From NCBI GenBank assembly GCA_019242175.1, contig JAFAVZ010000238.1, forward strand, positions 1 to 44,634: a stretch of DNA of 44,634 nt, in the 5' to 3' direction. The position numbers and the translations under genes are program-made. Positions within the stretch are counted from its first letter, which is position 1, and each line of letters starts with the position of its first letter. Positions 1-44,634 of this stretch are shown here, one piece after another. The notes under the pieces were generated by a model that did not search any database, was not told the origin of the DNA, and was given only the letters and a program-made list of their open reading frames with translations. Source of the stretch: Acidobacteriota bacterium (lineage in GTDB: Bacteria; Acidobacteriota; Thermoanaerobaculia; Gp7-AA8).

Positions 1-3000
1 ACGGCGAGCTGCTCGTCGATCCGTTCGACACGCGCTTCCCGAGCACCGAGCACGACGCGGCGCCGACGCCGCTCGGCAACGGTGCCACGCTGACGTTCGA
101 CCGCGTCGAAGTCGCGAATCGCGGATTCGCCCGCTTCGACGATCACCTGAAGATTGGCAACTTCCTCGACGATCGCGACACGATCGTGAAGGGCGCGAGC
201 GCGACCGTGGTGCTGTTGGGCGAGAAGCCGAGCCTCACCGTCACCGCGCCGACCACGCGCGTGGCGGTGTCGCGCGGCGCATCGCTCGACGTCACGTACG
301 CCGAGACGAGTGCGCTCGCGATCGAAGAGCGGCGCTTCGTGATCGGCACCAGCAGCGTCGCCGTAACGACGTTCTCGTCGCAGCCGCAGAACCAGAAACG
401 CAGCGCGGTCACGATCCCGGTCGACGCTCCGCTCGGCCCGATCACCGCGCAGTTCCAGATCCTTGATCGCGCCGGCCGCATCGCCTCCGCGGCGATCGCA
501 GTCGACGTGACGGAGAACGCGTCGCCGGTCGTCACGTCCTTGACCTCGACGCCGGCGTCGCTCTACGCGAACCACAACGTGGCGATCACCGTCACGGCCC
601 ACGACGACGTCGCCGTGAAGACGGTGCACATCACGACGCAGCTCGGCTCGCAGACGCCGGTCACCGTCGACAAGCCGATCGCGACGACGTTGCGGGACGT
701 CACCGTCGGCCACACGTTCCTCGTTCCGGGCACGTTCACCGGCGGCGGCACGCTGCACATCACCGCCACGGCGGACGACGTCGATCCGACCCACGCTTCG
801 AACATCGCCTCGTTCGATGTCACGATCCTCCACGACACGACGCAGCCGACCGTCGCGTTGCTCGAGCCGCCGCCGAATACGCTCTACGTCAGCGGCGGCA
901 GCACGACGATCCCCGTGCGCGCGACGGTCACGGACGACGAGACCGGCGTGCAGCGCGTCACCGCGCAGCTCGACGACGCGGCGCCGGTCACGATGACGAA
1001 GTCCGGCAACGAGTGGACCGCGCTCGTCCCGGTTCCGGCCCGTTCCGGCTCGGCGATCCAGCCGGCGAACGTCGTCGTCAAAGCGATCGACTTCGAGAAC
1101 AACCTCACCACGGCGACCGTCGCCGTGAACGTGAAGCCGTCCGGCGATCCGAATGCGCCGGCGCTCGCCTGGGCCTGCACGTCGCCGGGCGCGACGTATC
1201 CGCCGGGCTACACCGCGAAGCTGCGCGTGCTCGCCCGCGCCGCGAACGAAGCCGATCCGGTCGCCGACGTGAAGTTCTTCGTCGACGCCGACACGACCGG
1301 CGTCGCGGCTTCCACGATCGAGGGCGAGGCCTACGAGCTCGCGTACGTCATCCCGTCCGACAAGACGACGATCCCGGTCCGCGTCGAGGCGACGAACGCC
1401 AGCGGCCTGAAGTCCGAGATCTCCACGACCATCACGATCACCAACGCGACGCCGATCGTCAGCGACATGGCCTTGCTGGAGAACGACCGCCAGTTCGACG
1501 GCGGCGTCCTCCTCGTGCAGTCCGGCACGCTCACCATCGCCGGCCAGCACAACTTCACCCAGATCATCGTCCTCGACGGCGCGCGCATCCGTACCCAGAT
1601 CACGAACGTCGGCAGCGTCCAGCGCCTCCAGCTCAACGCGCCGAAGATCTTCGTCGCCTGCGGCGGCGCCATCGACGCCGACGGCAACGGCTACAACGCG
1701 AACGAGAGCGGCGTCGGTCGCACCTATCCGGACACGTTCAGCGGCGGCAGCACGCGCGGCACGGGTGGCAGCCACGGCGGCGCGGGCGGCAAGCGGCAGT
1801 ACGAGGAAGAGAACCCGCCGACGCCAGCCGCGACGTACGACTCGATCTACGATCCGAACCAGCCCGGCGGCGCCGGCTCCGTGGCCGACAACGCGACCTG
1901 CGACCCCTGCAACGGCGGTGGCGGCGTGATTCGCATCCAGACCGCCGCGCTCGTTCTCGACGGCGCGGTGAGCGCGGGCGGCGTCGTGAACACGAACGGT
2001 GGCGGCGGCGCCGGCGGCGCGATCCGCATCGACGCCGGTGACCTCTCCGGCGGCGGCTCGATCTCCGCGAACGGCGCCCGCGCCTACGACGATTGGCTCA
2101 CGAACGCCGGCGGCGGTGGCGGCGGACGCATCGCCGTCTACTACCAGCACTCCTCGCTCGACCCGACGCACATCGTCGCGGCCGGCGGCGCGGGCTCCAG
2201 CGGCTCGTGGTCCACGACCGCGCCGGCCGGCACCGTCTATCTGCAGCAGCGCGGCGCGGACGGCGCGAAGATCGCCGACCAGCTCCGCCTCGACAACCTC
2301 GATCGCGTCACCGAAGACGAGACGCCGCTCCCGGCGCTCGCCGCCGGCAGCGTCACGTCCGTCGCGAACGCTACGATCACGCTCTCCCAGCCGGTCGCCG
2401 ACTGGATCGACGGCTCGTGGATCGAATTCCTCGACGCGAACGGCGCGGCGATCTCGTCGTACCGCATCGCGTCCCACACCGCGACCAGCGTCACCGTCGC
2501 GCTCCCGACCGGCGAGACCGTCGCGAATGCGCCGGCTGGCAGCACCTACCGCCAGGCCTGGCTCTTCGACGACACCCGCGCCCTCGGCAACGCCCGCGTC
2601 GCGGCGTCGGAGATCCGCAGCGCGACGTACTTCACGAACGCCGAGAGCCGCATCCGCATCGATGCGCTCCACGCCGCGACGACGTCCGTCACCGGCTGGC
2701 TGCGCGTCGACGGTGCGCTCGACGCCAACGCGTTGACGGTCGATCACGGGGCGAAACTCGAGGCGAACGGCGCGCTCCACGCCACGACGATGCGCGTCCT
2801 CGACTCGTCGATCGTCACGCACACGGCGATCGCCGACGGCACGAAGAACTGGAAGCTCTCGATCGACGCCGGCACGCTCGAAGTCGACGCCACGAGCGCG
2901 ATCGACGTCACCGGCAAGGGCTACGACTCCTCCCGCGCTTCCGACCAGCTCGGCGGCGTGAGCGCCTCCTCCGCGGCCGGCTCCCACGGCGGCAACGGCG

Positions 3001-6000
3001 GCAACGACGGTCTGGCGACCGACGCGACGTACGACTCCGCGTTCGATCCGCAGCTTCCCGGCGGCGCGTCGTATACGTCGGCGGGCGGCGGCGTCGTTCG
3101 CATCCACGCCGACCAGTTCGTCCTCAACGGCAAGATCCTCGCGAACGGCGCGACCGACCTGCCGTACGTCACGGTCTACGGTGGTGCCGGCGGCGCGATC
3201 CGCATCGACGCCAACTCGCTCACCGGCAGCGGCGAGATCCACGCCGACGGCGGCGTGGCGCCGACTTACGGCGCGGGCGGTGGCGGCGGACGCATCGCCG
3301 TCTACGCCACGACGCTCGGCCTCGACCGCGCGCACGTCACCGCGCACGGCGGCCTCTACTCCGACGGCACGTACATCGCGTCGAATGGCGCGGCCGGCAC
3401 GCTCTTCTTCAAGACCGGCAGCGCAACGCTCGGCGATCTCGTCGCCGACAACGGCGACGTCCCGAGCTCGCAAATGACCGGCCTGATCGGCGTCAACTAC
3501 GGCGTCGTCTCCTCCTTCACGGCGACCACGGTCACCGACGCGCAGGCCCACTTCGCCACGCCGAGCCTCCTGCGCGGCATCCGCCTCTTCCTCAACCAGA
3601 ACCGCAACACGACCTGGCCGATCACCGCGAACACCGCGACGACGCTCACCGTAGGCTCGGCAACGACGCCGTTCTCGGCGCAGGTTGGCGACGCGATGCG
3701 CGGCCTCTACCGCTTCGACGCCGTCACCATCCACAACGCGATCCTCGCCACGCCCGACTTCCTCGAAAGCGGCGCGCCGTTCGACCGTTCGCTCCTCCGC
3801 GAAGGCAACGCCGCGCCGCCCACCGTCGACGTCGCGAAGATCGTCCCGGCGCCGTTCAGCACGGGCGTGATGGGCAAGGCCGGCGCGGTCGCCGATCCCG
3901 ACCAGCCGATCGTCGTGCGCGTGAAGAACGTCCGCACCGGCAACGTCTTCACCGGCACCGCGGCCGCCGACGGCGCCTTCTTCGTCCGCGTCGAAGGCCT
4001 CCAGGGCGACGCGCTCGCATTCTCGGCCAAAGACGGCCACCGCTTCCCGCTCGAGACGCGCGAAGTCTCCATCGGCACGCTCGTCGTCAACACGCCGGAG
4101 ATCACGCCGCTCTCGCCCGCGAACTGGAACGTCCATGCGAGCTTCCGCGCCGATCGCATCTCCGCGAACGGATCGCTCATGGCCGTCGCCACCCGTCGCG
4201 GCCAGGGCTCGGATGACGTCGTCCTCTTCGACATCGCCGATCCGAAGCATCCCCAATATCTGCGCACGTTCCAGACCGAGAACTTCGGCTTCGGGCCGGA
4301 GATGATCGAGGTCTACAAAGGCTGGGTCCTCACCGGCAGCCACGTCTACAAGGCGAGCGATCCGAGCCAGGTGCTCTCCTTCGCGCCGGGCGCCGGCGTC
4401 CGCCACGGCAACCTCTACTTCCACGACGGCGGCGGCTACGAGAACTACAGCGCCGACGTCGACGACATCAGCGACCCGGCGAATCCGAAGACGGTCGGCT
4501 CCATCCACCTCGGCCACAGCCGGGCCGACGACATCTTCGGCTTCGGCGACCGCTACATGGTCCTGCGCCTCGGCTCGCTCTACTCCGTCTACGACTGGAC
4601 GACGAAGACCAAGCTCGCCGATCTCGACCTCGGAACCCTGACCAACGGCGGCGAGGTCGGCCCGCTCCACTTCCAGGGCACGACCGCCTACGCCGGCTTC
4701 GAGAAGCCCGATCCGAACGGCGGTGCGACGGCGTACACGCTCGCCGTCCTCGACTTCTCCAACCCGGCGCATCCGCGCGTCGCGACGCAGATCCCCATGC
4801 TCGCGAAGGTCGAAGACGTCGCCGGTGCGGGCGTGAAGGGCGTGATCGCCGACAACATTGCCGGCGTCGCCCGCTTCGACTCGCACTCGCCGCTCGCGCC
4901 GGCCATCGAAGGCTACGTCGCGTTCGACGATCCGGCCACCGCCGTCGCCCTCGGCGCAAACGTCGCGTACGTCGCGTACGGCTCCGGCATCGCGGTGATC
5001 GGCAACATCCCGACGCCGCCCGTCATCTCCACCGAGGCGATCTCGCTGAAGGTTGCTTCCGGCACCGCAACGATCGCCGGCGCCCCCCATGCGATCAACG
5101 GCGGCACGCCGCCGACCACGGTGACGATCCGCATCCGCGGCGGCGCGAGCATCACCGCGCCGGTCGCGGCCGACGGCTCTTTCAGCGGCGCGCTCTCCGT
5201 CCATCCCGGCGACGCCCTCGAGCTCCTCGCCACCGACAGCCTCGGTCTCGTCTCGGATGTCGTTGCCATCGGCGCGGTGCCGTTCGGCAACGTCGCCACG
5301 TTCGCCCTGACCGTCGCGAACGGCGTGCCGGAGAACTACTCCGCGCGTCTCGTCGCCACGGAAGGCTCGGCCGTCGTCGTCGCCTCCTCCCACTTCTCCG
5401 CGCCGAATCAGGGTGGCTCGGATGTCGTCCTCGTCTTCGACGCGAGCGACGTCGCCCATCCGATCCTGAAAAAGTCGGTCTCCCTCGGCATCGACGTCAC
5501 ATCGGTCGTGATCGCCCGCGGCGTCGCGTACATCGGGACGCAACAGGGCCTCTTCACGCTCGACGTGCACAACCCGGCGGCGCAGGCCTCCGGTCCGTTC
5601 AGCCAGGAGTACGAGGCTGGCCTCTACGTCAGCGGCGACGTCCTCGTCACCGCGCCGCAGCACTATCCGCGCGGCTTCCTCCGTCTCTACGACGTCAGCA
5701 CGCCGATGGCGCCGCGCTTCCTCACGGACCAGGCGTCGCCCGACAGCAATCCGGTCGGCGTCTCCTTCGTCCCGTACGGCGACGACTACCTCTTGGCGTT
5801 GCGCCAGCCGGGCTTCAGCTATCAGGGCTCGCACACGCTGGCGGTGCTCGACCGCCGCAGCGCGTCGCTCGCTCCGATCGCGACGCTCGACCTCGACTAT
5901 CTGAACGCGTTCCGCGCCGCGGTCGTCGGCACGAAGCTCTACCTCGCCAGCGTGCAGCAACAGGGCATCGCCGTCGTCGACCTCAGCGACCCGGCGCATC

Positions 6001-9000
6001 CGATTGCGCTCGATCCGCTCGCCCAGACGGATGCGAACGCGCTCGTCGCGAACGGCTCGCGCCTCTTCGTCGCCGCCGGCAACTCCGGCCTGCGCGTCCT
6101 CGACGCATCCATCACTCCGCCGGCGCTCCTCGGCAACCAGCCGCTCGGCGCCGGCTTCGCGTACGACATCCAGCCGATCCGCGGCGGCTACGTCATCGCG
6201 AACGAGACCAATGTCGTCTTCCTCGGCCTCGATGCGGCCCCAACGCTCGACCTCTCGAAGGTCGCGCTCGGCGCGCTCAGCGGCGGCAACATCGCCGTGA
6301 CCGGCACTGCCGGCGCGGTGAGCGGCTCCGCGCCGCTGACCGTCGAAGTGCGCAGCGTCGAAGGCGCCGCATCCGCGAACGCCACGGCCGACGCCAACGG
6401 CGCGTTCAACGCGTCCGTCGCCGCCGCGCCCGGCCAGCGCATCACCATCAGCGTCACCGACTCCGTCGGCCGCAAGACCGGTCCGTTCGATCTCGGCCGC
6501 ATCGCCATCACCGGCGTGAACGGTGTGGCGATCGCGCCGTCGATGGCCGATGACGCCTTCTCCGCGCGCCTCCTCGCCGCGGACGGCGCGACGCTCGCCG
6601 TCTCCGACAACGCGTCGAGCACCGGCGTCGGCTCCGGCCAGGTCGTCCTGTTCGATACGTCCTCGCCGTCCGCGCCCGCGTACCGCGACACCGTCGACGT
6701 CGGCTTCCCGATCAACGCGCTCGCCGCGACGAACGGCTTCGTCTACGCCGGCACCACCGCCGGCACCGCGGTCATCAACCTCGCAACGGGTGACCAGGCC
6801 TATCTGGCGTCGCCGGGCAACATCACGGCGCTGGCCGTCGCCGGTCCCTATGCATTCGCTGGCTACAACAACCAGATCCAGGTGCTCGACGTCCGCGATC
6901 CGATGCATCCGCGCTCGTTCGTCGACGGCAACTGGCTGTCGCTGGGCGGAACCATCCGCCAGATCCTCCCGTACCGCGATGCGCTCGTCGTCGTGACCGA
7001 TGCGCCCGAAATCCAGTTGATGGCGCGCGCCGACGTCGGAAGCATCTACACCCGGACATCGCTCGAGATGCAGGAAGGTGCGGGCAACCTCCGCGGGGTC
7101 GTCGCCGGCGACCGTCTCTTCTACACCGACGCCGGCCGCCGCGAGCTCGTCGCCGTCGACCTGACGAACCTCGACGCGCCGGTCGAGCTCTCCCGCACCG
7201 CGCTGCCGATGTCCCCGACGGACGTCCGCGCGGTCGGCAACACGCTCTACCTCGCCTGCGGCTTCGACGGCTTCCTGACCGTCGACGTCACCAACGCCGC
7301 GGCGCCCGTCGTCGGCACGCGCAAGATGGTCGGCGGCTTCGCGAATGCCGCGCTGCCGCTGCCGGACGTCGCCCTTCTCGCGAACGGCCGCGCGCTGCAG
7401 ATCGTCGCCGCCGCGAGCGCGCCGCAGATCGGCGTCGACCACTTCCGTGTCCTGCGCAACGGCGCGAACGCCGCGGTCAGCAGCGACCTCTGGGCCGTCC
7501 GCGCCAGCGGCACATTCAGCGCCGAAGTGCGCAACCTCGACGCCGTGCCGCCGACCACCGCCCCGGCGACGATCAGCGCCCAGGGCCAGGTCAGCGCGTC
7601 CATCGCCGCCGACGCTGGCAACCGCATCGAGCTCGTCGTGACCGACGGCGCGGGCCGCACCAGCCGTGCGGTCGTCGGCTCCCTCGCGTTCGGCAACGCC
7701 GTGATCTCCGTGCAGAGCGACGCCGCGACGCGCTACTTCGCCCGCAGCATCGGCCTCGACGGCTCGAAGATCGTCGCCTCCGGTCCCACCGATGGCCTCG
7801 ACGTCTTCGACGCCGCCGATCCGACGAATCCGCTCTTCGAGCAGAACGTCTCGACGTTCAGCTACGCCTACCGCGCGCGCGCCGCGAACGGCACGGCGTT
7901 CGCCGCCGGCTACACGCTCTCCACGTTCCCCCTCGGCGTCCACCGCCCGGCCGTCTCCCGGTACGACGGCTCGCTCTACGCGAACGACGTCTTCCTCTCC
8001 GGCAACCTCGCGTTCACCGGCGGCAACGCCTACGTCCGCTCGTTCGACGTTTCGAATCCGAAGTCGATCGTGCTGAAGCAGGAGCTCCAAGTCGACGGCG
8101 TCGTCGCCCTCTCCCACTACAGCGATGACTACCTCCTCGCGTTCGGCGCCGAGCACCTGTCGATCGTCGACCGCCACGATCCGGCGGCGATGTCCATCGT
8201 CGCGACGCTCGACCTTCCGGGCCTCACGCCGGTGGAAGGCGTGCGCGTCGGCAACCGCGCGTTCCTTGCGTGCACCGAGGGCCGCATCGCCGTCATCGAC
8301 CTCACGAATCCGCTCGCGCCGGTGCAGGAGCGCGTGATCCCGACCGCCGGCGCCGCGCACGCTCTGCGCCTCGCCGGCAACTCGCTCTTCATCGCCGACG
8401 GCCAGGCCGGCGTCAGCGTCCTCGACGTCACCGATCCGGCCGCGCCGGTCTTCCGCGGCGCACAGAAGACCGACGGCACGGCGTGGGACCTCGAGCTCCG
8501 CGGCTCCACGATCTACATCGCGAACGACCTCGGCGTCGGCATCCTCACCGGTCTCCCGCTCGCACCCGAAGTGCGCGCGTCGCTCGTGTCCATCGGCGCG
8601 GTCTCCGCGACCACGGCCGCCGTTGCCGGCCGAGCACAGTCGGTCCTGGGCCGCGCGCCGCTGACCATCTCCCTGACGAACGCCGCGACGCATGCGAGCG
8701 TGCAGGCGAACGTCGCCACCGACGGCAGCTTCTACGGGCGCATCGCCGCCGCGGCTGGGGAGGAGCTCACCGCTGCCGCCACCGACGGCGCGGGCGTCGC
8801 CTCCGCATCCGTCAGCCTCGGCAACGTCCCGCCGTTCAACGCGGCGCCGGCGATCCGCGCGAGCCTCATCAGCATCTCCGCGGTCAACGCCAGCACGGCA
8901 CTCGTGCGCGGCATCGCGAACGCCGTTACCGGCGCCGAGCCGCTCACCGTGCAGGTGGCGAACGTCGAAGGCGGCGTGTCCAGCAGCACGGTTGCTGTCG

Positions 9001-12000
9001 ATGGCAACGGCGCGTTCCTCGTCGCCGTCCCCGCCGTCGGCGGCCAGAGCCTCGCGCTCACCGCGACGGCTGCCAACGGCCAGACCGCGAGCGCTCCGAT
9101 CGGCACCGTGCCGGCCAGCGCCGCGCCGCAACGGACGGAGGTTTCCGGGAGCGACGGCTACTTCCTCGCGCGCCGCTTCGCCCACGACGCCGACCTCCTC
9201 GCCGCTGCGCCGGTCGACGTCGCCCAGAACGGCCGCATCCTCTTCTTCCCGAACGGCCAATACGAGTCGTCCAGCTACTTCGAGAGCGCCGTCGGCGTCG
9301 TCCACGACGTCGCGGTTGCCAAGCCGTGGATCTTCGTCGCCGGCGACAACGGCGCCGTCGCCTACGACATCACGAACTACAGCCGCTACAGCCTCGCCAC
9401 CGGACCCTTCGACGCCGTCGGCGCCGCGGGCAACCTCGCCTTCCTCGCCACCACGAACGGCGTGCTGAAGGCGTACTCCGTCTCGCGCGAACAGCGCACC
9501 GTCCTCGCCACATTCGCCGGCGGCCTGCCGAACGTCGTCGTCCGTTCGCTGCTGCCGTTCGAGCGCGATGGCCGCGACTACCTCGCCGCGATCTCCGGCG
9601 ACGAAGGCCACGACGTGATGGTCTTCGACGTCACCGATCCGTCCGCGCCGGTGCGCATCGCCGACTACGACGTGCCCGGCTTCGAGGCCGCGCGCGGACG
9701 CCTCGCCGACACGCGCCTCTGGCTCACCGGCCGCGACCGCCGCGTCTATGGCGTCGACCTCACGAACCCGGCAGCGCCTACCGCGCTCGAGTCGCATCTC
9801 GTTTCTGCCGGGCAGCCCCGCGGCGTCTCCGGACGCGCGACGCTCGGCGTCGTCGCCGCGGATGCCGCAGGCATCGCCCTCGTCGATCCGGCCCACGCCG
9901 CGCCGCTCGGCTATCTCCCGACCGCGGAGCCGGCGTACGACGTCGTGACCGTCGGCTCGAAGATCATCGTCGCCGCCGACCACTCCGTGCTCGTGTTCGA
10001 CGGCGTCTTCTCCGACCCGCCGGTCATCGACCGCTCCCGCATCGCGCTCGGCAACGCCGGGGCGAATCGCGTGTCCGTGTTCGGCACGACCGACGCCGTC
10101 AGCGGCGCGAAGCCGATCCGCCTCCGCATCACGAACAGCATCACCGGCGTCTTCGTCGACGACGTGAACGTCACCATCGCCGGCGGCTTCTCGACCTTGA
10201 TCGCGGCCAAGGCGGGCGAGCTGCTCACCGCGACCGCGACCGACGTCGCCGGCCGCGTCACCAGCAACGTCCCCATCGGCGCGCTCTCCCTCGGCACCGT
10301 GTCCTCGAGCGCACAGCTGGGCGATTCCGACTTCGTGACCGACCGGATGAAAGTCGAAGGGAACGTCGTCGCCATCACCATCTACAACCCGGCGACCGGG
10401 CTCGGCGCTGTCGCCGGCCTCGACGCCACGAATCCGAATTTCTCGGGGCAGTTCTACGGCACCAACTTCGGCAGCGTGGTTCGTGACGTCGCCATCTTCG
10501 GCAACCATGAGTACGTGGCTGCGGGAGCGATCATGGCCAGCACCGGCCGGTGCTGCACCGGCTACGAGTCGGCCGTGCAGCTGGTCGCACGTTCGCTCGC
10601 CGGCGTGAACGACAAGCTCTACGCGAGCGCGTTGAACGGCGGCGCGATCAGCTCCTGGACGATCGGCTCCGACCCGATGGACCTGACGCCCGACCTCGTC
10701 GCCGTCCCGTCGCACCTCAACCTGTCGTTCAGCGAGCTGCTCGTCTACCAGTCGAAGCTGATCGGCATCACACCGGACAAGACTTCGGGTGCCGGCCACG
10801 ACATCGTCTTCATGGACCGCGCGACCGGCGCCTACCTCAGCGAGATCGACCTCCCGCAATTCGATGCGACCCGCGCCCGGATCACCGGCCACTACCTCGT
10901 CGTCTCCGGCCGCACCGGCAAGGGCGCGATCGTCGATCTCGCCGATCTGAATGCCGCGCCGATCGTTTTCACCGGCAGCGGTCCGATGAGCTCCGGCGCG
11001 GCCCTGGTCGGCTCGCGCCTCGCGCTCGCGAACGGCGCTTACGGCATCAGCCTGTTCCGCGCCGCGCCGCCGGCCGCTCCGACGTTCGAAGGCCTGCAGG
11101 GGGTGAACGGGGAGTCGGTCGTCGACGTCGCCTTCGTGAACGGCGCGCTGCTCGCGCTCACGACCCACGGTCTGTCCACGATCACCGGCCTGCCGCCGAT
11201 GGTCGACCTCGCGCGCGTCTCGATCACGAACGATGCGTCGGGCGTCGTCGCTCGCGGCCTCGAGCGCGCCGTCACCGGCCAGCCGACGTTCCGCCTCACG
11301 TTGACGGCGAGCGGGGGTGCCTCGGCGACCGCGAATTCGAGCAACGGCGCGTTCGCAATGCCGATCGCCGCGAACGGCGGCGAGACGCTCACGCTCAACG
11401 TCACCGACGCGATCAGCCGCACCAGCGGCGCGATCGTCCTCGGCACCGTGCCGGGCGGCAGCGCGCCGCAATTCAGCGCCCCGCAACTCGTGGCGGCTAA
11501 GATCTCCGCCACCGCGCTCTCCGCGACGTCGACGCAGGTCGTCGGCAGCGCCGGCGCGGTCACCGGCGGCGAGACGCCGAACACAATCGCGATTACCAAC
11601 ACCTCCGCCACGCCGCCGACCGGTACCGCCGGCATCACGGTCGCCGCCGACGGCAGCTTCACCGCGACCTTGAACGCAGTCGCTGGCCAGACGCTCGCCG
11701 TCAAGGCGACGGATCACGGCAACCGCAACAGCTCCGTCGTCAACGTGACGGCGCCGACGTTCGTGACAGCGCCGACCATCAGCCCGGCGAAGATCACCAT
11801 CAGCGCGCTCTCCGCGATCGCCGCGGAAGTGCGCGGCATCGCCGGCGCTGTCTCGGGCGGCGAGACGCCGGTCACCGCGACGCTCACGAACTCCGCGACC
11901 TCCGGCTTCGTCGCCAACATCGCGATCGCCGCCGACGGCAGCTTCGTCGCCACGATCGCCGCGAGCTCCGGCCAGGCGCTGACGCTCGCCGCCGCCGATC

Positions 12001-14780
12001 ACGGCAGCCGCACGAGCGGCACCTTGTCGCTCGGCAACGTGCCGCAGTACTACGCGCCGCCGACGCTCAACGCATCGCTGATCGCCATCAGCTCGGTCTC
12101 CGCGACCAGTGCACGCGTCACCGGCGCCGCCGGCGCGGTCACCGGTGGCGAGACGCCGATCTCCATCGACCTGACGAACGCCACCACGAGCTCGGTCGGC
12201 CTCGACGCGATCGTCGTCGCCGCCGACGGCAGCTTCACCGGCACGCTCGACGCATCGGCGGGCCAGCTCGTCGACCTGCGCGCGACGGACAAGAGCGGCC
12301 GCACCAGCACGCCGCTCCGCCTCACCGTCCCGACCGCAGCGCCGACGATCGACGCTGCGAAGCTGACGCTCGCCGGCGACGGCGCGACGCTCGCCACGCT
12401 CACCGGCGCCGCCGGCGCAGTCACCGGCAGCGGTACGCTCAGCGTCGAAGTGCGCAACGCCACGAGCTCGAACGTCGCGCCGGTGACGGCGACCGTGCAG
12501 GCGAACGGCTCGTTCAGCGCGTCGCTCACCGCCGCCGCCGGCGACCGCATCACCGTCCGCGCGTCGGATGACGCCACGACGCCGCAGACGTCAGATCTCG
12601 TCGTCGCCGGCAACGTGCCGTTCGGCTCGTTGATCCGCAGCGTCGCGATCGGCAGCGGCGTCACCGACTCCACCTTCCGCGCGCGCACGCTCGCCGCCGA
12701 TGGCGGCTCGCTCCTCGTCGCCGGCTATCCGTCGGCTTCGATCGGCGACTCGCCAAACCTCGTCCAGCTCGACCTGCCGTCCGGCGCCTACCGCCGCACG
12801 ATCAACGCCGGCAGCGGCGCCATCAACGGCGTCGCGGCGAAGAACGGCTACGCGCTCGTCGCCTCCGGCTCCGTCACCTCGGTCAATCTGTCCAGCGGCG
12901 CGACTTCGACCATCGCCGGCGGCACCGGCACCGCGACGAGTGTCGCGATCGCCGGCACGTACGCGTTCGTCGGCGGCAGCGGCTCCACCGGTCTCGTGCG
13001 TGTGTACGACGTCACGACGCCCGCGACGCCGCGCTTCCTGCGCGAACAGGCGCTCGTCGCCGGCGTCGACTTCCGCTCGCTGATTCCGATGGGCAGCGAC
13101 TACCTCGTCGCCCTGACGCCGGACAAGGTCGGCGCGACCGGCCACGATGTCGTGGTCATCGACCGCCGCGACGTGAACGCGCTCCGCGTCGTCACCGACG
13201 TCGATCTCCCCGAGCTCAACGCATTCCGCGGCTCCGTCGTCGGCAACTCGGTCTACGTGGCCGGTCAGGAAGGCGGCCTTGCCGTCCTCACGTTCGACTT
13301 CGCCACCTCGCTCACGCCGACCAAGCGCCTGCTCGCTACCGCCGGCAGCGCGCACGCGGTGCAGACCGCCGGCACGCTCGGCGCGATCGCCGACGGCGCA
13401 ACCGGCGCCACGTTCGTCGAAACCGCGACCGGCGCGACGCGCACGCTGCTCGGTTCGCAAGCCACCACCGGCCCGGCCTGGGACGCGCTCTTCTCCGACG
13501 GCAATCTCTACGTCGCCGACGAGCAGGGCGTGACCGTGATCGAGCACGTCGCCGCGCCGCCGTCCATCGACGCCGCGCGCATCACCATCTCCGTCCCGAA
13601 CCCGTCCGGCAACGCAACGATCACCGGCGCAGCGAACGCGGTGCGCGGCCACTCGCCGGCAGTCGTCGTGCGCAACGCGACGAGCGGCGCGCCCGACGTC
13701 GCCGCAACCGCCGGTTCGAACGGCAGCCTCTCGGCGACGCTCGCCGCCAGGTCGGGCGAGGTGATCGTCGTCGCCGCGACCGACATGGCCGCGCGCAACG
13801 CGACGCGCACCGTCGGCAGCGTGCCCTTCGCCGAATCGACCGCGACGACCGCCGCCGGCCCGACGGAATCGGGCGACCCGGCGTTCCTCGCTCGTCGCGT
13901 CGACACGAACGGCTCGCTCGCCGCCGTCTCCGGCGGATCGCGCCACGGCACGTCGCTCGGCAGCTCCGGACGCCTGCTCCTCTTCGCGCTCCCGAACGCC
14001 AGCTCGCCCGCGACGGTGAACGTCGGCGACGGAGCCATTGACGACGTCGCGCTCGACGCGAGCCACGCGTTCGTCGCCGCCGACTCGCTCTCCACATTCG
14101 ACGTCCGCCTCGCGACTCCCGTCGTGCACACGGTGACCGGCCAAAGCGGTCACCTCAACGCGCTCGCCGTCAGCGGCAACTACGCATTCGCCGCCGTCGC
14201 CGGCGCGACCGGCACGCTCCGCGCGTTCGACGTCACCGACCGCGACGCGCCGGCGTTCCTCCGCGAGCAGACCGGCGTCGTCGCCGGCGTCGCGTTCCGC
14301 AAGCTTCTGATCCTCGACGCCACGCACCTCGTGGCCATCACGCCCGACAAGACGGGCGGCACCGGCCACGACGTCGTGATCCTCGACCGCACGAACGTCA
14401 GCGCCATCGCCGTCGCCGGCCAGATCGACATCCCGAATTTCGACGCCCTCGACGCCGCACTCTCCGGCGCGACGCTTTACGTCGTCGGCGGAGAAGGCGG
14501 CCTGGCGATCGTCGACGTCAGTGCTCCCGCCACGCCGGTCCTGAAGAGCGTGATCGCGACCGGCGGCATCGCTCGCGGCGTTGCGATCTTCGGCACGAAC
14601 GAAGTCGTCGTGGCGAACGGCGGCGGCGCAGGCCTCACCTTCATCGATGTTTCCAACCCGGCCCTCCCGGCGCTCCTCGGCTCGCAGCCCGCGCCCGGCA
14701 ACGCCGTCGACGTGAAGGTCGTCGGCAAGACGATCTACGCCGTGACCGACCAACATCTCTACACCGTCCACCGACCATGA
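1..14780 (+). CDS. Giant secreted/surface repeat protein, 5'-partial (>4,925 aa in view): ~4 Ig-like domains, two Gly-rich beta-helix modules, then 8 LVIVD-type beta-propellers alternating with ~13 small Ig-like domains
   Basis: The ORF-track entry 186..14780 begins at an internal GTG. The same frame (codons at 3,6,9...) reads GELLVDPFDTRFPSTEHD... with no stop back to nt 3, so the gene starts upstream of the window. Stop TGA is at 14778-14780. LVIVD-like blade motifs include GIAVVDLSDPAHP, GVSVLDVTDPAAP, RIAVIDLTNPLAP, GLAIVDVSAPATP and GLTFIDVSNPALP. Recurrent Ig modules have the form AGAVxGxxP...DGSF...G(Q/E)xL..ATDxxGR. GC3 codon bias is strong throughout. Confidence 0.9.
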   Translation, partial: GELLVDPFDTRFPSTEHDAAPTPLGNGATLTFDRVEVANRGFARFDDHLKIGNFLDDRDTIVKGASATVVLLGEKPSLTVTAPTTRVAVSRGASLDVTYAETSALAIEERRFVIGTSSVAVTTFSSQPQNQKRSAVTIPVDAPLGPITAQFQILDRAGRIASAAIAVDVTENASPVVTSLTSTPASLYANHNVAITVTAHDDVAVKTVHITTQLGSQTPVTVDKPIATTLRDVTVGHTFLVPGTFTGGGTLHITATADDVDPTHASNIASFDVTILHDTTQPTVALLEPPPNTLYVSGGSTTIPVRATVTDDETGVQRVTAQLDDAAPVTMTKSGNEWTALVPVPARSGSAIQPANVVVKAIDFENNLTTATVAVNVKPSGDPNAPALAWACTSPGATYPPGYTAKLRVLARAANEADPVADVKFFVDADTTGVAASTIEGEAYELAYVIPSDKTTIPVRVEATNASGLKSEISTTITITNATPIVSDMALLENDRQFDGGVLLVQSGTLTIAGQHNFTQIIVLDGARIRTQITNVGSVQRLQLNAPKIFVACGGAIDADGNGYNANESGVGRTYPDTFSGGSTRGTGGSHGGAGGKRQYEEENPPTPAATYDSIYDPNQPGGAGSVADNATCDPCNGGGGVIRIQTAALVLDGAVSAGGVVNTNGGGGAGGAIRIDAGDLSGGGSISANGARAYDDWLTNAGGGGGGRIAVYYQHSSLDPTHIVAAGGAGSSGSWSTTAPAGTVYLQQRGADGAKIADQLRLDNLDRVTEDETPLPALAAGSVTSVANATITLSQPVADWIDGSWIEFLDANGAAISSYRIASHTATSVTVALPTGETVANAPAGSTYRQAWLFDDTRALGNARVAASEIRSATYFTNAESRIRIDALHAATTSVTGWLRVDGALDANALTVDHGAKLEANGALHATTMRVLDSSIVTHTAIADGTKNWKLSIDAGTLEVDATSAIDVTGKGYDSSRASDQLGGVSASSAAGSHGGNGGNDGLATDATYDSAFDPQLPGGASYTSAGGGVVRIHADQFVLNGKILANGATDLPYVTVYGGAGGAIRIDANSLTGSGEIHADGGVAPTYGAGGGGGRIAVYATTLGLDRAHVTAHGGLYSDGTYIASNGAAGTLFFKTGSATLGDLVADNGDVPSSQMTGLIGVNYGVVSSFTATTVTDAQAHFATPSLLRGIRLFLNQNRNTTWPITANTATTLTVGSATTPFSAQVGDAMRGLYRFDAVTIHNAILATPDFLESGAPFDRSLLREGNAAPPTVDVAKIVPAPFSTGVMGKAGAVADPDQPIVVRVKNVRTGNVFTGTAAADGAFFVRVEGLQGDALAFSAKDGHRFPLETREVSIGTLVVNTPEITPLSPANWNVHASFRADRISANGSLMAVATRRGQGSDDVVLFDIADPKHPQYLRTFQTENFGFGPEMIEVYKGWVLTGSHVYKASDPSQVLSFAPGAGVRHGNLYFHDGGGYENYSADVDDISDPANPKTVGSIHLGHSRADDIFGFGDRYMVLRLGSLYSVYDWTTKTKLADLDLGTLTNGGEVGPLHFQGTTAYAGFEKPDPNGGATAYTLAVLDFSNPAHPRVATQIPMLAKVEDVAGAGVKGVIADNIAGVARFDSHSPLAPAIEGYVAFDDPATAVALGANVAYVAYGSGIAVIGNIPTPPVISTEAISLKVASGTATIAGAPHAINGGTPPTTVTIRIRGGASITAPVAADGSFSGALSVHPGDALELLATDSLGLVSDVVAIGAVPFGNVATFALTVANGVPENYSARLVATEGSAVVVASSHFSAPNQGGSDVVLVFDASDVAHPILKKSVSLGIDVTSVVIARGVAYIGTQQGLFTLDVHNPAAQASGPFSQEYEAGLYVSGDVLVTAPQHYPRGFLRLYDVSTPMAPRFLTDQASPDSNPVGVSFVPYGDDYLLALRQPGFSYQGSHTLAVLDRRSASLAPIATLDLDYLNAFRAAVVGTKLYLASVQQQGIAVVDLSDPAHPIALDPLAQTDANALVANGSRLFVAAGNSGLRVLDASITPPALLGNQPLGAGFAYDIQPIRGGYVIANETNVVFLGLDAAPTLDLSKVALGALSGGNIAVTGTAGAVSGSAPLTVEVRSVEGAASANATADANGAFNASVAAAPGQRITISVTDSVGRKTGPFDLGRIAITGVNGVAIAPSMADDAFSARLLAADGATLAVSDNASSTGVGSGQVVLFDTSSPSAPAYRDTVDVGFPINALAATNGFVYAGTTAGTAVINLATGDQAYLASPGNITALAVAGPYAFAGYNNQIQVLDVRDPMHPRSFVDGNWLSLGGTIRQILPYRDALVVVTDAPEIQLMARADVGSIYTRTSLEMQEGAGNLRGVVAGDRLFYTDAGRRELVAVDLTNLDAPVELSRTALPMSPTDVRAVGNTLYLACGFDGFLTVDVTNAAAPVVGTRKMVGGFANAALPLPDVALLANGRALQIVAAASAPQIGVDHFRVLRNGANAAVSSDLWAVRASGTFSAEVRNLDAVPPTTAPATISAQGQVSASIAADAGNRIELVVTDGAGRTSRAVVGSLAFGNAVISVQSDAATRYFARSIGLDGSKIVASGPTDGLDVFDAADPTNPLFEQNVSTFSYAYRARAANGTAFAAGYTLSTFPLGVHRPAVSRYDGSLYANDVFLSGNLAFTGGNAYVRSFDVSNPKSIVLKQELQVDGVVALSHYSDDYLLAFGAEHLSIVDRHDPAAMSIVATLDLPGLTPVEGVRVGNRAFLACTEGRIAVIDLTNPLAPVQERVIPTAGAAHALRLAGNSLFIADGQAGVSVLDVTDPAAPVFRGAQKTDGTAWDLELRGSTIYIANDLGVGILTGLPLAPEVRASLVSIGAVSATTAAVAGRAQSVLGRAPLTISLTNAATHASVQANVATDGSFYGRIAAAAGEELTAAATDGAGVASASVSLGNVPPFNAAPAIRASLISISAVNASTALVRGIANAVTGAEPLTVQVANVEGGVSSSTVAVDGNGAFLVAVPAVGGQSLALTATAANGQTASAPIGTVPASAAPQRTEVSGSDGYFLARRFAHDADLLAAAPVDVAQNGRILFFPNGQYESSSYFESAVGVVHDVAVAKPWIFVAGDNGAVAYDITNYSRYSLATGPFDAVGAAGNLAFLATTNGVLKAYSVSREQRTVLATFAGGLPNVVVRSLLPFERDGRDYLAAISGDEGHDVMVFDVTDPSAPVRIADYDVPGFEAARGRLADTRLWLTGRDRRVYGVDLTNPAAPTALESHLVSAGQPRGVSGRATLGVVAADAAGIALVDPAHAAPLGYLPTAEPAYDVVTVGSKIIVAADHSVLVFDGVFSDPPVIDRSRIALGNAGANRVSVFGTTDAVSGAKPIRLRITNSITGVFVDDVNVTIAGGFSTLIAAKAGELLTATATDVAGRVTSNVPIGALSLGTVSSSAQLGDSDFVTDRMKVEGNVVAITIYNPATGLGAVAGLDATNPNFSGQFYGTNFGSVVRDVAIFGNHEYVAAGAIMASTGRCCTGYESAVQLVARSLAGVNDKLYASALNGGAISSWTIGSDPMDLTPDLVAVPSHLNLSFSELLVYQSKLIGITPDKTSGAGHDIVFMDRATGAYLSEIDLPQFDATRARITGHYLVVSGRTGKGAIVDLADLNAAPIVFTGSGPMSSGAALVGSRLALANGAYGISLFRAAPPAAPTFEGLQGVNGESVVDVAFVNGALLALTTHGLSTITGLPPMVDLARVSITNDASGVVARGLERAVTGQPTFRLTLTASGGASATANSSNGAFAMPIAANGGETLTLNVTDAISRTSGAIVLGTVPGGSAPQFSAPQLVAAKISATALSATSTQVVGSAGAVTGGETPNTIAITNTSATPPTGTAGITVAADGSFTATLNAVAGQTLAVKATDHGNRNSSVVNVTAPTFVTAPTISPAKITISALSAIAAEVRGIAGAVSGGETPVTATLTNSATSGFVANIAIAADGSFVATIAASSGQALTLAAADHGSRTSGTLSLGNVPQYYAPPTLNASLIAISSVSATSARVTGAAGAVTGGETPISIDLTNATTSSVGLDAIVVAADGSFTGTLDASAGQLVDLRATDKSGRTSTPLRLTVPTAAPTIDAAKLTLAGDGATLATLTGAAGAVTGSGTLSVEVRNATSSNVAPVTATVQANGSFSASLTAAAGDRITVRASDDATTPQTSDLVVAGNVPFGSLIRSVAIGSGVTDSTFRARTLAADGGSLLVAGYPSASIGDSPNLVQLDLPSGAYRRTINAGSGAINGVAAKNGYALVASGSVTSVNLSSGATSTIAGGTGTATSVAIAGTYAFVGGSGSTGLVRVYDVTTPATPRFLREQALVAGVDFRSLIPMGSDYLVALTPDKVGATGHDVVVIDRRDVNALRVVTDVDLPELNAFRGSVVGNSVYVAGQEGGLAVLTFDFATSLTPTKRLLATAGSAHAVQTAGTLGAIADGATGATFVETATGATRTLLGSQATTGPAWDALFSDGNLYVADEQGVTVIEHVAAPPSIDAARITISVPNPSGNATITGAANAVRGHSPAVVVRNATSGAPDVAATAGSNGSLSATLAARSGEVIVVAATDMAARNATRTVGSVPFAESTATTAAGPTESGDPAFLARRVDTNGSLAAVSGGSRHGTSLGSSGRLLLFALPNASSPATVNVGDGAIDDVALDASHAFVAADSLSTFDVRLATPVVHTVTGQSGHLNALAVSGNYAFAAVAGATGTLRAFDVTDRDAPAFLREQTGVVAGVAFRKLLILDATHLVAITPDKTGGTGHDVVILDRTNVSAIAVAGQIDIPNFDALDAALSGATLYVVGGEGGLAIVDVSAPATPVLKSVIATGGIARGVAIFGTNEVVVANGGGAGLTFIDVSNPALPALLGSQPAPGNAVDVKVVGKTIYAVTDQHLYTVHRP
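1440..3810 (+). repeat. Tandem duplication (two ~1.2-kb units, about 1440-2650 and 2650-3810), each encoding a Gly-rich beta-helix-like module plus a ~100-aa small domain
   Basis: Unit A contains GGGVIRIQTAALVLDGAVSAGG..GGGGAGGAIRIDAGDLSGGGSISANGA..GGGGGGRIAVYYQHSSLDPTHIVAAGG. Unit B contains AGGGVVRIHADQFVLNGKILANGA..YGGAGGAIRIDANSLTGSGEIHADGG..GAGGGGGRIAVYATTLGLDRAHVTAHGG. Both are preceded by a ...D(A/V)(D/T)G(N/K)GY.. segment and followed by paralogous tails (GSVTSVANATITLSQP... versus GVVSSFTATTVTDAQA...). Confidence 0.75.
11210..12620 (+). repeat. Five consecutive ~90-aa Ig-like domains (coding tandem repeat) within the first giant gene
   Basis: Successive units are each bounded by ..LG(N/T)VP.. 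or ..TAPT.. linkers. Three adjacent units share the nucleotide blocks ggcggcgagacgccg and gtcgccgccgacggcagcttc (around 11570/11650, 11860/11930 and 12140/12220). Confidence 0.8.
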
Positions 14781-15637
14781 GGATGCCCATGCGTTTCTTC
14801 CCCATCGCGGCAGCCGTCGTCTGCCTCGCATCTCCGGCGATCGCTGCGCCGGCAGGGCCGTTGTTTCCGAAGCCGCTGCACCTCGTGCGGCGCATCGACG
14901 ACCCGGTCGCCCGCACCACCCACGTCGTCGACGAATACTGCCTCGGCAACCGCGTCATCAGCATCAACGGCTCGCGCGTGGCCATCGTCGACTACGACCG
15001 CCGCGACATCACCGAGATCGACCACGCCGACGGCACGTACAGCATCACGAAGTTCGAGGAAGTGGCGACGGCCCGAGCGCAGCTTCCGCTGCCGCGCGCG
15101 AAGGCTTCGTCCAACGCCGCCGCGAAGCGCGCCACCGCCCTCCGCCCGACCGCCCTCGGCGTCAAGGCCACGACCACCTCGAACCGCTCGCTCGAACGCT
15201 GGCGCGCCGACCTCTCCGCCGGCCCGGAGAAACGCACCGTGGAGATCGGCATCGACCGCACCATCCCGATCTCGAAGGAGGCCGCCGAAGTCCTCGTCGG
15301 CGCCGCCTTCCCTTACGAACGCACCGACGAACAGGACCAGATCCTCATCGCCGCCGCGCCGGCAGAGACCGCGCTCGCCGGCGCCAAAGTGACGAACGCC
15401 AACGCCGCTCCGGCGCCGTACGGCCTCCCCTCGGAAAGCGTGACGACGTACGAAGCGGCCGGCGTGAAGGTCGAGATCCGCACCGCCGTCCTCCGCGTCG
15501 ACGACGAGCTCCCGCCCGCACAACTGCTGCGCATCGATCCCGGCGCGCAGCGCATTGAATCCCTTTACACCCGGATGCGTCAGGAGCTCGACGAGCTCGA
15601 CAAACTGCCGACGCCTCCCCCGGCGCGCAAACCGTGA
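14777..15637 (+). CDS. Secreted 286-aa hypothetical protein (operon accessory); fold not assignable from sequence alone
   Basis: ATG 14777 overlaps the stop of the upstream giant gene (ATGA, 14777-14780). Its own TGA (15635-15637) overlaps the start of the downstream giant gene (GTGATGA). The N-terminus MRMPMRFFPIAAAVVCLASPAIA/AP looks like a Sec signal with an AxA site. The tail is Pro-rich (LPTPPPARKP). Codon usage matches the neighbours. Confidence 0.8.
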   Translation: MRMPMRFFPIAAAVVCLASPAIAAPAGPLFPKPLHLVRRIDDPVARTTHVVDEYCLGNRVISINGSRVAIVDYDRRDITEIDHADGTYSITKFEEVATARAQLPLPRAKASSNAAAKRATALRPTALGVKATTTSNRSLERWRADLSAGPEKRTVEIGIDRTIPISKEAAEVLVGAAFPYERTDEQDQILIAAAPAETALAGAKVTNANAAPAPYGLPSESVTTYEAAGVKVEIRTAVLRVDDELPPAQLLRIDPGAQRIESLYTRMRQELDELDKLPTPPPARKP

Positions 15638-15717
15638 TGAGCTCACTTCGAACCTTCCCTCGCGCGGCGCTCCTCGCCCTCCTCGCCTTCGCCGGCGTCG
15701 GCATGGCCGTCCGCGCC
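15634..15717 (+). other. Sec-type signal peptide of the giant RHS protein
   Basis: The sequence M(M)SSLRTFPRAALLALLAFAGVGMAVRA/QTP has a basic n-region, a hydrophobic core and a VRA cleavage-type site. Confidence 0.75.
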
Positions 15718-18700
15718 CAGACTCCCGTCACGTATTCCGAGTCGTTCGACTCGTACCAGCCGAACCGTTCCGTCACCGGCTGGTCCGACACGCGAGTCGG
15801 CAGCTCGCGCGTGATCCACGAATTCACGACGTATCGCGATCCGCTCCGCAGCTCGAACATCGTCTACGGCGACCGGCAGAGCGAGTCGGGCGAGCATCTC
15901 CTCGCCGGTGCCCACGCCGTGCAGACGCTCCACGACGACGGCCACGGCGACGACCGCACCGGCTACTTCTCCACGCTCACCACGAAGACGTTCGCCGGGC
16001 AGGGGAGGTTCGAGCTCAAAGGCCGCTTCCTGCGCACGAAGGACTCGACGCGCATCGGCTTCACGTTCTTCTCGTCCTATCCCGAGAAAGACCAGTACTA
16101 CCTCATCGGCACCGGCGCGAAGCACTACCAGCACGACGACTGCGACGACGACCATCTCATCGCCGGCGCGCTTCACAACGACAGCGATCACGGCGAAGAC
16201 GATCGCAACATGGAGCTCGTCGGTTTCAGCGCCGGCTATCTCACCGGCGACACCGAGAGCTCGTTCGTCCCCGACGACGACCGCTGGTACTGGTTCCGGA
16301 TCCAGGTCGACAACGCCTCCGGCGTGACGAGCATCCGCGCTCGCTTCTGGGCCGACGGCGCGAGCGAGCCGTCCACCTGGCCGATCGACGCCCGCGACAA
16401 CGGCACGACCCGCCTCATCACCGGCCGCATCGGCATGTGGAGCGGCGGCAGCGGCGACGCTTTCATCGACGACCTCACCGCGTCGTCGCCGCAGGACCGC
16501 ACCGCGCCGACCATCGCGTTCTACGAGTCGAACGTGAAGCTCGACACGGCGACCACGGCGAAGTTCAACCGCAATCCGGCCATCGACGTCCGCGTCACCG
16601 ACGACCTCTCGTCCATCCCCACGAAGACGATCAAGCTCGACGGCGCGACCTACACGAACCTGACGCCCATCACGACGGAAGGCTCGCACACGCTGACCGT
16701 GCACGCCGTCGACTCCGCCGGCAACGCCGCGGATGCGACGCTCCCGCTCTTCATCGACAAGACCGCGCCGACGATCACGCTCCTCGAGTCGGGCCAGCCG
16801 CTGCCGGCGCAGCCGAAGTACAAACGCACCGCCGCAATCGAGATCAAGGTCGCCGACGCCCGTTCGACGTTCACCACCACGGCGACGCTCGACGGCGCGC
16901 CGTACACGTCGCTGACGCCGATCACGACCGACGCCGCGCACGTGCTCTTCGTCAAAGCCACCGACGCGTTGGGCAACGTCGCGACCGTCCAGGTGACGAT
17001 CGTCGTCGACACCCACGCGCCGGCGATCCAGTTCAAGGAATCGGGCAACGTCCTCGATCCGGCCGCCGAGCAAAAGTACAAGGCCGATCCGCGCATCGAG
17101 ATCAAGGTGACGGACGCCGTCGCCGCCACGCCCGGCGTCACCGCGACGCTCGACGGCGCGGCGTACACGTCGAACACGCCGATCACCACCCCCGGCCGGC
17201 ACACGATCGCCGTGCATGCGACGGATGATGTCAGCAACGCCGCCGACGCCACGCTCCGCCTCGTCCTCGACAAGAACAACCCGACCGTCGCCGTCACCGT
17301 CGGCGGCCAGCCCGTCGACCTGACCCGCACCGCCGTCTACAAGCAGAACGTCGCGATCAACGTCACCGCGACCGACGCGACGACGAGCGTCGTGACGAAA
17401 GACATCCGCCTCGACGGCGTGGCCTACGTCCCGGGCACGACGATCAGCACCGAACAGCTGCACACGCTGACCGTCCACGCTGTCGACGAAGTCGGCAACT
17501 TCACCGACGTAGTCTTCAAGTTCCTCCTCGACAAAGCGCCGCCGCGCATCGAGCTGTGGGAAGCGGGCGTCAAGCTCGATCCTGCGGTCGTCGCGAAGTT
17601 CCGCCGCAACGCTGCGATCGAGATCCGCGCCACCGACGCCGCCTCGAGCGTCACGTACACCGCGACGCTCGACGGCGCGAATTACGTCTCCCTGACTCCC
17701 GTCGCGAGCGAAGCGACGCATCACCTGACCGTGCATGCGACGGACGAGGCGGGCAACATCGCCGACGCCGCGCTCGACCTCATCGTCGACAAGACCGCGC
17801 CGGTCGCCGCGTTCACCGAAGGCGGCAACGCGCTCGATCCGACGCGCACGTACTCCTGGAACCGTTCCCCGATCGCGATCGGCGTCACCGTCACCGACAA
17901 CCTCGCCGGCCTGCAGTCGAACGTCACGCTCGACGGTTCGCCGTACGTCTCCGCGACCCCCATCGCCGCCGAAGGTCCGCACGTCGTGAAGGTGCACGCG
18001 GTCGACGTCGTGAACAACGTCACCGACGCGCAGCTCTCGTTCGTCATCGACAAGACCGGCCCGATCATCGAGCTGACCGATGGCACGCTCGTTCTCGATC
18101 CCGCCGCCCGCGCGCTCTTCGATCACGCCCCGGCCCTCGGCATCAAGGTCACCGACAAATACTCGACCTCCAGCTACGCGGCGAAGCTCGACGGCGCGAA
18201 TTGGACCGTTGGCCAGCCGATCGCCGACGGGGCGCACACGCTCGCCATCCACGCCGTGGACGCGCTGAACAACGCGACCGACGTCACGCTGACGATGCTC
18301 GTCGGCACGCATCCGCCCGTCGTGACGCTCACTGTCGGCGCCGCGCCGCTCACCGAGAACCAGCTCTTCAACCACTCGGTCACCGTCGACGCGCACGTCG
18401 TCGCCGTCTCGACGCTCTTCGACGTTGCCGCGACGCTCGACGGCGCGCCAGTCTCGCTCACGCTGCCGATCGCCGGCGACGGCGCGCACACGCTCGTTGT
18501 CACCGCGACCGACGAGCTGCACCACGTCGGCTCGGTCACGGTGCACATCCGCATCGACACGAAGAAGCCGGTCGTGACGATCTCCGCGAACGGCGACCCG
18601 CTGACATCCTCGAAGGCGTTCGCCGCCGCCGTCACGTTGAACGCGACCGCCGACGAGCCGACGTCGTCCCTCACGCTCACCGTCGACAACGCGCCGTTCA

Positions 18701-21700
18701 CGCTCGGCGCGCAGGTCACCGCCGACGGCGCGCACACCGTCACCGCGAACGCGACCGACCAGGCCGGCAACGCCGCCGATCCCGTCACGGTCACGTTTCA
18801 CATCGACTCCCACGCGCCGGCCGTCACGCTGCGCGAGGGAGCCTCGCCGTTCCCCGATCGCAAGACGTTCAACCGCGCAATCGTCGCGAACGCCGACGTC
18901 ACCAGCGCCACGACGCCGACGAAGACCGCGACCATCGACAACGTCGCCTACACGCTCGGCACGTCGTACGGCGTCGAAGGCGCGCATCACCTCAAAGTCA
19001 CGGCCACGAACGCCGCCGGCCTCTCCTCCGTCGCCGAGGCGGATTTCACGATCGATTTGACGGCTCCGACGCTGCAACTCCTCGGCAACGGCGTCGCGTT
19101 CGTCGAGGGCAAGAAGTTCCGCGAAGACGTCATCGTCACCACGACCGCCGCCGACAACCTCGGTACCCCCACCGTCGCGATCACACTCGATGGGCACACG
19201 CTCGAGGCGGGGACGACGATCACGGAGGAGAAAGAGCACACGATCTTCGCGCAGGCCGTCGACGCCGGCGGCAACGCGGCCGACGTCGGCCCGTTCCACT
19301 TCCTCCTCGACAAGACGAAGCCCGTCCTGACGATCACCGTCGCCGGCAACCCACTCGCGAACGGCGACAAGTTCAAGACTGCGATCACGCCCGCGATCAC
19401 CGTCGAGGACGCGACCGCGACGACCGAGACGTACACGCTCGACACGCACGCCTACACGAAGGGCGATGCGATCAGCGGGGAGGGGAGCCACACGCTCACC
19501 GCCACCGTGCGCGACGTCGTCGGCAACGAGACCGTCGTCGGCCCGCTGACGTTCGTCATCGACACGCTGCCGCCGGTTGTCACGATCACCGAAGGCGGCC
19601 AGCCGTTCACCGGCGGCGGCAAGTACAAACGCGTCGTCAAGCCGATCGTCACGATCCAGGACACGAGCGAGACGTTCGTCACCGCCACGCTCGACGACGG
19701 CCCGTACACGATCAACACCGACGTCGCGACCGACGGCGTGCACACGCTGAAGATCCAGGTGATCGACGAGCTGGGCTGGCCCACCGTCATTCCGCCGATT
19801 GCGTTCACGATCGACACGAAGGCGCCGGTCGTCGTGATCCAGGAGCACGGCGCGCCGCTCCAGAACCACGCGTTCCTGAAGCAGGACGCCGTTCTCACGT
19901 TCGCCATCGACGACCTCACGAACACGACCGTCGCCGCCACGCTCGACGGCGATGCGTACACCGCCGGCCAGCCCGTCACCACGGAACGCGAGCACACGAT
20001 CCAGGTCACGGTGATCGACGAGCTCGGAACTGCGACCACCGCCGGCCCGCTCTCGTTCACGATCGACAAGACGCCGCCCGTCGTGCAGATCACGGAAGGC
20101 GCGCAGCCGCTCGTCAGCGGCGCGCTCCTCGACCACGACGCGCAGCCGCAGCTCCACGTCACCGACACGACCGCGTGGACCGTCGTTGCGAAGGTGGACG
20201 GCGCCGACTTCCAGTTCGGCGACCGCATCGCCACGGAAGGCGGCCACACGCTCGACGTCAGCGTCACCGACGCCGCCGGCTGGACCACCGTCGTCCCGAC
20301 GATCTCCTTCTTCGTCGACAAGACCGCCCCCGCCGTCACCGTCACGCAGAACGGCCAGCCGCTGGAATCCGGCGCGCTGTTCGACCACGACATCACGCCC
20401 GTCGTGACTTACACCGATCTGAGCGACACGACGCTCGCGCTGAAGCTCGACAACGCGCCGTTCACGACCGGCACGCTCGTCTCCGCGGAGGCGATGCACG
20501 TGCTCACCGGCACCGCGACCGATCGCGCCGGCCACGTCACGACGATCGGCCCGATCACGTTCACCATCGACAAGAGCGCGCCGGTCATCACGATCAAGGA
20601 ATCGGGCGCCGCGTTCGTGGCCAAATACGGCCGAGACGTCGTGCCCCAGATCGCCATCGACGACCTCACGGCGTTCACGAAGGAGATCGTCCTCGACGGC
20701 GCGCCGTACGACGGCATCGCGCCGATTCACGCCGACGGCAACCACACGCTCACCGTCACCGCGACCGACGCGCTGCATCACACCACTACCGCGCCGCCGA
20801 TTCACTTCCTCATCGACCAGACCGCGCCCGTCGTCACCGTCACCGAGTCGGGTGCGCCGTTCGAAGGGAAGGCGTACAACCGCCCGCAGCTGACGCCGGT
20901 CATCGCGATCGCCGACACGACCCAGACGACGACCACCGCGCTTCTCAACGAGGCGCAGTTCCAGTCCGGCACCGCGATCACCGCGGAAGGGAAGTACACG
21001 CTCAGCGTCGCCGTCACCGACGAGCTGGAGCACACGACGACCGTCCCGACGATCGCGTTCGCCATCGACCGCACCGCGCCGGTCGTGGAGCTCGTCGAAG
21101 ACGGCAAGCCGCTCACCAGCGGCCTCGCGTTCAAGGACCCCGTCCACCCGATCGCGAACGTCCACGACACGACCGAGATCACGGTCGTCGCCACGATGGA
21201 CAACGCGCCGTACACGCTCGGCAACGAAGTCGCGGCGGAAGGCGCGCACACGCTGAAGGTGATCGCGACCGACGAGGTCGGCCTCAGCACGACCGTCCAG
21301 GTCTCGTTCGTCATCGACAAGACGAAGCCGGCGATCACGATCACCGCGCCCGCGCCCGGCAGCGCCGTCGGCAGCGGCTCCGTCGTCGTCACCGGCTTCG
21401 CGGACGACGCCGCGACGGTCGACGTCAACGGCGTCAACGCCACGATCGATCCGGCGACGCACACGTTCACCACCGACACGCCCGTCGCGCTCACCGAAGG
21501 CAGCAACACGATCACCGCGGTCGGCGTCGACAAGGCCGGTAACGTCGGCTCGCTCACGATCACCGTCACCGTCGACAACCGCGCGCCCGACGTCGCGATC
21601 GCCGCGCCGCTCGCGAATGCCTGTATCAACGCGACGCAGCTCGAGGTGAAGGGCGTCGCCACCGACTCCAGCGCGATGACGATCGACGTTTCGGTCGATG

Positions 21701-24700
21701 ACGGCACCGCCGTCCGTGCGACGTTCGGTTCCGATCACAAGAGCTGGTCCGCCACCCTCCCGGTCCAGGACGGCAACGTCACGATCGTCGTCCTCGGCAA
21801 AGACGCGACCGGCCACGAGTCGCGTCTCACCGTGCCCGTTCGCATCGACACCGCGAAGCCGGTCGTCACCGTGCTGGAGAGCGGCATCGCGTTTGGCAAC
21901 GGCTACTACCGCCGCCCGCTCGCGCCGCAGATCCGCGTAACGGAAGACGATCCGCGCGTCGCCATCACCTCGACGCTCAGCACGAACGGCGGCGCGCCCG
22001 CGCCGTTCGCCACCGGCGCGACGATCGCCGCGGAAGGCGCTTACACGCTCGCCGTTTCGGCGAAGGATTGCGCGAACAACACGTCCGATCCGCTTTCGAT
22101 CGCGTTCGTCCTCGACGTGACGGCGCCGAGCATCCTCTCCACCGATCCGCCGAATGGCGGCGCGATCGGCACGACGACGAAAGCCATCACCGGCACCGTC
22201 AACAGTGACGACGTCGCCTCCGTGGTGATCGAAGGCTCGTCCGTCGCCGCGACGCTCACCGGCCGCACCTTCACGTTCAACGGCGTGCCGCTCGTCGACG
22301 GCACGAACCGCCTCGCTCTCGTCGCCGTCGACCGCGCCGGCAACGCGTCGCGCTATGACCTCGCATTCACCGTGAAGTCGAAGGCGCCCGTCGTTCGCAT
22401 CCTGGAGAACGACGCGCCGATCGCCGCCGGCACGATCTTCCGCCGCCCCGTCGCGCCGACCGTCACCTCCGATGACGCCGACGCGCACATCGACGCGAAG
22501 CTGAACGGCGCCGCGTTCACCTCCGGCACGCGCATCGAGAACGACGGCAGCTACACGATCATCGCGACCGCGACCGACGCCTTCAACCACGTCTCCGAGA
22601 GCGCGACGGCGACGTTCTCCGTCCGCCGCACCGGCCCGCTCGTCCACATCACGGCGCCGACCGAAAACCAGACGATCGATACCGACCTTGTGACCGTCAC
22701 CGGCACCGTCTCGCCGGCGGACGTCACCAGCGTCCGCGTGAACAACACGGTCGCAACCGTCACCGCCGACGGCCACTTCACCGCCCCCAACGTCCCCCTC
22801 GACCTCGGCGAAAACTTGCTGGTCGCGACCGCCGTCGATGCAGCCGGCAACGCCTCGACCGACGCCGTCTCCGTGACCCGCGCCGCTGGCGCGCCGGCGA
22901 TCCTGCTGAACGTCCCCGCCGACGGCACGGTCACGAATCGACCGTCGACGGCCGTCATCGGCCAAGTGCTCTCCGTGCCCGAGAGCGGCTTGGTGAAGGT
23001 CAACGCGACGGACGTCCCGGTCGACTCGACCGGCGTCTTCCGCAAGAACGATTTCCCGCTCACCGAAGGCCCGAACGCGATCAACGCGACGGTGACCGGC
23101 GCGGACGGCACGACCGCGAGCGTGACGGTGCACGTCACCGCCGACTTCACGCCGCCCGTCCTCCACGTCCTCGCCAACGGCACGGAGCTCGTCGACGGCA
23201 CCCGCTTCGCCACCGCGCCGCAGCTCGCGCTCGACGTCACCGACAACTTCCCCGACGTCACCTCCAGCTTCACGCTCGACGGCATCGCAGCGACGTCGTC
23301 CACGACGATCGCCAACGGCGGTCACACGCTCGCCGCCGTCGCCCGTGACAAGGCCGGCAACGAGACCCGCGTTTCGCGCAGCTTCCTGGTCGGCAGCTCC
23401 GCCTCCGCCGGCGGCTGCGGCCTCTCCGGCTTCGATCCGGCGAACAACGCGACGGTCAACGCCGCTCGCGTGACGATCACCGGCCGATCCGGCGCCGCCG
23501 CCGTCCTCGTGAACGGCGTGCGCGCGCAGCTCGCCGGCGGCACGTTCGCCGCGACGATCGACCTCGCCACGGAAGGGGCGAACACCGTCACGGTCCGTTG
23601 CGCTGACGCGAACGGTACCCCGACCGCCGACGCCGCAGAAACGCTCACGCTCTATCGTTATCTCAGCGCGCCGTCGATCGCGATCACGTCGCCGTCCGGC
23701 GCCGAGCCGATCGAAGTGATCACGGACAAGATCACCGTGACCGGTACGATCAGCGCCGAGGCGACGTCCGGCGACGTCAACGGCCTGCCGATCCCGATCG
23801 GCGCCGCGACGTGGTCCGTCCCGAACGTGCGCCTCGCGAACGGCCTGAACATCATCACCGCCCGCGCCCGCAACGCCGCCGGCCGCCTCACCATCCAGAC
23901 GCTGCGCGTCGTCTCCCGTAAGGGCACGCCGCAGATCGCGATCACGTCGCCGATCTCCGGCACGCAGACCGGCGCGACGGCGATCGACGTCAGCGGCACC
24001 TACACGAACGTCGATCCGGCGCGCATCACCGTCGGCGCGATCGCCGCGACCGCGCATCCGCTCAGCGACACGACCGGCACGTACTCTGCGACCGTCGCGA
24101 TCCCCGCGAACGCGACGACTACGCTCACCGCCACCGGCCGCAATCGCGCCGACGAAGCCACGACCGCCGCCGTCCAGGTGCAGAACGTCGCCGGCCCGTC
24201 GATCTCCATCAGCGCGCCGCTCGACGACACGACCTACGCGTCGACGTTCGCCGGCCAGGTCACCGTCACCGGCACCATCGACGCCGCGGCCGGTTCCACC
24301 GTCCAGGTGAACGGCGTGAACGCGACGCTCACCGGCAACGCGTTCAGCGCCGCGATCGATCTCCCCGCCGGCGCGGCGACGCCGGTCGTCGCCCGCGTCA
24401 CGACGCCCGACGACAAATCGGCGCTCGATTCCATCCGTCTTCTCCGCCTCACGGGCGATCTCAGAGTGCTCGACTCGTTCCCGACAGCGAACGCCGTCGG
24501 CGTCGATCGCGCCGTGCTCCTCCTCGCGCTCTTCTCCAATCCGCTCGACGGTGCGACCGTGACCGCCGGCACGTCGGTGAAGCTCGCGGATGCGTCGGGT
24601 GCCGCGATCACGACGAGCGTGTTCGTCGACAAAGACGCGATCAGCATCGCGCCCCAGGCCGCGCTCGCCGCCGGCACGACATACACGCTGACGATCGCCG

Positions 24701-27700
24701 GCGTGAAGGACATCGCCGGCAGCGCGCTCGCCGCGCCGTTCATGCTGACGTTCACCACCGACTTCACCGCGCCGGCCGTCGCGCCGACGGTGAACCAGAG
24801 CACGGTCGAAGGCTGCCTCACCACGTTCACGATCCGCGGCCGCGCATCCGCCACCGGTGCGCGTGTCCGCCTCGACTTCGAGGGTGTCTCCCAGACCGCG
24901 ACCGCCGCGGCGAACGGCGACTACGTTTTCGAAGTCGGCCTCGCCGGACTCACCGGCTTCCACGTCGCCCGCCTCCACGAAGTCGGCGGCGACGGCACGC
25001 TGTCCCCCGAAGCCACCGTCACGTTCCGCCTGGATTGCGCCGGTCCGCAGGTTCTCGGCGCCACCCTCGACCGCGCCGCGAAACGCGTCGTGATCCAGTT
25101 CTCGAAGCCGATGAACGGCGCGACGCTGAGCGTTGGCCCGACCGGCACGATTCAGCTGACGCCCGAGGGCGGCAGCGCGGTCAGCGGCACGGTGGCGCTC
25201 AACGCCGGCGGCGACGCGGCAACGGTCGAGACCACCGCCGACCTCTCCGCCGACACCATCACACTCGTCGTGAAGCGCGACGTGAAGGACGCCGCCGGCC
25301 TCACGCTCCCAGCGGACTATCGCCAGGTCTTCTCCACGTCGATCGCACCGCCGACGACCACCGGTAGCGGCTATGTCTCCGGCGCCGTCTACGACGCCAC
25401 GACCGGTCGCCCGCTCGCCGGCGCGACGCTCGACATCCAGCAGCCGATCGGCGCGTTCTCCCGCAACGGCGGCACCGCGCCGGCTGCGAAATCCGCCGCG
25501 CGCCTCCAGCCCGCATCACTCGCCGAGCCGACGATCCTCACCGACGCGCGCGGTCGTTACACGCGCGTGCTGCCCGAAGGCGCGTACACGGTGCGCGCGG
25601 GCGCGCTGCGCCACACGACGATCTGGCGCCAGGTCGTCGTCAGCGCCGGCGCCGGCGTGCTGCCGATCGACGTCCGCCTCGCCGAACGCGGTCCGGAAGT
25701 CACGACGACCGGCGCTGCGCAGACGCTCGACCACGGCGGCGATACCGTCGTCACCCGCGCCGCCCAACTCTCGCTCGCCTCCGGCTCGCTCCCCGCCGGC
25801 CGCAAAGTCCTCCTCACCTCCGTCGGCGGCCAATCCCTCGCCGGCCTCTTGCCCCTCGGCTGGTCGCCGCTCGCCGCCGCCGAGATCCTCGTGGACGAGT
25901 CGACCTCGACGCCCCTGCCCGGCGCGAAGCTGACGTTCACGCTGACCGCGGAAGAAAGCGCCGACGCGATCGCCGCGGCCCAGCCGCTCTCGCTCGTCGC
26001 CTACGACAACGATCGCGATGAATGGCGCGCCGTCGCCGCCGTCCTCACCCCGAACGCCGACACGCACAAAGTCACGGTGGACATCTCCCTGTCCGGTAAC
26101 TACGCGCTCGTCTTCGCCGACAAAGGCACTGGCCTCGTGACGCCGCCCGCCGCCACCGCCGGCGCCGCGTTGCGCGGCGTCGACAACCCGTGCGTCACGC
26201 CCACCGACTGCTCCTCGCTCGCCGGCCACTCCTTCGACGTCGACCCCAAGACCGTCCTCCCCACGCAGCGCAGCACCGCGAAGCTCGTCGTGGAAGGCGG
26301 CGCGAAGAAGTACCCCAGCGGCACCGCCGTGCAGGCGTTCATCGACGAGCAGCTCAACCTCGCCGACGGCACCACGCTCGTCGATCCGCCGTTCGCCACC
26401 GACCTCCTGCTCTACCGCACGCTGAAGGGCGACTTCGGCACCGCGTTCTTCCACCTCGCGCCGACCACGCAGGCCGCGTCGGTCACGCTGCGCGACGGCG
26501 TCGATCACATCCGCGTCGTCGAATACCCCGGCCGCATCGATCGCGGCGCGCTCATCGGCGTGCAGGGCGGACGCGTTCCGGGCGACGACAAGGTCGCCGT
26601 CGAGATCCCCGCCGGCGCGACGTCCGAAGCGTTGTCCGCGACGGTCGCCTCGCTCTCCGATCAAGATCTCGCCGCATTCGGCACCGTCGCCGGCTTCCGC
26701 ATCGCCGCCGGCTTCACGTTCGCGATGACCCGGGCGAACGCGCCGAAGATCGACCTCGACGGCGACGGCATCGACGATCCGATCGCCGCCCCCGAGCTGC
26801 TGAAGCCCGCCCGCGCGACCGTCACACTGCCGTCCGTGAGCGTCGCCGCGAACGCGCAGGTGATCGTTGTGGAAGTCCTCGACAAGACGCCGTTCGGCGC
26901 GATGCTCCGCCTTGCCGCACGCACCACGCTCGCCGCCTCGGCGACAGACACCGTCCGCCTCTTCACTACGACGGCCATCGATCCGACGAAGCTGCCCGTC
27001 GACGGCATCCTCCGCAACGGCCGCTATCTCGTCCTCGTCTCCAACCAGCCCATCGCCTTCGCCTGGGGCGACCTCCGCCTCGGCGCAGCCACGGGCACGC
27101 CGGTCGCGAACGGACGCGTCACGAGCCTCGACGGTGCAACGGTTCTCGGCGTCGCCGACCTGACCCGCTTCACCGGCATCTTCGCCGTCCCGATCGTTGC
27201 CCAGCCCGCGTCGCAGTTCGTGCTCGTGCCGCGTTCCACCGCGACCGGCGACGGCGTCGCGTACACCGCTGCGGCGGTCGAAGCCGGACGCGAGCTCCAC
27301 GTCGGCAGCCTCCCGCTCCAGGGCCAGGCACCGCGCTTCGAGTCGCTGACGCCCGCCGACAACGCGATCCTGGGTGCGACCGACACGTTCCTCATCCAGG
27401 CGAAGTTCCGTGACGAGATCGACTCTGCGTCGGTCGCGAACGGCATCCTCCTGCGCAACGCCGACAGCGGCGCGCTCGTGCCTGGCGTCGTCGTCGCCGC
27501 GCCGCGCACCGACGGTACCGGCAGCAACGTGACGTTCACCCTCGCGCCGGGCGCCACGCTGAACGCCGCGACGTCTTACGTCATCAGCGTCGAGCCGTCC
27601 CTCCGCGGCCGCTCCGGCACGCCTTTCGGCCAGACGCTCGTGTTTCACTTCTCGACCCGCGCGAACAACGCCGCGCTGCACACGGAACGCATCCACATCT

Positions 27701-30700
27701 CGATCCCCGACGCGCAGGGCCGCGCGACCGTGACCGGCCTCGCCGGCTCGCTGCCCGCCGGCGCGCAAGCCGTCGCCGTACGCCGCGGGACCGACTTCAT
27801 CACCCGCTACCAGACCACCGCGACCAGCGACGGCTCGTTCACGTTCCAGGTCGGAACGAACGCCGAAGACGCCGTGACGCTCACCGACGAGATCGATCTC
27901 CAGATCCTCGACCCCCTGACCCACGGCATCATCGCCGTCGTCCCCCTGACACCTTTCGTCGACCCGAACGGCCACGCGTTCATCGCCCCACCCACCCGCA
28001 CCGTGACCTTCACCACGGCGGAGAACATCACCATCACCGTCCCCGCCGGCGCATTCGATGTGCCGACGAGGGTGGAGGTGGGAACCGCGGCGCGAGAGGT
28101 GTTTGCGTCGGTGCCCAGCTTCGACGCCGGCCTCACATTCCTCGGCGGCGTGAACGTGCAGTTCGACGGGATCGCGAAGAAGCAGATCGACCTCTCCGTC
28201 CCGACGCCTTCCGGCTTCGACACGAGCCGCGGCGCCTACCTGGGCCAGCTCGGCATGTCCGTCCGCGGCCCGCGCATCATGGTCGTCGACGCCATGCGTC
28301 TCGACGGCGGCGACCTCACCACCGCCCTCGGCGGATCCGCGGGCAAGGCCGCGTTGCGCGTCACGGCGAACAACCTCAACGGCCTCACCACCGCCGCCGA
28401 CGTGAAAGCCGCATTCCTCGGCATCATCGCCTCCGGCAGCTACATCGCGATGGCGATGAACGTCTCGCCGACCTGGGCCATGATGTCCGCCGTCTCGCCG
28501 ACGAACGAGATCTTCGTCGAGAGCTTGGAAGAGATCTTCGCCTGGGCTTACGGCTCGCGCTTCTATCTGAGCCAGAAGAGCGGCAAAGTCCTCATGCCGA
28601 TGCCGTCCAACGTGGCGGTCAAGCTCGTCGGCGTCGATGGCGATACCGGCATCACCGTCTTCGAACGCCAGCTTCAGGCCGCGCCTCCCGGCGATCCGCT
28701 CACCGCGGCGTTCTACCCGACCATCACCGACAAGGCGGTTGGCCCGTATCCGACGTACGTGAGCCCCGGCCGCCTCGAGGTCGTCGACCTCATCTCGCCC
28801 GAGTTCACGGACGACAGCCGGCGCGGCATCTCGCTGCAGTACGAGAACGACATCCTGAAGGTCACGAAGTCGACGACCAACGGGCTGCCGAACAACATTC
28901 ACATCGAAGGCTTCAACGTCGCGCGCGGCAATGAAGGCCAGCAGCAGGAAGGTCTCGCCACGCCCATGTCGATCAAGGGCAAGCCGGGCGATCGCATCAT
29001 CCTCCTCATCGGCGAGAAGGAAGTCGATCCGACCGCGCCGCTCCAGGTCGTCTTCGACAAGCCGATCCAGGTGCCGGATCAGCTCTCGGACATCATCTCG
29101 CTGCAGTCGACGGAGCCGGGCAGCACCGACTTTGTCGACATCACGTCGCAGGCCGACCTGAAGATCGACAGCGGCGACCGCCGCATCCGCGTCATCCTCC
29201 CGGCCAGCCTCGGCCGGGGCAAGAAGTACCGCATCGTCGTCCGCTCCGGCGTGAAGGACGCGTCCGGTCTCCTGCAGATGGGCCAACAGCAGACGGTGGA
29301 CGGCACGACCACGACCACGAGCGGCGGCCCGGTCGGCGCGAAGTTCGACTTCCTCACCCGCGCGCCCGGCGGCAAGCTCGGCACGTTCGATCTTCCGTCC
29401 GGCTCCGCGCGCGACATGGCGCTGAGCGGCAACGTCCTCTTCATGAACGCCCAGGAAGGCGGCGTGTTCGCGTACGACGTCTCCGATCCGGCCGCGCTCA
29501 CCAGCGGCCAAGTGGTGAAGCCGTTCGCCAGCTCCCAGGACGTCAACCAGCCGTCCGAGTCCTTCCGCACCTGGGCCCTCGCCACCGACAACCACGGCCG
29601 CCTGTGGACCACGGTGCAGGCGAACATGTTCGGCTACATCCAGTCGTACCGCGTCGAAGACTTCATCGCACGCAAGAACGACGGCTCGAACAGCGCCGGT
29701 CCGTGCGGCGAGAAGATCGCCTGCCACAAAGGCAGCTCCATCGTCAGCTACTCCCTTGGCACCGCCGCCAACATCCCGCAGGGCGACTCGATCGTCACCA
29801 CGAAGCCTGAGGCGATTCCGCGGAAGATGCAGGTACTCGTGCAGGACTTCGACACACCCGAGATGTCGCTGCAGGAAGTGATCAACCAGTACGGCGCGAC
29901 CGTCACGCCGATCGCGGGCGCGCCCGAATGGGTGAAGCTGCACATCCCGATCACCTACAACCAGTCCGGCAACTACTGGGTCCAGCGCACGACGTTCCGC
30001 AACAAAACGCTCGGCCTCTCCTGGTCGACGGATGTCACGCGCACCGGCACGTCCGCGATCGACGGCGTGATCGGCCGCACGACCGACAAGTTCGTGAAGT
30101 CGACGAACATGACGACGTACGGCGTCATCACTCTCTTCGGCTTCGGCGTCGGCGTGTACGACCTCAACGCCGTCGACTCCAACGATTGGACGCCGAAGGC
30201 TCCCGACACCCAGACGCCGATCACCGAACAGGTGCTCATCACCGACGCGAAGAACCCGATGCAGTGCGACAAGACCCCGCCGCCGCCCGTGGCGTGCGAT
30301 CCGGTCGAGGCCGCGAACAACGGGCGCCAATGCGCGATCCCCGATTTATCTCTGGCACCCGAGGCGATGATCATTCCGGTGCGGAATGGGCAGGGGGTGC
30401 CGAACCCGCTGCAGAATTCGCTCGTCCTCTACGGCCTGCACGCCGCGATGGGCGTGCTCGATCTCAAGGTCGTTCCGCCGCAGCAGTTGGAGGGTGATCC
30501 GAACGTCGATCCGCTGAATCCGCGCGCGACCGACCCGAGTTGCAAGCGTCCGTCGGATGGCCTCGTGCTCGCGCGTCGGATGCCGACGTTCGACCATCCG
30601 CGCCTCAACCAACTGCGCACGCTCTACAACCAGGCGCAGTTCTCCGGTCCGCAGGGCGCGTCGTTGCCGCAGCCGTGGGGCCGCTTCAACTCGTCTGCGA

Positions 30701-33700
30701 TTTACACGCGCACGCCTGTGCAGACCGGCGCGAGCGTGCCCGCGCCGATCAACTACGGCCTCGTCGCCGCACGCGACTACGGTCTGCTCGTGCTCAAGCT
30801 CGATGCGAACGGGAAGCTGACGAACGACTCGCTCGTCGACGTGGTGTGGACGCCGGCCGGCGCGTACTCAGTCCGCGTGATCCCCGGCGCCGAGCTTGCG
30901 AGCGTCGTCGACGGTGCGGGCCGCATCCTTCTCATCGACCTCGGGCACATCGACGAAAGCGCGAAAGTCTCGACGCTCTCCGCGTGCGCCGACATCACGT
31001 GTCAGGGCGAGCTTTTCCCGAGCGCGATGGGCTCGCTGCAAGGCGCGCCGGCGGCGCCGGTACCGGGCCAGTATTGGGTGGAAGTGGGCAAGAACGACCC
31101 GCGCATCCTCTGGCAGTCGAAGTTCGATCCGAACGATCCGAACACGTCGACGCTCGCACCGATCATCGATCCCGAGACGGGCATCCTTTACCAGGCGAAC
31201 ATCGACAGCAAGACGGTGAAGATCGTCGCCGCCTCCGATCCACGCATCCGCATCGTCTCCGACCTCGGCAAGCAGAAGCTCGAAGAGGTGGGCGGCATCA
31301 CGCCGCTCGGCATCACGCCGCAGGCCGGCCTCGTGAACTGCAGCAGCGCGACGTGCACCGGCTCGGCCGCGGCGTTCCGCATCGAAGTGAGCCTGCCCGG
31401 CTCGATGGCCGAGTCTCTCGGCGCGGCGAACAACACGCTGCGCCTCGCCGTGGAAAGTGAAGTCGTGCCCGGCTCCGCGTCGCTGCAGATGCCCGACCCG
31501 CTGCCGCGGGCCCACCTGCGCCAACGCTCGCGCGCCGCGATCGTCGACCCCCGCGCGCCATCGGAGTTCAAGCTCACCCGCCTGATCCCCGAGGTCTCCG
31601 ATCCCGACGTTCAGAAACTACGCTTCCAACGCGCGTGGAACCGCTTCATCTCGCCGTGGATCGTGGCCGTTGCCGACCCCCGCGCGAGCGAGAAGTGGAC
31701 CTGGCCCGCGAACACGACGACGCAGAACAAAGAGGACGCCGGCTGCCACGCCTGCGAGCGTCCCTCGAACCTGAAGAACAAGCCCGAACCCGACGTGTTC
31801 GAGCTCTACACCGCCGGCCGCTTCATCGACGTCCGCCCCGAGTACACGTCCGCCGGCACGACCGACTTCGGCCCCGAGGACCCCGGATCTGCCACGCAGA
31901 CCGGCTATGCATACCTCGGCTCGTTCGGCCGCCTGGAGAAACGCATCCCGACGATCATGGCCGACACGATCCGCCCGACACCGATCGCAGTGGCGGGACA
32001 GGCGCCGCCAGTGGCGAACGGTCGTCTGCTGGAGACCACATACCTTCATAGCGGCGAGGTCGAGACCTCGACGTTCGACCTGCTCGCGGCGGGCCGTGCG
32101 GGGATCGACGTTGCGGTCGATCGCACCTACCGCTCGCGGACGATGGGAGCGTCGGCGTTCGGCTTCGGCTGGGAGTCGATCCTGACCGAACGTCTGCGCC
32201 TGATGCCGGACGCGAACGTGGAGTATCGCGACGCGGCGGGAGAGGTGTGGACGTTCAAGCCGCTGACGAATGGCGCTACGCCGTCGGCGCCGGGCGAGCC
32301 GGTGATCTTCGTCGACTACCAGTCGCCGGCGGGCCTGTTCCTCAAGCTCAGCCGCATCGAACGAGGCTGGCGTCTGCAGGATCAGCGCTACCGCTGCACG
32401 TACTTCGACGAGTACGGGCGCCTCGTCGCGCGCTCGGACCAGTTCGCCGATCCGCTCAAGGTGATGAGCGGCAACGACAAGGGCAACGTCGTTTACTACT
32501 TGTATGCGCCGGACGGACGCCTGGCGAAGATTGTCGATCCGGTCAATCGCACGACGAACATCACCTGGTACTCGGATGCCGACACGAACGTCACCGGCAA
32601 CTACCCGGGCCTCTTGAAAGAGATCGTGGACTGGCGCGGTCGGAAAGTGACGTACCGATACGACGCGTCGGGCCGGCTGGTGACGGTGCTCTTGCCGGAA
32701 GCGGCGAAGGCGCAAGACGCGCCGAATGCATACGACCTCACGGGCAGCAAGCGGCCGTTCGTCACGTACGGTTACCAGGGTCCGTTCACGGCGTACAACG
32801 ACGTGGTCGAGCTGTCCGGCAATCTGACGACGACCACCGATCCGGCGGAGAACGCTGGTGCAAACGGCGGCGTTGCCCGCGTCGAGTTCGCGTACGGCCT
32901 GCCGAACGACGCCAACCTTCATCGCGACCGGGTCGAGACGCAGATCTGGCCGTGCGCGAGCTACACGACGAGTTGTGCCGCGAAGTCGGCGACGTTCGCG
33001 TACGCCGACAGCACCCCGCACGCGACGGTCGTCGACATCCTCGGCCAGAAGCGCACATACGAGCTGGAGACGTCGGCCGACCAGCACAAGCACGTCGCGA
33101 AGATGCAGGAAGTGGACGTGCCGGTCCTGGAAGTGGCGACGATCCCGGCGGCGGCGCCGGTGACGATGGCGTCGTCGCCGAAGACGCGGGAGACGGTCTA
33201 TCACTACACGGGACAAGGGGTGCCGGACCGAGTCATCACGCAGAACCTGCGAACGCTGTTCACGGTCGTGCCGGCGGTGGCGGGCTCGACGCGCATCCCG
33301 GGCGAGATCATCACCGAGGTGCGGCGCGAGGACCGGGTGGGGCAGGTGGGCAACAGGCCCTCGAACGTGCTCGTCACGAAGATCGACTTCGATAATGCGG
33401 CAGGCGCCGATCCGCTCCGGACAGCGACGCCGATCGCGGTGAGCAAGCAGGCGGATGGCGGAGCGTTGGTCAAACGCGAGGTGCCGTCGCCCAGCAGCGG
33501 CTCGGGCAAAACGGTGGAGATGACCGACGGCGAAGTGAAGACGAAGCTGGAGTACGACGACCTCGGGCAGCTCGCCAGGCAGAGCCGCCTGGCCACGGGC
33601 GGCAGTGAGGATCCGTCGTTCGAAGTGAAGCCTACGTTCTACCCGGCCGCATATCAGGATGCGACGAACAAGCATCTCGCCCGCGGCCGCCTGCAGGACG

Positions 33701-36700
33701 TCGATCGCAGCGGACGCAAGACGCATTACGACTACAAGCTCACGTCGGACGGCGGGGAGATCGTGGTCGAGCATGACCTCGATCGCCTCGTCGATACGAC
33801 GACGCGGAGCGACGCGGCAGGCCGCGTGATCAGCGTCAAGGTCGCGCGCGAGCAAGCGGTGTTGACCAACGAGACGTTCGGCTACGACGCGAGCGGCCAT
33901 CTGCGCTTCCATCGCCGCATCCAGAGTGGTCTCGACAACCCGAACGTCGACACGACGGCGAAGTACGACGCGCTCGGCCGCGCGATCGAGACGACGACCA
34001 CGAACGCGATAGTGGCCGGCACGGCGCAGAGCCTGACGGTGCGCTGGACGTACGACCTGTCGGAGCGCAGGACCACGACGACGGATCCGCAGGTCGGCAC
34101 GGCCGCGGGTGTCGTGACGGAGACGACCATGGACGCCCTCGGCCGCGTGACGTCGATCGAACGTCACGATGCCGGCAACACGATGAAGGTCGCTTCGTCG
34201 ACGGCCTACGACTACGACGGGAACCCGGCGTTCGAGACCGACGGGGTGCGCACCTCGACGTTGCGCACGTACGACTCATTCGGCCGCACGACCTCGGTCC
34301 TGCAGTCGGATGGGACGTTGGCGACGGTGTCGCTCGATGCATGGGACCAGCCGGTCGAGACGACGACGTACGCGAAGAAGACGGGACCGACACGCGCGGT
34401 GACGTCGCGCCAGACGTTCTCCTACACGAACGCGGGGCGGACGAAGGGGAGCAACGCGCAGGTCGATGCGGAGCGCTTCTTCGCCATGCGCGAGGAGCTG
34501 AAGAACGGGGGAGCCGTGACGCTGACGGCGACCGCGGAGGTAGCCGGCGCCGGCGCCGACATCACCGAGGCGGATGTGACGCGGGTAATGAAGGTGACGC
34601 GCGACAAGGCGGGCCGGGTGATCGAGACGCTCGCCGGCGAAGGAAGCGGCGTCGGCGATCCGTCCACCCCGCCCGCCGGCTCGGGCAATCAGCCGGCGCA
34701 GAGCCGCGTGTTCCGGAAGGAGACGTTCTCGGGCTGGGACGGCGACCTGCCGTCGACGACTTTGGTCGAAGAGCCGCGCGCGGCGACGGCGAAGTACACG
34801 TCGATGACGAACTACGACGCGCTGGGCCGCGCGGTGGACGTGGTCGATGCGGGCAACGCGCAGACGCACATGGATCTCGACGAGGCGGGCAACGTCCGCG
34901 CGGTGCGTCCGCCGGGCTTCACCTCGTCGATGACATCGCAGTACGACGGCCGCGGCCTGGCGGTGTCGGTGACGCATCCGGACAACCGCACGGTCGACTA
35001 CACGTTCGATGCGCTCGGCAACCCGAAGTCGCGAACCGACGAGGCAGAGAAGACGACGACCTACGGCACCGATCCGCTGGGCCGCACCAACGACGTGGCG
35101 TATCCGGACGCGACGGGCACGAAGACGGTGTATGAGAACACCACGGGGCTCGTGGCGGCGACGAAGGACCGTGCGGGCCTGTGGCTCTCGTACTACTACG
35201 ACGCCGCCGGCCGGGTGACGGACATCTACGAGGATGCCACTCCGCGGAGCGCGAACCCGAGCACGACCCCGGCCGAAGGCACGACGCGCGTCCTGCATTA
35301 TGACTACGACGAAGCGGGTCGTCTGCATCGCGCTGCGAACAAAAGCGCAGCGTGCGAGTACGAGGACTACGACCTCTACGGGCGCCCGCGCCGCACGCGT
35401 TCGGTGCGCTACGCGAACGAAAGCGGCCTCGACGCGAGCCCGAAGGTGGCAGACGTCCACACGCAGGAGCACTACTGGTCGGTGTACGGCGCGGAGCGCC
35501 TGCGTTGGCGGATGCCGGCGGCAGGACAGACGGTGCCGGCGACGGATCCGGACTCGTCCTGGCGCGGCTGGATCACCGAGGAGCATGATGCGGGCGGGAA
35601 CAACTCGCGGCTCGGCACGGCGAAGTCGGCCGGCGGTGCGAGCCCGAACGTGGCGGCGATCCTCGAGAGTAACGCGCGCGGCTTCGGGCGCCCCGCGTCG
35701 CGCACGCGAACGCTGACGCCGCCGTACACGCTGCTGACCGACTACGGCTACGCAGATCCGGGCACGGACTCGGGCACGACGCCGCGGAACGGGATGCCGA
35801 ACAAGGTCGGCTACTGGTTCGGAGACTACGCGATGGGCGGGACGAAGCTCGAGCGCGACTCGGCGCTGCGTGCGCACGTAGCGACGGACATCGGGCTGCA
35901 GGACCGCAACTCGACGTGGAACTACGACACGCGGGGGCGTCTGCGCGAGGCGTCGCTCGTCGCCGCGAAGGAGCACGCGACGACAGTGACGGAAGGCCGC
36001 ACGGTTGCGGACTTCCGTACGCGCAGCGTCAACACGGACGACACCATCCACGACGCGCTGGGCAGCCAGGCGAAGACGGTGGAGCCGCAGAGCTGGACGG
36101 CCGAGCAGGATGCCGTGCACGCGATGATCGAGCGGACTGTGGGGGAGGACGGGGCGCGGACGTACGACGTCGAGTCGGGCCGCCGCAAGAGCGATTCGGT
36201 CTGGACGTACAGCTACGACGAGCTCCAGCGCGTGACGCGGATGGTGCGCAAGGTCGGCCCGCAAACGACGGCGAGCCAGGCCCGGCGCATCGACTTCGAA
36301 TACGACCCGAACGGCCGAGTGGTCGGCCGCCGTGCTTGCAGCAATACGGACAACGAGACCTGCGTGCTCGACACCACGCACGAGACGGCAGACGGACTGC
36401 CGGCCGATGTGACGTTCGTATGGGATCCGATCACGGACCGCCTGGTGTCGATCTTCCGCGCCGGCCTGAGCCAGCCGCCGGATGGATCGCCGTCGGGCAC
36501 GGAGGTCGAGGCGACGGCGGGCCTGCTCCGCCAGTACGTGCACGGGGACCGTGCGATGGACGACCCGGTGGAAGTGCTCGTCGCGGACGGCGGAAGCGTC
36601 AAACGCTACTTGTCGCTCTCGGACGAAGCGGCGACCGGCTCGCTGCAAACGGTGGTGAACGGCTCGGACGGAACGATCGTGGAGCGGGTGCTCTACGCCG

Positions 36701-38286
36701 ACTCGTACGGCGACGCGCCGCGTTACATCCAGGGCGCGCTGGTGGACAAGATCACGCTGGAGGTGAAGGCGAAAGATGGCGTCCTCCAGGAGATGACCAT
36801 CAAGGCGCACCTCACGGAGAAGCTCAACGCTCCGACGGTGGCGAACGGAGTCCGGCTCGCAGCGATGAAGGGCGAGGAGGTGCTGCAGACCAGCACCGCG
36901 ACGCCGACTACGGAGAACGACAACACGATCGTGTGGAAAGTGACGCCGTCGGACTGGACGGCGATGTCGACCGCCGCCGACGTGACCAGCATCGAGATCG
37001 CGATGCTCAACTCCCTGCGCGCCGGCTACTACGGCAACCAACCGATCATGTCCGCCCCGTCGTGGGCCGACGCCGCCTTCGGCGTACGCTCAGCCCCCGA
37101 CCGCCCAACCTACACCCGCCTTTCGATCGCGACGATCAACGCGATCATCGCCGCCCCACCCGCCGCGGAGAAGACGCTTTACGAGGTCCCCGATCTCTAT
37201 CTCGCCGCGAGCACCACGTCCCACGCGCGCCTGTTCACCGACTTCCAACTGCTCCCGTACCGCGAGCCCGCAAACGGCGCGATCTTCGCCCGCACTAGAT
37301 GGTACGACCCGTCGACCGGCACGTGGCTCACGCCGGACCCCATGGGGTACGTGGACTCGTCGAATCTGTATGCGGCGTTCGGGATGGACCCGGTCAATGG
37401 GCGGGATCCATTGGGCCTCAGCGAGAGCATTCGAGCGTCCATGGGGTTCGAGGAGGACATCTACAGCGACAGCGTTGGAAGGAAGTCGTGGGGATATGCC
37501 AAGGCTTGGGCGTACTCGTTCTACAACATCACCACGTTCGGCTTCGTATCGCGCCACGATGATCTTTACGAGACTTGGGAGGAGAACGGCGACCGCGGCG
37601 CCTACTGGCGTGGAACGGGAGTCGAAGTCGGCCGAGCGGGAGTGCAAATCGGCGTGACGTGGGCCACCGGCGGTTTGGGGGCTGGTGCGTCTGGAACTCT
37701 AGGCATGTCGATCCTTCGGGGTGCAGGTATTGGCGCGGGCGTCGGCGCTCTTTCCGCCGTGACGGGTGATATCTACGACCGCGCAACAGGTGGGGCTGGC
37801 TACACCAGCAGCGACTACTTCGCGAGTATCGCGGGTGGCGGTGTGTTGGGCGGAGTGATGGGCGGCGTCGGCTTCAAGATGCAACAACGTCAACTGTCGG
37901 AGACAGGGGCTCGGCGCATCATCGATCCTGAAAGAATCGACGCGTGGGATCGCGCAGAGAGAATTTACGATGACATCCGTGCGGACGCGTCGGATGTCTC
38001 TCGTATTGCGAAGAACACCGGATGGGCACAGTCACGCGTGGCTCGAATCAAAGAACACCTTTTCTTTCGAGAACATGGGCTGGATGCTGGAATTAAGAGG
38101 TTCGATGCTGATCCCGATATTGCGAATGCTTGGAGTCGTTTGGCAGCAGGCGATCATGTACCGTCGGATGTGGATCTGTTGCGTCACGAGATTTTTGAGT
38201 CCAAATTTGAAAGTCTCTTTAGGACGAACTATCGAACCGCTCATAATGCGGCGCTTCGAGCAGGTCGCAACTGGGCGGGGGAGTAA
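15634..38286 (+). CDS. Giant (7,550 aa) Sec-signal-bearing RHS/YD-repeat polymorphic toxin with a very long Ig-rich N-terminal region and a C-terminal toxin tip
   Basis: A single uninterrupted ORF. The start is GTG 15634 or, more likely, ATG 15637; the stop is TAA 38284-38286. It has a signal peptide. Many YD repeats are present (VTYRYDASGRL, FGYDASGHL, AKYDALGRA, TNYDALGRA, YTFDALGNP, YYYDAAGRV, HYDYDEAGRL, WNYDTRGRL, FEYDPNGRV). The RHS core terminus reads RTRWYDPSTGTWLTPDPMGYVDSSNLYAAFGMDPVNGRDPLGL. Confidence 0.95.
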   Translation: MMSSLRTFPRAALLALLAFAGVGMAVRAQTPVTYSESFDSYQPNRSVTGWSDTRVGSSRVIHEFTTYRDPLRSSNIVYGDRQSESGEHLLAGAHAVQTLHDDGHGDDRTGYFSTLTTKTFAGQGRFELKGRFLRTKDSTRIGFTFFSSYPEKDQYYLIGTGAKHYQHDDCDDDHLIAGALHNDSDHGEDDRNMELVGFSAGYLTGDTESSFVPDDDRWYWFRIQVDNASGVTSIRARFWADGASEPSTWPIDARDNGTTRLITGRIGMWSGGSGDAFIDDLTASSPQDRTAPTIAFYESNVKLDTATTAKFNRNPAIDVRVTDDLSSIPTKTIKLDGATYTNLTPITTEGSHTLTVHAVDSAGNAADATLPLFIDKTAPTITLLESGQPLPAQPKYKRTAAIEIKVADARSTFTTTATLDGAPYTSLTPITTDAAHVLFVKATDALGNVATVQVTIVVDTHAPAIQFKESGNVLDPAAEQKYKADPRIEIKVTDAVAATPGVTATLDGAAYTSNTPITTPGRHTIAVHATDDVSNAADATLRLVLDKNNPTVAVTVGGQPVDLTRTAVYKQNVAINVTATDATTSVVTKDIRLDGVAYVPGTTISTEQLHTLTVHAVDEVGNFTDVVFKFLLDKAPPRIELWEAGVKLDPAVVAKFRRNAAIEIRATDAASSVTYTATLDGANYVSLTPVASEATHHLTVHATDEAGNIADAALDLIVDKTAPVAAFTEGGNALDPTRTYSWNRSPIAIGVTVTDNLAGLQSNVTLDGSPYVSATPIAAEGPHVVKVHAVDVVNNVTDAQLSFVIDKTGPIIELTDGTLVLDPAARALFDHAPALGIKVTDKYSTSSYAAKLDGANWTVGQPIADGAHTLAIHAVDALNNATDVTLTMLVGTHPPVVTLTVGAAPLTENQLFNHSVTVDAHVVAVSTLFDVAATLDGAPVSLTLPIAGDGAHTLVVTATDELHHVGSVTVHIRIDTKKPVVTISANGDPLTSSKAFAAAVTLNATADEPTSSLTLTVDNAPFTLGAQVTADGAHTVTANATDQAGNAADPVTVTFHIDSHAPAVTLREGASPFPDRKTFNRAIVANADVTSATTPTKTATIDNVAYTLGTSYGVEGAHHLKVTATNAAGLSSVAEADFTIDLTAPTLQLLGNGVAFVEGKKFREDVIVTTTAADNLGTPTVAITLDGHTLEAGTTITEEKEHTIFAQAVDAGGNAADVGPFHFLLDKTKPVLTITVAGNPLANGDKFKTAITPAITVEDATATTETYTLDTHAYTKGDAISGEGSHTLTATVRDVVGNETVVGPLTFVIDTLPPVVTITEGGQPFTGGGKYKRVVKPIVTIQDTSETFVTATLDDGPYTINTDVATDGVHTLKIQVIDELGWPTVIPPIAFTIDTKAPVVVIQEHGAPLQNHAFLKQDAVLTFAIDDLTNTTVAATLDGDAYTAGQPVTTEREHTIQVTVIDELGTATTAGPLSFTIDKTPPVVQITEGAQPLVSGALLDHDAQPQLHVTDTTAWTVVAKVDGADFQFGDRIATEGGHTLDVSVTDAAGWTTVVPTISFFVDKTAPAVTVTQNGQPLESGALFDHDITPVVTYTDLSDTTLALKLDNAPFTTGTLVSAEAMHVLTGTATDRAGHVTTIGPITFTIDKSAPVITIKESGAAFVAKYGRDVVPQIAIDDLTAFTKEIVLDGAPYDGIAPIHADGNHTLTVTATDALHHTTTAPPIHFLIDQTAPVVTVTESGAPFEGKAYNRPQLTPVIAIADTTQTTTTALLNEAQFQSGTAITAEGKYTLSVAVTDELEHTTTVPTIAFAIDRTAPVVELVEDGKPLTSGLAFKDPVHPIANVHDTTEITVVATMDNAPYTLGNEVAAEGAHTLKVIATDEVGLSTTVQVSFVIDKTKPAITITAPAPGSAVGSGSVVVTGFADDAATVDVNGVNATIDPATHTFTTDTPVALTEGSNTITAVGVDKAGNVGSLTITVTVDNRAPDVAIAAPLANACINATQLEVKGVATDSSAMTIDVSVDDGTAVRATFGSDHKSWSATLPVQDGNVTIVVLGKDATGHESRLTVPVRIDTAKPVVTVLESGIAFGNGYYRRPLAPQIRVTEDDPRVAITSTLSTNGGAPAPFATGATIAAEGAYTLAVSAKDCANNTSDPLSIAFVLDVTAPSILSTDPPNGGAIGTTTKAITGTVNSDDVASVVIEGSSVAATLTGRTFTFNGVPLVDGTNRLALVAVDRAGNASRYDLAFTVKSKAPVVRILENDAPIAAGTIFRRPVAPTVTSDDADAHIDAKLNGAAFTSGTRIENDGSYTIIATATDAFNHVSESATATFSVRRTGPLVHITAPTENQTIDTDLVTVTGTVSPADVTSVRVNNTVATVTADGHFTAPNVPLDLGENLLVATAVDAAGNASTDAVSVTRAAGAPAILLNVPADGTVTNRPSTAVIGQVLSVPESGLVKVNATDVPVDSTGVFRKNDFPLTEGPNAINATVTGADGTTASVTVHVTADFTPPVLHVLANGTELVDGTRFATAPQLALDVTDNFPDVTSSFTLDGIAATSSTTIANGGHTLAAVARDKAGNETRVSRSFLVGSSASAGGCGLSGFDPANNATVNAARVTITGRSGAAAVLVNGVRAQLAGGTFAATIDLATEGANTVTVRCADANGTPTADAAETLTLYRYLSAPSIAITSPSGAEPIEVITDKITVTGTISAEATSGDVNGLPIPIGAATWSVPNVRLANGLNIITARARNAAGRLTIQTLRVVSRKGTPQIAITSPISGTQTGATAIDVSGTYTNVDPARITVGAIAATAHPLSDTTGTYSATVAIPANATTTLTATGRNRADEATTAAVQVQNVAGPSISISAPLDDTTYASTFAGQVTVTGTIDAAAGSTVQVNGVNATLTGNAFSAAIDLPAGAATPVVARVTTPDDKSALDSIRLLRLTGDLRVLDSFPTANAVGVDRAVLLLALFSNPLDGATVTAGTSVKLADASGAAITTSVFVDKDAISIAPQAALAAGTTYTLTIAGVKDIAGSALAAPFMLTFTTDFTAPAVAPTVNQSTVEGCLTTFTIRGRASATGARVRLDFEGVSQTATAAANGDYVFEVGLAGLTGFHVARLHEVGGDGTLSPEATVTFRLDCAGPQVLGATLDRAAKRVVIQFSKPMNGATLSVGPTGTIQLTPEGGSAVSGTVALNAGGDAATVETTADLSADTITLVVKRDVKDAAGLTLPADYRQVFSTSIAPPTTTGSGYVSGAVYDATTGRPLAGATLDIQQPIGAFSRNGGTAPAAKSAARLQPASLAEPTILTDARGRYTRVLPEGAYTVRAGALRHTTIWRQVVVSAGAGVLPIDVRLAERGPEVTTTGAAQTLDHGGDTVVTRAAQLSLASGSLPAGRKVLLTSVGGQSLAGLLPLGWSPLAAAEILVDESTSTPLPGAKLTFTLTAEESADAIAAAQPLSLVAYDNDRDEWRAVAAVLTPNADTHKVTVDISLSGNYALVFADKGTGLVTPPAATAGAALRGVDNPCVTPTDCSSLAGHSFDVDPKTVLPTQRSTAKLVVEGGAKKYPSGTAVQAFIDEQLNLADGTTLVDPPFATDLLLYRTLKGDFGTAFFHLAPTTQAASVTLRDGVDHIRVVEYPGRIDRGALIGVQGGRVPGDDKVAVEIPAGATSEALSATVASLSDQDLAAFGTVAGFRIAAGFTFAMTRANAPKIDLDGDGIDDPIAAPELLKPARATVTLPSVSVAANAQVIVVEVLDKTPFGAMLRLAARTTLAASATDTVRLFTTTAIDPTKLPVDGILRNGRYLVLVSNQPIAFAWGDLRLGAATGTPVANGRVTSLDGATVLGVADLTRFTGIFAVPIVAQPASQFVLVPRSTATGDGVAYTAAAVEAGRELHVGSLPLQGQAPRFESLTPADNAILGATDTFLIQAKFRDEIDSASVANGILLRNADSGALVPGVVVAAPRTDGTGSNVTFTLAPGATLNAATSYVISVEPSLRGRSGTPFGQTLVFHFSTRANNAALHTERIHISIPDAQGRATVTGLAGSLPAGAQAVAVRRGTDFITRYQTTATSDGSFTFQVGTNAEDAVTLTDEIDLQILDPLTHGIIAVVPLTPFVDPNGHAFIAPPTRTVTFTTAENITITVPAGAFDVPTRVEVGTAAREVFASVPSFDAGLTFLGGVNVQFDGIAKKQIDLSVPTPSGFDTSRGAYLGQLGMSVRGPRIMVVDAMRLDGGDLTTALGGSAGKAALRVTANNLNGLTTAADVKAAFLGIIASGSYIAMAMNVSPTWAMMSAVSPTNEIFVESLEEIFAWAYGSRFYLSQKSGKVLMPMPSNVAVKLVGVDGDTGITVFERQLQAAPPGDPLTAAFYPTITDKAVGPYPTYVSPGRLEVVDLISPEFTDDSRRGISLQYENDILKVTKSTTNGLPNNIHIEGFNVARGNEGQQQEGLATPMSIKGKPGDRIILLIGEKEVDPTAPLQVVFDKPIQVPDQLSDIISLQSTEPGSTDFVDITSQADLKIDSGDRRIRVILPASLGRGKKYRIVVRSGVKDASGLLQMGQQQTVDGTTTTTSGGPVGAKFDFLTRAPGGKLGTFDLPSGSARDMALSGNVLFMNAQEGGVFAYDVSDPAALTSGQVVKPFASSQDVNQPSESFRTWALATDNHGRLWTTVQANMFGYIQSYRVEDFIARKNDGSNSAGPCGEKIACHKGSSIVSYSLGTAANIPQGDSIVTTKPEAIPRKMQVLVQDFDTPEMSLQEVINQYGATVTPIAGAPEWVKLHIPITYNQSGNYWVQRTTFRNKTLGLSWSTDVTRTGTSAIDGVIGRTTDKFVKSTNMTTYGVITLFGFGVGVYDLNAVDSNDWTPKAPDTQTPITEQVLITDAKNPMQCDKTPPPPVACDPVEAANNGRQCAIPDLSLAPEAMIIPVRNGQGVPNPLQNSLVLYGLHAAMGVLDLKVVPPQQLEGDPNVDPLNPRATDPSCKRPSDGLVLARRMPTFDHPRLNQLRTLYNQAQFSGPQGASLPQPWGRFNSSAIYTRTPVQTGASVPAPINYGLVAARDYGLLVLKLDANGKLTNDSLVDVVWTPAGAYSVRVIPGAELASVVDGAGRILLIDLGHIDESAKVSTLSACADITCQGELFPSAMGSLQGAPAAPVPGQYWVEVGKNDPRILWQSKFDPNDPNTSTLAPIIDPETGILYQANIDSKTVKIVAASDPRIRIVSDLGKQKLEEVGGITPLGITPQAGLVNCSSATCTGSAAAFRIEVSLPGSMAESLGAANNTLRLAVESEVVPGSASLQMPDPLPRAHLRQRSRAAIVDPRAPSEFKLTRLIPEVSDPDVQKLRFQRAWNRFISPWIVAVADPRASEKWTWPANTTTQNKEDAGCHACERPSNLKNKPEPDVFELYTAGRFIDVRPEYTSAGTTDFGPEDPGSATQTGYAYLGSFGRLEKRIPTIMADTIRPTPIAVAGQAPPVANGRLLETTYLHSGEVETSTFDLLAAGRAGIDVAVDRTYRSRTMGASAFGFGWESILTERLRLMPDANVEYRDAAGEVWTFKPLTNGATPSAPGEPVIFVDYQSPAGLFLKLSRIERGWRLQDQRYRCTYFDEYGRLVARSDQFADPLKVMSGNDKGNVVYYLYAPDGRLAKIVDPVNRTTNITWYSDADTNVTGNYPGLLKEIVDWRGRKVTYRYDASGRLVTVLLPEAAKAQDAPNAYDLTGSKRPFVTYGYQGPFTAYNDVVELSGNLTTTTDPAENAGANGGVARVEFAYGLPNDANLHRDRVETQIWPCASYTTSCAAKSATFAYADSTPHATVVDILGQKRTYELETSADQHKHVAKMQEVDVPVLEVATIPAAAPVTMASSPKTRETVYHYTGQGVPDRVITQNLRTLFTVVPAVAGSTRIPGEIITEVRREDRVGQVGNRPSNVLVTKIDFDNAAGADPLRTATPIAVSKQADGGALVKREVPSPSSGSGKTVEMTDGEVKTKLEYDDLGQLARQSRLATGGSEDPSFEVKPTFYPAAYQDATNKHLARGRLQDVDRSGRKTHYDYKLTSDGGEIVVEHDLDRLVDTTTRSDAAGRVISVKVAREQAVLTNETFGYDASGHLRFHRRIQSGLDNPNVDTTAKYDALGRAIETTTTNAIVAGTAQSLTVRWTYDLSERRTTTTDPQVGTAAGVVTETTMDALGRVTSIERHDAGNTMKVASSTAYDYDGNPAFETDGVRTSTLRTYDSFGRTTSVLQSDGTLATVSLDAWDQPVETTTYAKKTGPTRAVTSRQTFSYTNAGRTKGSNAQVDAERFFAMREELKNGGAVTLTATAEVAGAGADITEADVTRVMKVTRDKAGRVIETLAGEGSGVGDPSTPPAGSGNQPAQSRVFRKETFSGWDGDLPSTTLVEEPRAATAKYTSMTNYDALGRAVDVVDAGNAQTHMDLDEAGNVRAVRPPGFTSSMTSQYDGRGLAVSVTHPDNRTVDYTFDALGNPKSRTDEAEKTTTYGTDPLGRTNDVAYPDATGTKTVYENTTGLVAATKDRAGLWLSYYYDAAGRVTDIYEDATPRSANPSTTPAEGTTRVLHYDYDEAGRLHRAANKSAACEYEDYDLYGRPRRTRSVRYANESGLDASPKVADVHTQEHYWSVYGAERLRWRMPAAGQTVPATDPDSSWRGWITEEHDAGGNNSRLGTAKSAGGASPNVAAILESNARGFGRPASRTRTLTPPYTLLTDYGYADPGTDSGTTPRNGMPNKVGYWFGDYAMGGTKLERDSALRAHVATDIGLQDRNSTWNYDTRGRLREASLVAAKEHATTVTEGRTVADFRTRSVNTDDTIHDALGSQAKTVEPQSWTAEQDAVHAMIERTVGEDGARTYDVESGRRKSDSVWTYSYDELQRVTRMVRKVGPQTTASQARRIDFEYDPNGRVVGRRACSNTDNETCVLDTTHETADGLPADVTFVWDPITDRLVSIFRAGLSQPPDGSPSGTEVEATAGLLRQYVHGDRAMDDPVEVLVADGGSVKRYLSLSDEAATGSLQTVVNGSDGTIVERVLYADSYGDAPRYIQGALVDKITLEVKAKDGVLQEMTIKAHLTEKLNAPTVANGVRLAAMKGEEVLQTSTATPTTENDNTIVWKVTPSDWTAMSTAADVTSIEIAMLNSLRAGYYGNQPIMSAPSWADAAFGVRSAPDRPTYTRLSIATINAIIAAPPAAEKTLYEVPDLYLAASTTSHARLFTDFQLLPYREPANGAIFARTRWYDPSTGTWLTPDPMGYVDSSNLYAAFGMDPVNGRDPLGLSESIRASMGFEEDIYSDSVGRKSWGYAKAWAYSFYNITTFGFVSRHDDLYETWEENGDRGAYWRGTGVEVGRAGVQIGVTWATGGLGAGASGTLGMSILRGAGIGAGVGALSAVTGDIYDRATGGAGYTSSDYFASIAGGGVLGGVMGGVGFKMQQRQLSETGARRIIDPERIDAWDRAERIYDDIRADASDVSRIAKNTGWAQSRVARIKEHLFFREHGLDAGIKRFDADPDIANAWSRLAAGDHVPSDVDLLRHEIFESKFESLFRTNYRTAHNAALRAGRNWAGE
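15720..16495 (+). other. N-terminal concanavalin/LamG-like jelly-roll head domain (tentative) with His/Asp-rich inserts
   Basis: The segment ends in ...RLITGRIGMWSGGSGDAFIDDLTAS, typical of the last strands of LamG/ConA-like lectin folds. Inserts HDDGHGDDRTGY (15931-15960) and HYQHDDCDDDHLIAGALHNDSDHGEDDRN (16123-16209) are present. Confidence 0.45.
16495..21313 (+). repeat. 19 tandem ~84-aa HYR-like / bacterial Ig-like coding repeats (period ~254 nt)
   Basis: Each unit has the form (I/V/L)D(K/T)xxPxhxhxExGxxL....(F/Y)......h.V.D.........LDG..Y....h...G.HTLTV.A.DxAGN. By eye, unit starts are at about 16495, 16754, 17008, 17265, 17527, 17786, 18045, 18301, 18553, 18802, 19051, 19303, 19558, 19810, 20062, 20314, 20566, 20812 and 21064, with the next boundary at 21313. 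Confidence 0.85.
21313..25690 (+). other. Heterogeneous Ig-like stalk: about 9 domains of ITAP..VxVxGxV...VxVNGVxA....F.....L..G.N.I.A.A.D.AGN type, three further HYR-like units, two SbsA-type Ig (Big_5-like) domains (about 24455-24760 and 25041-25340) and one carboxypeptidase-regulatory-like (TTR-like) domain (about 25363-25690)
   Basis: Big_5-like sequence: LRVLDSFPTANAVGVDRAVLLLALFSNPLDGATV..TYTLTIAGVKDIAGSAL. CarboxypepD_reg-like sequence: GYVSGAVYDATTGRPLAGATLDIQ...TDARGRYTRVLPEGAYTVRAGALRHTT. These assignments rest on motif recognition only. Confidence 0.55.
32041..37419 (+). other. RHS/YD-repeat shell (about 1,793 aa) including the RHS repeat-associated core terminus
   Basis: The N-terminal plug-like start reads YLHSGEVETSTFDLLAAGRAGIDVAVDRTYRSRTMGASAFGFGWES. 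It is followed by dozens of YxYDxxGR-type repeats and ends with PVNGRDPLGL (PxxxxDPxGL, 37390-37419). Confidence 0.9.
37420..38283 (+). other. C-terminal toxin tip (288 aa): a Gly-zipper/hydrophobic segment (about 37620-37880) followed by a ~130-aa unassigned domain
   Basis: The tip begins immediately after the DPLGL cleavage motif. The Gly-zipper segment reads GVQIGVTWATGGLGAGASGTLGMSILRGAGIGAGVGALSAVTG...IAGGGVLGGVMGGVGF. The distal domain reads ...IAKNTGWAQSRVARIKEHLFFREHGLDAGIKRFDADPDIANAWSRLAAGDHVPSDVDLLRHEIFESKFESLFRTNYRTAHNAALRAG. G+C is lower and codon choice shifts here (TTT, AAA, ATT, GAT). Confidence 0.8.
38277..38283 (+). promoter_or_regulatory. Shine-Dalgarno-like GGGGGAG 5 nt upstream of the immunity-gene ATG
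   Basis: The local sequence ctgggcGGGGGAGtaagcATG places the purine-rich block inside the last codons of the toxin gene. Confidence 0.5.
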
Positions 38287-38288
38287 GC

Positions 38289-38528
38289 ATGGCCTTCTAC
38301 ATCGAGATCAATAAAGAGAGCGAGGACGCTCGGGCTGCGCAGTACCGGTTCGAGGCCGACAGGCAAGGAGTAGGTCGGTTCGAGATTGACAAGGCAACAG
38401 GTCAAGTCGAGTTGCTATCACCAATGCCGGGCGACGAGAAAGAAAAAGTTTTTCAGCGAGCAGCTGTGAAAATCATTCGAGAGTGGCGGGAAGGCCGGCT
38501 GCCTGAGAGAGCAGAGTGGGCTTCGTAG
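38289..38528 (+). CDS. Putative cognate immunity protein (79 aa, cytoplasmic, no signal peptide)
   Basis: The ATG lies 2 nt after the toxin stop and has an SD-like site. It shares the reduced G+C of the toxin tip. A small acidic/basic soluble protein (MAFYIEINKESEDARAAQYRFEAD...) in this position is typical of polymorphic-toxin immunity genes. I recognise no family. Confidence 0.65.
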   Translation: MAFYIEINKESEDARAAQYRFEADRQGVGRFEIDKATGQVELLSPMPGDEKEKVFQRAAVKIIREWREGRLPERAEWAS

Positions 38529-39144
38529 AATGCGACGAGCAGTGCTCGGTGTGCCGCCCAAGTCGGTGTTGTGGCAGACACGGCCGCGGGCGAGTGGCTA
38601 CGCGCGCTGTCGCGCGCTCGTGCGGTGAGCACTACGTGAGCAGCCTGCGTGGGACGTGGGACGGCGGCCGAGCAGCCAAACACAGACTTGGGCGGACAGC
38701 GTTCCTGGTGCGCCCGGCGCGCCGCCCTCGCGCTGACGCGCGGCCGCCGGACTTCAACGCGGCTCGTCGTGTTGCGATCGGTAGCGCGTGCGGCACGCGT
38801 CCTCCGCGCGGCGCGCCCCCGCGCGCCACATCGCCGCTCCCATCCCGTTCTCAACGGAGACGATCGTTCGTCATGCGGCGCTGTAGCTGACGCGGCGCCG
38901 CGGGCTGTTGCGCAGAGCGCCTCGCCGCATCGCCCGGCGCCGCGCAGCTAAGCGTCGGTGAGTAGGGAGTGGCGAATGCCAGCACGCGGCCCGCCGCGGC
39001 CGTGCGGCCTATCAAAAGCAATAGGCCGACACGACCAGCGGCGTGTCGCGTGCTGGCTTGGGTGCATCATCAGCGGCGTTGGATACGCCGTGCTCCGCCC
39101 ACCCGCTCCGCCGGCCGTCGTCGCGAGAACGTCGCGCCGGCCGC

Positions 39145-44634: not shown

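Follow-up and report, generated by a model that had tools for sequence, protein, structure and literature searches.

The 44,634-nt stretch of DNA analysed here (the window) derives from a member of the Thermoanaerobaculia (Acidobacteriota) and carries four co-directional, tightly joined genes, g1 to g4, which together occupy positions 1–38528 and fill 86% of the window (Table 1). The original prediction had described these reading frames as coupled by ATGA, GTGATGA and a 2-nt gap, and re-reading of the sequence bore this out: g1 and g2 meet at ATGA (14777–14780), g2 ends and g3 begins within GTGATGA (15634–15640), with stop and start overlapping, and the g3 TAA is separated from the g4 ATG by 2 nt. 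The first of these overlaps is subject to the choice of g2 start. ATG 14789 is the more likely start codon: GAGGA precedes it by 5 nt, and P0001, a homologue with 94% identity, has a called length of 282 aa. From this start, the g1/g2 junction would be an 8-nt gap with no overlap. The predicted 7,550-aa RHS reading frame was also recovered, at that length from the GTG and one residue shorter from the ATG. Neither Rfam nor tRNA searches gave any match in the window. The g1–g4 block is best explained as a co-transcribed unit built from two kinds of module.

Table 1. Genes and features of the locus (positions in the window).
Feature	Position	Strand	Remarks
g1	3..14780	+	4,925 codons without a stop from base 3; TGA at 14778-14780; 5' end open at the window start
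g2	14777..15637	+	286 aa; 282 aa if the start is ATG 14789
g3	15637..38286	+	7,549 aa from ATG 15637 (7,550 aa from GTG 15634); TAA at 38284-38286
g3 signal peptide, MSSLRTFPRAALLALLAFAGVGMAVRA/QT	15637..15717	+	Read from the sequence by eye
g3 N-terminal domain, ~260 aa	15718..16506	+	Shared with the g3-like proteins from L118 (42% identity) and L120
g3 stalk, tandem array of ~30 divergent Ig-like units, ~85 aa each	16474..24486	+	Big_13, Big_3_3, HYR, Glucodextran_B
g3 non-repetitive beta-rich region, largely unannotated	24487..30105	+	Big_5 (three copies), CarboxypepD_reg
g3 pre-shell region, aa 4824-5474	30106..32058	+	Conserved, like the shell, in the L033 NTD-RHS protein
DUF6531, g3 aa 5475-5540	32059..32256	+	E 5e-7
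g3 RHS/YD-repeat shell and Rhs-associated core	32608..37419	+	RHS_repeat, YD_repeat_2x, TIGR03696
DPLGL, g3 aa 7257-7261	37405..37419	+	Closes the Rhs core; predicted autoproteolysis site
Tip part 1, linker and glycine-rich, moderately hydrophobic, glycine-zipper-like stretch	37420..37869	+	GC3 0.71
Tip part 2, ~125-aa conserved C-terminal domain	37870..38283	+	GC3 0.50
g4	38289..38528	+	79 aa; ATG at 38289

Reading frames of this size could stem from chimeric assembly, or from the expansion or collapse of repeat arrays, a concern already raised in the original prediction and one that the metagenome-type origin of the sequence and the ~8 kb of g3 that is repetitive at the protein level would favour. 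However, the Ig repeats of g3 are mutually only ~30% identical in amino acid sequence, TRF detected no long or high-identity tandem repeats in the DNA, and GC3 is uniform in frame along both giant genes (0.88–0.95). In addition, a second, independently assembled sequence (L004; Logan SRR31724253) runs colinear with the window over g1 (3,330 aa), g2 and g3 (2,695 aa) at 87–94% amino acid identity, and at another locus, L033, a single reading frame runs across the junction between the pre-shell region and the shell. Residues ~2,700–4,820 of g3 are seen in this window alone. On the combined evidence of repeat identity, tandem repeat content, base composition and L004, we rejected the chimera reading, which we regard as very improbable.

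Judged by its domain content, g3 is a genuine RHS polymorphic toxin with a Sec signal. The predicted export signal was confirmed by reading, and the predicted ~5,470 aa ahead of the shell by the position of DUF6531, a domain that commonly precedes RHS shells. Profile searches also recovered the other modules proposed at the outset, LVIVD in g1 and HYR, Big_5, CarboxypepD_reg, RHS repeats and TIGR03696 in g3. The RHS/YD repeats of g3 are matched by PF05593 (E 8.5e-20) and TIGR01643 (E 2.7e-18), and the Rhs core by TIGR03696 at 43.6 bits against a cut-off of 32.5 (E 3e-11). Residues 4824–6600, comprising the pre-shell region and part of the shell, align at 32% identity with the RHS protein of L033. 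A faint LVIVD match just upstream of the pre-shell region (aa ~4589–4622, E 0.046) points to a possible beta-propeller there, while the N-terminal domain of g3 had no Pfam or PDB sequence match. Sequence and profile searches of the PDB with this domain, the pre-shell region, the tip and g2 returned nothing beyond spurious TPR hits and a weak goose-lysozyme hit (E 0.027), which were not relied on.

Behind DPLGL lies a 288-aa tip in two parts. The first is a separate module, also found on the RHS protein P0281 with a different tail. The second, with the invariant residues K..H, W, L..HE and FE, had no match in Pfam, NCBIfam or PDB sequences and is a widespread unannotated domain: at E<=1e-3 we found it in 1,501 representative proteins, nearly always at the C-terminus, with LXG, RHS, PT-TG and haemagglutinin-repeat proteins (one of them from Rhizobium) among its carriers. 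It thus behaves as a variable C-terminal domain common to other trafficking types, and we regard it as a putative toxin. The largest other RHS carriers in this search were 3,374 and 3,939 aa long, about half the length of g3. GC3 drops from 0.89 to 0.50 directly after DPLGL, by way of the intermediate first part of the tip, and is 0.59 in g4; given this foreign composition, acquisition of tip and g4 as a cassette is probable. g4 lacks a signal peptide and follows g3 directly, and at L117 a g4 homologue (41% identity, E 1e-24) is encoded directly behind a toxin-domain homologue that is 57% identical to that of g3. g4 is therefore likely to be the cognate immunity protein of the g3 tip, and the toxin/immunity tip foreseen in the original prediction holds as a g3/g4 pair. 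An 83-aa gene in Priestia, equally placed behind a tip homologue, showed no similarity to g4, and no orphan toxin/immunity cassettes were found downstream of g4.

The visible part of g1 consists of repeated ~400-aa modules of LVIVD-type beta-propellers and Ig-like domains (Pfam matches LVIVD, Beta_propel, Big_6 and Big_7) and ends in an LVIVD propeller; BLAST of g3 against g1 found no similarity. Residues 1–230 of g1 align with residues ~3085–3314 of ~6,800-aa giants that lie behind g2 homologues at other loci, and the g1 homologue of L004 is at least 7,528 aa long and still partial. From these alignments g1 would be a giant secreted protein of ~8,000 aa in full, and it is best explained as a member of a lineage-specific family of 6,800–8,000-aa propeller/Ig giants. 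Scanning metagenomes with residues 1–250 of the visible g1 gave no match, and a homology search with the last 700 aa gave fragments only.

g2 homologues (n = 81) are confined to Acidobacteriota/Thermoanaerobaculia and none has a Pfam domain; exact-sequence look-ups of g2 from both candidate starts gave no match. g2 belongs to an unannotated family and is a Sec-signal periplasmic protein whose AF2 model (pLDDT 88, pTM 0.81) has a LolA/LolB/RseB-like fold. The model matches this open beta-barrel fold, which in LolA and LolB has 11 strands and a helical lid, and a Foldseek search of the PDB returned LolA (8cgm_A, E 2.9e-7) as the best match, followed by LolB, RseB/MucB and ependymin; across LolA, LolB, RseB and EPDR1, E ranged from 2.9e-7 to 1e-3 with modest TM-scores of 0.3–0.5. 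Although the fold is shared with these proteins, sequence membership is not, as none of 46 g2-family members matched a LolA-type Pfam family even at E<=1. RseB, like g2, is a soluble periplasmic protein encoded beside its presumed client. The presumed clients of g2 differ from those of the LolA-type families in being non-lipoproteins: LolA-fold proteins normally bind lipid, whereas a lipobox is absent from the giants and from g3, which counts against the reading favoured below.

We surveyed 104 unique g2 loci, all from Acidobacteriota/Thermoanaerobaculia, 83 of which had downstream DNA. At 79 of the 83, the gene directly downstream of the g2 homologue encodes a protein whose N-terminus is formed by a conserved Ig-like domain of 146 aa, referred to as NTD herein. 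These 79 proteins comprise 64 giants, 13 of undetermined type and 2 RHS toxins, and one of the 13, L007, is a third RHS toxin; the remaining four loci are one that resembles the window and three without NTD. At L064, NTD is joined to a g1-like C-terminal propeller, and by family homology g1 would carry an NTD of its own, its N-terminus being outside the window. Modelling of NTD gave a generic sandwich of Ig-like type that has weak structural neighbours only and offers no mechanistic clue; searching for homologues with the NTD profile yielded short fragments only. By synteny, then, g2 is not RHS-specific, and its conserved partner is NTD, mostly on g1-type giants. In 35 loci no conserved secretion genes were found within 8 kb upstream of g2. 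The genes seen upstream in these loci include an AraC-type HTH gene in 7 and unrelated histidine kinases.

Three NTD-RHS toxins are encoded behind a g2 homologue (L021, L033 and L007). DNA identity between L021 and L020 (88%), L033 and L028, and L007 and L008 spans g2 and NTD and ends at the NTD end, marking recombination breakpoints at that position. Since the pair moves as a unit and has been grafted onto RHS toxins at these loci, we infer that g2 and NTD form a trafficking or anchoring cassette. These loci also settle one concern in the original prediction, that homologues of g2 might never occur with RHS genes elsewhere. The window departs from this arrangement. An NTD profile search of the visible part of g1, of g3 and of g4 found no NTD; the N-terminal domain of g3 is unlike the NTD profile, so that g2 directly precedes g3 although g3 lacks the feature that defines a g2 partner. 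A fourth NTD-RHS protein, at L115, has no g2 homologue upstream.

In the original prediction, g1 and g2 were both proposed as dedicated partners of the RHS fibre. The g1 half of this proposal is supported by two divergent contigs, L118 and L120 (~50% and 34% amino acid identity), in which a g1-like C-terminus is followed within 1–42 nt by a g3-like gene; the likeness to g3 is seen in the N-terminal domain, the C-terminal ends being outside view. The adjacency of g1 and g3 is thus found in three independent lineages only, L004, L118 and L120, and L119 does not have it. The g2 half is borne out in part only: g2 homologues do occur beside RHS genes at other loci, but g2 is not RHS-specific and g3 lacks NTD. 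One alternative is that g2 is here a chaperone or export factor dedicated to g3, recognising the N-terminal domain of g3 itself in place of NTD. The overlap of the g2 stop with the g3 start, the position of g2 ahead of the downstream NTD gene in 79 of 83 loci and the association of the cassette with RHS toxins at three loci would fit such a role; however, the N-terminal domain of g3 is unrelated to NTD, and the g3-like genes of L118 and L120 share that domain with no g2 between them and the g1-like gene upstream. We consider this explanation distinctly unlikely.

Alternatively, the two halves of the locus may be independent neighbours, with g1 and g2 representing a permuted version of the common giant/LolA-like pair and g3/g4 a self-sufficient Sec-dependent RHS toxin that is merely co-transcribed with it. 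In at least 64 loci the g2 family is paired with NTD giants and the DNA retrieved there contained no RHS gene, g3 has no NTD, and RHS toxins that have a Sec signal but no accessory genes form an established class (Zhang et al. 2012, PMC3482391, Table 1). Chance neighbours would not, however, be expected to recur, with a g1-like gene closely ahead of a g3-like one, on two divergent contigs and also in L004, nor to be joined as tightly as in the window, where g2 lies downstream of its giant, an order seen in no other surveyed locus. We therefore view independence as rather unlikely, and favour as the somewhat more probable reading that a g3/g4 toxin module and a giant/g2/NTD module, whose g1- and g3-type giants are conserved neighbours, belong to one surface system.

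Under the one-system reading, g3 would be exported by Sec, and its ~30 Ig-like domains and ~2,500 aa of beta-rich domains would carry a DUF6531-capped RHS shell enclosing the 288-aa tip, which would be freed by a cut at DPLGL. The glycine-zipper-like segment of the tip may then mediate membrane entry, and the ~125-aa enzyme-like domain may act in the target cytoplasm, a compartment suggested by the absence of a signal peptide from g4, which would serve as a cytoplasmic immunity protein. The g1-family giants start with NTD and almost always have a g2-family gene before them; g2 may bind or chaperone NTD in the periplasm and either hand the passenger to the outer membrane or tether it there. g1 would be an adhesive giant and g3 a toxin-tipped one, with a copy of g2 between them, and the two giants may cooperate. 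Weighing against this reading are L118 and L120, where g1-like and g3-like genes adjoin without g2, the NTD-RHS protein of L115, which has no adjacent g2, and the lack of NTD in g3.

A further-reaching proposal, which we offer as possible though doubtful, is that g2 and NTD constitute a new Thermoanaerobaculia pathway for the export or outer-membrane anchoring of ~7,000-aa giants and RHS toxins, with g1 and g3 as a two-fibre apparatus for contact-dependent killing. If true, the g2-NTD pathway would be a new trafficking mode in the polymorphic-toxin catalogue. Sec-exported RHS toxins of diderms must somehow traverse the outer membrane or become attached to it, and at present are simply filed under a default 'Sec/T2SS' class; a pair that recombination has grafted onto RHS shells is a concrete candidate for this missing step. 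The analysis also defines an abundant family of 6,800–8,000-aa proteins from a widespread soil lineage that had no annotation at all.

Tile-wise profile searches of the window found no match to PAAR, VgrG, TcA/SpvB, TPS/TpsB or T1SS families, in line with the earlier claim that it holds no hallmark of a known RHS delivery route. The T6SS Rhs effectors, such as Tse5 with its glycine-zipper, membrane-active tip (PMC10684867), share with g3 the shell, the core autoproteolysis motif and the encapsulated tip. Such effectors lack a Sec signal and carry a PAAR domain, a VgrG or Hcp fusion, or an adaptor, whereas g3 has no PAAR, VgrG, Hcp or Eag chaperone and does have a Sec-type signal, with which it could not be loaded onto a T6SS spike in the cytoplasm. 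Teneurins carry long N-terminal extracellular arrays, and both they and the Tc toxins (TcB-TcC) resemble g3 in having a YD/RHS shell behind a plug and possibly a beta-propeller, of which g3 offers the faint LVIVD match only. They differ in that neither the SpvB/TcB region nor a TcA gene of a Tc toxin has a Pfam match within the window, and TEN_YD-shell was not among the families reported for g3.

The CdiA/CdiB systems, in which CdiA bears a polymorphic toxin tip, resemble the present locus in forming very long surface filaments. So do the giant Ig-repeat adhesins, exemplified by SiiE (PMC6272769) and a 7,651-aa adhesin of Mobiluncus (PMC10619420). In contrast to these, no TPS domain, FHA repeats or TpsB of two-partner secretion was matched, g3 has no T1SS signal or genes and no sortase motif, and its toxin lies inside an RHS shell. 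Bacillus subtilis WapA is a characterised example of the class closest to g3, the Sec/'T2SS'-class RHS toxins. g3 departs from this class in its length, in the ~5,470 aa, made up of Ig and beta-rich domains, before its shell, in having no cell-wall-binding domain that we could find, and in its position between a LolA-fold gene and another giant; as the host is a diderm, g3 would also need an outer-membrane step. With these toxins g3 nonetheless shares an N-terminal signal peptide, an RHS shell, the DPxGL motif in the Rhs core, an exchangeable C-terminal toxin and a small immunity gene next to it (PMC3482391), and its tip domain is common to LXG, PT-TG and CdiA-like carriers.

Positions 1-38528 of the window (G+C ~69%) are filled by four co-directional genes. 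The ATGA, GTGATGA and 2-nt-gap junctions described between them in the original prediction were exactly reproduced when the sequence was re-read. Since GAGGA lies 5 nt 5' of ATG 14789, an alternative start for the small LolA-like gene g2, and the g2 homologue P0001 (94% identity) was called at 282 aa, g2 appears more likely to start there than at 14777. The 'ATGA overlap' of g2 with g1, the giant propeller/Ig gene, may therefore be an 8-nt gap instead, and coupling of the two genes is tight whichever start holds. In-frame GC3 is 0.88-0.95 throughout g1 and the giant RHS toxin gene g3, TRF found no long DNA repeats, and an independent assembly (L004) is colinear with the window, at 87-94% identity, over 3,330 aa of g1, the whole of g2 and 2,695 aa of g3. 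An assembly chimera is therefore highly improbable, and we regard the giant ORFs as genuine genes.

Features of the window; the domain order of g3 is from Pfam and NCBIfam searches of g3 tiles
Feature	Position	Strand	Description
g1	3 to TGA 14778-14780		no stop from base 3; 4,925 aa visible
g2	14777-15637		286 aa
g3	15634/15637-38286		7,550 or 7,549 aa
g3 module 1			signal peptide
g3 module 2			~260-aa N-terminal domain without assigned family
g3 module 3			~30 divergent Ig-like repeats, ~85 aa each (Big_13, Big_3_3, HYR, Glucodextran_B)
g3 module 4			non-repetitive region (Big_5, CarboxypepD_reg)
g3 module 5	aa 5475-5540		DUF6531
g3 module 6			RHS repeats
g3 module 7	aa 7257-7261 (DPLGL)		TIGR03696, ends in DPLGL
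g4	38289-38528		79 aa
721-aa ORF	40404-42569	+	signal peptide, C-terminal transmembrane helix, choice-of-anchor X motif (NCBIfam, 27 bits), weak VWA matches

The reading of g3 and the putative immunity gene g4 as an RHS toxin/immunity pair was upheld, as was the reported absence of T6SS, Tc and TPS delivery features: the pair shows every sequence-testable property of an RHS polymorphic toxin and none of those that define the three delivery routes. The 288 aa of g3 following DPLGL, its tip, comprise a glycine-rich, moderately hydrophobic segment, present too on another RHS protein with a different tail, and a ~125-aa domain in which K..H, W, L..HE and FE are invariant. This domain had no match in Pfam, NCBIfam or PDB sequences; a search of 1.84 billion representative proteins gave 1,501 relatives, nearly all of them C-terminal, and LXG, RHS (up to 3,939 aa), PT-TG and haemagglutinin-repeat proteins are among the carriers. 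On an unrelated contig, the gene directly 3' of a tip homologue is homologous to g4 (41% identity, E 1e-24). Across 37405-38528, GC3 falls at DPLGL: the RHS-repeat shell has 0.89, the tip 0.71 and then 0.50, and g4 0.59. The composition of tip and g4 is thus foreign to the remainder of this 69% G+C locus, the pattern left when a toxin/immunity cassette is acquired. As g4 has no signal peptide, the toxin is predicted to act on a cytoplasmic target. The g3-type tip domain of P0269 is non-terminal (aa 1584-1840) and precedes Tox-REase-2, and both P0269 and another carrier, P0179, contain LysM; the domain may thus sometimes serve as an accessory or pre-toxin module and not be the toxin itself.

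All 81 homologues of g2 are unannotated, and none of 46 family members matches LolA-type Pfam families. From 46 sequences, AF2 gave a model (pLDDT 88, pTM 0.81) that resembles the LolA, LolB, RseB/MucB and ependymin folds (best E 2.9e-7, TM-scores 0.3-0.5); g2 is thus predicted to share the fold of LolA, but does not belong to its family by sequence. ORFs on both sides of g2 were surveyed in 33 genome loci, all from Acidobacteriota/Thermoanaerobaculia MAGs, and 77 metagenome loci (104 unique, 83 with downstream DNA). The next gene begins with a conserved 146-aa N-terminal domain (NTD; mean column identity 67%) in 79 of these 83; its model (core pLDDT >90) shows an Ig-like sandwich, to which Ig or cohesin structures are no more than weakly similar. 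Most NTD proteins (64/79) continue as ~6,800-aa giants of the g1 family and those of L021 and L033 as RHS proteins, while 13 were too short to classify, among them L007/P0115, judged a third RHS protein by its YD-like continuation. Homologues of g2 are therefore found beside RHS genes elsewhere, with NTD-RHS directly downstream in all three loci. The other four loci comprise the window-like L004 and three that lack a downstream NTD. Two of the latter carry short (~212 aa) g2 paralogues (L092 3406-4044 and L099 9971-10606; 32-36% identity) in a different gene context, syntenic with each other, and may represent an outgroup with another function. A fourth NTD-RHS, in L115 (10001-15724; ERZ25039504 contig_21939, 1.88 Mb), has no g2 homologue upstream; here a 179-aa NTD ORF overlaps a 1,280-aa RHS ORF, probably one toxin split by a frameshift, and a 422-aa PT-TG protein and a HicA-like gene come next.

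When RHS loci were compared with the nearest giant loci, DNA identity spanned g2 and the NTD and stopped at the NTD end (L021/L020, 88%; L033/L028; L007/L008), which argues that g2 and the NTD behave as a cassette to which recombination has joined different bodies, as happens with the N-terminal modules that direct polymorphic toxins to their export route. Many short contigs or gene calls (P0099, P0111, P0114, P0119, P0122 and others) also stop exactly at the NTD boundary (...RNY-D/E-VY), suggesting that near-identical cassettes run into different bodies within one population and break assemblies there. No conserved secretion genes were found upstream of g2 in 35 loci; an AraC-type HTH (HTH_18) gene lies 100-270 nt 5' of g2 in seven of them (L005 9162-9659 and six others) and may regulate the g2/giant operon locally. 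Downstream of g4, 38529-40400 (~1.9 kb) holds no convincing gene, its ORFs being Arg-rich and without GC3 signal, and no Rfam family, tRNA, orphan Rhs tip or clear plus-strand terminator was found there. As VWA plus Big_7 proteins occur near the g2/giant pair in L001, the 721-aa ORF that follows may be a recurrent neighbour of such loci.

Residues 1-230 of g1 align with aa ~3085-3314 of the giants after g2 homologues (E down to 1e-28), and the g1 homologue in L004 reaches at least 7,528 aa without being complete. In a 'mini' family member, split by an apparent frameshift (L064 1703-4305), an NTD plus ~150 aa from the region that follows it in the giants lead straight into a C-terminal LVIVD propeller like that of g1 (42% to g1 aa 4418-4892). 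On these alignments g1 belongs to this giant family, with a predicted length of ~8,000 aa and a predicted NTD that lies, like whatever precedes it, outside the window. No NTD was found in g3 by profile search, nor any similarity of g3 to g1 by BLAST, and g2 lies downstream of a giant only in the window and L004 (0/60 other loci with >1.5 kb of upstream DNA). On L118 and L120, g1-like C-termini (~50% identity) are followed, with no g2 between, by a g3-like gene starting 1 nt and 42 nt, respectively, after the g1-like stop and sharing with g3 both signal peptide and N-terminal domain; that of L118 is 34% identical to g3 over 373 aa, first Ig repeats included. On L119, a more distant g1-like C-terminus precedes an integrase fragment rather than a g3-like gene. 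A g1-type/g3-type tandem, seen in L118 and L120 as well as in the window and L004, is therefore conserved in at least three lineages.

The proposal that g1 and g2 are dedicated RHS partners thus stands in part: the tandem favours it for g1, but the partner of the g2 family is the NTD, which g3 lacks. Weighing that lack against the tandem, we consider it unlikely that g1/g2 and g3/g4 are merely independent neighbours. That g2 serves g3 through g3's own N-terminal domain, which L118 and L120 encode with no g2 beside it, seems more doubtful still. Given the observed domains, g2 fold, synteny, breakpoints and foreign tip composition, we propose instead that g2 would bind or chaperone the NTD in the periplasm and deliver its passenger to, or tether it at, the outer membrane. 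Genes g1 and g3 would work as a single surface system, in which the RHS shell would free the tip and the glycine-rich segment would mediate target-cell entry. The chief weakness of this model is that g3 is without the sole partner feature defined for g2.

We found no description in the literature of a LolA-fold partner of RHS toxins or giant proteins, and the unannotated g2 and NTD accessory cassette may represent a new mode of trafficking. RHS toxins with a Sec signal are a recognised class (PMC3482391), within which g3 stands out for its size and for the 5,470 aa preceding its shell.

Follow-up and report, generated by a model that had tools for sequence, protein, structure and literature searches.

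A predicted polymorphic-toxin domain of a widespread, unnamed family at the tip of a giant Rhs protein of Acidobacteriota

Homolog searches support the view that the C-terminal ~128 residues of a giant Rhs/YD-repeat protein encoded in the window (the entire 44,634-nt stretch analyzed here) behave as a polymorphic-toxin C-terminal domain (37900–38283; cargo residues 161–288, folded core about 175–280; all features lie on the forward strand). Word-index searches with the domain yielded 76 and 389 homologs, and the representatives of an exhaustive search comprise 2,266 clusters at 50% identity. The domain is almost always located at the C terminus of its carriers, which include Rhs, PAAR, DUF4280, LXG, WXG100, PT-TG, and CdiA-like proteins and the MuF head proteins of phages; Nostoc has it as a standalone protein. 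It has zero matches in Pfam, NCBIfam, PHROGs, PADLOC, and PDB sequences, and a Foldseek search with its AlphaFold model found no neighbor in PDB and BFVD. This bears out the preliminary description, which could match the C-terminal domain of the tip to no polymorphic-toxin family, although the domain belongs to a large family.

Rhs shell and predicted cleavage site

The 7,550-aa polymorphic toxin (15634–38286; ORF list and Pfam) consists of Ig-like arrays, DUF6531, RHS repeats, the Rhs core, and a 288-aa cargo, with Pfam matches to Big_13, Glucodextran_B, Big_3_3, Big_5, DUF6531, and RHS_repeat; its stop codon occupies positions 38284–38286 (translation of 37300–38400). The N terminus carries a probable Sec signal peptide, (V)MSSLRTFPRAALLALLAFAGVGMAVRAQ (15634–15720; translation, read by eye), and the product is probably a Sec-signalled bacterial surface protein.

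The shell ends with an Rhs-associated core domain (37258–37419) that matches TIGR03696 (NCBIfam Rhs_assc_core; E = 3.4e-11; 43.5 bits vs a cutoff of 32.5) over residues 587–640 of the translation of window positions 35500–38283. The match reaches the end of the model (position 76 of 76) on the final L of PLGL in PVNGRDPLGL (37390–37419), a predicted aspartyl autoproteolysis site. It is the sole P-x4-[DE]-P-x-G-[LWFIMY] site in a six-frame scan of all 44.6 kb. The surrounding translation reads ...AAFGMDPVNGRDPLGL|SESIRAS..., and a cut after L (37419) would release residues 7263–7550, a cargo of two modules. The motif had previously been reported at exactly this position, as the translation confirms, and its reading as a cleavage signature is supported by where it lies: it closes the significant match to the Rhs core, and the protein also carries DUF6531 and RHS repeats. 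The extent given for the cargo agrees with the ORF. The tip domain had been described as Cys-free; the whole cargo lacks Cys, and the strings quoted from it were found.

Gly-rich module and putative immunity gene

The first part of the N-terminal module (37420–37614; cargo residues 1–65) is aromatic-rich and mostly polar. It is conserved in two other Rhs tips, P0001 (73% identity) and P0076 (33% identity; alignment A2), and its AF2 confidence is low (pLDDT 43–55). The second part (37615–37875; cargo residues 66–152) is Gly/Ala/Val-rich and moderately hydrophobic, with 32% Gly in the Gly-rich region, three GxxxGxxxG runs (G101/105/109, G140/144/148, and G141/145/149), and a GGVLGG motif that is invariant across three N-module homologs (alignment A2). 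Its GC3 is 0.71 vs 0.91 in the Rhs body; that of the toxin domain is 0.50. The whole module (37420–37890) is rare, with two homologs.

In the glycine zipper proposed previously, the Gly/Ala/Val-rich stretch is real, but its serial spacing is not independent evidence, because the number of GxxxG pairs lies within the expectation from composition (10 vs 8.3 ± 2.0 in shuffles, 27% of which reach 10) and the hydropathy maximum of 1.37 (Kyte-Doolittle, 19 residues) is lower than that of classical TM helices. Such a zipper could make the cargo a pore toxin, which fits less well than the other option of the preliminary description, in which a new effector is combined with a translocation module. Each module recombines independently of the other; the toxin domain directly follows DPxGL in Rhs proteins of Citrobacter and Providencia, and enterobacterial Rhs carriers of the domain lack the Gly module. 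Moreover, there is no membrane-type immunity gene downstream. The preferred reading of the Gly-rich module is an optional pre-toxin or membrane-translocation module, with its second part as a candidate membrane-active pre-toxin segment.

A 79-aa ORF (38289–38528; GC3 = 0.60) starts 2 nt past the toxin stop and is predicted to be the cognate immunity gene, encoding a soluble product without a signal peptide. A homolog is the next ORF in 72 of 78 genome loci (phmmer E 1.7e-28 to 5.5e-4), and this conservation favors its suggested role as neutralizing partner. The family lacks matches in Pfam, NCBIfam, PADLOC, and PDB sequences; we read its product as an immunity protein.

Conserved residues and putative activity

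The AF2 model of the toxin domain is confident (pLDDT 88.2, pTM 0.81) and places three HTH-like helices ahead of a beta-hairpin and three more helices. Just before the fold lies ETGAR (37900–37914), a conserved [EQ]-T-G-[AG]-R motif that is disordered in the model (pLDDT < 50) and begins 4 residues past DPLGL in Citrobacter Rhs; its Gly (G13 of alignment A1) is at least 90% conserved in every carrier type. The candidate metal or catalytic residues H213-x5-H219 (HLFFREH; 38056–38076) are invariant or near-invariant in alignments A1 and A4 and are kept in both the divergent P0001 branch and the P0077 repeats. In the candidate active site H256-E257-x-x-E260 (RHEIFE; 38185–38199), located on the long helix, His is invariant and the Glu residues are near-invariant in these two alignments; the motif is retained in P0001 as AAHEMGE and replaced by RDALAE in the apparently degenerate P0200 copies. 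Both motifs had already been singled out for mutation.

Together with the HTH-like start, these residues suggest that the domain is a metal-dependent hydrolase and works in the cytoplasm; that the cargo is cleaved off, is toxic, and acts on membranes is a prediction from sequence. The family may be identical to one that was reported recently without a name, for example PT5. The domain would represent a widespread and genuine new toxin family, new in the sense of unnamed in the libraries searched, in a kind of weapon system that is itself well known.

The Rhs carrier and its genomic surroundings

The translation of 37300–38400 (...YAAFGMDPVNGRDPLGL SESIRASMGF..., stop codon at 38284–38286) places PVNGRDPLGL, the putative autoproteolysis motif of the Rhs protein, at 37390–37419 on the forward strand, within an ORF of 7,550 aa (15634..38286) and exactly where the preliminary description had put it. 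A six-frame regular-expression scan of the whole window for P-x4-[DE]-P-x-G-[LWFIMY] returned this single site, and the match to the NCBIfam model Rhs_assc_core (TIGR03696; E = 3.4e-11, above cutoff) ends on PLGL, with the L at 37419 as the last model position. The core of Rhs proteins cleaves itself after PxxxxDPxGL, and the cargo stays in the Rhs shell until delivery. The cargo behind the motif comprises 288 aa, is free of cysteine, and contains the sequence strings quoted in the preliminary description.

The carrier belongs to a textbook type of system, the Rhs polymorphic toxin with an adjoining immunity gene. With the known Rhs/YD-repeat toxins, which include the T6SS effectors Tse5 and RhsP1 and the Sec-dependent WapA type, it shares the RHS repeats (Pfam PF05593 RHS_repeat, E = 6e-20, in the region 26734–38283), the DUF6531 domain (E = 2.8e-6, same region), the Rhs_assc_core ending in DPxGL, a variable C-terminal toxin, a downstream immunity gene, and a break in base composition at the cassette. 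Unlike the T6SS-dependent effectors, however, it has no T6SS genes, such as those for PAAR or VgrG, around it in the window, which also lacks T7SS and CDI genes. It also differs from the known Rhs systems by an N-terminus that looks like a Sec signal peptide, by approximately 5,000 residues of long Ig-like arrays upstream of the RHS part (Big_13, Glucodextran_B, Big_3_3, and Big_5 in Pfam), and by a toxin domain that falls into no named family.

Upstream of the Rhs gene lie a 4,864-aa ORF (186..14780) that encodes Big_6 Ig domains and, at the C-terminus, LVIVD/beta-propeller repeats, and a 286-aa ORF (14777..15637) that belongs to no family. Consecutive ORFs overlap by 4 nt (14777–14780 and 15634–15637), and the three genes look like a translationally coupled operon of giant surface proteins. 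Long ORFs of 3,111, 1,604, 921, and 849 aa run antisense to the giant genes (e.g., 15643–24978 on the reverse strand); they were rejected as genes, since such artefacts are to be expected at a GC content of approximately 68% and a GC3 of 0.91. The approximately 1.9 kb on the 3' side of the immunity gene (38530–40400) have a GC content of 70–75%, a flat GC distribution over codon positions, and Arg-rich ORFs on both strands; the region looks non-coding and its ORFs look like junk. It is followed by a 721-aa ORF (40404–42569) with a signal-like N-terminus, the string VVIVDTSVSM, which resembles the MIDAS motif of vWA domains, and a stretch of strong hydrophobicity around residue 582; this ORF has no match in Pfam.

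A widespread family of predicted toxin domains and its small partner

A word-index search with the cargo matched 76 proteins, nearly all of them only over cargo residues ~158–288 and with identities of 45–67%, and in almost all of them the matched region forms the extreme C-terminus. In an exhaustive search with a profile of 33 members (alignment A1), the predicted toxin domain (37900–38283; cargo residues 161–288) was recovered in 2,266 representatives of 50%-identity clusters at E <= 1e-3, in 1,616 at E <= 1e-10, and in 223 at E <= 1e-30. The N-termini of the carriers vary (LXG, WXG100, PAAR, DUF4280, RHS, LysM, PG_binding_1, and PT-TG), and, judging from these architectures, the domain is attached to carriers of the T6SS (Rhs, PAAR, DUF4280), the T7SS (LXG, WXG100, PT-TG), and the T5SS (CdiA-like), and to MuF proteins of phages. 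The relatives bear only generic names in the sequence sources ("hypothetical", "RHS", "LXG", or "pre-toxin TG"). The C-terminal domain, which the preliminary description could not match to any known toxin family, belongs to a large, unnamed family at the C-termini of many carriers.

The 159 relatives found when one genome of each species was scanned are distributed over Proteobacteria (among them Xenorhabdus, Citrobacter, Providencia, Burkholderia, and Achromobacter), Firmicutes (Listeria, Bacillus, Paenibacillus, Clostridium, and Lachnospiraceae), Myxococcota, Cyanobacteria, Verrucomicrobia, Fibrobacteres, and other phyla. The CdiA-like carrier is a "hemagglutinin repeat-containing protein" encoded on a Rhizobium plasmid. 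Decayed copies also occur: a truncated toxin ORF in Cupriavidus pauculus (4001–4383 of the locus) stops after the AW..L..G helix and is followed, just on its 3' side, by a frame that by eye resembles OrfA of an IS3-type transposase; a copy in an Achromobacter MAG has in-frame stops within the HE..E helix.

The MuF or minor head protein carriers belong to temperate phages (43 viral contigs). In one such locus (L105, 1909–3610), genes lie in succession for a portal protein, for a head protein of 497 aa with the toxin domain at its end, and, overlapping the latter gene, for an 83-aa immunity homolog. At 96.8% identity, the head protein corresponds to gp4 of CDMH1, a cultured temperate phage of Clostridioides difficile (gp4/gp5, HG531805.1 3341–4831), which shares the toxin domain and the immunity gene with the window but differs in carrier and delivery route. 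The phages phiMMP01, phiMMP03, and phiC2 have only the first 345 residues in common with CDMH1 gp4. Variation of the C-terminus behind a common N-terminus is the pattern of polymorphic MuF toxins, many of whose C-terminal extensions have been left as "unknown domain" (Jamet et al. 2017, PMC5576092).

A toxin gene of 123–124 aa without any carrier is present in Nostoc and Anabaena, where a gene for a 79-aa partner lies 56–76 nt downstream (L061 3965–4339; L072 3971–4342). In Nostoc, the stand-alone toxin begins at the domain itself, and its neighbors encode a GHMP kinase, an NDH subunit, an APS kinase, and ThrRS; the pair adjoins the same GHMP-kinase gene in two species. By its gene arrangement, it is apparently a domesticated polymorphic-toxin cassette that resembles a toxin–antitoxin pair.

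In nearly all carriers, irrespective of the delivery system, the folded domain is preceded by the motif [EQ]-T-G-[AG]-R (37900–37914 in the window; positions 11–15 of A1). The motif is disordered in the AlphaFold2 (AF2) model, starts only 4 residues past DPLGL in the Citrobacter Rhs protein, and is missing in the stand-alone forms of Nostoc. It may serve for processing or for recognition, or as an arm in contact with the immunity protein.

A minority of proteins carry the domain internally or as repeats, so that it does not invariably form the terminal warhead. A protein of 1,852 aa that also has a LysM domain (P0195) carries the toxin domain at 1583–1706 and a Tox-REase-2 domain at 1753–1840, which makes it either a toxin with two warheads or a sign that the domain has a non-terminal role. 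Two further proteins continue for 170–390 residues after the toxin domain (P0194, P0196). Two giant proteins of high GC content contain several copies: P0077 (5,865 aa) has four internal ones (1950–2073, 2093–2212, 4341–4469, and 5561–5684), and P0200 (6,656 aa) has several between ~1825 and 3501, some of which read RDALAE instead of RHE..E and look catalytically dead to judge from the replaced motif. No Pfam domains were found in the slices of P0077 that were scanned, and the guess that this protein includes a glycosyltransferase-toxin domain was dropped for want of Pfam support.

At the 80 genome loci, nearly all toxin ORFs have an ORF of 79–92 aa only a few bases downstream. Among the 78 downstream ORFs, 72 are homologous to the 79-aa ORF of the window (38289..38528; phmmer E-values from 1.7e-28 to 5.5e-4), and the homolog is conserved across all types of carriers. 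Because such a homolog follows the toxin nearly always, the 79-aa ORF is read as the probable cognate immunity protein of the toxin domain. The alignment of the immunity family has the pattern MAFYI.I.K...Y+F...G...K.tG......F.RAA.K....W..G.lP..T.WAS. No signal peptide, lipobox, or hydrophobic segment was found in the approximately 72 immunity homologs, many of which are from diderms; the ORF of the window and 10 homologs had no match in Pfam, and the family had no sequence match in PDB. No toxicity, cleavage, or membrane assay for any member of the toxin family was found in the literature.

The cassette is compositionally foreign. The GC content drops from approximately 68% to 51–54% across 37900–38500, and GC3 falls from 0.91 in the body of the Rhs gene to 0.71 in cargo residues 1–157 and to 0.50 in the toxin domain, with a value of 0.60 in the immunity gene. 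The two-step decrease in GC3 fits two separately acquired modules.

Fold and predicted activity of the toxin domain

Pfam, NCBIfam, PHROGs, and PADLOC contain no family for the toxin domain, the Ntox/Tox-*, HNH/AHH/GHH, ART, deaminase, EndoU, and metallopeptidase families included, and the tip of the Rhs protein remained without a family even at E <= 1. When the 33 members of A1 were compared with Pfam, no consistent family emerged from the scattered sub-threshold matches, several of which were to HTH families. Sequence and profile searches of PDB with the toxin, the immunity protein, and the divergent variant of P0001 (an orphan Rhs tip) stayed at chance level (best phmmer/hmmsearch E-values for the toxin domain, 0.06–0.1). 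The AF2 model computed with A1 is confident (pLDDT 88.2, pTM 0.81) and consists of three helices (25–38, 41–50, and 54–66), a beta-hairpin (69–76), and three further helices (82–93, 98–117, and 121–130). A Foldseek search with this model yielded nothing at E <= 0.001; the best E-values were 1.5 in PDB and 0.41 in BFVD. The profile and structure searches that the preliminary description had proposed thus produced no confident match to a known toxin family in Pfam, NCBIfam, PADLOC, PDB, or BFVD. Both the toxin and the immunity family are absent from the libraries searched, and the fold has no solved neighbor.

The strongly conserved residues of the domain (invariant or nearly so; cargo numbering) are K211, H213, F215, H219, F228, D229/D231, W238, R240, G244, D250, H256, E257, E260, E264, and Y271-R-T-A-H275. 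Among them, H213, H219, H256, E257, and E260 are kept both in the divergent branch represented by P0001 (hhalign probability 98.1%, E = 9.5e-14) and in the repeats of P0077. In the model, the cluster of His, Glu, and Asp residues on adjacent helices and the hairpin indicates a putative metal-dependent enzyme. With lower confidence, a metal-dependent hydrolase is predicted from H213, H219, H256, E257, and E260, to which D229/D231 and H275 are added in most members.

The weak HTH matches stem from the segment DVSRIAKNTGWAQSRVARIK, which can be read as a helix-turn-helix. Because the first three helices are HTH-like, nuclease activity is considered most likely; second in order comes a zincin-like peptidase, with HExxE and H275 on successive helices. 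The domain has a H-E-x-x-E motif on a long helix and a His on the following helix, as in zincin metallopeptidases, but the likeness is a resemblance only, since the motif is HExxE rather than HExxH and there is no match in Pfam or PDB. The succession of beta-hairpin and helix is likewise a mere resemblance to the His-Me (HNH-type) nucleases, again with no match in Pfam or PDB, and membership in that group was rejected since no metal ligand is conserved on the helix that follows the hairpin. A profile match to goose-type lysozyme (E = 0.1) was also rejected, as it spans only residues 91–161 of the enzyme and lacks structural support; the catalytic Glu presumably lies upstream of these residues.

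Several recent screens list many unnamed families, namely nine PTs (10.1101/2021.10.19.465003), 24 Pandoomain Tox (PMC13483458), and 45 STox (PMC12994826), and there is a real chance that the present family overlaps one that is already listed but uncharacterized. Crystal structures have been reported for PT1 and PT7 (Nachmias et al., 10.1101/2021.10.19.465003). Since the toxin domain has no match in PDB, these two are excluded if their structures are deposited; neither PT1 and PT7 nor TelC and Ntox15, as far as they are in the PDB copy searched, gave a sequence or fold match. PT5 (WP_084153669.1 of Rheinheimera baltica), one of the nine new toxin domains of that study, is described as lacking an immunity gene and as not occurring in Firmicutes (10.1101/2021.10.19.465003). 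Compared by description only, PT5 overlaps with the present family in size, all-alpha fold, and two taxa, whereas members of the present family nearly always have an immunity gene and are numerous in Firmicutes.

The Gly-rich module, competing readings, and implications

In the first part of the cargo (37420–37890), composed of an aromatic helix and Gly/Ala/Val-rich segments, the preliminary description had seen a soluble stretch of ~65 aa and then a Gly/Ala/Val-rich region of ~85 aa, whose serial GxxxG spacing it took as a signature of membrane insertion or pore formation. A Gly/Ala/Val-rich stretch of 88 aa is indeed present, with 32% Gly, three GxxxGxxxG runs, and two hydrophobic maxima. 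The number of GxxxG pairs, however, is no higher than its composition predicts (10 vs. 8.3 +/- 2.0 in shuffled sequences, 27% of which reach 10), and peak hydropathy (1.37) is below that of a classical transmembrane helix. In the AF2 model of the whole tip, the helices of this module have pLDDT values of 40–55, and residues 139–174 are disordered.

In the collections searched, cargo residues 1–157 have only two homologs, and neither a homolog search with the module alone nor a metagenome scan with the three-sequence profile yielded more; the string GGVLGG is invariant in all three sequences. In P0001, an orphan Rhs tip of 465 aa downstream of a full Rhs gene, the module (73% identical) is followed by a divergent branch of the toxin domain, and the 139-aa ORF that comes next shows no relationship to the 79-aa immunity family. 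The contig of P0001 (L083, 1–4830) has the appearance of an orphan-cassette array, with a full Rhs gene, a 202-aa ORF, a DUF7919 protein, the 465-aa orphan tip, and the 139-aa ORF. In P0076, an Rhs protein of Hydrogenedentes, the module (33% identical) precedes an unrelated C-terminus. The linker between DPxGL and the first toxin helix varies widely among Rhs proteins: it comprises 16 aa in Citrobacter youngae, 21 aa in Providencia, 30 aa in a Paenibacillus, 176 aa in a Lachnospira, 214 aa in a Microcoleaceae, and 174 aa in the window. The variable linker and the mixed pairings of modules imply that the toxin can be separated from the Gly-rich module and can do without it; at the level of sequence comparison, these homologs show the cargo to be a mosaic of two independently exchangeable modules.

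There are precedents for a Gly-rich segment in this position. Tde1, a T6SS DNase of Agrobacterium with an Ntox15 domain, has an N-terminal glycine zipper on which translocation depends, whereas its DNase activity does not (PMC10240207). The window likewise has a segment resembling a glycine zipper on the N-terminal side of a separate toxin domain, with the same proposed role of permeabilizing or traversing the inner membrane of the target, but there is no sequence relationship to Tde1: the toxin is not Ntox15 (no Pfam match), and the segment is much longer (approximately 150 aa) and lies behind an Rhs cleavage site. The PT-TG domain (PF14449) of LXG proteins of Listeria and Paenibacillus is Gly-rich and has the same position relative to the toxin domain (in P0065, PT-TG at 273–320 and the toxin domain from 335), yet PF14449 does not match the module of the window even at E <= 1. 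Analogy with such proteins makes it most likely that the Gly-rich part of the cargo is an optional pre-toxin module, putatively aiding insertion into or passage across a membrane. A general enrichment of hydrophobic or Gly-rich segments before the toxin was considered for all carriers but is weak and not claimed here (median maximum hydropathy 0.96 in the pre-toxin segment vs. 0.67 further upstream; Gly+Ala fraction 0.19 vs. 0.18).

Pore-forming and ionophore toxins such as Tse5-CT, EsxX, TelE, and the CDI ionophores provide the model for a different reading, in which the Gly/Ala/Val-rich module would itself be a glycine-zipper pore former that depolarizes the target, and the C-terminal domain would be an accessory for targeting or regulation or a second toxin. 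The composition of the stretch, its GxxxGxxxG runs and hydrophobic maxima, and the invariant GGVLGG are compatible with this reading, and glycine-zipper toxins that depolarize membranes have been described among LXG and Rhs/CDI systems (PMC12744356, PMC11630599). PHROG 342, an internal virion protein, matches residues 62–178 (E = 8e-6), but the match falls in a compositionally biased region. We consider the reading improbable: the GxxxG count does not exceed expectation from composition, hydropathy remains sub-transmembrane, and no gene for a membrane-type immunity protein was found after the 79-aa ORF, where 38530–40400 looks non-coding. Moreover, the sole conserved downstream partner tracks the C-terminal domain and not the Gly-rich module, which has two homologs against thousands for the C-terminal domain, and other Rhs proteins carry that domain without the module. 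Of the two options offered in the preliminary description, a translocation module combined with a new effector is therefore favored over a pore toxin, given the separable modules and the lack of a membrane-type immunity gene.

Non-terminal copies of the domain and its fusions to LysM and peptidoglycan-binding domains keep two further readings alive at low probability. One has the C-terminal domain attack the envelope from the periplasm or wall, as a lysozyme- or transglycosylase-like enzyme or through a lipid-linked precursor. LysM, PG_binding_1, or PG_binding_3 domains are fused to some members, Foldseek lists SltB1 and SltB2 with non-significant E-values, the profile has its weak match to goose-type lysozyme, and, if the family were identical to PT5, the rounding of E. 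coli cells upon expression of PT5 (10.1101/2021.10.19.465003) would point in the same direction. A target in the envelope is nevertheless unlikely, as none of the approximately 72 immunity proteins, many of them of diderms, has a signal peptide or lipobox, the Nostoc pairs stand alone in the cytoplasm, and the MuF fusions are delivered by capsids; the lysozyme alignment is confined to the partial segment of the enzyme, and the structural matches all have E > 1. The other reading, which seems to us more remote still, is that the domain is a processing or adaptor module, such as an autoproteolytic metallopeptidase or a partner-binding unit, with the small partner as its regulator or chaperone. 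It would accommodate the internal copies, the Tox-REase-2 domain that follows the toxin domain in P0195, the four copies of P0077, and the degenerate copies of P0200 without HE, and the HExxE...H arrangement that the model and A1 place on two successive helices recalls the active sites of zincins. Yet the domain is the last one in the great majority of members and stands alone with its partner in cyanobacteria, and the partner lies directly downstream, in the position of an immunity gene, in all carrier types; proteins with two toxin domains are, in any case, known among polymorphic toxins.

The cytoplasm of the target is the preferred site of action because the immunity proteins lack signal peptides, stand-alone pairs exist in Nostoc, and the domain is fused to MuF proteins of capsids; from these gene and protein architectures, we infer that the toxin probably acts there. 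The reading that we regard as fairly probable as a whole is that of a Sec-exported Rhs toxin whose cargo combines an optional pre-toxin module with a cytoplasmic toxin and is paired with the 79-aa immunity protein. By analogy with the family, the Sec-exported, Ig-rich Rhs core would cleave itself after PVNGRDPLGL and free the 288-aa cargo. The Gly-rich module would help the toxin to insert into or cross the cytoplasmic membrane of the target, help that a carrier without a T6SS may need; the C-terminal module would act in the target cytoplasm as a metal-dependent hydrolase, and the 79-aa protein would neutralize it. Overall, the observation and interpretation of the preliminary description proved sound.

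A bolder version of this model is possible but doubtful. It would make the 128-aa domain a new enzyme superfamily, with an H-x5-H...HExxE site, an HTH-like lobe, and a new cytoplasmic target or chemistry, that has spread over at least five routes (T5SS, T6SS, T7SS, Sec-dependent Rhs, and phage capsids) and has become a toxin–antitoxin pair in Nostocales, and it would make the Gly-rich module a self-contained translocation device for surface-displayed, T6SS-independent Rhs proteins.

Discoveries of this type are routine, as dozens of new polymorphic-toxin domains are reported every year. If toxicity is confirmed, however, the work would name one of the larger unannotated families of toxins and immunity proteins, with >2,000 sequence clusters and with members in insect- and human-associated pathogens (Xenorhabdus, Proteus, Providencia, Citrobacter, the Bacillus cereus group, and Listeria), in a phage of C. 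difficile, and in Nostoc. A toxin of 128 aa, an immunity protein of 79 aa, and obvious residues for mutation make a clean test system. Carriers that have a Gly-rich pre-toxin module can naturally be compared with those that lack one, and this comparison bears on how Rhs toxins that do not depend on a T6SS move a cytoplasmic effector across the inner membrane of the target.
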